Shown here: in pieces, positions 1 through 60,912 of the stretch
How positions within the stretch are numbered: position 1 is the first letter of the stretch
How the letters are laid out: each line of letters starts with the position of its first letter
Origin: an uncultured bacterium
GTDB lineage: Bacteria > Hydrothermota > UBA3073 > NMUJ01
Reading direction: 5' to 3'
Length of the DNA: 60,912 nucleotides
NCBI GenBank assembly: GCA_965612795.1
Contig: CBFDTI010000002.1
Location: 1-60,912 of the forward strand
Program-made: the position numbers and the translations under genes
The notes under the pieces: model-generated
The model's database searches: none
The model's input: the letters and a program-made list of their open reading frames with translations, nothing else
Told to the model about the DNA's origin: nothing

Positions 1-582
1 CTCTATCCCGGCAATAAAGTGTTATTGAAAAGTGTCCACCGTAACACACGTAAGACGGGATGGGACGTTATCGCAGCACGCTGTAACCGATATTGGGTGT
101 TGGTGCATTCAGGTTACCATCGTGGGATAGCCGAACGTATAATGGAAAATGAGAGGCTGAGCCCGTTCGGTAGGGTAACCGATATCAAGCCCGAAGTACA
201 GTATGGTGATAGTAAGTTCGATTTCCTTGTAGAGAAGGCAACCGGTACGAAAGTATGGGTTGAAGTCAAAGGCTGTACGCTGGCGGTTGATGGTATTGCT
301 ATGTTTCCCGATGCACCTACACAACGTGGTAGACGGCACCTTAAATTGCTAAGCTATATGAGTGAAAACAACCTACACACCGCGGTGTTGATACTGATAT
401 TTAGGCCGGATGCAAGATGTTTTGCACCCAATCATCACACGGATCCGAAGTTTGCAGATATATTCTGGTATGCATTGGATGTGGGGGTTAAGGTATACCC
501 CATAGTCCTGGAGTACGTGGATGCCAAGATATACTACAGGGGTGGGCTACCCATCTGTGGACGAAATAAGCTACACGCATAA
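1..582 (+). CDS. sfsA: SfsA-like (sugar fermentation stimulation) protein, 5' end cut by the window edge
   Basis: Frame 1 is open from nt 1. The translation follows the SfsA layout (KFDFLVE, VWVEVKGCTL, FPDAPTQRGRRHLKLL, AVLILIFRPD). The GTG at 19 is probably internal. Confidence 0.75.
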   Translation, partial: LYPGNKVLLKSVHRNTRKTGWDVIAARCNRYWVLVHSGYHRGIAERIMENERLSPFGRVTDIKPEVQYGDSKFDFLVEKATGTKVWVEVKGCTLAVDGIAMFPDAPTQRGRRHLKLLSYMSENNLHTAVLILIFRPDARCFAPNHHTDPKFADIFWYALDVGVKVYPIVLEYVDAKIYYRGGLPICGRNKLHA

Positions 583-591
583 CTTTACCCT

Positions 592-1467
592 ATGGAGGAA
601 CAGAAACGGTCGTATATCTATGCAACCGCGGCAGTATTGATATGGTCGACGGTTGCATCTGCGTTTAAGATAGCGCTTAGGTACATGAGTTTCCTGCAGC
701 TACTGTTATATGCAAGTATTGTGTCGATTGTGACACTTTTCGTCATCCTGGTGGTACAACGTAAGTTGACACTACTGAAACGATATTCCAGAGGCGATTA
801 TATGCGTTCAATAGGATTGGGGATTTTGAACCCATTCATGTACTATATTGTGTTGTTCAAGGCGTACTCAGTGTTACCTGCACAGGAGGCGATGACACTC
901 AACTACACGTGGCCGATAATGTTGGTACTGTTGTCGATACCTTTACTTAGGCAGCGGATAACCTGCAAACGTATCGTAGCGATCTGTATAAGCTTTGTAG
1001 GTGTTTGTATGATTGCGACACAGGGTAATATCCTGAGGTTTAGGTTTACCAACCCCGTAGGCGTGGGGTTGGCACTCGGTAGCGCATTAATATGGGCGTT
1101 GTTCTGGATATACAATGTTAGAGATGAGCGTGATGATGTGGTTAAGCTATTCCTGAACTTTGGGTTTGGGTTCGTTTTTATATTGATGGTTAACCTCATA
1201 TTTTCTGACATAACCGTACCTAACACAATGGGATTTATAAGTGCAACTTATGTGGGGTTGTTTGAGATGGGTGTCACATTTGTGATATGGTTGAAAGCAC
1301 TTAAGCTATCACAAACCACTGCACAGGTGAGCAACCTCATATACATGGTGCCATTTCTGTCACTTGTGGTGATACATTTTGTGGTGGGTGAAAGAATATC
1401 ACTCTATACCGTGGGTGGGTTAACCCTGATCATAACCGGTATCATAATACAAGAGTATAGCCGTTAG
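592..1467 (+). CDS. EamA/DMT-superfamily permease (about 10 TM helices)
   Basis: 291 aa, hydrophobic throughout, with two EamA-like halves. It starts 9 nt after the sfsA stop. Confidence 0.8.
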   Translation: MEEQKRSYIYATAAVLIWSTVASAFKIALRYMSFLQLLLYASIVSIVTLFVILVVQRKLTLLKRYSRGDYMRSIGLGILNPFMYYIVLFKAYSVLPAQEAMTLNYTWPIMLVLLSIPLLRQRITCKRIVAICISFVGVCMIATQGNILRFRFTNPVGVGLALGSALIWALFWIYNVRDERDDVVKLFLNFGFGFVFILMVNLIFSDITVPNTMGFISATYVGLFEMGVTFVIWLKALKLSQTTAQVSNLIYMVPFLSLVVIHFVVGERISLYTVGGLTLIITGIIIQEYSR

Positions 1468-1963
1468 TGGGTGTTTAAGTTGGATTTATAACTATCTTCC
1501 CATGAACAAAGAAGGACATAAAGGTTATGCCACCACCTATCGTGTATGTGAAGTGTATAGGGGGTAAGGTTACCCTCATGGATGGTGAACTTGACAAGTG
1601 ACAAATTTCCTAAAGCATTGCGGGCACTATAAAAAGGACAGCATGATGTGAATGTCGAAAATTCTTAGGACTTGACTTTGAATCTTTTCCCTTACGATAT
1701 GAAGAAGGTCATGGGATTCAAGTCCAGGAGAGTAGCCCGACAGCAGGCTGTTCTGATAAAGATAATTGTAATATTATCCTTCGATAAAGATGTGATCTCC
1801 TACACATCACATGGAGTACTGGAATCAATAACAGGCAAGCATCATAACGTGGTTATTATTTGTACAAATTAATGTCTTTAGTACATAATTGAAATGCCGG
1901 GGAAGTGGAGAATTTTTATCAACTCCAATGTGATGGATGCCAACCTATATCAAAGGGGGGATC

Positions 1964-2617
1964 ATGAAACTTAACGAGTACCTTGCACGATTCAATGAGC
2001 TGAAAATCTTGTACCAGAATGTGAAAGACAATTTCCTCAGTAGAGGGCTCGTTCATCACAATTGGAACCATATACTGAGAGATCTTGCCAGAGGTATCAT
2101 TATAGGTGAAAAGGAGCATGCAAATATGAAGATAGTGCTGGCATGCATTCTATTGCATGATATTGGTAGACTTTACCCTGAACTGGGTAAAAATTACCAT
2201 TCCGTAGGTACGGAAATAGCACCTAAGTACCTAATAAAGGCTGGTTTTACCGAAGATGAAATCGAAAGAATAATACATTGTATGAGGGCGTATGGACCCA
2301 GTGGGATAGAAGAACCCAAAACCTTAGAAGCAAGGGTATGCTATGATGTAGATGTACTCTCATGTACGGTGGGTTATATAGGGGTGGCGAGGACGTTCGA
2401 CTACTTTATGCGTGAAGAGGGTATGAACGTGAAACAGATAATGCAGGTACCAAGCCGCAAAAGGAAGTTGCGTGAAATCTTCTATACAGAAACCGGTAAG
2501 CAGCTCGGTGAGAAGGGATACAAGAAGGCGATCAGATTTTGGCAAAAGTTACACCAGGAGTTTGCAGAAGAAGAGCGTACCACAAAAGAGATCATACCAG
2601 ATTATGAGGGGGATTAA
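1964..2617 (+). CDS. HD-domain metal-dependent phosphohydrolase
   Basis: H..NH ... LLHDIGR motif. I prefer the ATG at 1964, preceded by GGGGGG, over the ORF-track start at 1937. Confidence 0.7.
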   Translation: MKLNEYLARFNELKILYQNVKDNFLSRGLVHHNWNHILRDLARGIIIGEKEHANMKIVLACILLHDIGRLYPELGKNYHSVGTEIAPKYLIKAGFTEDEIERIIHCMRAYGPSGIEEPKTLEARVCYDVDVLSCTVGYIGVARTFDYFMREEGMNVKQIMQVPSRKRKLREIFYTETGKQLGEKGYKKAIRFWQKLHQEFAEEERTTKEIIPDYEGD

Positions 2618-2693
2618 AGCTCATTTAAACGGAGCTGTTAAAGCATAACGTGGGCTCTTTAGTATGTTGAATTAGTTATCCTTTTCCCCTTGT

Positions 2694-4034
2694 TTACTCA
2701 GACTTCTTAGCTTGTTTGTATCTTTTGGCCTGTCCAGCTTTTTGGGCTTGTTTGGCCTCTTGGTGGTGTTTGGTCTTTTGTGGTTTCACACGCTGCTGTT
2801 TGATAAGTATCGGCACACCATCAAACCCCCACACCTCACGTATGCGGTTCTCCACCGCCCGTAGGTGCGACTTCCTAAGCTTCTTCTCCGTGTAGACCAC
2901 AAACACCTGTGGACCACGTGACACCTGCTGTATGTCACGTATACCGAAGTTACGTACGTGTGGTACTACCTTACGTTTGAGCTCACCATGTGGTACGAAC
3001 TTCTTCCACTCCTCATACACCGCAAACGCCTTATCTATCGGCAGGTATATATTATCACCCCTAAGTGCCGACACCGGTATGATAGGTATGAACGCAAACT
3101 CACCTCGTAACCTACCTGCCTCCACCTTACCTTTGTACAGGTCAACTTTATTTGCCAAAATCAATACGCTTTTGAGCTTATCACACACTATATCGATGAT
3201 ACGCTTATCCTGATGTGTCAGGTGTGAACTCGCATCCACCATCACAAATATGATATCCGCACGCTCTATCGTACGCATAGCACGTCGTACACTGTAGAAC
3301 TCGATACTCTCCTTGATACGTGCCTTACGACGTACACCTGGTGTATCAACGAATATTATCGGCCTACCTTTGTATTCCCAATATATATCACATGCATCAA
3401 TCGTTGTACCAGGTATTTCATCCACTATCATACGCTCTTCTTTGAGTAACGTATTCACATACGTGGATTTACCCACGTTAGGTCGACCAAATATTGCAAT
3501 CTTGAGCGCCTCCGCCCAGTGTTCAGCTTTACGTTTAGGTAGCTTCTCCACAAGCAGTTCTTTCAACCTGCGTATGTTATATCCACGTAATGCAGATATG
3601 GGTAACACCTCATCAAACCCCAACTTATAGAACTCCGGTACACCACGTTCCCAAGCATCGCTATCCACCTTATTCACAAGCAGGATGGTGGGTTTATCCC
3701 TTTCCTTCAGGTAACGTGCCAGCTCCTCATCCCATGGTGTGACACCATCCCTCACATCAGTCATGAAAAGTATAAGGTCACCTTTATCTATCATCTCACG
3801 CGTTTTCTGTTTAACCTTATCCTCAAGGTGTGCCACCCGCTGGTAGAAGAAGCCACCGGTGTCGAACAACCTGAAATGATAGCCGTCAATCTCAACTATG
3901 CGTTCGTTGCTATCCCTTGTAATACCAGGGGTGGGTGCCTCAACTGCTACACGTTCACGTACGAGCCGATTGAACAATGTTGACTTACCAACGTTCTCCC
4001 TACCAACGATGACAACCAGGGGTAGTTCAACCAT
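2694..4034 (-). CDS. der: Ribosome-assembly GTPase Der/EngA with a Lys-rich C-terminal tail
   Basis: Two tandem G domains (GRENVGKST..DTGG..NKVD and GRPNVGKST..DTPG..NKVD) followed by a KH-like domain. Confidence 0.92.
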   Translation of the reverse strand: MVELPLVVIVGRENVGKSTLFNRLVRERVAVEAPTPGITRDSNERIVEIDGYHFRLFDTGGFFYQRVAHLEDKVKQKTREMIDKGDLILFMTDVRDGVTPWDEELARYLKERDKPTILLVNKVDSDAWERGVPEFYKLGFDEVLPISALRGYNIRRLKELLVEKLPKRKAEHWAEALKIAIFGRPNVGKSTYVNTLLKEERMIVDEIPGTTIDACDIYWEYKGRPIIFVDTPGVRRKARIKESIEFYSVRRAMRTIERADIIFVMVDASSHLTHQDKRIIDIVCDKLKSVLILANKVDLYKGKVEAGRLRGEFAFIPIIPVSALRGDNIYLPIDKAFAVYEEWKKFVPHGELKRKVVPHVRNFGIRDIQQVSRGPQVFVVYTEKKLRKSHLRAVENRIREVWGFDGVPILIKQQRVKPQKTKHHQEAKQAQKAGQAKRYKQAKKSE

Positions 4035-4038
4035 ATCA

Positions 4039-5292
4039 TCACGTTAGGAGCCGTTTCACCTTAGCGGCTGGAAACAGCACATTGTTGAGTATCAACCTAT
4101 ATCCTGGCGAATTCTTATGTAACCGCAAATCAGTCGGCGGGTCGCCCACCCTATGTGTGAAATCCTCCGGGTCGTGCCCACCCAAAAACGTAACAAACCC
4201 CTTACCCATATCCCGGTAGATGTATTTCACCTCCTCAGTACCTGGTATATCGGCAAGCACCACCACCTCATCCTTTATGAGGTTACGCCTAAACCCAGTT
4301 GTTTGACCGAGAAACTCCTTCACGTATCTCGTATGATCCTGTGTCAACAACGTCGGTATAGGGTCGTACTTGGCGTTGAACTCACGTAACACAAAATATA
4401 CGTTGGGGCCACGTCGATAGGCTTCACGTGACACATCAATATTTGAGTGACTATACACCAGCGGGTTGAGTTCCACCTGAAAATCCTTAAATGCGAACGT
4501 ATTCTTGTAGTTGAGGTGCTTCACACCCTCCATATCGACACCGTCACCATCCACCAGCGGCACAATATCTATACCCAACGCTGCCAATGCTATATCCAAC
4601 GTTTCGGTCGCTGAACACATCGCAAACAGGAATCCACCCTTAAGCACATACTCTTTGATCTTAACCGCTACTGCGTGTTTGAGTTGCCACACCTTTTTGA
4701 ACCCCAACCTTCTCGCCATCGCTTCATTTGTACGCACTTCTTGTTGGTACCATGGTGCATTGTGGAAAGATGCATAGAATTTACCATATTGGCCAGTAAA
4801 ATCCTCATGATGCAAGTGTAGCCAATCGTAATTGTCGAGTGCACCTGATAGCACCTCTTCATCCCAGATCTGATCGTATGGTATACCCGCATACGTTAAT
4901 GCAAGTGTCACTGCATCATCCCATGGTTCGTAGTTCGGCGGTATATATACCGCAATCTTGGGTGCCACCGTAAGCTCGACACGCTCCATGTTCTTCTCTT
5001 CTATCTCCATATATATCGCAGATTTCTGTGCTTCACCTATCTTCTCGTAATATACACCTTTAAGTATACAGTCTTTTACCACCCCATCATCAACCCGCAT
5101 GAGGAAGCTACCACCCCTGTAATTAAGTAACCACTCCACTGTTATACCACGCTGTAACGCACGATACACCACCCCATACGCACGTAGGTGATCTGTCTGC
5201 GTGTTGTCCATAGGTATCAACAGATACGTACCGGATAGCACCAGTGGTATCAACCCTATCAGAACTACTGCGATTTTGTTAAATTTTCCCAT
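4039..5292 (-). CDS. Conserved membrane-anchored protein of unknown function. As I recall, this family is often auto-annotated 'asparagine synthetase B' in Bacteroidota.
   Basis: N-terminal TM/signal anchor, then DHLRAYGVVYRALQRG..VEWLLNYRGGSFLM. No AsnB catalytic motifs are visible. The function is not supported. Confidence 0.45.
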   Translation of the reverse strand: MGKFNKIAVVLIGLIPLVLSGTYLLIPMDNTQTDHLRAYGVVYRALQRGITVEWLLNYRGGSFLMRVDDGVVKDCILKGVYYEKIGEAQKSAIYMEIEEKNMERVELTVAPKIAVYIPPNYEPWDDAVTLALTYAGIPYDQIWDEEVLSGALDNYDWLHLHHEDFTGQYGKFYASFHNAPWYQQEVRTNEAMARRLGFKKVWQLKHAVAVKIKEYVLKGGFLFAMCSATETLDIALAALGIDIVPLVDGDGVDMEGVKHLNYKNTFAFKDFQVELNPLVYSHSNIDVSREAYRRGPNVYFVLREFNAKYDPIPTLLTQDHTRYVKEFLGQTTGFRRNLIKDEVVVLADIPGTEEVKYIYRDMGKGFVTFLGGHDPEDFTHRVGDPPTDLRLHKNSPGYRLILNNVLFPAAKVKRLLT

Positions 5293-5879
5293 CTTTCACG
5301 TACCAACGGTGCATATATGGAGGTGGGATATTTCATCAAAAACTCTTCATATGTAGCTATCGCCTTATCCTTAAGCTTCATCCTCTCGTAAAGTATAGCC
5401 AGCTCATACAGTGCAACCTCTACACACCAATCCCCCACAAACCTATCCATTAACGTTTTATAACAGGTCTCTGCATCTTTCCACTTACGTAGGTTAGAGT
5501 ATATGCGCGCTTTGTCCAACAACACCTGAGGTTCCATCATCGGAAATACCCTCACCAGATTGTCGTACCCCTTTAGTGCACCCCGATAGTTACCACGCCG
5601 TAGCTCCCACCTAACCTTACCATACATTGAAACAGCCTCCCGTGGGTAACTGCGTATCACCATGAGCTTCGTCCATGCATCGTTGAAAAACATCGACCGT
5701 ACTGGTACACTTGCATAGTACTTAGCGGCTGAATCCACCTCACCCATGTAGAAGTATATCTCTGCACGATAGAACATACCCGTATCCGTGTATATTGTAT
5801 CCACGTATGTTAGTGCCTTATCCCATGCACCCGCCTTGATGTACGACTGCAGGCTACATACTAACAACAGTACAACCAT
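5265..5879 (-). CDS. TPR-repeat lipoprotein
   Basis: Signal peptide with lipobox (LLLVCS), then repeated A/Y/W-rich TPR-like helical pairs. It overlaps the downstream gene by 28 nt. Confidence 0.6.
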   Translation of the reverse strand: MVVLLLVCSLQSYIKAGAWDKALTYVDTIYTDTGMFYRAEIYFYMGEVDSAAKYYASVPVRSMFFNDAWTKLMVIRSYPREAVSMYGKVRWELRRGNYRGALKGYDNLVRVFPMMEPQVLLDKARIYSNLRKWKDAETCYKTLMDRFVGDWCVEVALYELAILYERMKLKDKAIATYEEFLMKYPTSIYAPLVRERWENLTKSQ

Positions 5880-5908
5880 CTATTTAATTTACCCATGTTA
5901 CAGGAAAA

Positions 5909-7588
5909 TCAACTTAGATACTCGTGTGCCATCGCTATGAAGCAAGCCGCCGTCCACCCATATGCAGGTACGTCGTTACCCTCACCGGTTATGGGGTTGT
6001 AATTCTCATACATACCGGGTGAGTTACTTATCAGCTTGCAAAACCTTCGTGCTATCTCACGTGCAAGCTCATGTCTACCTGCACGCTGTAACCCATCCAC
6101 TACCATATGAGTTACCGGCGCCCATATAGGGCCACGCCAGTAACCCTTGGGGTTGAACTTATCGCTATTTATCGCCTCTGTTGCTATACCATTATGGGTT
6201 AACATCGTATTACACAGGTTTTTGACCAAATGTTCAAAATACCTATCCGGTAGCTTATCACCCAACACTATTGGCATGTAATTGATGAGCGAGTTGCTGA
6301 CCACTTTACTATGTTGACCGCTCACACACGATACGAATCTATCACCCTCCCATAGGTGTGATAACAGCTTCTCCATTGTGTCTATTGCAAGTTCGTGCCA
6401 TCTGGTTGCACGGCTGGGTTTACCCAACCTATCCGCTATTTCACTTAACACCATAAGCTGTAACACAAGATATGCATTGAGGTCGGGTGTCTCAACCACA
6501 TCGCGTGTATCAAACACCGTAGCGTTATCCCAACCGCTTTCAACACCAAAATTATACTGACATATGCCATCAGTATCGTCGTCTCTCATGGTGAACCACC
6601 AATTAGTCCAATACTCGAGTCGTTCCAACACATCACATAATCTGCTTCTATCGGTGAAAAACTCGTTCTGCATCAACTTACTGTATGCCCAACCATGGCA
6701 CGGCGGTTTAGTGAACGCCCATAGTAAATGTGTATCCTTCACGTAATCTGGTAGCTTACCATCCGTAGCTTGATGGTCGAACATCACCATGAACTGCTCC
6801 CATGCCAGTTCCGGCATAGTATCACGTAACGCTATTGCGTGAAAACAATGATCCCACGCCCATATGCCGTTGGCCCAAAGTATATCGCCTACCTTATGGC
6901 GTTTTGAACATATCACAGTGTATCGCTGTAAACACCCCTCAGGTGCAACAGTGTTCACCCATAACACATACCATGCAAGCTTGGCCACCTCAACCAGCTC
7001 ATCCGGTAGGCTTGGTAGCTTAGCTTCCCACCTACTGTACAGCTTTTGGGTGGATTCAATCAACTCATCTACATCCACATACGTACATTCGGGTATAAAC
7101 TCGTGGTTAGCCTCCTCTATTGATGCAACAAACTTACCCGTATTGTCATGACGTAACCTGACCGTAACATATCCGTCGACATCGGATAGATCAAGCTCAC
7201 CCACAGCGGTTGAGATACCGAGCCATCGTCTTGCCTCCCATACGAGTAACTTAATACGCTGGTTATCAAGTTTAACCCCCCTACTGTATGTACCTGCATA
7301 AGGTACACGTAACTGTAGGTCACAACCATCACCTGCAACCACCAGCTGCTTATGTGACCTGAACACCATCCTTACACGCCACGATTTGGCTTTAAGCTCA
7401 ACACACCATGGATATGCTCGAATATCATACTGCTGGCCATCAGATGTAGGGCTAAACTTAAGCAATTTCGGCGATTTAGCATCACCATGCACAGTATAGA
7501 GGTATAGCTCGCCATCCTCTGGATCACGTGCGATAACAAGATACGACCCGTAGAAGCTAAATGGCAGTATGTTGAGGTCGATCTCCAT
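5909..7588 (-). CDS. (alpha/alpha)6-barrel glycoside hydrolase, GH63/GH37-like (mannosylglycerate hydrolase / glucosidase type)
   Basis: Motifs ESGWDNATVFD, YWRGPIWAPVTHMVVDGL and YENYNPITGEG..YGWTAA are typical of GH63/trehalase-like barrels. No signal peptide. Confidence 0.65.
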   Translation of the reverse strand: MEIDLNILPFSFYGSYLVIARDPEDGELYLYTVHGDAKSPKLLKFSPTSDGQQYDIRAYPWCVELKAKSWRVRMVFRSHKQLVVAGDGCDLQLRVPYAGTYSRGVKLDNQRIKLLVWEARRWLGISTAVGELDLSDVDGYVTVRLRHDNTGKFVASIEEANHEFIPECTYVDVDELIESTQKLYSRWEAKLPSLPDELVEVAKLAWYVLWVNTVAPEGCLQRYTVICSKRHKVGDILWANGIWAWDHCFHAIALRDTMPELAWEQFMVMFDHQATDGKLPDYVKDTHLLWAFTKPPCHGWAYSKLMQNEFFTDRSRLCDVLERLEYWTNWWFTMRDDDTDGICQYNFGVESGWDNATVFDTRDVVETPDLNAYLVLQLMVLSEIADRLGKPSRATRWHELAIDTMEKLLSHLWEGDRFVSCVSGQHSKVVSNSLINYMPIVLGDKLPDRYFEHLVKNLCNTMLTHNGIATEAINSDKFNPKGYWRGPIWAPVTHMVVDGLQRAGRHELAREIARRFCKLISNSPGMYENYNPITGEGNDVPAYGWTAACFIAMAHEYLS

Positions 7589-7681
7589 CCAAGTAAGCTA
7601 CTCCCACAAGTACGAAGTCAACCGTTTTATGATATTGACATACCCAACCATTAACTTACTTTGGGATGTTCATTACTTATC

Positions 7682-9397
7682 ATGCAATATTTAGCACCTG
7701 TAGATTGGCTTATTGTTTTCGGCTACATAATAGTGATTATCACAATAGGGGTGTACCTCTCCAAAAGGGCTACAAAGAATATCGAAAGCTATTTCGTTGC
7801 CAACCGCAAGCTACCATGGTGGTTGTTAGGTACATCCATGGTAGCAACAACGTTTGCTGCAGATACACCATTAGCAGTAAGTGGCTTGGTAAGGACGAAA
7901 GGTATTGCCGGCAACTGGTACTGGTGGAGTGGTGCCATGGCTGGCATGCTGGGCGTATTCTTCTATTCCAAGCTATGGCGTAGATCGAAGATACTCACCG
8001 ATACGCAGTTTGCTGAACTTAGATATTCCGGTAGACCGGCCAGCATATTGCGTGGCTTCCGTGCATTGTATTTCTCATTGGTTTACAACACGATAGTCAT
8101 GGGTTGGGTGATGTTAGCCATGGCAAAGATACTGGGTGGCGTGCTGGGGTTACCAAAATGGCAAGCAGTCGCCGTCTGTTACGTTATTGCCGTGGTCTAT
8201 ACATCGCTATCCGGGCTATGGGGAGTGGTGGTGACCGATTTTATCGAATTCTGTACTGCAATGTTCACATCGATATTGTTGGCCATCATCGCAGTCAATA
8301 AGTTCGGTGGTATAGCCGCCGTTTTGGCTAACCTGAACACCATATGTGGTGTGGAACGTACCACAAGTATCACTGCAATTCTGCCACTACACTCGACACT
8401 GTTGCCGATTGGGTTCTTCCTGATCTATGTTGGGTTACAGTGGTGGACTACAGGTAACACCGACGGTGGTGCATATTTCGCACAACGTATGTTATCAGCC
8501 AAAGACGAACGTCATGCAAGGTTGGGCTTCCTCTGGGCTAACATCGCCCACTATTGTATACGTACATGGCCATGGATAGTGGTGGGCTTGGTAGCGATAG
8601 TCGCCTTCCCTCACCTGAAAGATCCTGAGATGGGTTACATAAAGGTGATGCTCAAGTTCCTACCTACGGGATTGCTGGGTCTCGCCATAGCTGGTTTTGT
8701 AGCTGCATTCCTATCCACTATTGATACGCAACTCAACTGGGGTGCATCTTATCTGATTAACGATTTCTATCGCAGATTCATCGTAAAGAATGCATCCGAA
8801 CGCCATTACGTGAGAGCATCCATTGTTGCTACTTTGATCATCGCCGGTATGGGTGCACTCGTCACGTTTATGATGACATCAATTTATGGTGCATGGACGA
8901 TCATCACCTCCGTCAATGCCGGTATCGGTGTGGTATATCTTCTACGCTGGTACTGGTGGCGTATCAATGCATGGAGTGAGATTGCTGCTATCACCACATC
9001 TGTGATTATGAGCGCTTACTTGGCGCTGTTTACATCGATAGAGTTTCCACAAACCCTACTCTATATTATCCCTGTTTCCGTAGGTGTATGGTTGACAGTG
9101 ACAATGCTTACCCCACCAGTAAGTACCGAAAAGCTAATAGAATTCTACAAACTCGTACGCCCCGGTGGCCCAGGTTGGAAACGGATACGTGCACTGATAC
9201 CAGGTACAGAGAACGATCGTATTGAACTCAGCAATCTCAAAGGGTTTATCGTATCAGTGATCGCTATATACTCGGCACTTATTGGGATAGGTAAGTTAAT
9301 CTTGGGTAATAAGCTCGTAGGGGTGTTGCTACTCTCTATCTCGTGCTTGATGGGATACCTTATCTATAAAGTATTTACCGAAACAGAAGCTCAGTAG
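7682..9397 (+). CDS. Sodium:solute symporter family (SSS) transporter
   Basis: About 13 TM helices, with FVANRKLPWWLLGTSMVATTFAADTPLAVSG. I prefer the ATG at 7682 over the TTG at 7661. Confidence 0.85.
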   Translation: MQYLAPVDWLIVFGYIIVIITIGVYLSKRATKNIESYFVANRKLPWWLLGTSMVATTFAADTPLAVSGLVRTKGIAGNWYWWSGAMAGMLGVFFYSKLWRRSKILTDTQFAELRYSGRPASILRGFRALYFSLVYNTIVMGWVMLAMAKILGGVLGLPKWQAVAVCYVIAVVYTSLSGLWGVVVTDFIEFCTAMFTSILLAIIAVNKFGGIAAVLANLNTICGVERTTSITAILPLHSTLLPIGFFLIYVGLQWWTTGNTDGGAYFAQRMLSAKDERHARLGFLWANIAHYCIRTWPWIVVGLVAIVAFPHLKDPEMGYIKVMLKFLPTGLLGLAIAGFVAAFLSTIDTQLNWGASYLINDFYRRFIVKNASERHYVRASIVATLIIAGMGALVTFMMTSIYGAWTIITSVNAGIGVVYLLRWYWWRINAWSEIAAITTSVIMSAYLALFTSIEFPQTLLYIIPVSVGVWLTVTMLTPPVSTEKLIEFYKLVRPGGPGWKRIRALIPGTENDRIELSNLKGFIVSVIAIYSALIGIGKLILGNKLVGVLLLSISCLMGYLIYKVFTETEAQ

Positions 9398-9404
9398 TTG
9401 CGGG

Positions 9405-9432
9405 TTGACAGCAATTTTACTCCTTTTATATT
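9405..9432 (+). promoter_or_regulatory. Candidate sigma70-type promoter of the T9SS/TBDR locus
   Basis: TTGACA (9405-9410), 16-nt spacer, TATATT (9427-9432), about 100 nt upstream of the 9531 start codon. Confidence 0.35.
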
Positions 9433-9530
9433 CTTTAGGAATGGATTGCATCCCAATTTATTATATTTTACGGGGATGGCCAATGTTTAACCATATAACT
9501 ATTAATTTGACTATATAGCTGGGAGGAGGG

Positions 9531-12500
9531 ATGTATAAAAAGTTCTTCATACTCTTATCATTGATACCAGGTTTGCTTCTCGCTGGAACATGGGGAAAGA
9601 TCACCGGTAGGGTAACAGATGTTGAAACAGGTAAACCGCTTGCAGGTGCAAATATTATAATCGAAGGCACCACAATGGGGGCTGCTACCGACACTAATGG
9701 CTATTACACGATCCTGCATGTACCTCCAGGGACTTATACACTTAAGGCTATGATGATGGGTTACGCAACATCTACAGTTACCGGGGTACGTGTTATGATC
9801 GATCTAACCACGGTAGTCGATTTTAAGATGGAACCCACCGTACTCCCTGGTGTCGAGATAACAGTGGTTGCTAAACGTCCTATAATACAGAAAGATGTAG
9901 CAGGTAGTCAAAGGATTTTCACCTCGGATGAGTTCACGACATTACCAGCAGCTAATATCTCCGATGTACTCAGCATTCAACCCGGTATCACATCGGATTT
10001 ATCAATCCGTGGCAGTGGAGCCGATCAGGTAGCAGTCATCGTTGATGGCATTCTGCTGAGAGATAGGAGGACAAACCAACCCATTGCGAGGTTACCATTG
10101 AGTGCACTAAAGGAGGTATCGATACAAGCGGGAGGGTTCGCCCCTGAGTATACTGACTTACGTGCAGGTGTCGTCAACATAGTAACGAGAGAGGGACATA
10201 CAAACTACTACACGGGGACGTTTACATTTAGGATAAGGCCGCCTGCACCTAAGCATTTCGGTATCTCACCGTATGATCCCAACGCTTATTGGTTAAGGCC
10301 ATTCCTCGACCCTGACGTATGTTGGACAGGTACCAAAAACGGTGCATGGGATGAATACATGCAAAGGCAGTACCCCGAGTTTGAGGGCTGGATAGCATTT
10401 GCCGAACGTACACTTAAAGATGACGATCCCACCAACGATCTAACGCCAGAAGCTGCACAGAGGATATTTATGTGGCAATACCGTAAGCAGGGTGAGATCA
10501 AGAAACCCGATTATAACATCGATTGTGGGTTCGGTGGCCCAGTTCCAATCATAGGTAAAGCGCTCGGTAACCTACGATTCTACACCGCATTCAGGTACGA
10601 ACAGAACATGTACCTGATAGAGTTGTCACGTGATGCACTTAGGGACTACACGTGGATGACAAAGTTAACTTCTAACCTCTCACCCCATATGAAGCTATCC
10701 ATCCTTGGGCTATACGATGTACTACATGCAACCTCTCATTCCAGGGTAGGTGGTACATCTTACTTCTCCAGCGTATGGGAGGTTGCCGATGCCATGGATA
10801 GGATCGGCTTCACATTACCATGGAGGTTATACACTAACGACTACTGGTGCCCAACCTCGCGCTTCACCTACACAGTATCTGCAAAGCTCACCCATATGGT
10901 TAGCCAACATACGTTCTATGATGCACTTATAAAAATAGACCATAGACGTTATGAAACGGGTCCCGGCCGCTATAGGGATACCACAAAGAAGTACGAGATA
11001 CTACCAGGATACTTTGTTGATGAGGCACCATTCGGGTTCTTTGAGGATTATTTCACATCGATCGACGGTAACTTAGCGATGGGTGGCCCCATCAGCACAT
11101 CACGTGATTCCAGCCGCTACACCACATTTACAGCGAGGTTCGACCTTGTATCGCAGATCAACCCCACCAATCAGATAAAGACGGGTTTGCAATTCATATA
11201 CGATAAGCTTGACCTACGGTTTGGTTCCTACAATGCGTATCTACCCGAAGGTAACCACTGGACGGTAGCTAAATGGAACCCCTACAGATTATCACTATAT
11301 CTACAAGATAAGCTCGAATACGAGGGTTTCATAGCTATTATCGGTATGATAGCGGATTATACGAATCCAAACGGATATTGGTACGATGTCGATCCTTTCG
11401 ATAGAACTTTCTATTCCGAGGAGTACAACCCTGAGTATGAACCCAACATCCCTAAACGTAAGATAGATCCACGTCTCACACTTAGCCCACGATTGGCAAT
11501 TTCACACCCCATTACTGAGAATGCAAAGTTATTTTTCAATTACGGGCATTATCGGCAGGCGGCAACATCTGAAGCCCTGTATCGGATCAGAAGATTATAT
11601 AACAACAAAGTAGAATACATAGGTGACCCCAACATACCGTTGGCTAAGACAGTATCTTACGAGATAGGTTATGACCATGTCATATTGGGGAACTATCTAT
11701 TACGTATATCTGCGTATTACAAAGATATCACTAACCAACAAGATTGGACCCGCTACATAAGTGCCGACGGTAAGGTGAACTATTACAGGTTAACGGCCAA
11801 AAACTACGAAGATATTCGTGGGTTCGAAATCGAGTTCACAAAGATGGCCGGTAGATGGGTTACATGGAACCTCAATTACGAGTATCGGGTGAACACATCA
11901 GGATATTTTGGGGTTAAACAATACTATGAGAATCCCGCCGAACAGCGTGAATATGAACGCCGTAGCCCTGTGGAGTGGAAACCAAGGCCACGCCCAAGAT
12001 TCAAAGGATACGTCGATATCCATACGCCACAGGATTTTGGGCCAAAGATTGCTAACCACAATGTGCTTGGTGATTGGCATATCACCTTCGTTGGTTCATG
12101 GACAGCTGGATGGTGGATGACATGGAATCCCAACAATGTCCCTGGTATCGCATATAATGTGCAGACAAGGGATTTCTACAATGTGGATGTGAAAATATTC
12201 AAGACGTTCTCCTTTGGAGGAGTCGATATACGGTTGTTTGTGGATATTTACAACCTGTTCAACCTTAAGCATTTCTCATGGGCATCGTTCTCAGATGCCT
12301 ATGATTTCGACTATTACATGAAATCACTACATCTACCAAAGGAGATCGCTGACCCATTAGGTTATGGAAATATACCCGGGAATGACCGGCCCGGTGATTT
12401 CAGGGATGAAGGTGTCGAATACCAACCAATGGAATGGGTACCTGATGTGAACAATTTGACGGATCCCAACCCTCGTGTCATCTACTATGATGCCAAAACA

Positions 12501-12668
12501 GAAAAGTACATGCAGTATGTAGATGGTGAATGGGTTGAAGTCGACCACGATAGGATCAAGAAGATACTCGACACGAAAGCATACATCGATATGCCTAACC
12601 AAACCTATTTCACGTTCCTTAACCCAAGGAGTGTGTTCTTTGGGTTAACCATCAATTATCGTTTTTGA
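9531..12668 (+). CDS. TonB-dependent-receptor-type outer membrane barrel with an N-terminal carboxypeptidase-regulatory-like domain
   Basis: Signal peptide. GKITGRVTD..GKPLAGANI..TDTNGYYTI..PGTYTL (CarboxypepD_reg). Plug motifs (ISDVLSIQPGI, IRGSG, VDGILL, IQAGGFAPEY). C-terminal ..INYRF. RBS GGGAGGAGGG. Confidence 0.8.
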   Translation: MYKKFFILLSLIPGLLLAGTWGKITGRVTDVETGKPLAGANIIIEGTTMGAATDTNGYYTILHVPPGTYTLKAMMMGYATSTVTGVRVMIDLTTVVDFKMEPTVLPGVEITVVAKRPIIQKDVAGSQRIFTSDEFTTLPAANISDVLSIQPGITSDLSIRGSGADQVAVIVDGILLRDRRTNQPIARLPLSALKEVSIQAGGFAPEYTDLRAGVVNIVTREGHTNYYTGTFTFRIRPPAPKHFGISPYDPNAYWLRPFLDPDVCWTGTKNGAWDEYMQRQYPEFEGWIAFAERTLKDDDPTNDLTPEAAQRIFMWQYRKQGEIKKPDYNIDCGFGGPVPIIGKALGNLRFYTAFRYEQNMYLIELSRDALRDYTWMTKLTSNLSPHMKLSILGLYDVLHATSHSRVGGTSYFSSVWEVADAMDRIGFTLPWRLYTNDYWCPTSRFTYTVSAKLTHMVSQHTFYDALIKIDHRRYETGPGRYRDTTKKYEILPGYFVDEAPFGFFEDYFTSIDGNLAMGGPISTSRDSSRYTTFTARFDLVSQINPTNQIKTGLQFIYDKLDLRFGSYNAYLPEGNHWTVAKWNPYRLSLYLQDKLEYEGFIAIIGMIADYTNPNGYWYDVDPFDRTFYSEEYNPEYEPNIPKRKIDPRLTLSPRLAISHPITENAKLFFNYGHYRQAATSEALYRIRRLYNNKVEYIGDPNIPLAKTVSYEIGYDHVILGNYLLRISAYYKDITNQQDWTRYISADGKVNYYRLTAKNYEDIRGFEIEFTKMAGRWVTWNLNYEYRVNTSGYFGVKQYYENPAEQREYERRSPVEWKPRPRPRFKGYVDIHTPQDFGPKIANHNVLGDWHITFVGSWTAGWWMTWNPNNVPGIAYNVQTRDFYNVDVKIFKTFSFGGVDIRLFVDIYNLFNLKHFSWASFSDAYDFDYYMKSLHLPKEIADPLGYGNIPGNDRPGDFRDEGVEYQPMEWVPDVNNLTDPNPRVIYYDAKTEKYMQYVDGEWVEVDHDRIKKILDTKAYIDMPNQTYFTFLNPRSVFFGLTINYRF

Positions 12669-12679
12669 AGGGAGGTAGA

Positions 12680-14803
12680 ATGAACCATAAGCGTTACATA
12701 TTTGTTATCTCCCTGTTTCTAATACTGTGTGGCACAATATTTGGTGACGAAGTGAAGTGGCTCGCCATCGGTTCGCTACATGACTGGTTTTCGAGTGCAG
12801 GTTGTGAACGTGAAGTCGGTCGTAGGCACTTGATATCCGACCAACAGGATGGTTTAAGGTGGGATGCTCAGTTCCCATACCAGGATTGTAAAGCTGCTAA
12901 GGGGTTATGGATTGGCTGTCGAAACTATTATGACCCCTTAGTAGATAAGACATTTGGGTACAAAGTTGTCCATATAGGGCCAAGGGTTTTGAACGAGGAG
13001 AACGAGATCTTACCCGTTGAGTTTAAGCTTTATGGGCGGTTTGATCACCCCACGGTGATCGTTGACGGTATACCCGCATGTAATACCACCTACATGGATA
13101 TGGTGGATGAGGTTATTGATACACTCAAAGCGGATAGAATGCTGTACAATGTGGTGAACACATCCATAGGTATAACGATCACACGTAAGATCTATGCATT
13201 CAGCAACCAATATCATGATAACTACTTCATCTACGACTATGTATTTAAGAACACTGGCATATATGATAAGGAGGGGCATCGCCACGAACAGACGTTACAA
13301 GATGTGGTGATATTTTTCCAATACCGATATTCACCATGTAGGGAGACTGGCCCGTATGGGTATTATTGGATGCCACAGAATACAAGCTGGGGCCGTAACA
13401 CAGTTAACGATGTTGTAGGTCATAGGGAGCCGATCGGTGAACCTTTTCGCGCAATATTCGCATGGAAAGGCAAACATTCCGCATGGAATGCACCCGGTGA
13501 TTGCATAGGTGAGCCGAACATTGGCTCCGAATACGTAGCAGCTGATGGCCGGTTAGGTGCACCACAGTTCTGTGGTGTTGTCGTCATACATGCGGATAAG
13601 TCGCCTCACGATACAACGGACGATATTTACCAACCCATGACTACATGGTATATAGATTCCGATCACCCAAGGAACTCCGGTAACGATCAGTTCAATGAAG
13701 AATACATGGCAGAAGAGTACGAGTTGATGACAAGGGGACATGCACCAAAAACGCACGCCGAGGAGGTAGGTGACGGTAATGCTGATGAGTTTGGTGCCAC
13801 CGCCGGCGGCTATTCGTCCACACAAGGGTTTGGCCCGTATACGCTTGAACCTGGTGACAGCATCCACATAGTGCTTGCGGAAGCCGTGGCGGGCTTGAGC
13901 CGCAAATCCGCGGTGGAGATAGGCAGATTATGGTACAAATGGGCATATGAGGGATACACTGGACCATTTGAACTACCTGATGGAAGTACAACCAATGACG
14001 GTAACGAATATAAGAATGCGTGGGTATTCACTGGCAAAGATTCACTATTTGAAACATTCAGGCGTGCGATCGCAAATTATAAATCTGGATTCAATATCCC
14101 ACAACCTCCACCACCGCCGGATCTGTTCGTAGTTGAATCGGGTGGCGATCGTATCAGGTTGACATGGTCTGACAATGCCGAAGCGTGGCCTAACTTCAGA
14201 GGTTACAGAATATATCGGGCAATACACAGACCGGACACATTCTATCAATTGATATTCGAGTGTGGTGAAGGTACCGCACATCCAGAGATCGTACATGAGT
14301 TTGATGATATGACCGCACTTAGGGGGTTCAATTATTACTACTACATTACATCGTTTGACGATGGCAGTACTAACGATATTGCACCCGGTGTACCGTTGGA
14401 GAGTAGCAAATTCTACACAATGACGAATGAACCTGCATTCCTGCGACGTCCACCAGGGTTATCGCTTGAGGATATCAGGGTGGTACCTAACCCATACAAT
14501 ATAAGGGCACGTGAGCTACAGTATGGAGCGGGTGGCCCTGATCGTATCATGTTCCTAAACATACCGCCATTCTGTATCATAAGGATATATACTGAGAGAG
14601 GTGACCTTATTAAGACCATCGTACATGACGATGGTAGTGGTGACGAAGCGTGGGAATCGGTTACCTCATCACGACAGCTTGTAGTAAGTGGCCTGTATAT
14701 TGCACATTTTGAGGTAACCCGTGACTATTACGATCCAGAGACTGGTGAACTGCTATACAGGAAAGGGGATCAAACCATCCGCAAATTTATAATAATTCGG
14801 TAG
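12680..14803 (+). CDS. Secreted orphan protein with a PPPPP linker, an Fn3-like domain and a divergent T9SS C-terminal sorting domain
   Basis: ATG at 12680 after GGGAGG (the ORF-track TTG at 12665 is rejected). Signal peptide. PQPPPPPDLFVVESGGDRIRLTWS..YRIYR (Fn3-like). C-terminus VVPNPYN..IIRIYTERGDLIKTI..SGLYIAHFEV..KFIIIR. Confidence 0.55.
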   Translation: MNHKRYIFVISLFLILCGTIFGDEVKWLAIGSLHDWFSSAGCEREVGRRHLISDQQDGLRWDAQFPYQDCKAAKGLWIGCRNYYDPLVDKTFGYKVVHIGPRVLNEENEILPVEFKLYGRFDHPTVIVDGIPACNTTYMDMVDEVIDTLKADRMLYNVVNTSIGITITRKIYAFSNQYHDNYFIYDYVFKNTGIYDKEGHRHEQTLQDVVIFFQYRYSPCRETGPYGYYWMPQNTSWGRNTVNDVVGHREPIGEPFRAIFAWKGKHSAWNAPGDCIGEPNIGSEYVAADGRLGAPQFCGVVVIHADKSPHDTTDDIYQPMTTWYIDSDHPRNSGNDQFNEEYMAEEYELMTRGHAPKTHAEEVGDGNADEFGATAGGYSSTQGFGPYTLEPGDSIHIVLAEAVAGLSRKSAVEIGRLWYKWAYEGYTGPFELPDGSTTNDGNEYKNAWVFTGKDSLFETFRRAIANYKSGFNIPQPPPPPDLFVVESGGDRIRLTWSDNAEAWPNFRGYRIYRAIHRPDTFYQLIFECGEGTAHPEIVHEFDDMTALRGFNYYYYITSFDDGSTNDIAPGVPLESSKFYTMTNEPAFLRRPPGLSLEDIRVVPNPYNIRARELQYGAGGPDRIMFLNIPPFCIIRIYTERGDLIKTIVHDDGSGDEAWESVTSSRQLVVSGLYIAHFEVTRDYYDPETGELLYRKGDQTIRKFIIIR

Positions 14804-14811
14804 GAGGTGAA

Positions 14812-15378
14812 ATGCGCGCTATACAGTTCAAAGCATTGCTATTTGTGGCAATTATTATATCCATCAGTTGTGAGAAATTTCGTACCGAAGAGTATCACAT
14901 GAAAGATGTTGATATACGGGCATGTGCGTATCTTACAGATAGCTTAAGTGATACAATTTATGTGAGGCCACTCACATATTTTGACACAAACTGGGTAGCC
15001 CCTTATATATACGATAACGTTGCGGAGATTATCGACACATTGGACGCACATAACATTAAGATTGAGCCATCCATGGGTTACACTATTATCACCGAAGAAG
15101 CTATAGATACAAACTACATAGTGTATAGGAATACACATGCGGGTGAAGTGATCATCTTCATCAATGACTACTTGAACGTCAATGTTATAAGCGAAGACTC
15201 TATCATAAGAGAAAAGAGTCGCGCTATACCACTCGAAACAGTTGCTGGCTGCCCGGAGATAAGGACGCGGTTCGTTTATGTGCTTGAAGAAGACGAGTAC
15301 CTTTTGGAGTTCATAAAAACTGATCAAACATTATCTGATACCTTTAATACCGTGATACTCTGGGAGGAGGCACGATGA
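14812..15378 (+). CDS. Small lipoprotein, unknown function
   Basis: Signal peptide with lipobox IISISC, RBS TAGGAGGTG, no recognisable domain. Confidence 0.5.
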   Translation: MRAIQFKALLFVAIIISISCEKFRTEEYHMKDVDIRACAYLTDSLSDTIYVRPLTYFDTNWVAPYIYDNVAEIIDTLDAHNIKIEPSMGYTIITEEAIDTNYIVYRNTHAGEVIIFINDYLNVNVISEDSIIREKSRAIPLETVAGCPEIRTRFVYVLEEDEYLLEFIKTDQTLSDTFNTVILWEEAR

Positions 15379-16352
15379 GAAAACTATATATAGTGGGTGT
15401 GATCATGATATGCTCTTTGATGGTTAAGAATGCTTACCCACAAGTGAAGCTCGCACAGACAGGGTTCCAATTCCTAAGTGTAGGTGCAGATGCGCGTGCA
15501 TGCGGTATGGGTGAAGCATTCACGACCGTTGAAGGGCAAGCTTCCGCCCTATTCTACAACCCTGCCGGTATAGCACGATTGGGTTCATCTATCGATATTG
15601 CAACAAATTACACCAAATGGATTGCGGACATCACACACTACTCGTTAAGCTTTGCATTTAAGCCGAAAGCTGGCAAGTATGGTGTATTCGGTATAAGCGT
15701 ATTATCTGTTGATTATGGTGAGATCCAAGGTACCATGGTGTGGCCTAACCCAGAGGGTTACATCGAAACAGAGGTGTTCCGGCCAGCTGCATACGCTATT
15801 GGGGTAGGTTATGCAAGAGCCCTAACAGATAAGTTTGTTGTTGGAGGGCAAATCAAACACACCGCGCAATCCTTAGGTAAGAGTGTCATACCCGATGAAG
15901 GTGTCAAGAAGAACATTGCGTCAACTTTCGCATATGACTTCGGTACTATATATCGGACAGGGTTCAAAAGCTTATCATTCGGCATGTGTGTACGTAATTT
16001 CTCACCAGAGGTGAAGTTCGAAGAGGAGGGGTTTCAACTACCGCTTACATTCAAGATTGGTATATCGATGGATCTGCTCGATATCTTTATGAGCGACCAC
16101 AAGGGTCATTCGCTGCTCGTTGCCATAGATGCTGCACATCCACGTGCATATCGTGAATATATCAACATGGGTATGGAATATAAATTTATGAATATGTTGG
16201 CGTTACGGGTTGGATACGTAACCAGCCAAGACGAGTATGGATTAACTGCGGGGTTTGGTGTGCACCAATTTGGAGTTTCAATCGACTATGCATATACACC
16301 ATTTGGTGTATTTGGTAACGTTCATAGGCTTACTCTACATATTTTGAGGTAG
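15375..16352 (+). CDS. PorV/PorQ-family outer membrane beta-barrel (T9SS cargo shuttle-like)
   Basis: Signal peptide, then FQFLSVGADARACGMGEAFTTVEG.ASALFYNPAGIA, the hallmark N-terminal motif of PorV/PorQ-type barrels. Alternating beta-strand pattern. ATGA overlap with the upstream gene. Confidence 0.65.
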   Translation: MRKLYIVGVIMICSLMVKNAYPQVKLAQTGFQFLSVGADARACGMGEAFTTVEGQASALFYNPAGIARLGSSIDIATNYTKWIADITHYSLSFAFKPKAGKYGVFGISVLSVDYGEIQGTMVWPNPEGYIETEVFRPAAYAIGVGYARALTDKFVVGGQIKHTAQSLGKSVIPDEGVKKNIASTFAYDFGTIYRTGFKSLSFGMCVRNFSPEVKFEEEGFQLPLTFKIGISMDLLDIFMSDHKGHSLLVAIDAAHPRAYREYINMGMEYKFMNMLALRVGYVTSQDEYGLTAGFGVHQFGVSIDYAYTPFGVFGNVHRLTLHILR

Positions 16353-16360
16353 GAGGGGAT

Positions 16361-17542
16361 ATGAGAAATACCATAATTGTTGGGTTGACGATCTTAACTC
16401 TATGTATTTTTGTAAGTTGTGAGAGAGAGTACCCCAGTATATGGAATCCCAATCAAGAGTTTAAACCCAACCCTATCATCACGAGTGTCGAACCGCCAGA
16501 AGGTACGTTTGCTGTCATTGGTACCGTAACAGTAAAGGGTGAGAATTTCTCACCGGTCAAGGACGAAAACTACGTATATTTTGATGGCGAAAAAGGTACA
16601 ATTCTAACCGCTAGCGATACATTACTTACGGTGAACCCACCTAACATAGCCGGTGATTCAATAAGGATAAAACTACGTGTAGAGGGTGCACTCTTGTATG
16701 CTGAATACTATCCATATAAGTTGATGTATGCGGCTGAGGAATATGGTGGGTTCGATGACTACGATGATTGTTACGGACTTGCATGTGATACAAATGAGAA
16801 CCTTTACGTATCGGTGAGAAGTCGCAAAGTTATAATGGTAACACCCGATGGTGAACAGCATGATTATGCAACAACAAGCTTTGAAAAAGCTTCCGCAATG
16901 CGAATGGGTCCAGAGGGTTATATATACTATGTCAACATCCTACCCTATGTATTCCGCATATTACCAGGTGGTGGTAGCGATGAGCTATTTGTGGTATTAC
17001 CAGGTGGTGTATACGATCTTGACTTCGACCAATACGGTAACCTATACTGTGGTGGTAACGGGCAAGCTATATATCGGGTGAAATCCGACCGTAGCTACGA
17101 GATAGCTGCTGATTATTCTGGTATAGATATAAAAGCTGTACGGGTGTTCAACGGTTATCTATATGTAGGTGGTGACTCATCCGACCATAAGTGTATCTGG
17201 CGTAACCAGATAGTATCGGAGGATTCACTCAGCACACGTGAGCTCTATTTTGACTGGTCCTCATATTTTGGTGCATATGATATATTTTCTATAACGTTTG
17301 ATATCAATGGTAACATGTATGTTGGTACTGATGCACCTGAGGCGATAATCATTGTACGTCCGGATAAAAGCTATACACCTCTATATCCAGGTGTACTTGA
17401 ACCCCAAACCTATACCCTCTGTTGGGGTAACAGAGAATACTTATATGTGAATCGGCGTAGCGATGATCCATCAAAAAAGAGGATTATAAGGATTAATATG
17501 TTAGATAAGAGGGGAGCCCCATATTATGGGCGTCAACTTTAA
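16361..17542 (+). CDS. Lipoprotein with an IPT/TIG domain plus an NHL-like beta-propeller
   Basis: Lipobox IFVSC. ITSVEPPEG..VTVKGENFSP..VYFDG..LTVNPP (IPT/TIG). Repeated blades (NENLYVS, EGYIYYV, YGNLYCG, NGYLYVG, NGNMYVG). Confidence 0.6.
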   Translation: MRNTIIVGLTILTLCIFVSCEREYPSIWNPNQEFKPNPIITSVEPPEGTFAVIGTVTVKGENFSPVKDENYVYFDGEKGTILTASDTLLTVNPPNIAGDSIRIKLRVEGALLYAEYYPYKLMYAAEEYGGFDDYDDCYGLACDTNENLYVSVRSRKVIMVTPDGEQHDYATTSFEKASAMRMGPEGYIYYVNILPYVFRILPGGGSDELFVVLPGGVYDLDFDQYGNLYCGGNGQAIYRVKSDRSYEIAADYSGIDIKAVRVFNGYLYVGGDSSDHKCIWRNQIVSEDSLSTRELYFDWSSYFGAYDIFSITFDINGNMYVGTDAPEAIIIVRPDKSYTPLYPGVLEPQTYTLCWGNREYLYVNRRSDDPSKKRIIRINMLDKRGAPYYGRQL

Positions 17543-17572
17543 TCTACATGTTTTTAGCAAAAAGGAGGTAAC

Positions 17573-18973
17573 ATGAGGTTAGTTTATTGCATGTTGGTAG
17601 GGTTAGTGGTTGCTGGTGTTGCTGCTGGTGAGTGGGTATTCGACCACGTACTATATGACTTCGAGCTACCACAAGATAACGCGTATGGTGTACACGGTGT
17701 GGTTGTGGACCCTGAGGGTAAAGTATGGATTGCACTACATGGTGCGATAACCTCTGATCCGGTTATCGATTCTGAGACAGGTGATACACTTGGCTGGTAT
17801 CGTCCTATATACATACTGGATCCAGAGACTGGTGAACATGTCGACTTTTCGCCACTTAAAATACTCGAGCTATGGGATGGTACACTCGACACTTTATGGA
17901 CAGGTAGTCCACACAATGGTAGCGGTAAGGGTATAACTCTTGATAACGATGGTAACATACTTTACTCATCATGGGCCACATTGTATCGTATTGACTATCA
18001 TACGGGGCAATGTTTGAACCGTTTCATACCGTCATCGGTTGGTTTACCCATGTCATCGATCACGGAAGCTGTACAGGATACGAATGGATTCATATATCTG
18101 AGTTACGTACTGGGGGGTGACAAACCCATAATCATACTGGATAATGATTTCAACTATATCGGTAACGCAGTCGATACAGTGGGTTACATCAACCGCTCAT
18201 TGGTGGTATCACCCGATGGTAAAGACATATGGACAGGCTCCACATGGCTGGGTATTGGTATTGTCCATTGGCATAGTGATATACCCGGTGTGCTACCATA
18301 CACGCCAGTTGATACGTTTGGTACATGGGATTCGATATATGTGGAATCTGTCTACGTTGATGGCGAATGGCATGACACCGCATATTGGGCATACGATGTA
18401 GACCTATGGCCTGAATGTCTCGATGTAGGACCTGATGGTAACTTATGGGCAGGTTGTACACAGCTGGCATGGACACAGGATTATGAAAATGCACCTATAG
18501 GTAGCCGCTGGTATGTGTTCGATATCAACACACATGAGATACTCTATACGGTTGGTATACCAATGGGTGATCCACATGCTGGTGGGGTGATGAACCCACG
18601 TGGTGCCGCATGGAGTGCCGATGGTAACATACTCTACTTGGCAGATTATGATTACAACATTGTAACCGTATGGCGTGCGGTTGGGGTTGAAGAAAAGCAT
18701 GATATCGGGTTGTTTAATCTCACCCTTAAGCCGAATCCGGCCAAATCCACCAGGGAGATAACGATAACGTTTACACTTACAAAGGAAGGGGTTGTCGATC
18801 TCAAAGTTTACGATGTAGCAGGTCGTGTGGTAAAAACACTCATCAATAAGCATATGGCACCTGGTACCCACAAGGTGCGGTTCGATGCTTCACGGTTACC
18901 ACCAGGTACGTATTTCTGTCGTATGGCGTTCGATGGCAAGGCGACCACACAGAAGATGCTACTTGTTAAGTGA
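17573..18973 (+). CDS. Secreted 6-blade-type beta-propeller protein with a T9SS C-terminal sorting domain
   Basis: Signal peptide. Blades (DPEGKVWIA, DNDGNILYS, DTNGFIYLS, SPDGKDIWTGS, GPDGNLWAG, SADGNILYLAD). CTD LKPNPAKS..VDLKVYDVAGRVVKTL..PPGTYFCRM..KMLLVK. Confidence 0.7.
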   Translation: MRLVYCMLVGLVVAGVAAGEWVFDHVLYDFELPQDNAYGVHGVVVDPEGKVWIALHGAITSDPVIDSETGDTLGWYRPIYILDPETGEHVDFSPLKILELWDGTLDTLWTGSPHNGSGKGITLDNDGNILYSSWATLYRIDYHTGQCLNRFIPSSVGLPMSSITEAVQDTNGFIYLSYVLGGDKPIIILDNDFNYIGNAVDTVGYINRSLVVSPDGKDIWTGSTWLGIGIVHWHSDIPGVLPYTPVDTFGTWDSIYVESVYVDGEWHDTAYWAYDVDLWPECLDVGPDGNLWAGCTQLAWTQDYENAPIGSRWYVFDINTHEILYTVGIPMGDPHAGGVMNPRGAAWSADGNILYLADYDYNIVTVWRAVGVEEKHDIGLFNLTLKPNPAKSTREITITFTLTKEGVVDLKVYDVAGRVVKTLINKHMAPGTHKVRFDASRLPPGTYFCRMAFDGKATTQKMLLVK

Positions 18974-18983
18974 TCGCATATCC

Positions 18984-19019
18984 AAAAGGGGGTCGGTGGC
19001 CATCGCTGACCCCCCTTTT
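18984..19019 (+). terminator. Intrinsic terminator/attenuator inside the locus
   Basis: AAAAGGGGGTC (18984-18994) pairs with GACCCCCCTTTT (19008-19019), with a GC-rich stem followed by a T-run. It sits 11 nt after the stop at 18973. Confidence 0.6.
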
Positions 19020-19048
19020 ATTATAAAATGTAAACCGGGTGAGGAGGA

Positions 19049-20296
19049 ATGATAAAAAATGTGATGGTAGGTATTGGAATATCTTTATCCACCAGCACAG
19101 CGATATTTGGCTGGGTACCGGGTGAGCTACCACGTAATTACACATTTGATGGTGTATTCGATTCATTAGTCATCATGCCACACGGTATTGTAGTCGATCG
19201 GTACAACCGCATCTGGATTGGCTGCTATGGTAGCTGCCCACTTATTGTCAAAAACCCTGATGGTACACAGGCAGCTTTCTCGCCCATCGACAGTGTGGTG
19301 ATACCCGGCGATACTGTTATATTCCTCGATAGAAACTGTCGTGGTATGGCGTTAGATCACGAAGGTAACATCCTCTATGTTAAAGGTAATATTCTCATCA
19401 AGCTCGATGTGGAGACAGGTGAAGGTATCGCCAGATGGACAGGCCCTGGCACGTTGACGAAACCTGCTGTCGATACGTTTGGTTACATCTATGTGGGTAC
19501 GGTTGTTGGTGTCACCCCGATACATGTGTTGGATCCGAGCACATTTGAATTAATATATACGATCGATTTGACACCAGCCGCCGCGTATGCAAGAGGTATA
19601 GAAGTGTCCAAGGATGGTAAAGACCTATGGACTGGTAACCTCAACCCCGGCGGCCCGGTATACCATTACCACAGCGATATACCGGGTGTACTTCCGTATG
19701 ATTTAGTGGAGGAAATCTCTATCGATGATTACGGTAACCCAATATTTCAGTTCACGATAACGACAGTCGATTGGGGGCCTGACAACACTTTATGGTGTTC
19801 ACACGAGACAGAAGATCCGCAACTACAGTCACAGAATGGGCTTGTGGTACTGAATTACAACACTATGGAGTATGCCACCTTGTATATGCCGGAGGTACCT
19901 GAGGGAAGTTACAACGGGCCACGTGGTGTCGCGTTTAGCCTATCCGGTGACACCGCATATGTGGTATCATTCAACGGCCACAGGGTGTGGCGATATGTTG
20001 TCACCACAGGTGTAGAAGAACACAACCAGGTAGCTTGTTGCTATAGGTTAGAGAATTATCCTAATCCGTTCCGTTATACCACAACGATTACATTTACATT
20101 GTTTAAGGATGGGTTTGTCGACTTGAAAGTTTACGATATCAATGGCCGTATTGTGAAGACATTGATAACCCGGCACATGACACCAGGTAGCTACGAGGTG
20201 CAGTTCGATGCAACCACATTACCTTCAGGTACGTATCTTTGTCGTATGGAAGTGGATGGTCGGGTTACAACACTTAAGATGTTGGTTGTAAAATAA
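19049..20296 (+). CDS. Paralogous beta-propeller protein with a T9SS C-terminal sorting domain
   Basis: Shares HYHSDIPGVLPY, SKDGKDLWTGN and the CTD (YPNPF..VDLKVYDINGRIVKTL..PSGTYLCRM..KMLVVK) with the upstream gene. RBS GAGGAGG. Confidence 0.7.
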   Translation: MIKNVMVGIGISLSTSTAIFGWVPGELPRNYTFDGVFDSLVIMPHGIVVDRYNRIWIGCYGSCPLIVKNPDGTQAAFSPIDSVVIPGDTVIFLDRNCRGMALDHEGNILYVKGNILIKLDVETGEGIARWTGPGTLTKPAVDTFGYIYVGTVVGVTPIHVLDPSTFELIYTIDLTPAAAYARGIEVSKDGKDLWTGNLNPGGPVYHYHSDIPGVLPYDLVEEISIDDYGNPIFQFTITTVDWGPDNTLWCSHETEDPQLQSQNGLVVLNYNTMEYATLYMPEVPEGSYNGPRGVAFSLSGDTAYVVSFNGHRVWRYVVTTGVEEHNQVACCYRLENYPNPFRYTTTITFTLFKDGFVDLKVYDINGRIVKTLITRHMTPGSYEVQFDATTLPSGTYLCRMEVDGRVTTLKMLVVK

Positions 20297-20318
20297 TAGT
20301 GTAGGAGATATCTCTCAT

Positions 20319-23300
20319 ATGGTAACACCAATAAGGACGTGGGCTGTAAGCCCTTTTCTCTTATTGTGCCAAATTTTATCCGCAGGTATTAACGAAGAGT
20401 TTCGTGCGACATGGGCAGTCACATGGGACATATACAGCCCATACGGTAACCCAGGAGCCAGCCAACGCCTATGTCGACAGGTGATGGAACGCCACAAACG
20501 TGCCAACATGAACGCTGTGTTATGGCAAGTACGGCAGAACGGTGAAGTATATTATCCATCATCGTACGAACCTTGGGGAAGATACATCGGGCATCAGGAT
20601 CCAGGCTATGACCCGCTCGCATACGCTATAGAGGAGGCACACAAACGTGGGCTTGAACTCCATGCGTGGGTTAATGTGTTCCACGTATCAGCATTCGACC
20701 CTGGGGCACCTGCTTATGAGCATCAGAATTGGATATGCAGGGACGGCTATGGACGGCCGATGACATCACACAGGTGGTTTTCGCCCGGCCTCGACTCCGT
20801 ACGAAACTATACGATAAAGGTTATAATGGAGATTGTACGTAACTACGATATAGATGGCATACACCTCGATTATGTAAGATGGAGCGAATATACAAGCACC
20901 AAAGAGGGTGAATTGCTGGCAAAGTCCATCCCCGAGGAACGTTCACTCGATGGCTTCATAACACCTGAGCTGTTGAAAGCATTACAGGAGGCACCACCCC
21001 GTAACCGTTACCTGTACGATATTGAGCACCCATGGGATACTGTGCCACCGGAGGGGTTCGAAACATGGGAGGATTGGTGGCGCTGGTCAGTCACCGAATT
21101 TGTACGTGAATTGCACGATTCCATACAGGCGGTGAAGCCATGGGTACGCCTATCAGCAGCAGTTTTGGGTAGATACAATTGGGGTAGCTGGCAAGCCTAC
21201 GGTAGGGTTTTTCAGGATGCAGCATTATGGTTTAACGAAGGTTATGTTGACCAGCTCACCCCTATGCATTACCATTGGACGACACCTGCAGAGTTTTACA
21301 ATATGCTATGTGGTGAATATCACTGTTGGGAACCATGGATCCAAGAAGGCATAGCAGCTGGCCGGCTATACACCGTGGGGCCGGGTTCGTATATCCTCGA
21401 CATGTATGGCGCGTGGGATAACCATCCCGCTATCGTGGATACATGTAGGACCATATCATGGGTGGATGGATTCCAATTCTTCAGTTACGCTACATGGTGT
21501 AGCCATGACTACTGGGATGAAGCTGGTAGCACATTCTTCAACCGTAAAACCAAGATACGTGCAACGAGGTTAATAGATAGCATACCACCGGAACCGGTGC
21601 AGATTGAACTAAATAAGATCGACTCTTTAACATATGCGATAACCGTTTTGCTGGGGTTTGTCGCCTCAGATACGAATTACTGGTTCGCTATATACAGGTC
21701 ACCTGATAGCATTATTGATGTATCGAACGACGATATCGTACACATACATTTTGGTGATAGTAGCTTCACTTACGTGGATAGTTTCGACGGTACACAGGAT
21801 TACAACGGTAAATACTACTATGCTGCTACAGTGTTTGATAGATACTGGAACGAATCCGACATATCGAATGTTGAAGTGTCCGACTCGATACCGTCGTTTG
21901 CACCTATCGTCGTGTACACGATACCTGCAGATAGTGACTCAATATCTATCGCAGATAGTATAATTGTGGGGTTCTCCAAAACCATGGATACGACGTCGTT
22001 TGATGACACCACGATAAGTATTGAACCCCATATTGGTATTGCGCAACTGCTATGGTCGAATGGTAACAAAACGCTAACAATTGTACCTGATGGATATTTC
22101 CAGTATGATACATGGTATGAACTAACCATACAGCCATCGGCAAGGGACATAAATGGTAGGGCGCTTGATGGTAACGCTGACGGTATAGAGGGTGACCCGT
22201 TTGTACTGCGGTTCAAGACGTTTGCGCGTGACGATATACCACCACATATCGTGTATACGTATCCGACCAGTGGTGAAGATAGTTTCGACATACAAGACGT
22301 AATCACGGTGGTGTTTGACGAACTCATAGACACCAATACGTTGGATACCGTAAGTGTCAGGCTATACTGTGGATGGACCATGTTACCGATAGCGTTTACA
22401 CATACGGTGATGCATGGTAAGTCAATCTTATGCATACAGCCTAAGCAACCGTTCACCCCCAACACCGACTATACGGTGTTGTTATCACATACACATGCTA
22501 TAACAGATACTGCAGGTAATCCCATGTCATCATATGTGGTGATCAACTTCCACACAGCAGATGTAACCTATACCGAGCTGGTGATGATAGAAGATTTCAC
22601 ACCGCTTGGAACATGGTGGCAACCCGAACAGAGTGGGTCAACACATGGCATCTATGCACTTAATACGGAATGGGGTTATACCGGCGAAGTTTATCCACCA
22701 GCATCTACACCAGCCCAATCCGCATACTTGCAGTATGAATGGAACGAATCCGACCCACCATGGTTGCTTAGGGAGTATCTTGCAGGTGGTGCACCACGTG
22801 AGATAATATTTGATACCACCTATGTGTTGCAATGCTATGTTTTTGGTGATTGCAGCTATAACAAGTTTAGGTTCTGTGTCGACGATAGTACCATGGATCA
22901 GTCGCAGTTTCATGAAGTTTCAAAATGGATAACCTTGGACTGGTACGGCTGGCGGTTGGTGGAGTGGCAGCTTAACGATCCCAACAGTGTCGGATACTGG
23001 ACGGATGATGTAGGTGATGGTACATTAAATCCGCCGTTGAGGTTTGATAGCTTCCAGCTAACACATGAGGTTGGTGATTCCATCAGTGGTGTGATATACA
23101 TCGATGAGCTACGGCTTGTGAGGAAAGCTCAGATAGGTGTGGAGGAACCCTCCACCACCTGTGTGACATTGGGTAACCATCCCAATCCGTTCAATACTAA
23201 AACGAGTATAGTATTCTCGTTACCCAAACCCGGTGTGGTTGAACTCACAGTGTACGATGTTACAGGCCGTGTAGTGGCTACACTTGTTAATGGGTTGATG

Positions 23301-23420
23301 GGTAAAGGGCGACACGAGGTTACCTTCCATGCACCCAATGATATGGCGGCTGGGGTGTACTTCTACTCGTTGAGGTTTGATGGCAAATTATTTACAAACA
23401 AACTACTCCTCGTGAGGTAA
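20319..23420 (+). CDS. Multidomain surface enzyme: GHL10 (YngK/YddW-DigH-like TIM barrel) + 2 SbsA-type Ig (Big_5) domains + CBM-like beta-sandwich + T9SS CTD
   Basis: Signal peptide. EFRATWAV..MNAVLWQVRQNGEVYYPSSYEPWG..GLELHAWVNVF..DGIHLDYVRW (GHL10). Two ~100-aa P..V....P repeats ending ..G..L. CTD HPNPFN..VELTVYDVTGRVVATL..AGVYFYSL..KLLLVR. Confidence 0.7.
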   Translation: MVTPIRTWAVSPFLLLCQILSAGINEEFRATWAVTWDIYSPYGNPGASQRLCRQVMERHKRANMNAVLWQVRQNGEVYYPSSYEPWGRYIGHQDPGYDPLAYAIEEAHKRGLELHAWVNVFHVSAFDPGAPAYEHQNWICRDGYGRPMTSHRWFSPGLDSVRNYTIKVIMEIVRNYDIDGIHLDYVRWSEYTSTKEGELLAKSIPEERSLDGFITPELLKALQEAPPRNRYLYDIEHPWDTVPPEGFETWEDWWRWSVTEFVRELHDSIQAVKPWVRLSAAVLGRYNWGSWQAYGRVFQDAALWFNEGYVDQLTPMHYHWTTPAEFYNMLCGEYHCWEPWIQEGIAAGRLYTVGPGSYILDMYGAWDNHPAIVDTCRTISWVDGFQFFSYATWCSHDYWDEAGSTFFNRKTKIRATRLIDSIPPEPVQIELNKIDSLTYAITVLLGFVASDTNYWFAIYRSPDSIIDVSNDDIVHIHFGDSSFTYVDSFDGTQDYNGKYYYAATVFDRYWNESDISNVEVSDSIPSFAPIVVYTIPADSDSISIADSIIVGFSKTMDTTSFDDTTISIEPHIGIAQLLWSNGNKTLTIVPDGYFQYDTWYELTIQPSARDINGRALDGNADGIEGDPFVLRFKTFARDDIPPHIVYTYPTSGEDSFDIQDVITVVFDELIDTNTLDTVSVRLYCGWTMLPIAFTHTVMHGKSILCIQPKQPFTPNTDYTVLLSHTHAITDTAGNPMSSYVVINFHTADVTYTELVMIEDFTPLGTWWQPEQSGSTHGIYALNTEWGYTGEVYPPASTPAQSAYLQYEWNESDPPWLLREYLAGGAPREIIFDTTYVLQCYVFGDCSYNKFRFCVDDSTMDQSQFHEVSKWITLDWYGWRLVEWQLNDPNSVGYWTDDVGDGTLNPPLRFDSFQLTHEVGDSISGVIYIDELRLVRKAQIGVEEPSTTCVTLGNHPNPFNTKTSIVFSLPKPGVVELTVYDVTGRVVATLVNGLMGKGRHEVTFHAPNDMAAGVYFYSLRFDGKLFTNKLLLVR
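21063..21184 (+). repeat. Near-identical nucleotide tract shared with 24135-24255 (paralog gene-conversion candidate)
   Basis: Identical runs of 26, 36 and 21 nt (acatgggaggattggtggcgctggtc; cacgattccatacaggcggtgaagccatgggtacgc; tatcagcagcagttttgggta). The flanking gene sequence is much more diverged. Confidence 0.6.
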
Positions 23421-25802
23421 GTGGTGACAATCTTAACTATTCTCTTGATTTCGTATCAACCCATGTACGAGTTGAATAACGAGGAGTTTCGTGCGGTATG
23501 GGTTATCACATGGGAGCAACTCGACCCTGTTTGGCCACACCCGGATAACAGGGATAGGATATGTGAGATACTGGATAACATAAAAGCTGCAAACATGAAC
23601 GCAGTATTGTGGCAGGTACGTCAGAACGGTACCGCATACTATAGGTCATCTTATGAGCCGTTCGGTAAATACATGTTTTACAGTGATCCAGGTTACGATC
23701 CGTTCGCGTATGCGGTTGAACAGGCGCATGCGAGGGGGTTGGAGATACATGCATGGATGAACGTGTTCGAATGTAGGGGTGCAGCGATAGGGTCACCAGC
23801 ATATGAACATCCGGAATGGGTCTGCAGGGACGAAAATGGTAACCCCATGCCTGATAGGATAGCGGCACTTTCGCCAGGATTATCGGAGGTACGAGAATAT
23901 TTGATAAATGTTGCTATGGAGATCGTAAGGAATTACGATATAGATGGGTTGCATCTCGACTATGTTCGATGGAATGAGTTTACCACCCCAGAACGTACCG
24001 AACAACTCAAACAGCTTATGAAAGAAGGGTTAACCCCAACCGATATGATGCACGAATTTGTTCATAACAAAAAGGGACGCTACCTGTACGATGTTGAACA
24101 TCCATATAAGGCAGGTGTACCCGAAGGGTTTGACACATGGGAGGATTGGTGGCGCTGGTCGGTTACCGAATTCGTACGTGTGCTACACGATTCCATACAG
24201 GCGGTGAAGCCATGGGTACGCTTATCAGCAGCAGTTTTGGGTAAATACAATTGGGATACATGGCAAGCTTATGGTAGGGTATTCCAAGATGCAGCATTGT
24301 GGTTCAATAATGGCTATGTGGATCAGTTGATGCCAATGCATTATCATTGGACCACTCCGGATGGGTTTTATGATGCATTAACTCGATGGGAACCCTCAAT
24401 CCAACCCGGTATAAACGAGGGACGGTTATACACCGTAGGGCCGGGTTCGTATAAATTTTCCTTAAATGGTGTATGGGCTAACCATCCATGGGTGATCGAA
24501 ACCTGTAGAGGGTTTACGTGGGTGGATGGGTTCCAATTCTTCAGTTACAGGTGGTGGGATGACCACCAATACTGGGTAGAGGCGAGTAAAACCTTCTTCA
24601 TGCAAAAGACGAAGATCAGGGCGATAGGCCTGATTGATAGTATACCGCCGGAACCACCAGCAATTAGTGTGAGTAAATTGGGCCCCTTAACGTATGAGAT
24701 TAAGGTGACACCACCCGATGAGATGGCAGCAAAGTGTTGGGTTGTAATTTATCGATCACCCGATAGTATTATAGATGTGGATGAAGATGAGATCGTCGAT
24801 ATATACTTTGGTGATACAACATTCGCACATGTGGAGAGGTTCGACAGTTACACAACCCAAGATAAACATTTCTATGCCGCAACAGCTATCGATAGGTACT
24901 GGAATGAATCACCGATATCAAACATAGTGCAGATCAACATAACAAAGATGATGCATTATAAACCTATTTATAAGATGACATATGATGAGATAGATAAGCT
25001 CCTGAAGGAAATAAGTAAAAAGAAATGGACAATTTCGGAGAGGATTAACTTCTACTCGGAAAGGTTTTTAGGTACTCTGTATAACTTCCAGTGTGTAGGT
25101 GATGGCCCTTACGCTATGGTTGAGAATTGGCCATTGGTGAACTTACGTGAAACTAACTGTATGGCACTATGTGAACACGTATTGGCGATGGCGATATCGG
25201 ATTGTTGGGATAATTTTTTCAACAATCTGCTCCATATACGGTACAAGGATGGTATAATCGGTATCAAAACACGTAACCACTACACGATGGCGGATTGGTT
25301 GCCCGAAAATCGTTGGCTACTTGATGACGTCACCAGACGTATAGGCGGAAAGTATACGCGATCGGTGACAAGGACGATATCACATAGAAAGTTTCTTAAA
25401 AATAAAGGTATAGAGGATATGCAATACGTGAAACCCGATCGCAAGCTTACGATAGATTATGTACCGATGGATGTGCTGTTGATGGTCGAAGACAGTGTGA
25501 AGGCTGGCGATATAGGAGCGTTAATCTATGCGAATAGGGATGACATATTTTCTGCACATATGGTGATCGTAGCAGAGAAGGGTGGTAGGAAATACATCCG
25601 TGAAGCCAGCCGCAAAAAGGGTACGATCGACACCCCTTATGAGGAATGGGTCAATACAATGAAGGCAACCAACAAATATCTTGGGATGGCTTTCATGAGG
25701 GTACGTGACGAGCTCAACAAACCCGGCAAAATCATACTACCGTGGGAGATACATAAACTGAAGGCGCGATTGGATGAAGACGGGGGTGAGCTACTTCGGT
25801 AA
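23421..25802 (+). CDS. GHL10 domain fused to a C-terminal AmiA-like (DUF1460) NlpC/P60-type N-acetylmuramoyl-L-alanine amidase-like domain; no T9SS CTD
   Basis: The N-terminal 500 aa are paralogous to 20319-23420. The C-terminus has FLGTLYNF..LVNLRETNCMALCEHVLAMA..IRYKDGII..TRNHYTMADWLPEN..GDIGALI..FSAHMVIV, matching the DUF1460 pattern as I recall it. GTG start directly after the upstream TAA, so the start is uncertain. Confidence 0.6.
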   Translation: MVTILTILLISYQPMYELNNEEFRAVWVITWEQLDPVWPHPDNRDRICEILDNIKAANMNAVLWQVRQNGTAYYRSSYEPFGKYMFYSDPGYDPFAYAVEQAHARGLEIHAWMNVFECRGAAIGSPAYEHPEWVCRDENGNPMPDRIAALSPGLSEVREYLINVAMEIVRNYDIDGLHLDYVRWNEFTTPERTEQLKQLMKEGLTPTDMMHEFVHNKKGRYLYDVEHPYKAGVPEGFDTWEDWWRWSVTEFVRVLHDSIQAVKPWVRLSAAVLGKYNWDTWQAYGRVFQDAALWFNNGYVDQLMPMHYHWTTPDGFYDALTRWEPSIQPGINEGRLYTVGPGSYKFSLNGVWANHPWVIETCRGFTWVDGFQFFSYRWWDDHQYWVEASKTFFMQKTKIRAIGLIDSIPPEPPAISVSKLGPLTYEIKVTPPDEMAAKCWVVIYRSPDSIIDVDEDEIVDIYFGDTTFAHVERFDSYTTQDKHFYAATAIDRYWNESPISNIVQINITKMMHYKPIYKMTYDEIDKLLKEISKKKWTISERINFYSERFLGTLYNFQCVGDGPYAMVENWPLVNLRETNCMALCEHVLAMAISDCWDNFFNNLLHIRYKDGIIGIKTRNHYTMADWLPENRWLLDDVTRRIGGKYTRSVTRTISHRKFLKNKGIEDMQYVKPDRKLTIDYVPMDVLLMVEDSVKAGDIGALIYANRDDIFSAHMVIVAEKGGRKYIREASRKKGTIDTPYEEWVNTMKATNKYLGMAFMRVRDELNKPGKIILPWEIHKLKARLDEDGGELLR
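24135..24255 (+). repeat. Partner copy of the near-identical tract at 21063-21184
   Basis: Same identical runs as the partner copy. Both encode WEDWWRWSVTEFVR.LHDSIQAVKPWVRLSAAVLG. Confidence 0.6.
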
Positions 25803-26754
25803 TAGGAACCCCAAATGGGTGAGACATGATATGCTCGATATAGTGGGACATAACTGTAATTTCGTCCTGCATACATTTTCGGAATTTGATAGGCTGTTCT
25901 ACAAGGATACTATGAAAGCGATCGTTGATATATCGCATGAAGTTGGGCTTGAAGTTTATGTCGATCCATGGGGGGTTGGTAACGTATTCGGTGGCGAACC
26001 GTTCTCAAAAATAGTGAACGAGTACGAGATATGTCAGGTAGATAATAAGTTCAACCCACTACCGGCAGCTTGTGTTAACAACCCTAAATTTGTCGAATTC
26101 ATGTATCGCTGGATAGAAGATGTGAAATACATCGGTGGTGATGTATTGTTCTGGGATGAGCCACATTTCTATAACCCAGATAGTGGTTGGGCATGTAGAT
26201 GTAAATACTGTCAGGAGGAGTTTAAGAGAGTATTCGGCTATGATATGCCTGAAACTTCCAATGCTGATATTCTGAAATTCAAAGAACTGAGTATAGTGAG
26301 GTTTGTGAAGCAGCTTGCAGAATATGGTAAGGGATTAGGTATGCGATCCGCTGTATGCCTGTTACCACAGGAGAGTGAGAAATCCAACGTTGACGATTGG
26401 GAAAAAATAGCAGCAATAGATAGTATCAATATCATAGGTACAGACCCCTACGAATACCATAGGACGGATTTCATCGATAGAATAAGAGGTTACGCAAATA
26501 AGATATACAATATAGCGAGTAAGTTTGCTAAGGATGGACAGCTATGGGTACAGTGTTTCTCTATAAAGGAAGGTGAGGAATGGAAAGTCAGAAAGGCGGT
26601 TGAAACCATCTATGAGGCAGGTATCAGGAACATAGGGGCATGGAGCTACGAAGGTACAAGCTACATGTCGTACGTAAGATCCGACAACCCCAAGAAGGTG
26701 TGGGAGACGTTAAAAGAAGCATATGGAAGATGCATTTCATTGGCATCCAAATAA
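25774..26754 (+). CDS. Cytoplasmic GH42-like catalytic-domain-only TIM-barrel protein
   Basis: No signal peptide. Cys100 plus C141-x-C143-xx-C146 (WACRCKYCQEEF) bracket Glu129 (FWDEP), mirroring the Zn-Cys cluster and acid/base order of GH42 beta-galactosidases. The start overlaps the upstream gene by 29 nt. Confidence 0.4.
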   Translation: MKTGVSYFGNRNPKWVRHDMLDIVGHNCNFVLHTFSEFDRLFYKDTMKAIVDISHEVGLEVYVDPWGVGNVFGGEPFSKIVNEYEICQVDNKFNPLPAACVNNPKFVEFMYRWIEDVKYIGGDVLFWDEPHFYNPDSGWACRCKYCQEEFKRVFGYDMPETSNADILKFKELSIVRFVKQLAEYGKGLGMRSAVCLLPQESEKSNVDDWEKIAAIDSINIIGTDPYEYHRTDFIDRIRGYANKIYNIASKFAKDGQLWVQCFSIKEGEEWKVRKAVETIYEAGIRNIGAWSYEGTSYMSYVRSDNPKKVWETLKEAYGRCISLASK

Positions 26755-26782
26755 ATATCGTTTTCGGTAACGAGGAGGTAAT

Positions 26783-28201
26783 ATGCTAAAAGTTTATGTG
26801 GTAGGGTTAGGTAAACCAAACATGGAGATAGGGTGGCCTTACCATGATTTCGATGTCGTAGCCGCTATGAAAGAGTACAAAGAGAAATTACAAAGGATAG
26901 GTGAATCCAAAGGGATAGAATTTCGTGGCTATGATGTGCCAGAAAAGGAGAGCCATATAATCCAGTTACTGGATAGGTTAGAAAATGAAAATTTCGATGC
27001 TGTTTTGGCAATAAGCTTAACTGCTGAGTTTGCATCGTTAGGGCCATCTATTTTCAAGATAGCAGATAGTGGGTTACCTACTGTGGTTTATACTAAACCG
27101 TTCAGCACGTACTGGGATGGAGCAGGTCGGTTGTATAAAAGTGGATATAGAGTTGTAGTCTGTGACTCGAACAATATCGAAGACGTTGCCCCTATATTTG
27201 ACGTAGTGAAGGCGATTGTGAGGCTCAAGCATACACGATTATTACTATTAAAGGACTATGATTATGACATCAAATGTATGGATCCAAGGATCAAGGAACC
27301 AAGATGGATGGGTCCATCGTATTTTAAAAGATTAAAAGAGATATTTGGTATCGAAACAGTAAAGCGTAGCATCCCAGATGTCTTTCGTTATTATGAACAG
27401 ATAAAAGAAACCGATGCGAAGCTGCTGGCAACAGAGGCTATAAATGTATCAGATGGCGTATTTGGGCCTACAGAGGAGGAGGTAGCTAAAGCAGCGAGAT
27501 TATACTTAGCTGTCAGAAATATGATGAAAGATACCGGTACGAATGCGGTGACCATCGACTGCCTTAGTAGTATAAGACATAAGACATTACCTATAAGTCC
27601 TTGTTGGACGATATCAAGGTTGAATGACGAAGGTATACCCGCCGGTTGTGAAGCAGACGTTGAGTCACTTATAACCCTATGTTTTTGTCACTATTTAGCG
27701 GATAGACCCGGATTCCAGGGCGACCCTGTCATAGATGAGAGTAGTAATAGGATAATATTCGCACACTGTACAGCTGCAACAAGCCTTATGGGGGATGGGG
27801 AACCACATTTTGGGTACAGATTTAGGACACAGACGGAATCATCCCGTGATGTAGCTATAGAAGCAGATATGAAAGAAAACGAGGAAGTCACTATATTGAA
27901 GCTTATTGGTATTATGGGAGCGAAATCCGTGTGCTGGCCAGAGATAACAGTTTATAAGAGGTTTGAGGGATACCACCTGCTAGCCTACAAGGCGAAAACC
28001 GTCAAAGTGGATAAGCTCGGGTGGGGATGCAGAACAAAAGTAGCTATAGAATTGACATCAGATGAGATTGAAAACTTCAAGCGTAACTTCTACGGTCACC
28101 ATAGGGTGCTTCTGTACGGTGACTATGTGAAACAACTGCAACTATTAGCCAGCTTCTTAGGTATAAACTTTGTGAACAAGCTATATCTGGAAGTTAAATA
28201 G
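26783..28201 (+). CDS. L-fucose/L-arabinose isomerase-family protein (cytoplasmic sugar isomerase-like)
   Basis: No signal peptide. IPAGCEADVESLITL and the overall size/layout resemble the COG2407 isomerase family. RBS GAGGAGG. Confidence 0.5.
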   Translation: MLKVYVVGLGKPNMEIGWPYHDFDVVAAMKEYKEKLQRIGESKGIEFRGYDVPEKESHIIQLLDRLENENFDAVLAISLTAEFASLGPSIFKIADSGLPTVVYTKPFSTYWDGAGRLYKSGYRVVVCDSNNIEDVAPIFDVVKAIVRLKHTRLLLLKDYDYDIKCMDPRIKEPRWMGPSYFKRLKEIFGIETVKRSIPDVFRYYEQIKETDAKLLATEAINVSDGVFGPTEEEVAKAARLYLAVRNMMKDTGTNAVTIDCLSSIRHKTLPISPCWTISRLNDEGIPAGCEADVESLITLCFCHYLADRPGFQGDPVIDESSNRIIFAHCTAATSLMGDGEPHFGYRFRTQTESSRDVAIEADMKENEEVTILKLIGIMGAKSVCWPEITVYKRFEGYHLLAYKAKTVKVDKLGWGCRTKVAIELTSDEIENFKRNFYGHHRVLLYGDYVKQLQLLASFLGINFVNKLYLEVK

Positions 28202-28278
28202 ATCTGTGACATCGACATAATCAAGTTCGTCTATTGTAATATCACAGCTATGATGTATTTTAGATAATTGGAGGTCAG

Positions 28279-28659
28279 ATGAAGAATATGACGCATAGTT
28301 TGGAAGATTATCTTGAAACTATCTGGTTATTGAGCCGCGAACGTAAGGTTGTACGTGTGAAAGATGTTGCTAGCCGTTTGGGGGTGACAACTTCATCGGT
28401 GGTTGAAGCCCTCCATAACCTCGAGCAACGTGGGCTCATCATCCACGAACGCTACGGTTATATTGATCTCACCCCTGAAGGTGAAACCTCCGGTGCGCTC
28501 ATCTATAACAAACATTCGTTACTTTACGAATTTCTCACCCGTGTATTGGGTGTATCACCAGAGGTTGCCGACCGTGATGCATGTAATATTGAACACTACA
28601 TAAGTATGGAGACACTTGAAAAGCTATCTGAATTTATGAAGTCTTACAATACCCAATAA
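28279..28659 (+). CDS. DtxR/MntR-family metal-dependent transcriptional repressor (short form)
   Basis: EDYLETIWLL..VRVKDVASRLGVTTSSVVEALHNLEQRGLI winged HTH plus a dimerisation helix region. Confidence 0.8.
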   Translation: MKNMTHSLEDYLETIWLLSRERKVVRVKDVASRLGVTTSSVVEALHNLEQRGLIIHERYGYIDLTPEGETSGALIYNKHSLLYEFLTRVLGVSPEVADRDACNIEHYISMETLEKLSEFMKSYNTQ

Positions 28660-28743
28660 TCTGGATTATCTACCGCTATATTAGCATATTCAAATTCGAA
28701 ATTGTCGAGCGATTAGGACTCTTAGTACAATACATTTCAAGCT

Positions 28744-29175
28744 TTATTTAGCAGTGGGTTCACTTTTACCTTGCATAATACGATAGATATTTTCTACACC
28801 GTGATTGTCGCTTTTCTTTAGGTTTTTCTCTATCTTCTCGAGCAATTCCTTTGAATCATAAGGTTTACGAATGAAATCGTCCGCCCCTGCTCGTATACAT
28901 TCATCTTCGATCTCAATCGTACCCATTGCGGTAATGGCAACGATGGGGATGTCTCTCGTTATGGGGAGTTCTTTTAACCTTTTGATCACTTCTAACCCAT
29001 GTGTATCCGGTAGGAACATGTCCATTAAGATCAGGTCCGGCTTTTCCTTTATTGCAATCCTTATGCCGTCGTTACCATTCTCTGCTGTTAGAACCTGATA
29101 CTTATTTGCTTCGAGTCTCACCTTGATAAGGTATAACTGATCGGGTTCATCCTCTATCAATAATATCTTCGCCAT
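28744..29175 (-). CDS. Single-domain response regulator (CheY-like receiver)
   Basis: ILLIEDE..DLILMDMFLPDTHG..AITA..K receiver motifs. No output domain. Confidence 0.85.
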   Translation of the reverse strand: MAKILLIEDEPDQLYLIKVRLEANKYQVLTAENGNDGIRIAIKEKPDLILMDMFLPDTHGLEVIKRLKELPITRDIPIVAITAMGTIEIEDECIRAGADDFIRKPYDSKELLEKIEKNLKKSDNHGVENIYRIMQGKSEPTAK

Positions 29176-29223
29176 TTATGCTCCTTAATAACATAACTAA
29201 CCCCCAACCTTTAACTTATTATG

Positions 29224-30957
29224 CTAAACACGCAACTTTCTAAGCATCTCATCTGCATCACTTGCATCTCCAGGATAAAATGCTACGTTCGCAATAAATT
29301 GTAATCCCACCCCCATATCTTGTTTTGATATGAATGCACTTAATTTCTGTGTAGCCTCATCCATTACGTCTACTGCATCCTCTCTGTTGGTATTGGTTAG
29401 GATAACAAGTATCTCTCCAGTATCGGTAAATATGATATCGTCCCCCTTCTCCACAACATTTTTAATAACCTCCGCACTGTCCTTGAGTAATTTTCTTGCT
29501 TTTTGAGGTAGTTGATTCGATAATTCTTTGAAATTGACAAACTCAAATAGGATAGCTGCTAGTTGACTGTTATCTTTTAATGCATGTTTTATACCTTTTA
29601 AGAGACGTTCTTTGAGAATCTCATCTGAACTTAACTTCGGGAGCGAAAAATAGAAATTCGATCCCTTCCCCGGTTTGCTCTTGACCCAGATTTTGCCTTT
29701 GTGTAGTTCAATGATTCCCTTGGAAATTGTTAGACCCAGGCCTACCCCTTTTGTACCGGGGCCGTACTTTCGGTTGAATTGAGTGAATTTATCAAAAACC
29801 CTAGGTAAATCTTGTTCGGAAATTCCAATCCCCGTATCTTGAACTGAGACTACCACTTCATGGTCTCTCTCCTCACAGGTGACTGTAATCTTACCTTTTG
29901 GCGTGAATTTAATAGCGTTAGAGAGGAGGTTCACCAGAACACGGTTAATCTCGTGAGGATCACAGTAGAGATTTACAGCTCGAGCTGGAAGTTCATAACG
30001 CAATGCAATTCCTTTCTCTTTTGCCTGATGTTTGAAATCGTCAACGGTGCTTTTGATCAGATCAGTAAAATTTACAAGCCTCTTCTCCAACTGCATCATA
30101 CCTGATTCGATCTTTGAGATATAAAATAGAGAATCTATTATACTCGTGAGCCTCTCAGTGTTCCTCCATGCGGCATCTAAGATGTGCTTTTGTTTCCCAG
30201 CAAGCTCCCCTGGGATGCCATCAATAAGGAGGCTTATCGCTTCCTTCATGATGGAGAGTGGGGTCCTAAGTTCGTGGGAGATAGCGGCAATGAATGCATT
30301 TTTCAATTTATCTATTTTTTTACGCTCAGTAATGTCGCGGATTAGTACGAAATAAGCGGGCTTTCCTTCCCATTCGATTTCCATTGTGCAGGTCTCCCCT
30401 ATCCTCTTTTCACCTGTGGCGGAGAAGATCTCAATTTCAGTTGTTTCCCCTGGGATGATTGGAAAGCTTAGGAAAGAATTCAGAAGCTCCTCTTTCTTAC
30501 AACCCAAAAGTAGGCATGCGACGGGGTTAACAAAGAGAACTTTACCCTCTTTGTCTAGGAGCAGAACACCATCTGGATATTTATCCACAAGGATGGCAAG
30601 ATTGCGTCGCTCTTCCTCAATTTGTTTCTTTGCTTCGAGAATTTGGTGTGACCGCTTTTCTACCAGTTTTTCAAGGTGATCTTTATAAGTTTGTAACACT
30701 TCTTCTATTTTTTGGCGTTGCAAGATCTCCGCATCCCGTTCTCTTAAAAGACGACGGGCATACACCAGAAACCCTATAGCCAGAGTGAGCATAGCAAAAA
30801 GGAGTGTGTCTAACTCTAACCTGTCATGAAGTATGATGAAATCAATCGCCTTATTCCCAAATTTATACACGATCTCTATTATGAGGAAGAGCATTACAAC
30901 GACAATACTTAAAAGAAATAACAATAAATACCTTCTTTTTTTACTGCCTAACTCCAT
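29224..30957 (-). CDS. Membrane sensor histidine kinase: 2 TM + coiled coil + PAS + HisKA + HATPase + C-terminal degenerate GGDEF-like domain
   Basis: H-box SHELRTPL. N/G boxes LLSNAIKFT, DTGIGI, GLGLTI. The extra ~135-aa tail has DTGEI in place of GGDEF. Confidence 0.85.
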   Translation of the reverse strand: MELGSKKRRYLLLFLLSIVVVMLFLIIEIVYKFGNKAIDFIILHDRLELDTLLFAMLTLAIGFLVYARRLLRERDAEILQRQKIEEVLQTYKDHLEKLVEKRSHQILEAKKQIEEERRNLAILVDKYPDGVLLLDKEGKVLFVNPVACLLLGCKKEELLNSFLSFPIIPGETTEIEIFSATGEKRIGETCTMEIEWEGKPAYFVLIRDITERKKIDKLKNAFIAAISHELRTPLSIMKEAISLLIDGIPGELAGKQKHILDAAWRNTERLTSIIDSLFYISKIESGMMQLEKRLVNFTDLIKSTVDDFKHQAKEKGIALRYELPARAVNLYCDPHEINRVLVNLLSNAIKFTPKGKITVTCEERDHEVVVSVQDTGIGISEQDLPRVFDKFTQFNRKYGPGTKGVGLGLTISKGIIELHKGKIWVKSKPGKGSNFYFSLPKLSSDEILKERLLKGIKHALKDNSQLAAILFEFVNFKELSNQLPQKARKLLKDSAEVIKNVVEKGDDIIFTDTGEILVILTNTNREDAVDVMDEATQKLSAFISKQDMGVGLQFIANVAFYPGDASDADEMLRKLRV

Positions 30958-31191
30958 CCCACTACTATGACCTTCTCCTAAAAACTATAAATACACGTCC
31001 TACAGTGTAATCCCTTACCACAAAAGGAGATCGAGCATCTAAAACTACCTCATCTGAAACATGAAAAATATTACCTAAAATGCACCCTCTTCGATAAAAA
31101 TAAAACTTATAAAAAAATAATTTACACTGACCTTCTTCCCTCACTTTTTAAAAATTTAAGCCCTATACAAGTTCCCACAACCCCCAATAGT

Positions 31192-31602
31192 TCAACATTT
31201 TGTATCAAAATGATACAGAAATTGTCTGAATCTTGTGGATTTGTACCCTATATCTTGGGCTACTTGTTTCCACAGTTTACCCTCTTTACGTAGCATTATC
31301 GCGTACATCATTTTTAGGTTACGTAAATACCTACCGGGAGTCACTCCGTATGCGTTTTTAAAGTGGCGGATTATCGTAAATCTGCTTTTGTTAAAAATAT
31401 CTTGCAGCTGTTTAGTAGAATGTAGTTCACAGAAATGTGTATCAATATAGGATTTAACCTGTTCCGCAAAAGATCCGCCACTGTATGGGCATAACCATAG
31501 TACCCCGATATACTTCCCTTCTTTGTCCTTGAGAAATGTTTTCAATTTCGATATCGCTTCATCTAATGTACTGAATTCGAGCTTGTATCTTTCGATTGCC
31601 AT
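31192..31602 (-). CDS. Small AraC-type HTH transcriptional regulator
   Basis: The C-terminal ~90 aa show the AraC double-HTH pattern (..FNKSRFTIIRHFKNAYGVTPGRYLRNLKM..VAQDIGYKS). The N-terminal ~45 aa are unassigned. Confidence 0.55.
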   Translation of the reverse strand: MAIERYKLEFSTLDEAISKLKTFLKDKEGKYIGVLWLCPYSGGSFAEQVKSYIDTHFCELHSTKQLQDIFNKSRFTIIRHFKNAYGVTPGRYLRNLKMMYAIMLRKEGKLWKQVAQDIGYKSTRFRQFLYHFDTKC

Positions 31603-31604
31603 CT

Positions 31605-34430
31605 TTATTTCTGTCTTAATCTTTCCAATAATCTTTTGGCCAATGTATCGTATGGGTTAGCTTCTATCCATTTCTCTAACACAAACATCGCCACCTGTGT
31701 ATCACCACGTTGCATCGCCATCTGGTACATACCACCTATGACATCAGGATTACGTAACACTCCACGCAACATCTCATATGCTTTATTCATATCACCTTTA
31801 CTTAGGTACAAATGGGCCAACCCATAGTATCCGTATGGCGAATTCGCATCCGTTGCCTGTGCCATACGGTAATTCTCTTCCGCCTTTATGGTGTCACCCT
31901 TCAAGCGATACGATTCACCCAACCAGAAGTAGTCCTCTGCGGAGAGCTGTTCACCCTTTTTCTGCTTCTCCTTTATGTAAGCAACAAACTTATCAGGTGC
32001 ACCCATCCGCAGGTACGCCTCCCTAAGGTAGTACCCAATCGGCATGTATTCGGTGGCTCTTTTGCTAAATTTTTCTGCCTTTGTGAAGCACTCGGCTGCA
32101 CGTGCATACTGACCACGCCGATAATACTCCATACCTAGTAAGAAATACATTGTTGTGTAGTTAGCAAGTAACCTCTGCAATGTTTTATCGTCCTTCTGCA
32201 CATTTTCATCAAATATTGACCGATACCTATATACTCTGTTAAGTAACGAATCCGTACGTGCAAGGTCGAACCCTGCCGAATCCTTAGGCACCAGCCGTTG
32301 CACCATACCCTCCCATCTGAGGTAAGGCTGGTAGGGGTCAGCTACCGAGCGTGCTACTGTCATCGATATGTAGATTGGTATCCTACCTTTATAGTTAGTA
32401 CATACGAGTTGAGCAAACTCCTCCGCCGGTATCAAATACTCCTTGGGTAACATCACCCAGTACTTCTTGGGTAGCACCCTCATATAATCTGATGGCGATA
32501 TGATCACCTCTTCAGGTGAAAAGTATCGCTGATACTCAGGTGGTAAGAACTCGCGCCTTATGTATGCAGGTACGGTTTTTTCAAACCTTATCCCTGCATT
32601 GCTTGCAATGATATCACGCATGGCAATATCCTGTATCTGTATGGTATGTTTGGGGTCGAACTCATCATCCTTTATCATCGGCATCGGCAACAGATTATGT
32701 ATCTCGTAGTCGGAGAAGCTCAGAAATACGCTATCCTTAGCCAGCTCCTTCTTCAACTGTATAATGAACCAGTCCGTATTCAGTAGTGATAAATTAGCAA
32801 TACGTACGGATTGCTTGAACCCCCTCACCCATTGTACAAACCACAGTGGAAACGTATCGTTATCACCATTAGTAAACAGTACGCTATTATCCTTACACGA
32901 TGCAAGCAAGTTATATCCGTAATCCTCAGCTATGTACAGGTTATACCTGTTAGCATGTGAATACATGTTGAAGATTAGGGGCACCACCCCCATGATAGCT
33001 AACATCGGTGTTATAGCTCTGCGGTAACGACGTAACTGATCCAATATCTCATACCCCGCAATCCCCAAGAATATGCCAAACAGCAGGAACGATGCACCAA
33101 AGAAATAGTGGCGCTCACGTACCTCATCGGGTTCATGTTTGGGGTTAGGATCTGATGGCGAAAACTTAAAGTTCACGTACAGCACCACGCCTGCACTCGT
33201 AAGGAAGTATACAGTGAATAGCAACACAAACAACTCCGGGTGATACTTATACAACAGGAACATACCCCAGAACCCACCGAAAATAAACATCAACGCCAAC
33301 ATTAACGATATAAACCGTATCCCATAGGGGTATTGACGTGAATTCCATGCAGTTTCACGCGGGTATACCCCATATTGCCACAATAGATATCTACCATAGA
33401 ACTTAAACTGTTCGTAAAATGCACGTGGTAACGAATATCCCGTTTTTATCTGTGTGTTACGTGGAAAGAAATACCACTTACCATATTGCTCGCGATTGAA
33501 TACACGCATTATGCTCTTCCAATCCTTGGGTGCAACCTCGTTTATTGGTGGTTCCTGTGCCGCACGTATCTTTAGGTAGAAGTACGGTGTCCATGCAGTT
33601 AGAATTACCACCGGCAGTATAAGTGCATGTACTGAACGTCTCATCCTATCCCAATATGGTAACAATCCCAGTAACGTTATCCCAAACAGTACCGCACCCG
33701 CCATGGTGAAGTCCAGGCGCCACGGTTTTGCACTGTATGCCCTTATCGCACCCACTATTATGAAGTAGAGTACAATGAGCATAATTATCTCCTTGAAGTA
33801 AGGTTTAAGATCACGCCTCCGTACAAATAGCGCAAACAACAGTACTGCTGGTGCCGCCAGTATACCCGTAAAGTGTACGGTAACACTTAATGCACTCAAA
33901 TACGCTATAAGTAGTATATATTTGATAGCATCTGGCTCATCTTTATGATCGTACCATTTAATTGCAAGGAACAAGTTAAACGTTATCAAAAACGTAGCCA
34001 ACACATATGCTTCACTTTCCACCGCATTCCACCATGGTGTAAATGAGAAAGCCCCTATAGTGGCACCCAAAAATGCAGCCGTATGGGCGGTTATGTGGTC
34101 CCACACATCTGCAAACCTATTCTTCCTTACCGCTATTATTATACGCAGTATAAAATAGTATATAAACGTGGCACTTATCGCCCCAAGTATGGTAGATAAC
34201 AGGTTGGACCGTAACGCAATATCACGTACTGGGATTACTAACATCGCGAACTTACGTAACAATACATGTAGTGGTGAGCCTGGCGGATGCGGTATCCCGA
34301 GTATGTTTGCACACGAAAGATATTCACCACAATCCCAAAACGATACCGTAGGTGCCACCGTAATCCTGTATATTATCCAGATCCAGACAAAGAACAGCCA
34401 AAACCCAATATTTATCTCCTTGCGGCTCAT
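31605..34430 (-). CDS. DUF2723 (TMEM260/PMT-like) polytopic membrane glycosyltransferase-like protein with a C-terminal TPR domain
   Basis: N-terminal VAPTVSFWDCGEYLSCANILGIPHPPGSPL motif, more than 10 TM helices, and a C-terminal ~200 aa of TPR repeats. Confidence 0.7.
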   Translation of the reverse strand: MSRKEINIGFWLFFVWIWIIYRITVAPTVSFWDCGEYLSCANILGIPHPPGSPLHVLLRKFAMLVIPVRDIALRSNLLSTILGAISATFIYYFILRIIIAVRKNRFADVWDHITAHTAAFLGATIGAFSFTPWWNAVESEAYVLATFLITFNLFLAIKWYDHKDEPDAIKYILLIAYLSALSVTVHFTGILAAPAVLLFALFVRRRDLKPYFKEIIMLIVLYFIIVGAIRAYSAKPWRLDFTMAGAVLFGITLLGLLPYWDRMRRSVHALILPVVILTAWTPYFYLKIRAAQEPPINEVAPKDWKSIMRVFNREQYGKWYFFPRNTQIKTGYSLPRAFYEQFKFYGRYLLWQYGVYPRETAWNSRQYPYGIRFISLMLALMFIFGGFWGMFLLYKYHPELFVLLFTVYFLTSAGVVLYVNFKFSPSDPNPKHEPDEVRERHYFFGASFLLFGIFLGIAGYEILDQLRRYRRAITPMLAIMGVVPLIFNMYSHANRYNLYIAEDYGYNLLASCKDNSVLFTNGDNDTFPLWFVQWVRGFKQSVRIANLSLLNTDWFIIQLKKELAKDSVFLSFSDYEIHNLLPMPMIKDDEFDPKHTIQIQDIAMRDIIASNAGIRFEKTVPAYIRREFLPPEYQRYFSPEEVIISPSDYMRVLPKKYWVMLPKEYLIPAEEFAQLVCTNYKGRIPIYISMTVARSVADPYQPYLRWEGMVQRLVPKDSAGFDLARTDSLLNRVYRYRSIFDENVQKDDKTLQRLLANYTTMYFLLGMEYYRRGQYARAAECFTKAEKFSKRATEYMPIGYYLREAYLRMGAPDKFVAYIKEKQKKGEQLSAEDYFWLGESYRLKGDTIKAEENYRMAQATDANSPYGYYGLAHLYLSKGDMNKAYEMLRGVLRNPDVIGGMYQMAMQRGDTQVAMFVLEKWIEANPYDTLAKRLLERLRQK

Positions 34431-36100
34431 TTATCACCTCCTTTAAGTAAGGCCTTTGCATGTTGTAATGCTGTATCGCTTATCTTCTTACCTGCAAGCA
34501 AGTATGCAATCTCCTGTATACGTTCTTCGTCTGATAACGGTGCCAACCTTGTACATGTACGTTCTTTGGTGACTTCCTTCCATACCTTAAAGTGGCGTTC
34601 ACCTTTGGATGCTATCTGTGGTAGATGTGTGATACATATTATTTGATGGCTATCCGCAAGCCTATCCATACGCTCACCCACTATATCGGCAATCCTACCG
34701 CTAACCCCTGCATCTATCTCGTCAAACACCAATATAGAGATGGTATCCCTTTCCGCCAGTATCGACTTAAGTGCCAACATCGTTCGTGATAGCTCACCAC
34801 CTGATGCTATCTTGCGAAGTGGCCCCAACGGTTCGCCTGGATTTGCGGAGAATAGGAATTCAACCTTATCTTTACCAGTGGCATCTATTTCTTTTGTTTC
34901 GATTCTCACCCTAAACCTCGCATTAGGCATACCCAGCGCACGTAATTCAGTCTCTACCTTTTGCTCGAGCTGATGTTTACCAGTACGACGTAACTCCGAA
35001 AGTTCACCCGCTAATCTTTCCACTTCCTCACGAAGTTCATGTTCACGCTGTCGAAGCTTATCAACCTCCATCTCACCTAAATCTAAGCTTGCCAGTTCCT
35101 GCTTTAACTTTTCGTAATATTCGAGCAACTCCTTAACACTGGACTTACCATAGCGACGTTTCGCCTCCTGTAGCTCCATATACCTGCTACGTAGTGCATC
35201 CAGTTCATCGGGTGAGTACTCAATATTTGATTTAATATCCTCAAGAAATGGCACGATATCTTCCAACTCGTAAAGTATGGACTCAAGCTGTGAAAGATAC
35301 CTATCTGCGCCATCCACATATTGTTGAAGTGAACCCCATTTTTTCACAATTTGGTTAATTTTATCGAGTACCGCTTCTTCGTCCGCATATAGTAAATCGT
35401 AAAGCTCATTCACCAAGCTAGCGATCGTTTCACTGTTCTCCAGCAACTTAATCCTTGACACAAGCTCCTCTTCTTCGCCCTCGTGTAGGTTGAGCTTCTC
35501 GAGTCGCTCAATCTCAAACTTATAGAAATCGGCTTTCTCACGCATATCGCTTAGTCGATTAAGTAAGCTATCCAGTTCGCGTCGCTGTTTGACCCATTCT
35601 TCCCATATGTGGGTGAGTTGCTCCCTTTTTGCTTCAATATCAAGGAACGCATCTAAAAACAGTAGGTGATTTCTGGGGTCAAGTAATGACTGATGCGTAT
35701 GCTGGCCATGGAAATCGCATATCGTCTCCCCTATCTCACGTAACACCTTAATTGGTACAGGGGATGCATTTACCCATGCACGGCTTCTACCATCGCGTGT
35801 GATTGTACGTTTAAGGAATAGCTCATTTTGTTCAAAACATATACCCCAGCGGTTTGCTATGTGGTTAGCAAAGTCGTCTGCTACTTGGAAATACCCCTCA
35901 ACGGTGGCTACATCCGTACCTGCCCGTATGTCGTCCGTACTAGTCTTACCACCCAGTAACACTTCGAGTGCATGCACAAATATGGTCTTACCTGCACCTG
36001 TCTCACCGGTTACAATATTAAGACCAGATGCTAAGTCGATTTTCACATCCTCTATTAATGAAAAATTACGTATGCGGATCTCTTTTAAAGCGGCTAACAT
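34427..36100 (-). CDS. recN: DNA repair protein RecN
   Basis: Walker A GETGAGKT, long coiled coil, SGGE signature, Walker B LVFDEIDAG. Confidence 0.9.
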   Translation of the reverse strand: MLAALKEIRIRNFSLIEDVKIDLASGLNIVTGETGAGKTIFVHALEVLLGGKTSTDDIRAGTDVATVEGYFQVADDFANHIANRWGICFEQNELFLKRTITRDGRSRAWVNASPVPIKVLREIGETICDFHGQHTHQSLLDPRNHLLFLDAFLDIEAKREQLTHIWEEWVKQRRELDSLLNRLSDMREKADFYKFEIERLEKLNLHEGEEEELVSRIKLLENSETIASLVNELYDLLYADEEAVLDKINQIVKKWGSLQQYVDGADRYLSQLESILYELEDIVPFLEDIKSNIEYSPDELDALRSRYMELQEAKRRYGKSSVKELLEYYEKLKQELASLDLGEMEVDKLRQREHELREEVERLAGELSELRRTGKHQLEQKVETELRALGMPNARFRVRIETKEIDATGKDKVEFLFSANPGEPLGPLRKIASGGELSRTMLALKSILAERDTISILVFDEIDAGVSGRIADIVGERMDRLADSHQIICITHLPQIASKGERHFKVWKEVTKERTCTRLAPLSDEERIQEIAYLLAGKKISDTALQHAKALLKGGDK

Positions 36101-36101
36101 A

Positions 36102-38798
36102 TCAAAACCGTACTTCCACTCCCAATCGTACCTGACGCGGTGTTGAGTAGTAGTACGGACGTAATGTATAACCGGGATCTACGTATCCATAACGTTCGTA
36201 TAGATGGGTATAACCCGCACGCCCGGTATCATCCCACACCATGTACTCGTTGAGCCTATCCAACAGATTATACACCTTAAGCACAAAGCTAACCACTATG
36301 TTTCTGAATTTAATATCCCAATTGGCTTTCATGTCGATGTTAAATGTGGGCGGCTTACGTGCACTATACTCGTCACCTATACGTTTACCACCCTTATCAA
36401 CCGGTGTGTAAGGTTTACCACTACCGTATGAGGCAATAAAACTGACCACCCAGCTGCCAGGTTTACCCAGTGTCAAGCTTGCGTTAAGTGTATGTCGTTC
36501 GTCCCACGACACAGGGACCACTTTCTTGGGGCGTTCTATGATGACGTTACCACTCTGTGATGCATATACGGTAGTAGGTGATGTGTTATTTGCCTCCGCC
36601 ACTTGGAACGTATACTCGATACGTGCACCCCAGTACCCCATTATGCGACGTTCGATACTTACGGTTACACCTTTTGCATCACCGTAGTCTTCATTCACGT
36701 ATCTAAAATATATGTCAGTATTCACGGGTGGATTAGCTGACACCTTTTTTGTGGTCAACAGATTACGTATATCCTTGTAATATGCGGTCACATCAATGGA
36801 AACCGCCTCCCCTATACCTTGACGGAACCCCACCTCATATGCGATAGTATGTTGTGGCTTAAGGTCGGGGTTACCCACTATCTGGCGTGAGTATTGTGGC
36901 CTTATCTCAAAGTCTGGATTCGTGTAGAGGTAACCCACCCTTGGCATCTGGAAGAAATGTCCATACGCGAAGTGAAATACGCCTCGTTCGGAGATCGGAA
37001 ACGCTACCCCCAAACGTGGACTTATTTGATATTTGGGTTCCACCTGTACAAGTTGTGGCATAGGGGGTGGGTTGAACGGATCTACTATCACACGCACACT
37101 TTCGGGTGCAGGTATATCCTTAGCACGTGGGTCAAAGTAGTCAAACCTCACCCCCACATTTACGATCAAGTCGCGTGTCTCAATCTTATCCTGTACGTAA
37201 ACCGCCCATTCGTGTGGGTAACGTTTGTATTCGTCCCAGTTCATAGGGTGTGGTGGATGGAACGGATCTTCTGCGGTAGGATCAATCCAGTTCCAATGGT
37301 AGAACAGTTCGTACGTTTGATAAATGAAACCCATCTTAACAAGGTGCTCCGGATGTAGCTGGCTGGTGATATCAAACTTTATACCATACGTGTTAGAATA
37401 GCGACGTATCCAACTCTGGTAACAACCACCACGTTTGAACCTAACCCCTGAATAGTATCTATAATCGAAGTGGTAACGTGGGTCACGTGGATCTTCGTAT
37501 ACGTATTGGTCGTAACGATTGTATGAATAGAATACACCTAGATTGTAGAAAGTCTTCACCCCTATAGTGTGTTGTACGGTGAGAATATCCTGTGTAGTCC
37601 ATGTATATCCATAAGGGGTACCATCCGGTACGTATGTGTAGGTAAATATATACACCTTACGTTTCCTGTAGCTCTGCAGGTGTGAATAACTTATTTTGAG
37701 TTTTGGTGACACAAACCACGTAAGCTTACCATCATATGAGAAAATGGCATATGGGTTCATCGGTACGTACGCGTTATCACCATGACCGGTGGTATCTTCA
37801 TCCCAATTCATTATCGGGCCATTGACATCGGATGTTAGATAGCGTCTCACCCCATATATATAACCTTCATTCTGATAATGCTTGATTGCAAGAAATAACC
37901 TCAATTTATCTGATCTGAATAGCGGTGTGGATAGGTTAAGTTCAAAGTCACTTACACCTCTGATCTTGTATAGATCATCCGAGTTTATGTAACGCAAGTT
38001 ATCAATACGATGTAATTCAAACTTATCTATGTTACGAAATATATGTGTGTGGGTACTTAGATAATCGCCACGTACAAGATATAGGCGGCCTTCGAGTTGT
38101 GGTGTACCTTCTTTTGTGACAATGTTGATAACACCGCTCATAGCTTGCCCGTACTCAGCATTGAAGGTACCGCTGACGAGCTCCATCTGCCGTATAACAG
38201 ATGGGGGTAAATATGCACCTAACGCACGTGTGTAGGGGTTAGTTATAGGGATACCATCCACCATATAGATTACCTCATCGGAACGGCCACCCCGTACATG
38301 GATCTCACCCCATACACCACGGGTGACGCCTGCCGTACGTAATATCACATCGTGTAGACTTTCGATCGGTAAGCGTTCGAGTTCCTCAGAAGTCACTATT
38401 GAGCGTGCTGAGGTTATATCTTTCTCGACCAGCGGGCGTTTGGCTTTGATAATGATTTCACCCATAGGTATAGCAGTGGGCTTAAGTGCTACGTTAATCT
38501 CGGTGGTTAGCCCTATCTTCACTACAACATCTTTGAGTACCACAGGTTGATAGCCGATCCTCGATATCCGTAGTGAATAGGTTCCAGGTGGTACGTTTAT
38601 GATAACAAAATGTCCATCCTCATCAGTAGCTGTACCAAGTGGTGTACCTAATACCTCTATGTTCACGTGTGCAAGTGGGGTGCCTGTCTCCTTGTCGGTG
38701 ACAAGGCCAGCAATTTTACCCGTAGTACCATACAAAGAAATAGCTATAAAAATTAACCCTAAAGCAGGAAGCTTGACTCTCATAATCCCTCCTACCAT
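36102..38798 (-). CDS. Second TonB-dependent-receptor-type barrel with a CarboxypepD_reg N-domain
   Basis: GKIAGLVTDKETGTPLAHVNI..PGTYSL. Plug (LHDVILRTAGV, VRGGRSDEV, VDGIPI, LVSGTFNAEYG). C-terminal ..VEVRF. Confidence 0.8.
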   Translation of the reverse strand: MVGGIMRVKLPALGLIFIAISLYGTTGKIAGLVTDKETGTPLAHVNIEVLGTPLGTATDEDGHFVIINVPPGTYSLRISRIGYQPVVLKDVVVKIGLTTEINVALKPTAIPMGEIIIKAKRPLVEKDITSARSIVTSEELERLPIESLHDVILRTAGVTRGVWGEIHVRGGRSDEVIYMVDGIPITNPYTRALGAYLPPSVIRQMELVSGTFNAEYGQAMSGVINIVTKEGTPQLEGRLYLVRGDYLSTHTHIFRNIDKFELHRIDNLRYINSDDLYKIRGVSDFELNLSTPLFRSDKLRLFLAIKHYQNEGYIYGVRRYLTSDVNGPIMNWDEDTTGHGDNAYVPMNPYAIFSYDGKLTWFVSPKLKISYSHLQSYRKRKVYIFTYTYVPDGTPYGYTWTTQDILTVQHTIGVKTFYNLGVFYSYNRYDQYVYEDPRDPRYHFDYRYYSGVRFKRGGCYQSWIRRYSNTYGIKFDITSQLHPEHLVKMGFIYQTYELFYHWNWIDPTAEDPFHPPHPMNWDEYKRYPHEWAVYVQDKIETRDLIVNVGVRFDYFDPRAKDIPAPESVRVIVDPFNPPPMPQLVQVEPKYQISPRLGVAFPISERGVFHFAYGHFFQMPRVGYLYTNPDFEIRPQYSRQIVGNPDLKPQHTIAYEVGFRQGIGEAVSIDVTAYYKDIRNLLTTKKVSANPPVNTDIYFRYVNEDYGDAKGVTVSIERRIMGYWGARIEYTFQVAEANNTSPTTVYASQSGNVIIERPKKVVPVSWDERHTLNASLTLGKPGSWVVSFIASYGSGKPYTPVDKGGKRIGDEYSARKPPTFNIDMKANWDIKFRNIVVSFVLKVYNLLDRLNEYMVWDDTGRAGYTHLYERYGYVDPGYTLRPYYYSTPRQVRLGVEVRF

Positions 38799-38898
38799 AC
38801 TTTAAAATTACTTGTATGAATGTTGATGACAAGTGATAACTCATCAATCTGGTGGAATTTAAGATTGACATCGCTCAAATTGTTTTATTTTTAACTTA

Positions 38899-38971
38899 GG
38901 GGCCGTGGTGTAGTGGTTAACACACCGGCCTGTCAAGCCGGAGATCGCCGGTTCGAGTCCGGTCGGCCCCG
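38899..38971 (+). tRNA. tRNA-Asp (anticodon GTC)
   Basis: A 73-nt cloverleaf folds by hand: acceptor GGGGCCG/CGGCCCC, anticodon arm CCGGC-CTGTCAA-GCCGG, T arm GCCGG-TTCGAGT-CCGGT, discriminator G. No encoded CCA. Confidence 0.9.
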
Positions 38972-38981
38972 TTTGTTATTT

Positions 38982-40637
38982 ATGGATAAACCGTGGGTAC
39001 GATTTTATGATGAGGGTGTACCCTCTTCACTAAAAGAACGGGTACACCCTCTCCCCTACTACCTTGAGGAAAATGCCCGCTCGGTACCTCAATTTCCGGC
39101 CATCATATTTTATGGTAAAACAATAACGTACGGTGAACTTAACGAGCTCGTCAACCGACTCGCCAACGTGTTACGTAAGTTAGGTGTCAAGGAAGGTGAC
39201 AAGGTTGGTCTGTTCCTACCCAATACTCCGCAGGCGATTATTGCGTTTTACGCAACACTTAAGTTAGGTGCAATAGTCGTACAAAATAACCCACTCTATA
39301 CGGCAAGGGAGCTCGAATATCAGCTCAAAGATGCAGAAGTCGAAACCCTTATTACGTTAGACCTTGAGGAACTCTACGATAAAGTTGACCAGATCCGCAA
39401 TGTGGTTGGGCTTAAAAACGTAATAGTCGGCTCATTACGAGAATACTTACCGCCTACCAAGGCGCTACTGTATCCGTTTGCTATGCGTGGTAAGATAGCT
39501 TCTGTTAAGTATGGTGGTGGTATATATGCATGGCATGACATGATACGTAGTGCAGCACCTGAATTTGTAGGCCCTGAACTTAAACTTGACGATATAGCTC
39601 TCATCCAATATACAGGTGCTACTACTGGTACCGCTAAAGGGGTGATGTTGACACACCACAACATCAGTATTAATGCATATCAAGCCTTCCTATGGTTTAA
39701 AAAACCGTTACATAAGCAGTTTCTGTCGGTATTACCGTATTTCCATATATATGGGATGACAACCGCCATGAATTTGCCAATAATATCATGCTCTACGATG
39801 GTCGTCATGCCGCTATTCAAGCCAAGGGAGATTGTCGAAGCTATTGAAAGATACAAAGTATACTTCTTCCCGGGTATACCGCAGATGTTTGCCGCACTTA
39901 CGCGGTTACCTAAAATCGAGCGCTATGATCTGTCTTCACTCTGCGTATGTGTGAGTGGTGCTGCCCCACTACCCAGAGAAATAGAGGTACGATTTGAGCA
40001 ACTCTCTGGTGCACGCCTTATAGAGGGCTACGGACTTACAGAAGCGTCGCCCGTCACCCACTGTAACCCAGCTTATGGTGTTAAAAAATCTGGCAGCATA
40101 GGTATACCGTGGCCTGATACTGATGCGAAAATAGTCGACCTTATGACAGGCGAGGAAGAGCTACCACCTGGCCAGGAGGGTGAGCTCATCGTACGTGGCC
40201 CACAGATAATGAAAGGTTACTGGAAGCGCGACGATCTCACCAATGCCGTGTTACGGGATGGCTGGCTATACACTGGCGATATAGCCAAGATGGATGAAGA
40301 TGGCTTCTTCTATATAGTGGGTAGGAAAAAGGATATCATCATTGTGCGTGGCTATAATGTTAACCCTGAAGAGGTGGAAGCTGTGTTAATTCAACACCCT
40401 AAAATCAAGGAAGCTGCCGTCATCGGTGTACCTGACGAGGTACATGGTGAGGTACCCAAAGCTTATGTGGTACTGGAGGAAGGCGTAACCCTCGAACCTA
40501 AGGAGATAATCAACTTCTGTCGTGAACGGTTAGCCGAATACAAGGTACCTAAGTACGTTGAATATAGAGATAGTTTGCCGAAATCTATCATCGGCAAGGT
40601 ACTGCGCAGAAAGTTGCGCGAAGAGCTTACTGGATGA
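38982..40637 (+). CDS. Long-chain-fatty-acid--CoA ligase / AMP-dependent synthetase (FadD-like)
   Basis: AMP-binding motifs YTGATTGTAKGV, GYGLTE, YTGD, and a C-terminal ..GKVLRR. The true start is the ATG at 38982 (MDKPW); the ORF-track start at 38913 lies inside the tRNA. Confidence 0.85.
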   Translation: MDKPWVRFYDEGVPSSLKERVHPLPYYLEENARSVPQFPAIIFYGKTITYGELNELVNRLANVLRKLGVKEGDKVGLFLPNTPQAIIAFYATLKLGAIVVQNNPLYTARELEYQLKDAEVETLITLDLEELYDKVDQIRNVVGLKNVIVGSLREYLPPTKALLYPFAMRGKIASVKYGGGIYAWHDMIRSAAPEFVGPELKLDDIALIQYTGATTGTAKGVMLTHHNISINAYQAFLWFKKPLHKQFLSVLPYFHIYGMTTAMNLPIISCSTMVVMPLFKPREIVEAIERYKVYFFPGIPQMFAALTRLPKIERYDLSSLCVCVSGAAPLPREIEVRFEQLSGARLIEGYGLTEASPVTHCNPAYGVKKSGSIGIPWPDTDAKIVDLMTGEEELPPGQEGELIVRGPQIMKGYWKRDDLTNAVLRDGWLYTGDIAKMDEDGFFYIVGRKKDIIIVRGYNVNPEEVEAVLIQHPKIKEAAVIGVPDEVHGEVPKAYVVLEEGVTLEPKEIINFCRERLAEYKVPKYVEYRDSLPKSIIGKVLRRKLREELTG

Positions 40638-41767
40638 GACTTGCATTCATATCCACGTATCTACCACAACGATGTGGTATCGCTACTTACACATCGTATT
40701 TAGTGGATGCATTACTGCAGGTGGATCCACAGGTAAGAATCAAGGTAATTGCGGAAGATCTTGCATCTGCAGTTGAAACAGATCGCCTGACAGTATTACC
40801 GGTATGGTCACGTAAAGGGGATTATGTGTCGGCCATACTTGAGTACCTCGAAGATGTAGATTGTTTACACATACAGCATGAGTACAGCATATATGGGTTT
40901 GATGATAGGCTGCCGAGATTACTGGATAGCGTACCCGGAGATATCAAAAAGATACTAACCATACACTGTATACGGCCGGCACAATTCTCTGAACGTTCTG
41001 TAACTGATGAGAATTTCGTACAAGCTATCGCCAAACGTGCAGATCGTGTGATACTGCATCTTGAAGCACAAAAGGCGATCCTCATGCGGTTAGGTATAGA
41101 GGCCAATAAAATGTACATCATACCACATGGTACACTTATAACAGATGAGGATAAGCTGAACTCGCGTGAAAAATTTAATTTACCGAAGGATGCCAAAATC
41201 GTGTTGATGTTTGGGTTCGTCAAGCCTCACAAATGTTACGAGGTAGCTGTTAAGGCACTCACTCATATACTTAAGAAGCGACGTGATGTATACATATTCA
41301 TAGCGGGTACGGTTGCACCCACCGCAAGTGAACGTGACAAACAATACATTGAGTACATTCGCGATATGATCGATAAGCTCGATGTTGCCGATAATGTGAT
41401 ATTTCCAAACAAATTCTTTCCAGATGAAGATGTACCATATCTTATGGGGGCAAGCGATATCGTGTTGTTTCATTATTACGAAGAGGATCGCTCATCATCG
41501 GGTGCGTTCCATCTTGCTATAGGGGCGGGTAAACCCATCATAGCTACGAGGATACCGAAGTTTGAGGAGCTCAAGAACATATCAGATGAGCTGCTCATAT
41601 TGCCGTACAATTCAGAGGGGTTGGCGCAGGTAATTTTACGTCTACTGGAAGATGACACGTTTCGTAACTATGTAATGGACAAAACGTACGAATATCGGGA
41701 ACGTACCTCTTGGAAAGCGGTCGCACAACAGCACCTGGAAGTTTACAAGGATGCAACGTTTAGGTGA
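40634..41767 (+). CDS. GT4-family (GT-B) glycosyltransferase
   Basis: MRLAFIS.YLPQRCGIATY N-terminus and the C-terminal E..SSSGAFHLAIGAGKPII motif. ATGA overlap with the upstream gene. Confidence 0.75.
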   Translation: MRLAFISTYLPQRCGIATYTSYLVDALLQVDPQVRIKVIAEDLASAVETDRLTVLPVWSRKGDYVSAILEYLEDVDCLHIQHEYSIYGFDDRLPRLLDSVPGDIKKILTIHCIRPAQFSERSVTDENFVQAIAKRADRVILHLEAQKAILMRLGIEANKMYIIPHGTLITDEDKLNSREKFNLPKDAKIVLMFGFVKPHKCYEVAVKALTHILKKRRDVYIFIAGTVAPTASERDKQYIEYIRDMIDKLDVADNVIFPNKFFPDEDVPYLMGASDIVLFHYYEEDRSSSGAFHLAIGAGKPIIATRIPKFEELKNISDELLILPYNSEGLAQVILRLLEDDTFRNYVMDKTYEYRERTSWKAVAQQHLEVYKDATFR

Positions 41768-42908
41768 GGGCGAACTCGTAAAACTTAACAATAAGTATAT
41801 GTTCAAACTTGACAGCCATCCTGCTAACCCCGTCATTACGCCACAACAATTAGGTCTCACTTGGTACGAGGATGATGTCGAACACATAGGTGCAGTATTC
41901 AATGGAGGAGCTGAATTCTACCCACCTGAAAATAAATTTATGGTGTTACCTCGTATACATAAGAACTATCGTAAGGTGTGGTTTTACGACAAGAAGATGG
42001 GTATCGAGCGTTGGGGGTTAGAAAACTATATCGCTGAGATATGGGTACTCGAGAGTGATGATGGTGTACATTTCAACCCACGTGGTACAATCATAAGGGG
42101 TGATGGTACCGAACATCGGGATTTTACGTATGGTATAGAAGACATAAGGGTGGTGAAGTACGGTAGCACTTATTTACTCATAGGGTGTGGCAAAATAGGG
42201 CCGCCGTTCTTTTCACATGACAGTGACCGTATTGCTGTGTATTCGACAGCTGATTTCCGTACTATAACTTACCACGGTATTGTGGATGTGTTCACCAACC
42301 GTAACGCTATACCGTTGTTCACCAAACGTGCAAGCTATATATTTTTGAGATTTCATCCTCACATTTATCTGGCTCCTTTAGAGGAGGGTATCGACCAGCT
42401 ACTTCACCCGAAGAAATATCGTCCCCTATGGCGTAGAATTTATGAACATCGTACTGAATTCATATTACTGCGTGCGGGTGAGCTATCACATGGTACGGAG
42501 AAATTAGGTCCCGGCACCCAGCTGATACCAACTGATGCAGGTTATCTCTTCATCTATCATGCAGTGGGCGAAATACCGCCCAACATCGCCCATCTGTATG
42601 GGTTGGATAGCGGTATAGGACGCGCATATTCGGTGAATGTGATGTTATTGGATAAGGATGTACCACGTAAGATTATCGCGATGAGCGAGTCGCCTGTGTA
42701 TATACCACACAAGCCGTGGGAGCTTCACGGTGACGAAAAGTATCCGGTGGATATACCAGCAGTGGTATTTCCGGTAGGTGCCATCGTACGTAATGGATAT
42801 CTATTCGTCTACGGGGGTGCAGCTGACAAGTATGAGATATTGCTTACATGTAAATTGGATAACCTTATCGAATATCTGCTTAAGTATGGGGTTAAAAGCA
42901 AAGATTAG
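41751..42908 (+). CDS. GH130-family (DUF377-like) beta-propeller glycoside phosphorylase/hydrolase
   Basis: GAVFNGGA, YGIEDIRVV, NRNAIPLF, GPGTQLIPTDAGYLFIYHAVG, VFPVGAIV..LFVYGGAADKY all match the GH130 pattern. 17-nt overlap with GT4. Confidence 0.65.
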   Translation: MQRLGEGELVKLNNKYMFKLDSHPANPVITPQQLGLTWYEDDVEHIGAVFNGGAEFYPPENKFMVLPRIHKNYRKVWFYDKKMGIERWGLENYIAEIWVLESDDGVHFNPRGTIIRGDGTEHRDFTYGIEDIRVVKYGSTYLLIGCGKIGPPFFSHDSDRIAVYSTADFRTITYHGIVDVFTNRNAIPLFTKRASYIFLRFHPHIYLAPLEEGIDQLLHPKKYRPLWRRIYEHRTEFILLRAGELSHGTEKLGPGTQLIPTDAGYLFIYHAVGEIPPNIAHLYGLDSGIGRAYSVNVMLLDKDVPRKIIAMSESPVYIPHKPWELHGDEKYPVDIPAVVFPVGAIVRNGYLFVYGGAADKYEILLTCKLDNLIEYLLKYGVKSKD

Positions 42909-45027
42909 TCTGTAAGTTGAAATTATGGTACCACTTACCCTGCCACCGCATCTGGTATGTACCGGTGTAAAGCCATCGTCCACATTGTAAGTAACACCTA
43001 ATGCCGGCGATTAATTCCACCTGAGGATGGGTGATAAAGTATCGTAGGTTGGCGTAAGCCTCTATGGTACGACGTTCCCCTCTGTAGCAAAGGTAGGGAC
43101 TAACATCTACATGTCGCGTACGATCGTGGTAAACCAGCGATTGCTTTATACCCAATATTACAGGAGTGAGCCTTTCAAGCATCACTCCATAACATTGCTC
43201 CTTGTATTGGGAGGTAAACCTAACTCTCCAATCACCGCGTATGCGATAGTATCCCCACGTAGCGAACGGCGATAAGGTAATACTCTTTACCCTACCATAA
43301 AGTAGACGACCACTTACTCCCTTACGTAGATAGAAATCTAACATCACCACGGGTGTACCGGTACTCCATTCACCAAATAACGATACAAATCCGTACGAGG
43401 GGTAATAGTTGAGCACCCCGGTAAGGCGTGACACGTTAGAATACGCTGTATGTATGTAGTGACGGATTAACCTGAAATCACCGTTGGTGAAATTCTTGCC
43501 GGCCTCAACATCATACAGTAAAAGTGTCTGTCCATCGCACCGCTCGATATGTAAAGCTACCTTCGGCCTAAACGGTAGCGGTAGCTGGCCACCCCCTTTA
43601 ATGGTGTAACGAGTGCGGTTGGCTTCACCTCTAATATGCCAGTTATTTGTCGTTAGTTCCACAAAATTGTAGCCATCATACAAGTTGGTATGACCGGATT
43701 TGAAAGCATACGAAGCACGTTTTACGTATAACTCATATACGACATGGGAACCTATTTGGTATAACTCTATACCATAACCATCATCGTACATTAAGTTAAG
43801 TCGCCTGTATCTGGTGCTTAAACTGAACTGTGTCACAAATGCTGGAAATGGGGTCATTACCGCCGTTACACTGTATTGTGGGAACGTATCCACCGTGGTA
43901 CCAGGAGGGTTGAAGCCGTCTGTTTTATAATAATACGAAAGGCATAGCTTTTGTGTACATCCAATTGCAACACGTAAGAGACTGGCTAATTCTTTGCCTC
44001 CTGATGTGATACCTGATACGTGAAAGCCAAACGCGTTACTACCGAATTGATATGAGAAGAATGGAAAAGTCTCACTCTCACGTCTTAGTAGACCCAGCTC
44101 ATAATTTGGTTTTGTAATTGCAACATATGAGATGGGATCGGTTGAATTTTCATCCAATATGTCAAACACAATAGTAACCGTATCACCTGGTTGTAGTAAA
44201 CAATTAGCAGTAAAATACAGACTTCCTTCGTTGTAGTCCAAGTAATAGTCGTGGATCCTCGATTTAACAGTATGGTTAACCCATACCAGCTCGCTACCGG
44301 GTAAGATCAATTTTGTGGATAATTTGAACGGCCCCTGTTCACCACGGTGTATGATAACAAACCGTTTAGTGAACCGTCGGCTATGTTGTACGTAATGGGT
44401 GACAGTAAAATGTGACTTCCTCACTCGTATACCGACATCACGTACAGGTAGGTCACCCAACGGCGTGTGTAATGTAGTATTTAATGTACCCCACTCAAGG
44501 TTAAGGTCGCCACGCTCTATGCGTAGACGCCAATCCTCTAGCGAGTTGAGTGGTATCACCTCATCTTCATCAGTGGCATCGAAATTACCTTCCACTAATA
44601 TATCATCGTAGTTGGTGTACCAGTTCATTGTGAGCGTTTGTTCCATACGTAGGTTAGTAGGTGTTACCGAAAAGCTTATACCTTTCACGCCAGTTAACTG
44701 TAACGAAGAGCGTCGTCCACCAGTACTATTGATGGACGTATCCACGTGTGTGGTGGAATCTACCGCAAATATTCGATAGACCGTCGGTATGTGTAGGTTG
44801 AGCTTCTCATAGGAGACGATCAAGGTCTCGGTAGGTGCCACCCGATATTTGAAAAACAGCGTGCCAGTGGAGAATATGAACCTATAGCAACTAGTATCGA
44901 GTTTACCACTATCTGTATATATGACGATAGATTGTGGTATCACCAAGCTATCTAAAAAGTATGGGCCACGTGTACCATTACCTACCAGTAGCTGGGTAAG
45001 ATTTATCAGAAATATCAGGGTCACCAT
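42892..45027 (-). CDS. Large orphan protein, probably outer-membrane (beta-rich, C-terminal F), with two N-terminal repeat modules
   Basis: Ends ..NLQTNLCF. Alternating aromatic/polar pattern. Modules GNGTRGPYFL..IPQSIVIY..YRFIFSTGTLFF..TETLIVSYE and GEQGPFKL..LPGSELVWV..YYLDYNEGSLYF..GDTVTIVFD. Confidence 0.45.
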   Translation of the reverse strand: MVTLIFLINLTQLLVGNGTRGPYFLDSLVIPQSIVIYTDSGKLDTSCYRFIFSTGTLFFKYRVAPTETLIVSYEKLNLHIPTVYRIFAVDSTTHVDTSINSTGGRRSSLQLTGVKGISFSVTPTNLRMEQTLTMNWYTNYDDILVEGNFDATDEDEVIPLNSLEDWRLRIERGDLNLEWGTLNTTLHTPLGDLPVRDVGIRVRKSHFTVTHYVQHSRRFTKRFVIIHRGEQGPFKLSTKLILPGSELVWVNHTVKSRIHDYYLDYNEGSLYFTANCLLQPGDTVTIVFDILDENSTDPISYVAITKPNYELGLLRRESETFPFFSYQFGSNAFGFHVSGITSGGKELASLLRVAIGCTQKLCLSYYYKTDGFNPPGTTVDTFPQYSVTAVMTPFPAFVTQFSLSTRYRRLNLMYDDGYGIELYQIGSHVVYELYVKRASYAFKSGHTNLYDGYNFVELTTNNWHIRGEANRTRYTIKGGGQLPLPFRPKVALHIERCDGQTLLLYDVEAGKNFTNGDFRLIRHYIHTAYSNVSRLTGVLNYYPSYGFVSLFGEWSTGTPVVMLDFYLRKGVSGRLLYGRVKSITLSPFATWGYYRIRGDWRVRFTSQYKEQCYGVMLERLTPVILGIKQSLVYHDRTRHVDVSPYLCYRGERRTIEAYANLRYFITHPQVELIAGIRCYLQCGRWLYTGTYQMRWQGKWYHNFNLQTNLCF

Positions 45028-46079
45028 AGTTTCACGATTTGCCCCTCCCTTAACGTATAAATATGTAGTTGTGGCACCACCGCCTGCATTGATAGCCCTA
45101 ACCCATATGGGAGCGATTCATTTATGTGGATGTCGAGCCATTCTTTTAATTTACCTCGTGTACATATACCCGATTGGAGTGCATCTTCTATAATCTGCAT
45201 AGCGGTATAACCTGTTATCCAGAACGGGTTCTTATTCTCCACCTCCCATGGTAGTGCTGCGAATATGGTGTTATCAACACCAGGTATATCGCATAGTTCA
45301 CGTACTGTCCATACGTTATTGGATAAGATCGTGACCCCCTCCTTTATTGCACCGCTACCCCATACTGCATATGCAAGAGGTCGCATAATGGATACGTATC
45401 CCACAATGAGAATACCCTCATATGTGAGGTCTTCTAGATCATAGTGTAGGGTAGTTTTGAGGCTACCGTCTTCCAACATTTTTGCATCGTAACGGAAAAT
45501 TTTGACAATTTCACCCCCCAACGTGTCAACTTTTTGACGAAACGTCTCGAGTAATAGGTCGCCGTATCTATCAGCTGGTATTATAGCGACAAATTTGTGT
45601 ATATCACAGGTAGAGATTGCGTATTCAGCAAGCTTCACCATTTGTGCCCACGTGCTACGATATAGTTTGTAAAGATAGGGGCTTAGGGTGGGTATCCTTG
45701 GATCTACGGCGGTGGGTGTGATGGTTGGTATTTCATAAGTTTGCGAGAGTGAGCTTATCCACTTACAGGCTTTTGAATGTAATGGTCCTAATATCGCAAT
45801 AGTATTAACATCAGTGGCTAACTCTACATATGTGTGTACCAACTCACTGGAATCAAGTGGCACAATGTAATGTTCAATACGCACGTCGTTGGTCGCAGCC
45901 GTGATACCATCGTATACAATGTGGGGAAGTGAATCACCGGTTTCATTGTAGGTGAGTATGACACCTATTTTTATGGGAGGCTTAACCTTGGGCGGTGGTA
46001 TGTGGGGTATCTCACGTTCGTACCACCACATGCAGCTGGTTGTCAACCACACTATTAACAATAATGTTTTACGTGTCAT
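45021..46079 (-). CDS. Type-1 periplasmic-binding-fold lipoprotein (Leu/Ile/Val-BP / LpoA-like)
   Basis: Lipobox LTTSC. IKIGVILTY..IAILGPL..IPTITPTA pattern of Peripla_BP_6-like proteins. I prefer the start at 46079 (MTRK). Confidence 0.45.
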   Translation of the reverse strand: MTRKTLLLIVWLTTSCMWWYEREIPHIPPPKVKPPIKIGVILTYNETGDSLPHIVYDGITAATNDVRIEHYIVPLDSSELVHTYVELATDVNTIAILGPLHSKACKWISSLSQTYEIPTITPTAVDPRIPTLSPYLYKLYRSTWAQMVKLAEYAISTCDIHKFVAIIPADRYGDLLLETFRQKVDTLGGEIVKIFRYDAKMLEDGSLKTTLHYDLEDLTYEGILIVGYVSIMRPLAYAVWGSGAIKEGVTILSNNVWTVRELCDIPGVDNTIFAALPWEVENKNPFWITGYTAMQIIEDALQSGICTRGKLKEWLDIHINESLPYGLGLSMQAVVPQLHIYTLREGQIVKLW

Positions 46080-46878
46080 GTAGCTTCTCAACAAGCACAC
46101 GTTTTATGCGGCGTCGCGACCCTTGCAAGATCTCTACATGTAATCCTGCTATGTTAAGATGTTCACCCACCCTGGGTATATAGCCAATGGTCTTGATGAT
46201 ATAACCACCGAATGTGTTAACGTCTTTATCGTGTAAGTTAAGCCCCAAGATTTCGTTGAACTTGTCCAAATCGATGGCTGTATTCACTATGTAACGGTTT
46301 TCACCTACTTTCTGTATTTCAGGTGATACCTTCTCGAACTCATCACTTAACTCACCTACAATCTCTTCAACAAGATCTTTGATGGTAACCAACCCTGCAA
46401 CCATACCATACTCGTCAGTTACTATAGCTAACGACACGTGTCGCCTACGCATGTCACGTAACGCTTGCAAAACACTATACGTACGTGGTACGAAATAAGG
46501 CAACCGTACCGCTTCAATCACTGGTGTATCGGGGTAGCGTCGGAAGCGGTTCAAATCCTTCAGATACACTACACCAACCAAATTGTCTATGGTTTTGTGG
46601 TATACGGGGTAGCGCGAGAATCCGCACTCCACCGCTAGCTGTAAAACACGGTCAACCTCCATATCCGCAGGCACTGACACCATATCCGTGCGTGGTACCA
46701 TCACTTCCTCTACATCCTTTTGGTTGAGTTTAAGAATAGCTTTAACCATACGCTGTTCTTCAGTGGCTATAAAACCTTGTTCAGCGTATTCCTCGAGCAG
46801 GTTATGGAATCGTGTCTTCACTTTGTTTTTTCGATCTAACCTGAGGATTTTGGAGATAAGATTAATTATGGGATGCAT
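46069..46878 (-). CDS. corC: CBS-pair + CorC/HlyC-domain protein (CorC/YbeX-like; no DUF21 membrane domain)
   Basis: VEEVMVPRTDMVSV, two CBS motifs, and a C-terminal transporter-associated domain (TFGGYI...G..). Confidence 0.75.
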   Translation of the reverse strand: MHPIINLISKILRLDRKNKVKTRFHNLLEEYAEQGFIATEEQRMVKAILKLNQKDVEEVMVPRTDMVSVPADMEVDRVLQLAVECGFSRYPVYHKTIDNLVGVVYLKDLNRFRRYPDTPVIEAVRLPYFVPRTYSVLQALRDMRRRHVSLAIVTDEYGMVAGLVTIKDLVEEIVGELSDEFEKVSPEIQKVGENRYIVNTAIDLDKFNEILGLNLHDKDVNTFGGYIIKTIGYIPRVGEHLNIAGLHVEILQGSRRRIKRVLVEKLHDT

Positions 46879-47467
46879 CGCTACCTTCTGACATACCAGC
46901 AGATAGTATTAATGCAAACGCTTCATCCACGGTGAGACCAGATTGTTCAACTTGATCCTCCATAGCACGGACGAAGAAACCCGATGTGGGGTTAGGGACT
47001 GTGGGGATGAATATCGAGTAAAGGGTTTTGTTATCTTTACGCTCTTTACCGGTAACGAAACCTAACGTTTTCAACCCTTTACGTGGGAATTCAACCCACA
47101 CCGCTTCTTTGAATGCACGACGTTCAATAACTAACGCTTTACTTATATGCGTAAGTGCACGATATATAGCACCGATGAGTGGTGCACGACTGAATAGACG
47201 TTCGATGTTGCGTAGGGCCAATTTCCCAATGTAAGTGGATGAAACCCATCCTATGAGATATACGAGCAAGAAAACACAGAGTAAACTTATACCATAGATT
47301 ACAGGGGTTGGGATCTGCAGTCCAACCGGTAGCATATGGGCGAGTTGCTCTAACCACAGCATCAACCTACGTATTATGAACCACAATATGTAAATGATAA
47401 TACCAACAGGTATAAGAACCGCAAGTCCAAGTGCGAGCCGGTGCTTAATCTTAATATGGTGCATCAA
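46862..47467 (-). CDS. DUF502-family membrane protein
   Basis: Two TM helices, then PLIGAIY..FKEAVWVEFPRKG..GFVTG..IFIPTVPNPTSGFF. Confidence 0.75.
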   Translation of the reverse strand: MMHHIKIKHRLALGLAVLIPVGIIIYILWFIIRRLMLWLEQLAHMLPVGLQIPTPVIYGISLLCVFLLVYLIGWVSSTYIGKLALRNIERLFSRAPLIGAIYRALTHISKALVIERRAFKEAVWVEFPRKGLKTLGFVTGKERKDNKTLYSIFIPTVPNPTSGFFVRAMEDQVEQSGLTVDEAFALILSAGMSEGSDASHN

Positions 47468-47976
47468 CTATAGCGATCAAATACGAACACTTCTTCGAAG
47501 GATTTTCTCGGCCTTGGTGCTGGCGATTCAGCTGGATAGCCGAGCGTCATCAGCTCAACCACCTGCTTGCCGGGTGGTATACCCAGTACTTTCTTTACTT
47601 CGTCTTGATAGAAAGCACCTATCCAGCAGGTACCGAGCCCCTCTTCCATCGCTTGTAACGTTATTTGTGTCATAGCTATTGCTATATCTATAATGTGTGC
47701 AGGTATACCACAGGTAAGCACATAATCGGTGGTCTCAGCCACCCCGACAATAACTACAGGGGCTTCACCCACAAACCGTTGCCCTTTGCATGCAGGGACG
47801 AGTGCTTGACGGATGGTGGGATCTTTCACCACTATGAACTTCCATGGTTGGCGATTCTTTGCAGAAGGTGCGAGCCGTGCTGCTTCCAGGACACGGTTGA
47901 GTTTATCTTCAGGAATGGGGTCAGGCTTATATGCTCTTATGCTACGCCTTTTGGTAATAGCATCAAATACATTCAT
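47464..47976 (-). CDS. Nitroreductase-family flavoprotein
   Basis: RRSIRAYK..P..L..VLEAARLAPSAKNRQPWKFIVV. Confidence 0.8.
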   Translation of the reverse strand: MNVFDAITKRRSIRAYKPDPIPEDKLNRVLEAARLAPSAKNRQPWKFIVVKDPTIRQALVPACKGQRFVGEAPVVIVGVAETTDYVLTCGIPAHIIDIAIAMTQITLQAMEEGLGTCWIGAFYQDEVKKVLGIPPGKQVVELMTLGYPAESPAPRPRKSFEEVFVFDRYS

Positions 47977-47987
47977 CGCACCCCCTT

Positions 47988-48617
47988 CTATGTAAATTCG
48001 CGGATAAATTCATGTAAATGTTTGGTCTGATTTAGTAATGTCAAGTAAAATCCACGTTCATCAGTGTATTCCAATATACTATAGGATGCGGTATCTATAT
48101 GTATTTTCCAGAAGTAAGGTTTGGCTATCCCAATAGCACGTGCTATCAATGGTTTAAGTACTGCACGGTGTGTAACGATTACGATTGTACCATCGGTATG
48201 ATTTTTGATGAGTTTGATCAAAGTATTATAAGCACGCTGTTGGACGTGGTCTAGCGGTTCGCCACCTTTTATATGGAGCTCCTCGGGTGTGGTTATCCAT
48301 AACTTCCATAATTCTGGATAGTTGCGCTCTATTTCGGTACGTGGCTTACCTTGCCATTCACCCAGGTCTATGTTGATAAACCCATCTTCTTTGAAAATCG
48401 GCACATTATGAGGTTCATTTATTATCTCCGCGGTCTTCAATGCACGCTGTAGTGGGCTGGTGTAAATAGCATCAATGTTAAAGTTGGCGAGTTCGTCCCG
48501 TAGTGCACGCGCTTGCTCAATACCGCGTGGTGTGAGCGGAAAATCACACCTACCACGAAACAACCGCTGTAGGTTGCCCTCACTTTCGCCATGCCGTACC
48601 AGTACAACTCTTGTCAT
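47988..48617 (-). CDS. Histidine phosphatase (phosphoglycerate mutase-like) family protein
   Basis: LVRHGESEGN catalytic motif and a downstream VTH motif. Confidence 0.8.
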   Translation of the reverse strand: MTRVVLVRHGESEGNLQRLFRGRCDFPLTPRGIEQARALRDELANFNIDAIYTSPLQRALKTAEIINEPHNVPIFKEDGFINIDLGEWQGKPRTEIERNYPELWKLWITTPEELHIKGGEPLDHVQQRAYNTLIKLIKNHTDGTIVIVTHRAVLKPLIARAIGIAKPYFWKIHIDTASYSILEYTDERGFYLTLLNQTKHLHEFIREFT

Positions 48618-49321
48618 TTATGTAAAAGTGTGCCCACCTTATCACCCTGGAGTGCACGGGTTAAGTTACCGCTCTTCATTATATTGAGCACAATTATGGG
48701 TATTTTCTGTTCAGCTGCTAATGCGAATGCGGTGCGATCCATCACACGTAAATTACGGTGAAGCGCTTCATCAAACGTCAACTCAGTGAACATCTTGGCG
48801 TGCGGATTTTCGTTGGGGTCGGAATCATAGACACCATCCACTTTGCTACCTTTGATCATAACATCAGCGTGTAACTCAGCAGCTCGTAATACAGCAGCTG
48901 TATCGGTGGTGAAGAATGGGCTACCGAGACCCATCGCAAACAGTACAACGTACTTAGATTCGAGGTACTGGATGGCACGTTCACGTACATAACCTTCAGC
49001 AAGTTGTGCTACAGGTAATGCGCTCATTATCACAGTGGGTATGTTATGTCGTTCTAGTAAATGCTCAAATATCAATGCGTTGATAAGCGTACTTATCATG
49101 CCTATCTTATCTACCACTATTGGAGCGATACCTGGGATGGGATCACGGCCACGAAATAGGTTACCACCACCTATCATGAATGACAACTCTACATGTGGTT
49201 GAATGGTGCTTATTTCATGTACCAATTGCTGCAATAAAGAAATATTTATATCACGTGGCGTACCGAACGTATCACCACTTATTTTTATAAGTACACGCCT
49301 GTAACTAAAATTGTTCACCAA
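48614..49321 (-). CDS. pyrH: UMP kinase
   Basis: [19 protein letters not shown], and the C-terminal VDGVYDSDP motifs. Non-ATG start (TTG at 49321 or GTG at 49318). Confidence 0.9.
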
Positions 49322-49907
49322 CTTTGAATCTCACAAATCGCCTTACCCTTATGTTTTCACCAAATTTTGATATGTGCTCTTTGATGTACTCCTCAACAGT
49401 AATAGATTGATCCTTTATAAAAGGTTGTGAGAGTAAGCACTTCTCTTCATAGAATTTCTGCAATCTACCCTCTACGATTTTATCCCATGCATGCTCGGGT
49501 TTGCCTTCGGATTTGGCCTGCTCGCGATAGATCTCCTTTTCGTGTTCTATAACATCCTCTGGCACCTCATCCGCGGACACGTATTCGGGTGCCATAGCGG
49601 CTATCTGCATCGCAATATCTTTGGCGAGTGCCTTGAACTCGGGAGTTTGGGCAACGAAACTCGATTCACAGTTGAGTTCAAGCAATACACCCAGCCGGTC
49701 GCCTGTATGTATGTAGGCAGCGATTATGCCCTCCTGGGTTTCACGTTCGAGCTTCTTTTCAGCACGTGCTATACCACGTTTACGGAGATACTCGATGGCC
49801 TTTTCGATATCGCCATCCGTAGCCTCAAGCGCTATCTTACAATCAAGTACACCTGCACCGGTAATTTTACGCAGGTTTTTGATCTCATCTATGCTTACCT
49901 TTTTCAT
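49305..49907 (-). CDS. tsf: Elongation factor Ts (short form)
   Basis: [40 protein letters not shown]-like N-terminus. Confidence 0.9.
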
Positions 49908-50632
49908 GATGCCTCCGTAGGCTGTTTCTCCGAGTAAGTGCCGGTTTCGAGTATACTTCTACCTTCCTTTACTGCACGTGCAATTATGGAAGTTATAAGT
50001 CTTATGGTGTACATTGAGTCATCGTTTGCAGGTATAGGGTAATCGACGAGCTTTGGATCGACATTTGTATCAACTATGGCAACTATTGGGATAGCAAGCC
50101 GTCGTGCCTCTTTCACGGCTGTCATCTCCTTGTTCACATCTGTGATATAAACGATGGATGGCAATGTTTCCATATCTTCGATACCTACGAGATAACGTTC
50201 GAGTCTGGTCAGCTCGCGTTGAAGTGTGAGTATCTCCTTCTTTGTGAGTCCAGGATAATCGTTGTTCTCTTTCATCTCGCGTAGGCGTTTCATTTTGAGT
50301 ACGGATCTGCGTATGGTTTCGAAGTTTGTGAGCATACCACCAAGCCATTTTTCGGTTATGTAGAAAGCACCACACTCTTCGGCCAACTCACGTACGATGT
50401 CTTGTGCCTGTTTTTTGGTACCAATGAACAGTATTGTGCCACCTTCGGCAATACGGTTACGTATAAAATTGTAGGCTTTTTCAAGTCTCTCTATGGTTTT
50501 ACGTACGTCGATGATGTGGGTACCCATTTTCTCCATGAATATGAACTCCTTCGCACGTGGATGCCAACTTGAACGCTTATGTCCCAAATGTGCACCTGCT
50601 TCAAGTAACTCTTCAATTGTGACGAGTGGCAT
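49904..50632 (-). CDS. rpsB: 30S ribosomal protein S2
   Basis: [15 protein letters not shown] prefer the ATG at 50632, preceded by GGAGG, which forms a TGATG overlap with the rpsI stop. The ORF-track GTG at 50647 is rejected. Confidence 0.92.
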
Positions 50633-51060
50633 CAGCGTTTCCTCCACTGAGGTGCACGCCTGGCTTTCCTTAATCCATACTTTTTGCGTTCTTTCATGCG
50701 AGGATCGCGTGTGAGCAGGCCCGCTGTCTTGAGTGTGGATCGGAACTCGGGGTTATAAAGTACCAGTGCACGTGCGATACCGTGACGGATAGCACCTGCC
50801 TGTCCAGACAAACCGCCACCATCAACATGTACGAAGAGGTCAAACTTACCAAGTGTGCCGGTGAGCCTGAATGGCAACAGTATATCATTTATGAGGGCAA
50901 GCTGGCTCTTGAAATACTCCTCAAGTAACCTGCCGTTGACTATCATCTTGCCACCACCGGGACGTAACCGTACACGTGCGGTGGCTGTTTTACGGCGCCC
51001 GGTAGCTGCATACCAAGTAACTTCGGGTGCTTTTTCTTCTAAAATTTCTGGTGTATCCAT
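50632..51060 (-). CDS. rpsI: 30S ribosomal protein S9
   Basis: [15 protein letters not shown]...VNG, and the C-terminal ..[12 protein letters not shown]. Confidence 0.92.
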
Positions 51061-51061
51061 C

Positions 51062-51478
51062 TTATGCCTCTATATCTAATGGCTCTGGGTTTTGTGCAAT
51101 ATGTGGGTGAGAGGGTCCACGATAAACCTTGAGCTTTTTGAGCATCTTTCGACCGAGTCGATTCTTTGGTAACATACCTCTTACAGCGTGATAGATGAGG
51201 AATTCGGGATGTTTACGTCGCATCACACCCAACGGAATAGCCTTGAGCCCACCTGGATAACCTGAATGCCTGTAGTAGAGTTTGTCGGTCTCCTTTTTGC
51301 CAGTAACACGCACCTTTTCAGCGTTGATAACCACCACGTAATCACCGACATCAAGGTGCGGCTGATACTGGGGTTTATGTTTACCACGTAGTATGAGTGC
51401 GATCTGCGAAGCAAGTCGCCCAAGTGTCTTGCCAGTAGCATCTATAAGGTACCACTTTCTCTCTGTAGTGGTCGTCAT
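51062..51478 (-). CDS. rplM: 50S ribosomal protein L13
   Basis: [26 protein letters not shown]. Confidence 0.92.
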
Positions 51479-51963
51479 ACTTCCTCCAACGCACCTATAA
51501 ACAGCAAATCGACCTTTAAACGTTCTTCAGGTGTCAAGTAGTCAATGTATAAAACACCGTTCAAATGGTCAACTTCATGCTGTACCACACGTGCCATTAT
51601 ACCTTCAAACTTACGTTCAACCTTTTTGCCATCTGCTTTGTATGCACTGATCGTCACTTTACGTGCACGCTCTATTTTAAAATAAAGGCCAGGGAAACTT
51701 AGACAACCCTCTTCGTTAAGAGTTTTACCAGAAGTCTCGATAATGACGGGGTTTATGAATTCCTCAAGCTTATCATCCAGCTTCAGAAGGAATATGCGTT
51801 TGAGTAGACCTACCTGAGGTGCAGCTAATCCCATAGCATCATGCTCGATGAATACACGGCGCATGTTCTCGAGTATGAACTCGAGGTTGCTAGAATCGAA
51901 ATCCCTAACCTCGTGCGCTTTACGTCGTAATACAGGGTCCGGATAGTACCTTAACTTAAACAT
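51475..51963 (-). CDS. def: Peptide deformylase
   Basis: [24 protein letters not shown] motifs. Confidence 0.92.
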
Positions 51964-51992
51964 GCTTTTAAAATAAGAAGATTTCCCAACGT

Positions 51993-52032
51993 GTCAATAA
52001 CAATGGACTCTATCAAGTGAAGAGTTATTGAC
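51993..52032. promoter_or_regulatory. 9-bp inverted repeat in the divergent def / isomerase-like intergenic region (operator candidate)
   Basis: GTCAATAAC (51993-52001) and GTTATTGAC (52024-52032), with a 22-nt spacer. Confidence 0.25.
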
Positions 52033-52062
52033 CGATAGCCATTGATTCATATCTTGTAAACT

Positions 52063-52890
52063 ATGCGACCTGCGAACCCTATCGGATATCAAGCTTCGTA
52101 TGATACCCAGAGCATATTCGAGGCAATAAGGTTTGGGAAGGAGAATGGATTCCAAGCGGTAGAAATACATCTATTGTCACCTAATTTTCAACCTGAACGA
52201 ATAAATAGCGCCGAACGGCGTGCGATAAGGGATGAGAATTTTATCCTACTATTTCATGTGCCAACCAACTTCTCGTTTTTCATAGATGATAAGGTACGAC
52301 TTGCGACTATCGAAAGACTTAAGGAATACATAGATTTCGCTGAGGAGCTTGCCGCATATGCGATTACGGTGCATTTGGGACGCTCAATGCCATTAGCTAC
52401 ACAAGGTAAAATATTACGTACATGGGAACTCTGGTACGAACAAGAGTACGAACGCTTATATTCGAGTCTCAAAGATATAGGTACGTACATGCAGGATAAG
52501 CGGCTATTCTTTTGTATAGAGAATACGTCTGAGATGCGCTACCCATTATCATATGAGGTATTGGAAAGTCTACTGCCGGAGTTACCTCTATACTTGACGT
52601 GGGATATAGGGCATTCAAATACTCTCAATCATGATGAGAAGCAACGTGAGGAGGCATTCTTCCTACGTTTTCTACACAAGGTGAAGAACGTACACCTACA
52701 TGATAACTGGGGTAAGATTGACGAACATAACATCATAGGTGAAGGCAACATAAACTGGGGTTACTATTTGGAGTTGCTTGATTCCAAAGAACGTGTGTTG
52801 ATACTCGAGACACGACCAAGGGAGCTTGCTGTGTTAGGTATGAAACGCCTTCTTAATGTTTGGCATCATAACAATAAGTTGACGAAATAA
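52063..52890 (+). CDS. Xylose-isomerase-like TIM-barrel protein (sugar phosphate isomerase/epimerase, AP_endonuc_2 fold)
   Basis: VEIHL.., ITVHLG, CIENT, WDIGHS, VHLHDN metal-ligand pattern. Confidence 0.7.
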   Translation: MRPANPIGYQASYDTQSIFEAIRFGKENGFQAVEIHLLSPNFQPERINSAERRAIRDENFILLFHVPTNFSFFIDDKVRLATIERLKEYIDFAEELAAYAITVHLGRSMPLATQGKILRTWELWYEQEYERLYSSLKDIGTYMQDKRLFFCIENTSEMRYPLSYEVLESLLPELPLYLTWDIGHSNTLNHDEKQREEAFFLRFLHKVKNVHLHDNWGKIDEHNIIGEGNINWGYYLELLDSKERVLILETRPRELAVLGMKRLLNVWHHNNKLTK

Positions 52891-52923
52891 CATGCAAATG
52901 TATCTTCAGTCTAAGGAGGTAAA

Positions 52924-54276
52924 ATGCGACACTTCATGTTAATTTCTATGTTCATCTTTATAATAGGGTGCCAATCCAAAGGTACGTTTGAGGATTTTGC
53001 GCACGTACGACAGGCCGAGAAGACACTGACGGAAATACGTAATGCGCTCGAAGCCTACAGGGTGGACCATGGCGCATACCCAGGTCCTAATGCTGACCTT
53101 AAAGAAGTGTTAGCGTTTCACTTCTCGCGCCCTATAATCACAGAGCATGCATCTGCATCCAAACATACCGGTAATATTGCATATGCGAAGAAGCGTATCG
53201 AAAACATGTACGGTATACTGCAGGAGTTCTACGGGCTCACGTTATCATATCTACCGGAGGAGATGAGGGGCAAGGTGGATTCACAGTTAGCTAAAGTTAT
53301 GTACTGCTTGCGGAAATATGAGGCTGAGGTAGACCTTATCCCATTCGAGGATACGCTGAAGGTAGAAGATCCCATATCTATTGTGGTAGATGTTTACGAT
53401 AAACTTGATAAAATGGCACCCGCCGAACGGGAGGCTACCATTAGGGAAGTATTACTTAAAAGGGCTACCAAATTAGCAACATACTTTGATAGCATGAAAT
53501 CCGTAGTAGATGTGGTTATGGATACGACAAAGGTGGAGGATTATCGTAAGAACATGGAGATACTCCATGCGTTATTCAAACGCAAATGGGCTGAACTCAT
53601 GGGTAAGAGGGTCGAGGATACGATCACAATTACGCTGGATGAAGCTGCCCGTAATTTGGATGAGCTGCAACTCGATAGCCTTCTCTATATGGAGATGAAA
53701 ACCGCTATTGATAGCTTTCGCAAGATGGAGACTGAATATGCGAAGTGGGGCGCTATAAAGAAGGGATGGGAAGGTATGCAGCGACTTAGGTTACTACTCG
53801 ATCAATACCAACAAGATATACGACCTATGGTGCATACCTCTGCCATTATGGCGAAAGCGCGACTTGGTCTACTCAAGATAAAAGATGAAATAGAAGACTA
53901 CAGGCGTGTAAATGGTCGATATCCACCCGAGGAGATGTTCGACTCATTACGTAGGAAAGCGTTTATCGAAATAACCATGGGAGGTGAAATCGTAGATTAT
54001 TGGCCTGAATACTCACCCGCGTATGCAGAAGGTCCGTATTATGAGCTCATCGATACACTTACCCAGTTTAGGGTATATGCGTATGCTAATGATCCTGCCA
54101 AAAGTTACGTGTACTGTGAGGTGAAGCTCAAAAACATGTGGGATAAGGTGGTGAGCACCTTCTTTAAAGGTCCCATATATGAGACACCGGATTCGACCAA
54201 AACTTACTTCCTTAAAGCATGGGCTAGCGATCGTGGTCATACACTAGTGGTGGCACGTCCCCCTACACATAAGTGA
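52924..54276 (+). CDS. Orphan lipoprotein with two pseudopilin (GspG)-like motifs flanking a long helical region
   Basis: Lipobox FIIGCQ. LTEIRNALEAYRVDHGAYPG near the N-terminus and LLKIKDEIEDYRRVNGRYPPEE near residue 320. RBS AAGGAGGT. Confidence 0.45.
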   Translation: MRHFMLISMFIFIIGCQSKGTFEDFAHVRQAEKTLTEIRNALEAYRVDHGAYPGPNADLKEVLAFHFSRPIITEHASASKHTGNIAYAKKRIENMYGILQEFYGLTLSYLPEEMRGKVDSQLAKVMYCLRKYEAEVDLIPFEDTLKVEDPISIVVDVYDKLDKMAPAEREATIREVLLKRATKLATYFDSMKSVVDVVMDTTKVEDYRKNMEILHALFKRKWAELMGKRVEDTITITLDEAARNLDELQLDSLLYMEMKTAIDSFRKMETEYAKWGAIKKGWEGMQRLRLLLDQYQQDIRPMVHTSAIMAKARLGLLKIKDEIEDYRRVNGRYPPEEMFDSLRRKAFIEITMGGEIVDYWPEYSPAYAEGPYYELIDTLTQFRVYAYANDPAKSYVYCEVKLKNMWDKVVSTFFKGPIYETPDSTKTYFLKAWASDRGHTLVVARPPTHK

Positions 54277-55520
54277 TGCAGAAGTTTCGTATTATTGGGG
54301 GGAACCCAGTTCGTGGTAAATTGCGTGTACAGGGAGCTAAAAACGCCAGCCTACCCATAATAGCGGCATCGTTACTTATAAAAGAGGAAGTCGTCCTACA
54401 CAATGTACCTAGATTACGTGATGTGCGTACATTGCTTGAGATACTTACGTTTATGGGAGTGGATCACCAATTTGAGGGTAACACACTCATCATAAATGCA
54501 AAGACAATACAACAACCTGCAGCACCATACGAACTGGTAAAGCAGATGCGTGCCTCGATACTTGTGATGGGTCCGTTGATATCGAGATTGGGTGAAGTTG
54601 AGGTGGCACGACCCGGTGGTTGTGCTATCGGACATCGTCCAATAGATGTACACATAAATGGGTTCAAGCGAATGGAGGTGGATATCCAAGAGTTTGCCGG
54701 TACTATCAAAGCAAAGGGACAGCCAAAGGGTGGCACCATATACCTCGAGGAACGATCTGTCACCGGTACAGAGAACCTCATTATGGGCTCCGTTATGGCA
54801 CAAAATACAACTCGGCTTGTCAATGTGGCACTGGAGCCCCACGTTAGGGAACTCATACAGTTTCTCAATAAAGCAGGTGCCAAGGTAAGTATGGAAGGCG
54901 ACCAGGTACTTATCCATCCCGTATCTGAACTCCATGGTATCGAATACACCATAGGGCCAGATTATATTGAAGCTGATACGTTTATGGCAGCCGCCGCTAT
55001 CACACGTGGTGATATATTCATAGAGGGTGCAAGATGGGAAGATTCCACCTCTGAAATACTGAAATTGCAGGAGGCGGGTGTGGAAATTCATAAGGATGGC
55101 CCCGGAATAAGGGTAACCTGCACACGGCGGCTGAAGGCAGTAAACTTTAAGACGGCACCATTTCCAGGGTTCCCGACCGACTTTCAACCTATATTTAGTG
55201 CGGTGTTGACGTTAGCTGAGGGTACCAGTTTCGTAGAGGAGTCACTTTATGAGAATAGATTTACACATTTCCCGGAATTACAGAGGATGGGTGCACGTGT
55301 GGTGATAGAGAATAGGGTTGCAACCATATATGGGGTGGAGAAACTGTGGGGTGCACCCGTCATGGCATCAGATGCAAGATGTGGTGCTGCTCTGGTGGTG
55401 GCTGCACTTGGTGCAGAGGGTGAATCCACCGTCGATAGAGTGTACCACATAGATCGTGCATATGAAAGATTAGACAATAAGCTAAGAAGTGTTGGAGCGA
55501 ACATCGAGCGTATCGGGTGA
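54276..55520 (+). CDS. murA: UDP-N-acetylglucosamine 1-carboxyvinyltransferase
   Basis: F.I.GG..L.G...V.GAKNA.LPI, catalytic region RPGGCAIGHRPID. TGATG overlap with the upstream stop. Confidence 0.92.
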   Translation: MQKFRIIGGNPVRGKLRVQGAKNASLPIIAASLLIKEEVVLHNVPRLRDVRTLLEILTFMGVDHQFEGNTLIINAKTIQQPAAPYELVKQMRASILVMGPLISRLGEVEVARPGGCAIGHRPIDVHINGFKRMEVDIQEFAGTIKAKGQPKGGTIYLEERSVTGTENLIMGSVMAQNTTRLVNVALEPHVRELIQFLNKAGAKVSMEGDQVLIHPVSELHGIEYTIGPDYIEADTFMAAAAITRGDIFIEGARWEDSTSEILKLQEAGVEIHKDGPGIRVTCTRRLKAVNFKTAPFPGFPTDFQPIFSAVLTLAEGTSFVEESLYENRFTHFPELQRMGARVVIENRVATIYGVEKLWGAPVMASDARCGAALVVAALGAEGESTVDRVYHIDRAYERLDNKLRSVGANIERIG

Positions 55521-56224
55521 TGAAGATAGTAGATGGGGTCCACCGTATCAAGTTGTTCCCCAGCAGCGTATATTTGATAGAAGATGAGAAACTTATACTA
55601 ATAGATACTGGGGTACCAGGCTATACCAGTAGGATACTGCGCTACATAAGGAAGATTGGAAGAAACCCCAGAGATATAGGATTTATAGTGCTTACACATC
55701 ATCATATTGATCACATCGGTAATGCGAGACGGCTCAAACATCTCACAGGTAGTAAAGTAGTTGCACACGAGATAGAAGCCCCATATATTGAAGGTAAGCA
55801 GAGAGCATGGAAGGACAGCAGAATCTGGTGGACACGTTTACTACTATGGATAAGCCATATGATGTTCAAGAAGTGTTTCACAAAGGTTGATATCAAGCTC
55901 AGGGATGGCGATAAAATAGGTAACCTTAAAGTCATACATGTGCCGGGACACACAAAAGGCAGTATAGCGTTATTAGATGAACGCCGTAGAATACTGTTCC
56001 CAGGCGATACAGTGCCATACACGTTGGCATATATTAGGTTGAAGAAGGGGCCCAACCCTTACTCATGGGATGTTAACAAAGAGTGCGAATCACTCAAAAA
56101 ACTGGCCAACTTCGATTACGAATTGATATTACCTAATGATTCAAGGATCGTCACCCAGAGGGGGGCAGAATTTGTACGTCAATGTGTATATCACGTGTAT
56201 AAATTAAAGGTTGACCCTGGATGA
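55520..56224 (+). CDS. MBL-fold metallo-hydrolase
   Basis: LIDTG..VLTHHHIDHIGN..HVPGHTKGS. TGATG overlap with the murA stop. Confidence 0.8.
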   Translation: MKIVDGVHRIKLFPSSVYLIEDEKLILIDTGVPGYTSRILRYIRKIGRNPRDIGFIVLTHHHIDHIGNARRLKHLTGSKVVAHEIEAPYIEGKQRAWKDSRIWWTRLLLWISHMMFKKCFTKVDIKLRDGDKIGNLKVIHVPGHTKGSIALLDERRRILFPGDTVPYTLAYIRLKKGPNPYSWDVNKECESLKKLANFDYELILPNDSRIVTQRGAEFVRQCVYHVYKLKVDPG

Positions 56225-56253
56225 GTGGGATTACATTCTAAGTGGTTCGCCTC

Positions 56254-56281
56254 TTGACTGACTGCAGTCAGGAGGTATATT
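56254..56281 (+). promoter_or_regulatory. Candidate rRNA promoter P1
   Basis: TTGACT-N16-TATATT. The spacer contains the 14-nt perfect palindrome CTGACTGCAGTCAG (56258-56271). Confidence 0.4.
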
Positions 56282-56300
56282 TGAAGTGCTCTTTAGAGGG

Positions 56301-56328
56301 TTGACAGCTGAAAAGGTTGCACTATTAA
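56301..56328 (+). promoter_or_regulatory. Candidate rRNA promoter P2
   Basis: TTGACA-N16-TATTAA, about 95 nt upstream of the mature 16S 5' end. Confidence 0.4.
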
Positions 56329-56363
56329 CTATATGATTATTACATATAAAGTTCACTCCAAAC

Positions 56364-56378
56364 GGTCTTTGAAATTCA
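56364..56378 (+). promoter_or_regulatory. boxA-like antitermination element in the 16S leader
   Basis: GGTCTTTGAAATTCA resembles the Firmicutes-type boxA TTCTTTGAAAA. It is part of a 19-nt exact repeat (56366-56384 = 58199-58217). Confidence 0.45.
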
Positions 56379-56399
56379 TATCGGTGTCTCGGTTGCGGT
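56378..56399 (+). other. 5' strand of the 16S rRNA processing (RNase III-type) stem
   Basis: ATATCGGTGTCTCGGTTGCGGT pairs over 22 consecutive bp (one G-U) with 58010-58031. Confidence 0.7.
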
Positions 56400-56421
56400 A
56401 GCCTACCGTCGATTTATATTT

Positions 56422-57994
<1,573 letters not shown>

Positions 57995-58009
57995 TACAGG
58001 ATTTACCTA

Positions 58010-58031
58010 ACCGCAACCGAGGCACCGATAT
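58010..58031 (+). other. 3' strand of the 16S rRNA processing stem
   Basis: ACCGCAACCGAGGCACCGATAT is complementary to 56378-56399. It ends 1 nt before tRNA-Ile. Confidence 0.7.
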
Positions 58032-58032
58032 T

Positions 58033-58106
58033 GGGCCTGTAGCTCAGTTGGTTAGAGCGTACGCCTGATAAGCGTAAGGTCGGTGGTTCGATTCCACCCA
58101 GGCCCA
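58033..58106 (+). tRNA. tRNA-Ile (anticodon GAT)
   Basis: 74-nt cloverleaf: acceptor GGGCCTG/CAGGCCC, anticodon loop CTGATAA, T loop TTCGATT. No encoded CCA. Confidence 0.95.
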
Positions 58107-58111
58107 ATTCT

Positions 58112-58184
58112 GGGGATGTAGCTCAGTTGGGAGAGCACAGGCTTTGCAAGCCTGGGGTCAGGGGTTCGAATCCCCTCATCTCCA
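58112..58184 (+). tRNA. tRNA-Ala (anticodon TGC)
   Basis: 73-nt cloverleaf with the G3:U70 identity pair, anticodon loop TTTGCAA, T loop TTCGAAT. No encoded CCA. Confidence 0.95.
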
Positions 58185-58196
58185 GAGAAGCCAAAA

Positions 58197-58211
58197 GATC
58201 TTTGAAATTCA
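58197..58211 (+). promoter_or_regulatory. Second boxA-like element (spacer, upstream of 23S)
   Basis: GATCTTTGAAATTCA. This is the same 19-nt repeat as in the 16S leader. Confidence 0.45.
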
Positions 58212-58218
58212 TATCGGA

Positions 58219-60912
<2,694 letters not shown>

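Follow-up and report, generated by a model that had tools for sequence, protein, structure and literature searches.

Eleven open reading frames, here termed g1 to g11, run along the plus strand from 9531 to 28201 of the window (the whole 60,912-nt stretch of DNA that was analysed), recovering all of the co-directional genes that an earlier note had described. The g1/g2 and g3/g4 junctions are 4-nt overlaps and g9/g10 overlap by 29 nt, with remaining gaps of 0–75 nt. The expression signals named in that note were also found: a promoter-like TTGACA-16-TATATT 5′ of g1 (9405–9432, plus strand; a consensus match only, at 11/12 positions) was the top such match within 9300–28400, and Shine-Dalgarno sites of the GGAGG type precede g1 and g7. 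The hairpin reported in the g6/g7 gap (18974–19048) lies at 18988–19014 on the plus strand, is built of a 12-bp stem (8 GC pairs) followed by a T-rich tail, and was the strongest terminator-like structure of the region; a weak promoter-like site overlaps it. It lies exactly where the conserved g1–g6 cassette stops, and the region comprises two modules, module A (g1–g6, 9531–18973) and module B (g7–g11). Immediately upstream, as previously stated, is an SSS sodium:solute symporter (7661–9397, plus strand; PF00474 120.8 bits, TIGR00813), a candidate inner-membrane importer of released sugar. Profile searches of the locus gave no match to SusD, HTCS or ECF/anti-sigma regulators, in line with its description as regulator-less, and the host is WOR-3-like rather than a member of the Bacteroidia, as had been suspected.

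g1 (9531–12668, plus strand) encodes the expected TonB-dependent outer-membrane transporter (TBDT) with an N-terminal CarboxypepD_reg domain, and matched PF13620, PF07715 (Plug) and PF14905 (OMP_b-brl_3) above cutoffs. Against the SusC model TIGR04056 it scored 53.8 bits (cutoff 368) over the N-terminus only, and by sequence it matched no solved TBDT structure. The 712-aa secreted partner g2 (12665–14803, plus strand) consists of a signal peptide, a large beta-supersandwich, an FN3 domain and a conserved beta-sandwich resembling a type IX secretion (T9SS) C-terminal domain (CTD), and a g1 homolog lies immediately upstream in 103 of 108 g2 copies. No Pfam or NCBIfam model matched g2, which has more than 1254 homologs at 55–76% identity spread across phyla; its AF2 model (pLDDT 86.3, pTM 0.83) gave weak Foldseek matches to the GH94 N-domain and FN3 and nothing stronger. 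We ruled out a SusD fold for g2, as the confident model is beta-rich without a helical TPR fold and a SusD-family match was absent. g3 also matched no SusD family, and the claim that the locus is SusD-less stands.

Four proteins had been said to carry T9SS CTDs, which holds for g6, g7 and g8 (all above the TIGR04183 cutoff) but not in the same sense for g2, whose C-terminal domain failed every Pfam and NCBIfam CTD model and was only remotely related to the g6–g8 CTDs (hhalign probability 80.8%, E = 1.3e-5). It is not a standard sorting signal. Among g2-family members, 31 of 52 matched the PorZ model within its CTD portion, P0014 and P0040 exceeded the TIGR04183 cutoff, and in long members a canonical type A CTD is found at the end where g2 has its CTD-like domain. 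That domain of g2 also weakly matched the CTD part of the PorU model. Mean column identity was 0.80 in the CTD-like core, the most conserved segment of g2, versus 0.68 in the N-domain, a pattern that fits a fixed protein partner; SusD proteins are usually far less conserved than g2. The type A CTDs of long members, the PorZ-model matches, the hhalign relation and the family of g4 together led us to read g2 as T9SS cargo.

Per-gene presence was counted in the 57 related loci with enough flanking sequence. g3 (188 aa; 14812–15378, plus strand) and g5 (16361–17542, plus strand) are putative lipoproteins, as noted before, by their lipoboxes alone (ISISC and FVSC). g3 matched no family and has homologs of 22–47% identity in the same slot of 21/57 loci; in Marinimicrobia this slot holds an unrelated ~340-aa ORF. 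g4 (15375–16352, plus strand), the PorV/PorQ-like barrel of the earlier description, is a 14-strand paralog of that family (NF033709 209.6 bits, cutoff 90) that falls below the PorV (95 vs 250) and PorQ (93 vs 220) equivalog cutoffs. Its sole PDB relative was F. johnsoniae PorV (6h3i, E = 7.7e-8). Genes of this type occur in 54/57 loci, and by analogy we propose g4 as an anchor for partners with a CTD. g5, present in 50/57 loci, combines an IPT/TIG domain (PF01833, 42.8 bits) with weak propeller repeats and is a candidate surface glycan-binding protein. The final cassette gene, g6 (17573–18973, plus strand), encodes a beta-propeller with weak SGL/NHL-type repeats and a type A CTD (TIGR04183 36.2 bits, cutoff 23), and g7 (19049–20296, plus strand; TIGR04183 40.5 bits) is its paralog with 35% identity and the same propeller-CTD architecture; a homolog of one or the other was found in 35/57 loci.

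Almost all of the 83 related loci keep the order g1–g6; they come from KSB1, Calditrichota, Melioribacteraceae/Ignavibacteriales (Ignavibacteriota), Marinimicrobia/Neomarinimicrobiota/Fidelibacterota, Delongbacteria and WOR-3. In a collection with one genome per species, at least 584 genomes have cassette relatives. Since the gene order recurs in other phyla, as a synteny check in relatives was meant to establish, the observation is beyond chance. A second barrel–g2 pair is often present, with barrel paralogs of a ~40% identity class pairing with g2 paralogs of a ~40% class, while the PorV-like gene is single and shared. By contrast, homologs of g9–g11 were found within 10 kb of the cassette in 0/57 loci. 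g7–g11 is a lineage-specific addition, and the proposed single 11-gene locus is conserved only as g1–g6; the arrangement is preserved in a 96%-identical relative. The majority of cassettes elsewhere are flanked by housekeeping genes, not CAZymes. Some other flanks hold an SSS gene together with GH20, some hold GH94, and some a class-A beta-lactamase/S11-like protein, and the downstream census includes GH94, GH20 and GH2. In L043, L069 and L079 the cassette is preceded by SSS homologs (40–43% identity), GH20 and GH94 are flanking genes in L069 and L079, and a close relative, L092, retains the symporter position. The literature yielded no published account of the g1–g6 cassette, in agreement with the earlier statement that no experimentally described locus of this composition was known.

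Module B encodes enzymes for which the likely substrate is peptidoglycan or a related HexNAc glycan. g8 (20319–23420, plus strand) is a putative surface enzyme with a signal peptide, a GHL10 domain (PF02638 121.8 bits), two Big_5 domains (PF13205 89.7 bits) and a type A CTD (TIGR04183 33.5 bits), and g9 (23421–25802, plus strand) fuses GHL10 (PF02638 124.7 bits) to a DUF1460/AmiA-like NlpC/P60 amidase (PF07313 91.3 bits), with 60% identity to g8 over 498 aa. The earlier gene inventory covered 10 of the 11 genes and had no category for g9. Both GHL10 domains match Cwp19 (E ~1e-28), the PDB relative of g8 (5oq2, E = 5.9e-29), although the alignment of its proposed catalytic Asp in g8 was ambiguous; the Cys (TNC) and His (AHM) of g9 align with PDB 4h4j and 2p1g. 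Cwp19, the GHL10 prototype, is a lytic transglycosylase that yields 1,6-anhydromuropeptides (PMC6016235), and the characterised DUF1460 member AmiA cleaves GlcNAc-1,6-anhydroMurNAc-peptide (PMC4600125). g9 begins with a GAGG Shine-Dalgarno site, a GTG start and a short uncharged hydrophobic leader, so that its compartment is equivocal. The signal-less g10 (25774–26754, plus strand) is a predicted enzyme whose TIM barrel resembles those of clan GH-A glycosidases; it has no family match (AF2 pLDDT 92.9; Foldseek TM 0.6–0.75 to GH35, GH5_18, GH42 and GH164) but an invariant Cys cluster (C100, C141, C143, C146) plus E129-P130; its homologs adjoin BadF/G or ROK kinases. g11 (26783–28201, plus strand), also signal-less, belongs to a rare L-fucose-isomerase-like family (97 homologs; NF048012 57 bits, far under cutoff; weak PF02952) whose relatives occur in GalNAc-type (GH123, AgaS, PfkB, GatZ, SSF) and BadF/G-kinase contexts. 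A peptidoglycan island in a WOR-3 relative groups GHL10, two AmiA-like genes, NamZ, Amidase_3, Peptidase_S13, MR_MLE, SSF, a g10 homolog and a BadF/G kinase, and a cultured Fidelibacterota strain grows on exogenous muropeptides (PMC11652737).

Compared with Bacteroidota PULs and 'utilisomes', the locus shares a large CarboxypepD_reg TBDT whose translation is coupled to that of a surface partner, pairwise duplication of barrel and partner, and one co-directional cluster in which an IPT/TIG lipoprotein and a surface glycoside hydrolase are joined by sugar enzymes of the periplasm and cytoplasm and by an inner-membrane symporter. It differs in that the partner is a beta-sandwich/FN3 protein and no SusD fold is encoded, g1 fails the SusC/RagA model, T9SS-type C-terminal domains take the place of lipid anchors in three to four surface components, a PorV/PorQ-family barrel is a required part of the set, and HTCS and ECF/anti-sigma regulators are lacking. 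RagAB and SusCD-like peptide importers likewise form dedicated TBDT–partner pairs for polymers exceeding porins, but RagB is a SusD-fold lipoprotein and our locus has no peptidase genes. As in the P. gingivalis PorU-PorV and PorZ-PorQ pairs, the genes encode a PorV/PorQ-family protein together with one that has a CTD-like domain which, by analogy, may be retained for docking; g2 nevertheless lacks the PorZ/PorU body, and the g2–g4 pair lies next to a TBDT and seems to function in nutrient capture rather than cargo sorting. With Cwp19 (C. difficile) and AmiA (Bacteroides uniformis) the shared features are GHL10, the DUF1460 catalytic residues and two activities of which the first yields the substrate of the second, whereas here the two domains are fused in g9 and one GHL10 copy, g8, is predicted to be T9SS-displayed beside an uptake machine, which suggests harvest of foreign cell wall over autolysis or self-recycling.

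From the domains identified and the folds, conservation and gene order observed we infer the transport, docking and catalytic steps of a two-module outer-membrane nutrient harvesting system, a reading we hold with moderate confidence. The g1 barrel would operate with g2 as its dedicated partner, exported by the type IX pathway and held at the surface by docking of its CTD-like domain on g4, much as PorV retains PorU and PorQ retains PorZ; the Bacteroides BAM complex offers a precedent in which loops of a FadL/PorV-type barrel hold a surface protein. The large beta-sandwich of g2 would capture substrate and hand it to g1 as a functional SusD stand-in, with g5, g6 and g7 as further surface binders. 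Module B and the symporter would define the substrate of this lineage, for which glycan strands or muropeptides from the peptidoglycan of other bacteria are the most likely candidates. g8 would cleave strands as lytic transglycosylases do, fragments would enter through g1, and g9 would cut further and then remove the stem peptide from GlcNAc-anhydroMurNAc; sugar would be taken up by the symporter, and its cytoplasmic catabolism would begin with g10 and g11. We favour peptidoglycan because of the GHL10/DUF1460 fusion, the retained Cys and His, the activities of Cwp19 and AmiA, the WOR-3 island, the flanks of other cassettes with SSS plus GH20, with GH94 or with the beta-lactamase/S11-like protein, and the growth of the Fidelibacterota strain on muropeptides. 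Counted against this reading are the CTD-model failure of g2, the equivocal compartment of g9, and the absence from the 61-kb window of T9SS core genes and of MurQ, AnmK, NagA and NagB.

The same architecture might instead serve chitin, chito-oligosaccharides or another glycan on which the GHL10 enzymes act, a possibility we consider unlikely. The GH20, GH2 and chitobiose/cellobiose-phosphorylase-type GH94 neighbours described above point that way, as do the g10 homolog found with GH94, ROK and PGM on an Omnitrophota contig, the ambiguous Cwp19 Asp alignment and a report that the GHL10 member DogH is starch-active too (PMC9967864). A peptide-free glycan would hardly explain the GHL10–amidase fusion, given a characterised family member specific for anhydroMurNAc-peptides, nor the WOR-3 grouping of GHL10 and AmiA-like genes with NamZ, Amidase_3, a DD-peptidase and an L-Ala-D/L-Glu-epimerase-type gene. 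Less probable still is that the modules are independent neighbours, the cassette importing, for example, peptides like RagAB and g7–g11 forming an operon of their own for recycling or scavenging cell wall. The hairpin exactly between g6 and g7 with its overlapping promoter-like site, the lack of g9–g11 in all 57 informative loci, the many housekeeping flanks and the WOR-3 genome Cruoil_03_44_89, where cassette (L001) and peptidoglycan island (L087) are on separate contigs, fit such independence and count against our reading. Yet g7 is paralogous to the cassette gene g6, the 96%-identical relative keeps the arrangement, and the cassette has GHL10-Big_5-CTD genes homologous to g8 as neighbours in Melioribacteraceae, in one MAG each of Calditrichaceae and Marinimicrobia, and elsewhere. 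These genes follow it directly in L005, L019, L026 and L078, precede it in L014 and are inverted in L046. In three phyla, moreover, the cassette is repeatedly bordered by HexNAc-related genes (GH20, GH94, S11-like) and by the same SSS family.

It is more improbable again that the cassette is no importer and acts in surface assembly, adhesion or cargo-specific T9SS sorting and anchoring, with barrels holding a conserved surface layer or adhesin. The identity of g2 across phyla is very high for a substrate-binding protein and peaks in its CTD-like domain, the PorV-family barrel is near-constant, many cassettes lack CAZyme neighbours, and in Flavobacterium cargo-specific PorP/SprF-type barrels are encoded beside their cargo. 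Against this, the Plug and full-size barrel of g1 are an architecture dedicated to TonB-driven uptake, barrel and partner duplicate together like SusC/SusD, and cassette borders repeatedly hold symporters, kinases and glycosidases.

On the preferred reading of two-module harvesting, the PUL-like, T9SS-coupled interpretation given earlier holds in outline, having missed the modular structure and likely substrate. Its idea that T9SS cargo replaces Sus lipoproteins is right about the sorting domains and the PorV/PorQ paralog but probably not as a general rule: the cassette family occurs in Melioribacteraceae genomes, and a canonical SusCDE operon is known from Melioribacter roseus, a member of that family (PMC3534657), so that the cassette is unlikely to replace SusCD throughout. 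g1–g6 is a widely conserved, undescribed and putative outer-membrane import cassette, joined in this lineage by module B enzymes whose most likely role is to break down the cell wall of other bacteria for consumption.

All eleven plus-strand open reading frames between 9531 and 28201 (g1 to g11) that an earlier note had read from the sequence alone were recovered in place, with 4-nt overlaps at g1/g2 and g3/g4, a 29-nt overlap at g9/g10 and gaps of 0–75 nt elsewhere. The promoter it noted, TTGACA-16-TATATT at 9405–9432, was the best sigma-70-like match within 9300–28400, the hairpin in the g6/g7 gap (18988–19014; 12 bp, 8 GC pairs, T tail) was the strongest terminator-like one, and both g1 and g7 have a GGAGG-type ribosome-binding site ahead of them. 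The sodium:solute symporter (SSS) that it placed upstream of g1 is present, with a GH63/MGH1-like gene beyond it on the minus strand. The note's host outside the Bacteroidota agrees with the closest g2 homologs among the matches listed, which belong to candidate division WOR-3 (94% identity to WOR-3 4484_18 and 76% to WOR-3 JGI_Cruoil_03_44_89), and a 96%-identical metagenome contig carries the minus-strand GH63 gene, the symporter and g1 to g8 in identical order. At the end of the window, GC rises from ~0.45 to ~0.58 at an rRNA operon (56422–60912; 16S, tRNA-Ile, tRNA-Ala, truncated 23S) that is usable for taxonomic placement.

Gene order was assessed by comparing the window proteins with stop-to-stop ORFs of 83 non-redundant loci (BLAST coverage ≥50%; taxon labels of MAGs as deposited), and counts over 57 loci were restricted to those with at least 6 kb downstream. 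A TonB-dependent transporter (TBDT) gene lay directly upstream of the g2 copy in 103 of 108 cases; a PorV-like gene occurred in 54/57 loci, a TIG lipoprotein gene in 50/57, a gene for a propeller protein with a T9SS C-terminal sorting domain (CTD) in 35/57 and a g3 homolog in 21/57, and no homolog of g9, g10 or g11 stood beside these genes in the 57 informative loci. These counts indicate that the conserved unit is g1 to g6 (the cassette, 9531–18973), the end of which coincides exactly with the g6/g7 hairpin. The order that the note had proposed to follow in relatives was thus conserved for g1 to g6 but did not extend to g9–g11, and we rejected the eleven-gene order as a single conserved unit. 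The cassette and the remaining genes, g7 to g11 (module B), are unlinked in the related genome WOR-3 Cruoil_03_44_89 and may form separate transcription units.

Relatives of g2 or the cassette were found in at least 584 genomes in a scan of a one-genome-per-species collection, including a Caldithrix abyssi-labelled MAG (L060) and Melioribacteraceae MAGs, and single MAGs can hold more than one locus (L017 with L061, and L036 with L083). Two barrel–g2 pairs were present in 36/57 loci and three in 2/57, with barrels of ~40% identity always partnered by g2 copies of ~40% identity and a single PorV-like gene common to both pairs. Marinimicrobia loci L055, L062, L064 and L066–L068 carry, in place of g3, an unrelated ~340-aa ORF without a Pfam match that separates g2 from the PorV-like gene (about 12050–13100), and their two-pair cassettes lie directly 3′ of DNA polymerase I.

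We considered whether cassettes always sit in CAZyme-rich PULs and rejected this: upstream neighbours were mainly housekeeping genes (DNA polymerase I in Marinimicrobia) with few LacI and ROK genes, and downstream ORFs were mixed, encoding Por_Secre_tail in 14 of 97 cases and also MFS, GH94, GHL10, GH20 and GH2 proteins. Homologs combining GHL10 and a CTD flank the cassette in six loci (L005, L014, L019, L026, L046, L078), one Fidelibacterota locus joins an SSS gene and a class-A beta-lactamase/S11-like gene to the cassette, and two loci of other phyla combine SSS, GH20 and the cassette, with GH94 downstream in one of them. The recurring theme at cassette borders is N-acetylhexosamine glycans.

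Family scans assigned CarboxypepD_reg, Plug and OMP_b-brl_3 domains to g1, and by its Plug (PF07715, 35.3 bits, cutoff 23.9) and large beta-barrel (PF14905, 33.7 bits, cutoff 27) this protein is classed as a TonB-dependent transporter. A second TonB-dependent receptor in the window (36102–38798, minus strand), with CarboxypepD_reg and a heme/siderophore-type barrel, has no g2-like partner and adjoins recN (34427–36100). g4 passed the PorV/PorQ family model (NF033709, 209.6 bits, cutoff 90) and matched PorV 6h3i in the PDB, but stayed under the equivalog cutoffs for both PorV (95 vs 250) and PorQ (93 vs 220), which makes it a paralog. The putative lipoprotein g5 contains TIG and propeller repeats, g6 and g7 a propeller with a type A sorting domain, and g8 a GHL10 domain, two Big_5 domains and a type A CTD; all three CTD proteins passed TIGR04183 (g6 36.2, g7 40.5 and g8 33.5 bits, cutoff 23). 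Of the four T9SS cargo proteins named in the note, g6, g7 and g8 were therefore supported, while g2 had no match among the Pfam and NCBIfam CTD models. The 188-aa putative lipoprotein g3 and g10 had no family match, g11 was weakly L-fucose-isomerase-like, and g9 combines GHL10 with an AmiA-like DUF1460 domain, falling outside every class of the note's gene inventory, which otherwise held for ten of the eleven genes. The exact g9 sequence had no record in public assemblies.

The 712-aa g2 protein, which likewise lacks any Pfam or NCBIfam match, defines a large unnamed family that is not SusD. It has more than 1254 homologs at 55–76% identity in WOR-3, KSB1, Calditrichota, Melioribacteraceae, Marinimicrobia and Delongbacteria, named 'fibronectin' by NCBI if named at all, and its profile retrieved 473 clusters at E ≤ 1e-30 from 1.84 billion cluster representatives. 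The AF2 model (pLDDT 86.3, pTM 0.83) is mainly beta and runs from a signal peptide through a large beta-supersandwich (~30–478) and an FN3 domain to a C-terminal beta-sandwich. In a Foldseek search of the PDB, the matches were the N-terminal supersandwich of GH94 phosphorylases, weakly similar (TM ~0.2), and FN3 domains, with no SusD among them, and the g2 sequence had no PDB match, so that neither an enzyme nor a known fold could be assigned past 'beta-supersandwich'. The structure search that the note had suggested for this orphan thus gave a beta-rich protein in which the SusD fold is absent. We also rejected a SusD hidden among the orphans g2 and g3, since neither matched SusD and g2 is confidently modelled as beta-rich; SusD-family proteins are typically much longer than g3. 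Longer forms of the g2 superfamily exist (P0343–P0349 and P0372, 1200–1600 aa; P0416–P0435, about 1050–1275 aa), some of which extend beyond the conserved N-domain and FN3 by ~800 residues and then a canonical type A CTD. Others have 430–630 additional N-terminal residues, and one of these proteins (P0435) resembles the TIG-propeller protein g5.

Four lines of evidence suggest that the C-terminal domain of g2 is remotely related to T9SS sorting domains. In a 52-member alignment of the family, no member matched PF18962 and five matched CHU_C weakly, 13/52 matched TIGR04183 weakly at E ≤ 0.1, and 31/52 matched weakly the CTD end of the PorZ model, its final ~90 positions; P0014 and P0040, family members outside this alignment, pass TIGR04183. 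Profile comparison by hhalign related the domain to CTDs of the g6–g8 type (probability 80.8%, E 1.3e-5), and the C-termini of family members of 1200–1600 aa are canonical type A CTDs detectable by BLAST against g6–g8. Conservation within g2 peaks in the CTD-like core (604–686), with a mean column identity of 0.80 compared to 0.68 for the N-domain, and this core is nearly unaltered even in ~40%-identical paralogs. Ordinary T9SS sorting signals show little sequence conservation, and the degree of conservation in this core therefore suggests a fixed protein partner.

The locus would work like a PUL or utilisome, yet it falls outside both by the defining SusC and SusD tests. On g1, the SusC/RagA model TIGR04056 matched only residues 23–154 and reached 53.8 bits where its cutoff is 368.25, and the g1 sequence matched no solved SusC. 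None of the eleven proteins matched a SusD model of Pfam or NCBIfam, in agreement with the SusD-less reading of the note, and its claim that regulators are absent also stood, as no HTCS, ECF/anti-sigma or SusR-type regulator was found among g1–g11. Co-located CAZymes are present, namely two GHL10 domains, the GH-A-like g10 and the minus-strand GH63/MGH1-like gene upstream. Where Bacteroidia systems use lipoproteins, this locus has T9SS-type domains and a PorV paralog; no T9SS core gene (sprA/sov, porK/L/M/N, porU, porV) lies within the 61-kb window. Melioribacteraceae genomes hold the cassette family and Melioribacter roseus, of the same family, has a SusCDE operon (PMC3534657), suggesting that the cassette is not a blanket SusCD replacement. 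We found no description of the cassette in literature on TBDT, T9SS, PorV and SusD in these phyla or on peptidoglycan utilisation, GHL10 and DUF1460, nor a mention in the Melioribacter and Caldithrix genome papers, and we regard it as a putative form of TBDT-based polymer uptake new to that literature.

Several genes near the cassette or elsewhere in the window are recorded here. An MntR/DtxR-type repressor gene starts 78 nt 3′ of g11 on the same strand, followed by a PAS histidine kinase and a response regulator on the opposite strand (28279–30957). In the Melioribacteraceae loci L005/L006, the stretch immediately upstream of the cassette (2743–6548) encodes a sensor histidine kinase of the propeller/Y_Y_Y type together with a response regulator of the GerE type, a split analogue of the hybrid two-component PUL regulators of Bacteroides that is absent from the window. 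A GT4 glycosyltransferase gene overlaps a GH130 gene of the beta-mannoside phosphorylase type (40634–42908), and a 711-aa ORF without a family match follows on the opposite strand (42892–45027). The listed start of an AMP-binding enzyme ORF (38913–40637) falls inside tRNA-Asp (38899–38971), so that its real start is further downstream.

Module B points to peptidoglycan, as judged from domain content. Both g8 and g9 carry GHL10 domains (PF02638; 121.8 and 124.7 bits, cutoff 27.9) and are 60% identical over 498 aa, with g8 predicted to be surface-directed and g9 perhaps not. The g9 DUF1460 domain scored 91.3 bits (PF07313, cutoff 27), and its Cys in 'ETNC' and His in 'SAHM', presumably the catalytic pair as in the NlpC/P60 family, align with the DC and HMG motifs conserved in 2p1g and 4h4j. 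Among solved structures, the sole relative of the two GHL10 domains is C. difficile Cwp19 (5oq2, E 5.9e-29), which frees 1,6-anhydromuropeptides from peptidoglycan (PMC6016235), and AmiA, the characterised DUF1460 member, splits the stem peptide from the disaccharide in GlcNAc-1,6-anhydroMurNAc-peptide (PMC4600125); g9 would thus fuse an enzyme type with the consumer of its product. GHL10 specificity appears unsettled, as a starch-active member has been reported (PMC9967864) and the 'HLDY' of g8 aligns with 'HFDD(Y)' of Cwp19, which includes the proposed catalytic Asp196 (PMC5765458), with a one-residue ambiguity. In WOR-3 Cruoil_03_44_89, a cluster (L087) contains GHL10, two AmiA-like genes, SSF, a CTD protein, NamZ, an acetyltransferase and a g10 homolog, together with a BadF/G-type kinase, Amidase_3, Peptidase_S13, an MR_MLE enzyme and an additional PorV-like gene. 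This dense peptidoglycan-catabolic island has CarboxypepD_reg domains on its Amidase_3, and its second PorV-like gene adjoins an FG-GAP CTD protein.

Searches of g10 and g11 against PDB sequences returned nothing useful, and g10 was placed through structure prediction only. Its AF2 model is a compact TIM barrel (pLDDT 92.9) with clan GH-A families GH35, GH5_18, GH42 and GH164 closest in Foldseek (TM 0.6–0.75). E129-P130 and a C...CxCxxC cluster are invariant in the g10 alignment, and the cluster recalls, in our view, the zinc site of GH42 enzymes. We propose the g10 family as a candidate new family of cytoplasmic glycosidases. The homologs of g10 (25774–26754) number more than 1000, from Omnitrophota, Zixibacteria, Calditrichota, Spirochaetota and further lineages; this large family lacks a Pfam or NCBIfam model and usually adjoins a BadF/G or ROK sugar kinase (L087–L089). 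g11 (26783–28201) represents a rare isomerase-like family with 97 matches, seen in amino-sugar contexts; one protein 36% identical to it (P0268) is annotated from the eukaryote Anaeramoeba ignava, possibly through gene transfer or contamination.

The mechanism that we infer for the whole locus, with the cassette proteins known here from genes, folds and gene order, would begin with Sec export and then T9SS export of g2, g6, g7 and g8. The last three would be anchored at the surface in the usual manner of type A cargo, while g2 would stay beside the barrel g1, with its conserved CTD-like domain docked on g4, the PorV/PorQ paralog. The PorU–PorV and PorZ–PorQ pairs are precedents for such docking, as is the FadL-type BamF, which grips a surface subunit with its loops. 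Cell-wall glycan could then be nicked by g8, bound by g5, g6, g7 and g2 and imported through g1 with TonB energy, after which g9 would trim the fragments and strip their peptides, the SSS symporter would take up disaccharide or monosaccharide, and g10 and g11 would start catabolism. A cultured Fidelibacterota strain lives on exogenous muropeptides (PMC11652737), so such a lifestyle exists in the superphylum. A broader joint reading, which we put forward tentatively and consider rather doubtful as a whole, is that the non-Bacteroidia FCB phyla WOR-3, KSB1, Calditrichota, Ignavibacteriota, Marinimicrobia/Fidelibacterota and Delongbacteria share a new class of uptake machine, in which a beta-sandwich protein delivered by the T9SS caps a TBDT, its sorting domain converted into a permanent dock on a dedicated PorV-family barrel. 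The SusD problem would then have been solved independently in evolution, with harvesting of the cell-wall amino-sugar polymers (peptidoglycan, chitin) of other organisms as the ancestral and main job, and the cassette would supply the outer-membrane entry route that is missing for lineages dependent on muropeptides, like Fidelibacter.

Surface-partnered TonB-dependent import of glycans is known almost solely from the SusCD systems of Bacteroidia, and the cassette is spread over several mostly uncultured phyla that are dominant in sediments, the deep ocean and hot springs. If the proposed mechanism is true, a lidded outer-membrane importer could be built in a second manner, a role outside secretion would be added for T9SS sorting domains and PorV paralogs, and uptake by these phyla of bacterial necromass in the form of peptidoglycan, a large and poorly traced pool of carbon and nitrogen, would be explained.

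What the first reader, a model, noticed from the sequence alone, without database searches (positions are those of the whole stretch)
20319..25802. Tandem GHL10 enzymes, one T9SS-displayed and one fused to an AmiA-like amidase: peptidoglycan as candidate substrate
Both genes open with a GHL10 (PF02638-like, YngK/YddW) TIM barrel. As I recall, the one characterised relative is E. coli DigH/YddW, which cleaves denuded peptidoglycan glycan strands left after amidases remove the stem peptides. The second paralog lacks the CTD. Instead it carries a C-terminal domain matching DUF1460/AmiA-like NlpC/P60 amidases (..NLRETNCMALCEHVLAMA.., IRYKDG, HYTMADW, SAHMVIV). That family was characterised in Bacteroides as MurNAc-L-Ala amidases. 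An amidase that denudes glycans fused to a hydrolase for denuded glycans is mechanistically coherent. Together with the OM barrel and the surface-displayed paralog (2 Big_5 Ig domains plus a CBM-like module), this suggests a murein/necromass harvesting locus rather than a plant-glycan PUL.
Basis: partly seen in the sequence, partly recalled or inferred. Interest (0 to 1): 0.8.

Follow-up and report, generated by a model that had tools for sequence, protein, structure and literature searches.

The report
Cell-wall (peptidoglycan) harvesting enzyme pair
An uncultured WOR-3 bacterium carries two related sugar-chain-cutting enzymes, one exported to the cell surface and one fused to a peptide-stripping amidase. 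Comparison with relatives indicates they belong to a gene cluster for feeding on other bacteria's cell walls, a system that I could not find described.

Summary
Window 20319-23420 encodes signal peptide, GHL10, an FN3-like domain, two Big_5 domains, a CBM-like beta-sandwich and a T9SS C-terminal domain. Window 23421-25802 encodes a 60%-identical GHL10 paralog joined by a 9-residue linker to a full-length AmiA-like (PF07313) domain. That domain keeps Cys580 and His713; the third triad residue is Glu728, not His.

- In the nearest unfused relatives (WOR-3, Stahlbacteria), the same tandem GHL10 pair sits with NamZ, two AmiA-like genes, MurQ, LysA, NlpC/P60, PBP4, a NagK-like kinase and an L-Ala-D/L-Glu-epimerase-like gene.
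- Across phyla, the 1033-aa type is a core member of a cluster of TonB-type barrel, PorV-like protein and T9SS cargo (65% of well-flanked loci).
- In 35% of those loci it lies next to a T9SS Amidase_3 that carries the same Big_5 and CBM-like scaffold.

The fusion itself is rare: one lineage, two independent assemblies. It looks like a deletion that joined two periplasmic genes, and both halves are under purifying selection (dN/dS about 0.12).

Substrate, bond cleaved, reaction order and localisation of the fusion remain inferred. I rate it a new variant of known kinds, of moderately high interest.

The parts
20319..23420 (+). Gene 1: exported GHL10 enzyme (1033 aa) with signal peptide, GHL10 TIM barrel, FN3-like domain, two Big_5 domains, CBM-like module and T9SS type-A CTD
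   Evidence: ORF; domains. More than 1000 homologs share this architecture in KSB1, WOR-3, Marinimicrobia/Fidelibacterota, Calditrichota and Ignavibacteria.
20319..20384 (+). Gene 1 signal peptide (MVTPIRTWAVSPFLLLCQILSA)
   Evidence: Read from the translation. This is an inference; no predictor was run.
20391..21548 (+). Gene 1 GHL10 catalytic domain. The invariant Asp184 of the HLDYVRW motif is at 20868-20870.
   Evidence: Pfam PF02638, E=4e-35. Cwp19 (5oq2) matches at E=1e-27. D184 is invariant in 26 family members and aligns with the first Asp of the DD in DigH.
21561..21878 (+). Gene 1 FN3-like beta domain, shared with gene 2
   Evidence: Conserved in both paralogs and in the short GHL10 orthologs. 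The fold is inferred only.
21900..22556 (+). Gene 1, two Big_5 Ig-like domains
   Evidence: Pfam PF13205, two stretches, E=2e-25.
22566..23153 (+). Gene 1 conserved CBM-like beta-sandwich ('Cmod'). The same module occurs in T9SS Amidase_3 proteins of other phyla.
   Evidence: Many invariant Trp residues. AF2 pLDDT 87. Foldseek matches CBM11/30/4/22 and FlaA1. The L086 Amidase_3 protein, residues 319-830, aligns at 34% identity over 522 aa. 14 of 16 neighbouring Amidase_3 genes carry it.
23175..23420 (+). Gene 1 T9SS type-A C-terminal sorting domain
   Evidence: TIGR04183, 33.5 bits against a cut-off of 23. Pfam gives 21 bits, below its cut-off.
23421..25802 (+). Gene 2: GHL10 and AmiA-like fusion (793 aa). 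It lies in the same frame as gene 1, separated only by TAA. The likely start is GTG at 23421 or 23424, after a GAGG at 23414-23417.
   Evidence: The same gene is in L006 and in cluster P0001. dN/dS against L006 is 0.12.
23421..23462 (+). Gene 2 short hydrophobic N-terminus (VVTILTILLISYQP). It may be a degenerate signal peptide.
   Evidence: Unfused orthologs have clear signal peptides, for example MKKVLVFFLVFSINPLLFAG. The window version lacks a basic n-region, so its function is uncertain.
23478..24935 (+). Gene 2 GHL10 catalytic domain and FN3-like domain. Asp180 is at 23958-23960.
   Evidence: Pfam E=6e-36. It is 67-69% identical to the stand-alone 'short GHL10' of L001, L007 and P0002/P0003, which ends exactly at this point.
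24936..24962 (+). Fusion junction and linker (NITKMMHYK), which replaces the signal peptide of the ancestral AmiA-like gene
   Evidence: Comparison with the C-terminus of the L007 short GHL10 and the N-terminus of the L007 309-aa AmiA-like protein.
24963..25802 (+). Gene 2 AmiA-like (DUF1460, NlpC/P60-type) amidase domain. Cys580 is at 25158-25160, His713 at 25557-25559 and Glu728 at 25602-25604.
   Evidence: Pfam PF07313, E=7e-26. PDB matches are 2im9, 2p1g and 4h4j. Cys and His are invariant in 35 of 35 sequences; the third residue is Glu in 26 of 35. It is 60-70% identical to stand-alone ~300-aa proteins that carry a signal peptide.
9531..20296 (+). Upstream conserved cluster: TonB-type barrel (1045 aa), 712-aa protein, 188-aa protein, PorV/PorQ-family protein, TIG-domain protein, and two beta-propeller T9SS cargo proteins
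   Evidence: The same gene order is seen in L087. In 26 well-flanked homologous loci these genes occur in 62-77%.
25774..26754 (+). Downstream co-operonic gene (326 aa). It overlaps gene 2 by 29 nt. It is a cytoplasmic GH42/GH5-like TIM barrel with WDEPHF and CxCxxC motifs.
   Evidence: No Pfam or PDB sequence hit. AF2 pLDDT 92, with Foldseek matches to GH5_18, GH42 and GH164. A 65%-identical homolog lies in the L007 PG locus beside a NagK-like kinase; elsewhere homologs sit beside a NagK-like kinase or NagA.

Best explanation
The two genes are the glycan-cleaving core of a peptidoglycan (PG) harvesting locus in a WOR-3 bacterium.

Proposed steps:
1. Gene 1 is exported by the T9SS to the cell surface or the medium. 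It binds foreign murein through its Big_5 and CBM-like scaffold and cuts the GlcNAc-MurNAc backbone with its GHL10 barrel.
2. Fragments enter the periplasm through the co-encoded TonB-type barrel.
3. Gene 2 finishes the job in the periplasm. Its AmiA-like Cys-His-Glu amidase removes stem peptides from MurNAc. Its GHL10 domain shortens the glycan. The two activities are tethered by a 9-residue linker.
4. Sugars and peptides then pass to cytoplasmic amino-sugar enzymes, including the downstream 326-aa GH42-like protein.

Origin of the fusion: a deletion that joined two neighbouring periplasmic genes of an ancestral locus of the kind still seen in WOR-3 UBA3073.

What is shown: the domain content, the catalytic Cys and His, the orthology to unfused genes, the gene neighbourhoods and purifying selection.

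What is inferred: PG as the substrate, which bond is cut, hydrolase versus lytic transglycosylase chemistry, whether the amidase or GHL10 acts first, and periplasmic localisation of the fusion.
For: Family precedent:
- Cwp19 (GHL10) is a PG lytic transglycosylase (PMC6016235).
- DigH is a hydrolase specific for denuded glycan (PMC12288456).
- AmiA of B. uniformis is a MurNAc-L-Ala amidase acting on anhydro-muropeptides (PMC4600125).

Context in close relatives:
- L007 (WOR-3 UBA3073) gene order: short GHL10 (68% id), AmiA-like, lipoprotein, SSF, CTD protein, NamZ, AmiA-like (68% id, ortholog of the fused domain), GNAT, 326-aa homolog (65%), NagK-like kinase, Amidase_3, PBP4; then, on the opposite strand, DUF218 and an L-Ala-D/L-Glu-epimerase-like gene.
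- L088 has the same core.
- L001 (Stahlbacteria) adds a MurQ equivalog (376 bits against a cut-off of 302), a LysA equivalog, NlpC/P60 and a NagX-like gene.

Context across phyla, 74 non-redundant loci:
- The TBDT/PorV-like/TIG cluster occurs in about 65% of loci with at least 8 kb of flank on both sides.
- Amidase_3 occurs in 35% of those loci, against 5% in a 1.05-Mb comparison set that is itself drawn from AmiA-like loci. 14 of 16 of these amidases share the CBM-like module.
- NamZ occurs in 12% of all 74 loci.

Export signals are present on the unfused GHL10, AmiA-like and NamZ orthologs. Other AmiA-like fusions pair the domain with PG glycan or amidase domains: 3D (MltA-type) and Amidase_2. 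dN/dS is 0.11-0.13 for both halves.
Against: - No enzyme of this GHL10 subfamily has been assayed. It is only 24% identical to DigH and has LDY where DigH and Cwp19 have DDY.
- One GHL10 protein is reported to act on starch (PMC9967864).
- The window itself lacks NamZ, MurQ, Amidase_3, NagX and LysA. It has instead a fucose-isomerase-like gene with no counterpart in the related loci.
- Among AmiA-like loci in general, GHL10 lies within 10 kb in only 2 of 80.
- The fusion's N-terminus is a weak signal peptide.
- The AmiA-like clade is remote from the characterised enzyme (E=2e-6 to 4h4j) and has Glu in place of the third His.
Confidence: 0.62

Rival explanations
1. The GHL10 domains act on a non-murein glycan, such as an alpha-glucan, an exopolysaccharide or another amino-sugar polymer. 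The amidase domain was attached by an accidental deletion and has no functional coupling to them.
For: DogH, a GHL10 protein, is reported to release maltose from starch. The subfamily is divergent, with 24% identity to DigH and LDY instead of DDY. The window lacks NamZ and MurQ and elsewhere carries unrelated glycan genes (GH63-like, GH130, GT4). The Cwp19 structural paper noted that variable loops in GHL10 could allow a range of substrates.
Against: Two non-homologous MurNAc-L-Ala amidase families (AmiA-like, Amidase_3) and the MurNAc-specific NamZ are recurrent neighbours. The Amidase_3 shares the CBM-like module with the GHL10 protein. MurQ, LysA, PBP4 and NlpC/P60 are in the orthologous loci. 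Both fusion halves are under equal purifying selection.
Confidence: 0.13
2. The enzymes remodel the cell's own wall. This would be a DigH-like division or turnover function plus recycling, not harvesting of foreign murein.
For: DigH and the AmiA/YkfC pathway are described as acting on the cell's own wall in turnover or recycling. The organism makes its own PG: a MurA equivalog lies at 54273-55520. The fusion has no CTD and would meet its own sacculus in the periplasm.
Against: Gene 1 carries a T9SS CTD and a CBM-like module, so it acts outside the outer membrane, where the cell's own PG is absent. The genes form one co-directional run with a TonB-type importer and T9SS cargo. Relatives add catabolic genes, LysA and a NagK-like kinase.
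Confidence: 0.08
3. The surface enzymes are primarily bacteriolytic weapons that lyse neighbours. Nutrition is secondary.
For: A T9SS-exported glycan cleaver, paired in other phyla with a T9SS amidase, is the composition of a lytic cocktail. Cwp19 causes autolysis.
Against: There is tight linkage to an uptake barrel and, in relatives, to complete downstream catabolism. No immunity gene is evident. This rival is compatible with the best explanation rather than exclusive of it.
Confidence: 0.1
4. The fusion is a tolerated by-product of gene loss. The lineage deleted NamZ, SSF and one AmiA-like paralog. The chimera keeps each activity but gains nothing from tethering, or it is mislocalised because its signal peptide decayed.
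For: Relative to L007 and L088, five genes between the short GHL10 and the 309-aa AmiA-like gene are missing. The N-terminus lacks a basic region. The fusion is confined to one lineage.
Against: dN/dS is about 0.12 in both halves and in the linker region, with dS about 0.2. Analogous fusions of AmiA-like domains to glycan-cleaving 3D domains exist elsewhere.
Confidence: 0.15

Closest known systems
E. coli DigH (YddW), a divisome-localised GHL10 glycosyl hydrolase specific for denuded PG glycans
   Same: Same Pfam family (PF02638). Alignable over the barrel, with the invariant Asp of the beta4 motif conserved. DigH works downstream of amidases.
   Different: Only 24% identity, and LDY instead of DDY. 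DigH is a periplasmic protein acting on the cell's own septal PG. Gene 1 here is T9SS-exported with Big_5 and CBM-like modules, and gene 2 is covalently fused to an amidase.
Clostridioides difficile Cwp19 (PDB 5oq2), a GHL10 lytic transglycosylase of the S-layer
   Same: It is the best solved-structure match for both paralogs (E about 1e-28). It acts on PG from outside the membrane and is anchored by accessory wall-binding modules.
   Different: Cwp19 uses CWB2 repeats and acts on the cell's own wall in autolysis. The match covers mainly the N-terminal half of the barrel. The window subfamily has a ~50-residue insertion after beta4 and lacks one Asp of the DDY motif.
Bacteroides AmiA (DUF1460; PDB 4h4j, 4q5k) and the BT1087 alpha/beta-hydrolase-AmiA fusion
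   Same: Same family (PF07313) and same catalytic Cys and His. AmiA is a periplasmic MurNAc-L-Ala amidase. In BT1087 it is already known as a C-terminal domain fused to another PG-processing domain.
   Different: The relationship is remote (E=2e-6). The triad is Cys-His-Glu rather than Cys-His-His. The fusion partner here is a glycan-cleaving GHL10 domain, an architecture seen only in this lineage. Specificity for anhydro-MurNAc is untested.
Tannerella forsythia exogenous-PG salvage pathway and the B. subtilis namZ-amiE-nagZ-murQRP operon
   Same: The logic is the same: strip the peptides, process peptide-free glycans with NamZ in the periplasm or wall, import, then MurK/MurQ. The T. forsythia model explicitly lacks an identified amidase and endo-glycanase. 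Relatives of the window locus contain NamZ, MurQ and a NagK-like kinase.
   Different: Here the endo-acting step is assigned to GHL10 enzymes. Uptake is by a non-SusC/D TonB-type barrel cluster with T9SS cargo. The organism has MurA, so it is not a MurNAc auxotroph.
Bacteroidota polysaccharide utilisation loci with T9SS-secreted enzymes (from my own knowledge; not checked here)
   Same: A surface or secreted depolymerase, a TonB-dependent importer and periplasmic finishing enzymes encoded together.
   Different: No SusD-like gene was detected by Pfam anywhere in the cluster. A PorV-like barrel and propeller cargo proteins are part of the cluster. The target is murein.

Membership tests
GHL10 (PF02638, YngK/YddW/Cwp19) | Match to the family HMM above the curated cut-off | tested here: met
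   121.8 and 124.7 bits against a cut-off of 27.9.
GHL10 (PF02638, YngK/YddW/Cwp19) | Sequence relationship to the solved GHL10 TIM barrel (Cwp19, 5oq2) | tested here: met
   E=3e-28 and 1e-27, mainly over the N-terminal half of the barrel.
GHL10 (PF02638, YngK/YddW/Cwp19) | Beta4 motif F-D-D-Y with the proposed catalytic Asp196 of Cwp19 | tested here: inconclusive
   The window family has H-L-D-Y: one invariant Asp followed by Tyr. Whether that Asp equals D195 or D196 depends on where a one-residue gap is placed.
GHL10 (PF02638, YngK/YddW/Cwp19) | Cleavage of the PG glycan backbone (lytic transglycosylase or hydrolase) | not testable with these tools
   Only gene context supports it.
AmiA-like / DUF1460 (PF07313) NlpC/P60-type amidase | Near full-length match to the family HMM above the cut-off | tested here: met
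   91.3 bits against 27, covering profile positions 3-200 of 202.
AmiA-like / DUF1460 (PF07313) NlpC/P60-type amidase | Catalytic Cys and His | tested here: met
   C580 and H713 align with the Cys and His of 4h4j and 2p1g, and are invariant in 35 of 35 homologs.
AmiA-like / DUF1460 (PF07313) NlpC/P60-type amidase | Third triad residue His (the Cys-His-His triad described for DUF1460, PMC10318531) | tested here: not met
   Glu728 occupies that position. Across the alignment it is Glu in 26 of 35, His in 4 and Asn in 4. A polar substitute is usual in papain-like folds, so activity is not excluded.
AmiA-like / DUF1460 (PF07313) NlpC/P60-type amidase | [quoted passage not shown] | not testable with these tools
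   The primary paper (PMC4255150) could not be retrieved. The specificity is quoted from PMC4600125.
T9SS type-A cargo | C-terminal sorting domain at the extreme C-terminus | tested here: met
   TIGR04183, 33.5 bits against a cut-off of 23, residues 955-1030 of 1033. Pfam PF18962 gives only 21 bits against 27.
T9SS type-A cargo | T9SS components encoded by the organism | tested here: inconclusive
   A PorV/PorQ-family protein lies in the same cluster (NF033709, 210 bits against 90). The core genes porK, porL, porM, porN and sov were not seen in this window.
Canonical SusC/SusD polysaccharide utilisation locus | SusD-like lipoprotein next to the TonB-dependent transporter | tested here: not met
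   The 712-aa protein after the barrel has no Pfam hit, and no SusD family was found among the cluster ORFs.
DigH-type enzyme specific for denuded glycan | Preference for peptide-free glycan strands | not testable with these tools
   This is an inference from co-occurrence with amidases and with NamZ.

The most novel reading that the evidence does not exclude
The pair is a window onto an undescribed, widely conserved peptidoglycan-utilisation system of uncultured FCB-group phyla (WOR-3, Stahlbacteria, KSB1, Marinimicrobia/Fidelibacterota, Calditrichota, Ignavibacteria).

Its proposed components:
- A non-SusC/D TonB-type barrel cluster with a PorV-like protein and T9SS cargo.
- A T9SS-displayed GHL10 endo-enzyme.
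- Often a T9SS-displayed Amidase_3. Both enzymes would be targeted to murein by a shared, previously unclassified CBM-like module.
- Periplasmic finishing enzymes specific for denuded or small fragments (short GHL10, AmiA-like, NamZ) that spare the cell's own wall.

The WOR-3 fusion would then be a natural bifunctional 'muropeptide-finishing' enzyme.
Probability: 0.45. Interest if true: 0.78.

Novelty: new variant of a known kind. Interest (0 to 1): 0.62.

Why it matters
Peptidoglycan is a large and relatively recalcitrant pool of microbial necromass. Which organisms and enzymes degrade it, especially in anoxic and hydrothermal sediments, is poorly known. Enrichments on PG select uncultured Bacteroidetes, WWE1 and other groups, with no known mechanism (PMC7511781).

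If the reading is right, four things follow.
1. It gives a concrete, testable enzyme set for extracellular murein depolymerisation in several candidate phyla.
2. It assigns a physiological role to a large, highly conserved GHL10 subfamily.
3. It defines a candidate murein-binding module.
4. It supplies the endo-glycanase and amidase steps that are missing from the Tannerella-type salvage model.

The fusion is a Rosetta-stone link between GHL10 and AmiA-like enzymes. It is also a compact candidate tool enzyme for producing defined muropeptide or denuded-glycan products.

The only cultured WOR-3 isolate grows on yeast extract alone (PMC12285271). Knowing a polymer these bacteria are equipped to use could help cultivation.

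Tried and rejected
1. General GHL10/AmiA-like linkage. Among 80 genome loci holding close AmiA-like homologs, only 2 have GHL10 within 10 kb: the same fusion, and WOR-3 UBA3073. The linkage is therefore specific to WOR-3 and Stahlbacteria, not universal.
2. PG genes inside the window. tblastn for NamZ, MurQ, Amidase_3, NagX and LysA found none.
3. Homology between the window's 326-aa protein and the 331-aa gene of L001. None.
4. Glu190 as a universal GHL10 catalytic acid. It is invariant in the subfamily and present in DigH, but absent in Cwp19 (FYPG). Rejected.
5. Pseudogene or decaying chimera. Rejected by dN/dS of about 0.12 in both halves.
6. Read-through of the single in-frame TAA between the two ORFs. 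Rejected because a T9SS CTD must be C-terminal and relatives have an intergenic gap.
7. Other GHL10 plus PF07313 fusions.
   - The word-indexed search lists only P0001.
   - In the exhaustive phmmer over 1.84 billion representatives, no listed hit matches both halves in its best stretch. Fusions hidden inside 50%-identity clusters cannot be excluded.
   - P0001 was unexpectedly missing from the domain-only search, so that index is not exhaustive.
8. Literature.
   - 'PF02638' returned no papers, and 'peptidoglycan utilization' with TonB-dependent and NamZ returned none.
   - Searches on YddW/UPF0748/COG1649, NamZ with Bacteroidota, necromass terms and WOR-3 gave no description of this cluster.
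   - The primary DUF1460 paper (PMC4255150) is not held.
9. PDB sequence searches for the 326-aa and 472-aa proteins gave nothing useful.

Full report
**Observation**

The window holds two abutting + strand ORFs, 20319..23420 (1033 aa) and 23421..25802 (793 aa). They lie in the same frame and are separated only by TAA. GTG GTG follows the stop, and a GAGG lies just upstream.

ORF1 hits in Pfam:
- GHL10, E=4e-35.
- Two Big_5 domains.
- A C-terminal Por_Secre_tail. This passes NCBIfam TIGR04183 (33.5 bits against 23) but not Pfam's own cut-off.

ORF2 hits in Pfam:
- GHL10, E=6e-36.
- AmiA-like PF07313 over profile positions 3-200 of 202, E=7e-26.

The two GHL10 regions, each with a following ~100-aa beta domain, are 60% identical over 498 aa. 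The best solved relative of both is the C. difficile Cwp19 GHL10 domain, 5oq2. The C-terminal domain of ORF2 matches the DUF1460 structures 2im9, 2p1g and 4h4j.

The region of ORF1 between Big_5 and the CTD (residues ~745-950) is very conserved and rich in invariant Trp. It models confidently as a beta-sandwich (pLDDT 87). It resembles CBM11, CBM30, CBM4 and CBM22 and the spirochaete FlaA1 sheath protein at TM about 0.55-0.63.

**Is the fusion real, and how rare is it?**

An independent MAG, candidate division WOR-3 AUK063 (L006), has the same 415, 1033 and 793-aa ORFs. A 95%-identical 792-aa protein cluster with 22 member sequences exists in ENA assemblies (P0001).

Among the 120 best of 1126 homologs of the full fusion, only P0001 has both domains. 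All the others are ~1030-aa proteins with GHL10, Big_5 and a CTD, or shorter GHL10-only proteins, many on short contigs. They come from KSB1, WOR-3, Marinimicrobia/Fidelibacterota, Calditrichota, Ignavibacteria and Stahlbacteria.

The 120 best homologs of the amidase part are all stand-alone ~300-aa PF07313 proteins at 57-70% identity.

An exhaustive phmmer search of 1.84 billion cluster representatives listed hits to residues 4-506 or to residues 506-781. No listed hit matched both halves in its best stretch.

dN/dS between the window and L006 is 0.11 for the GHL10 half and 0.13 for the amidase half. Neighbouring genes give the same values, at dS about 0.2. Both halves are therefore maintained by selection.

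**Origin of the fusion**

The N-terminal 505 residues are 67-69% identical to a stand-alone 'short GHL10' of ~535 aa. That protein has a signal peptide and no Big_5 or CTD, and it ends exactly where the fusion's linker begins.

The C-terminal part is the ortholog (68% identity) of a 309-aa AmiA-like protein that carries a signal peptide. It is only 31% identical to a second, 346-aa AmiA-like paralog.

In the closest unfused relative, WOR-3 UBA3073 (L007), the gene order is as follows:
- [GHL10-CTD] > short GHL10 > AmiA-like 346 (lipoprotein) > 338-aa lipoprotein > SSF symporter > CTD protein (66% identical to the window's 712-aa protein) > NamZ > AmiA-like 309 > GNAT > homolog of the window's 326-aa protein (65%) > NagK-like BadF/BcrA-type kinase > Amidase_3 > PBP4 equivalog.
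- Then, on the opposite strand: DUF218 and an L-Ala-D/L-Glu-epimerase-like gene.

The window arrangement (short GHL10 joined to AmiA 309, then the 326-aa gene) is what a deletion of the intervening genes would give. The amidase's signal peptide is replaced by the 9-residue linker NITKMMHYK.

**What the context says about function**

L088 (WOR-3) repeats the L007 core.

L001 (Stahlbacteria) has the same tandem pair, GHL10-CTD plus short GHL10. It is followed by a NagX-like gene, SSF, NamZ, AmiA-like, a LysA equivalog (472 bits against a cut-off of 298), SH3-NlpC/P60 and an amidohydrolase. A MurQ equivalog (376 bits against 302) and a third GHL10 follow.

In Calditrichota (L004), the AmiA-like ortholog sits between two M14 peptidases. 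It lies next to a gene pair of the AmgK type (APH family) and MurU type (NTP_transferase family).

I then collected 80 metagenome loci of the 1033-aa type and mapped neighbours by tblastn. Among 74 non-redundant loci, 26 have at least 8 kb of flank on both sides. In those 26:

| Neighbour | Share of the 26 loci |
|---|---|
| TonB-type barrel | 65% |
| 712-aa protein | 62% |
| PorV-like protein | 77% |
| TIG protein | 65% |
| Amidase_3 | 35% |
| Second GHL10 | 19% |

- The first four are the same cluster as window 9531-20296.
- NamZ occurs in 12% of all 74 loci.
- 14 of the 16 Amidase_3 genes carry the same CBM-like module. The L086 example (Amidase_3, CarboxypepD_reg, two Big_5, CTD) aligns with ORF1 residues ~526-1033 at 34% identity over 522 aa.
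- In a 1.05-Mb comparison set from the same phyla, Amidase_3 appears in 4 of 80 loci. That set consists of AmiA-like loci and is not neutral.

Two non-homologous MurNAc-L-Ala amidase families and the MurNAc-specific exo-muramidase NamZ are thus recurrent partners of this GHL10 subfamily. NamZ needs peptide-free glycans. One of the amidases shares the substrate-targeting scaffold of the GHL10 protein. This is the strongest argument that the substrate is murein.

**Catalytic residues**

In the amidase domain, Cys580 (RETNC) and His713 (SAHM) align with the catalytic Cys and His of 4h4j and 2p1g. Both are invariant in 35 of 35 homologs.

The third residue, His in the Cys-His-His triad described for DUF1460 (PMC10318531), is Glu728 here. 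It is Glu in 26 of 35 relatives, with His or Asn in the more distant ones.

In GHL10, the beta4 motif is DG(I/L)HLDYVRWxE, with an invariant Asp (D184 in ORF1, D180 in ORF2). DigH and Cwp19 have FDDYFY at this position. Sequence alone cannot say whether the retained Asp corresponds to Cwp19 D195 or to the proposed catalytic D196. The subfamily is 24% identical to DigH.

**Localisation**

ORF1 has a plausible signal peptide and a CTD, so it acts outside the outer membrane.

The unfused orthologs of both halves of ORF2, and NamZ, have signal peptides or lipoboxes. The GNAT, the 326-aa homolog and the NagK-like kinase do not.

ORF2's own N-terminus (M/V-TILTILLISYQP) is hydrophobic but short and uncharged. 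Export is probable by descent but not shown.

**Mechanism proposed**

1. The T9SS-exported GHL10 binds and nicks foreign murein. In many phyla a T9SS Amidase_3 sharing the same scaffold would do so alongside it.
2. Fragments enter through the TonB-type barrel.
3. In the periplasm, the short GHL10 (here fused), the AmiA-like amidase and, in relatives, NamZ reduce them to sugars and peptides. These enzymes plausibly accept only small or peptide-free fragments, which would spare the cell's own sacculus. The same rationale has been proposed for T. forsythia.
4. Cytoplasmic enzymes finish the work.

Two reaction orders are possible for the fusion.
- Amidase first, then a DigH-like hydrolase acting on the denuded glycan.
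- GHL10 first, acting as a Cwp19-like lytic transglycosylase that produces anhydro-muropeptides, followed by an AmiA-like amidase, as for the Bacteroides enzyme.

Fusions of AmiA-like domains to the MltA-type 3D domain (P0292, P0307) favour the second order by analogy. Neither order is tested.

**The downstream gene**

The 326-aa protein overlaps ORF2 by 29 nt. It belongs to a large unannotated family with invariant WDEPHF and CxCxxC motifs.

It models at pLDDT 92 as a TIM barrel closest to GH5_18, GH42 and GH164 glycosidases.

Its homologs sit next to a NagK-like kinase (L007, L170), or next to a NagA equivalog with GH94 and ROK genes (L171). It is therefore probably a cytoplasmic amino-sugar glycosidase. 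I did not find the 472-aa fucose-isomerase-like gene that follows in any related locus by tblastn.

**Weaknesses**

- Nothing here is biochemical.
- The window itself lacks NamZ, MurQ and Amidase_3.
- One GHL10 protein is claimed to degrade starch.
- The AmiA-like clade is remote from the characterised enzyme.
- PG-specific neighbours are seen in about a third of the well-flanked loci, not in all.
- The organism has MurA, so the system serves nutrition, salvage or antagonism rather than auxotrophy.

**Novelty**

Both catalytic families are known, and the idea that GHL10 acts on PG is published. Three things appear to be new.
- The GHL10 and AmiA-like fusion.
- The assignment of this large T9SS-linked GHL10 subfamily to extracellular murein degradation.
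- The CBM-like module shared with T9SS amidases.

None of my literature searches found a description of the cluster.

It is a new variant of known kinds, with interest 0.62.

Noticed in passing
window 25774-26754 (+); homologs at L007:11984-12949, L170:8001-9008 and L171:8001-8993: A 326-aa protein with no Pfam or PDB sequence hit belongs to a family of more than 1000 unannotated proteins across many phyla. It has invariant WDEPHF and CxCxxC motifs. The model is a GH42/GH5_18-like TIM barrel (pLDDT 92). Homologs pair with a NagK-like kinase or with NagA, so it may be an undescribed cytoplasmic amino-sugar glycosidase.
   Followed up: partly
L086:7317-9809, and 15 further loci among L092-L165: T9SS Amidase_3 proteins in several phyla carry the same Big_5 x2, CBM-like module and CTD scaffold as the GHL10 protein, and they lie next to it. 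This would be a matched pair of surface amidase and surface glycanase.
   Followed up: partly
window 9531-20296 (+); L087:1-9763: A conserved cluster spans phyla: TonB-type barrel, ~700-aa protein, ~190-aa protein, PorV/PorQ-family barrel, TIG-domain protein and two beta-propeller CTD cargo proteins. No SusD-like gene is present. The role of the propeller proteins is unknown.
   Followed up: partly
window 12665-14803 (+): The 712-aa protein after the barrel has no Pfam hit but ends in a CTD-like sequence (VVPNPYN...). Its 66%-identical homolog in L007 (6456-8540) does hit Por_Secre_tail. It may be the surface binding protein of the system.
   Followed up: no
window 23418-23426: The two GHL10 ORFs are in the same reading frame. 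They are separated by a single TAA followed by GTG GTG, with a GAGG inside the end of the upstream gene. There is no intergenic spacer, unlike in relatives (112-344 nt).
   Followed up: partly
P0292, P0307, P0261: The AmiA-like domain also occurs fused to a 3D domain (MltA-type lytic transglycosylase fold) and to Amidase_2.
   Followed up: partly
window 26783-28201 (+): A 472-aa protein has weak similarity to the C-terminus of L-fucose isomerase and to sulfoquinovose isomerase SftI. tblastn found no counterpart in the related loci searched. It is unexplained in a PG locus.
   Followed up: no
window 56422-60912 (+): An rRNA operon: 16S, two tRNAs, then 23S cut off by the window end. Its G+C is 57-59% against about 44% for the rest of the window, a contrast typical of thermophiles. 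The closest MAG is from candidate division WOR-3.
   Followed up: no
window 54273-55520 (+): A MurA equivalog (492 bits against a cut-off of 393). The organism makes its own MurNAc, so it is not a Tannerella-like auxotroph.
   Followed up: yes
window 5909-7588 (-), 40634-42908 (+), 36102-38798 (-): Other glycan-related genes in the window: a GH63/MGH1-like hydrolase, a GT4 plus GH130 pair, and a second TonB-dependent receptor. They are not evidently linked to the GHL10 cluster.
   Followed up: no
L004:5860-13346 (Calditrichota GD2): The AmiA-like ortholog is flanked by two M14 peptidases, one with MAM-like and CTD domains. An APH-family (AmgK-type) and NTP_transferase-family (MurU-type) gene pair lies nearby. 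This is a different PG-salvage context for the same amidase clade.
   Followed up: partly
model m1eb0113412d3 (window 22551-23168): The best PDB fold match of the CBM-like module is the spirochaete flagellar sheath protein FlaA1 (9cyn), slightly ahead of CBM11. The meaning of this is unknown.
   Followed up: no
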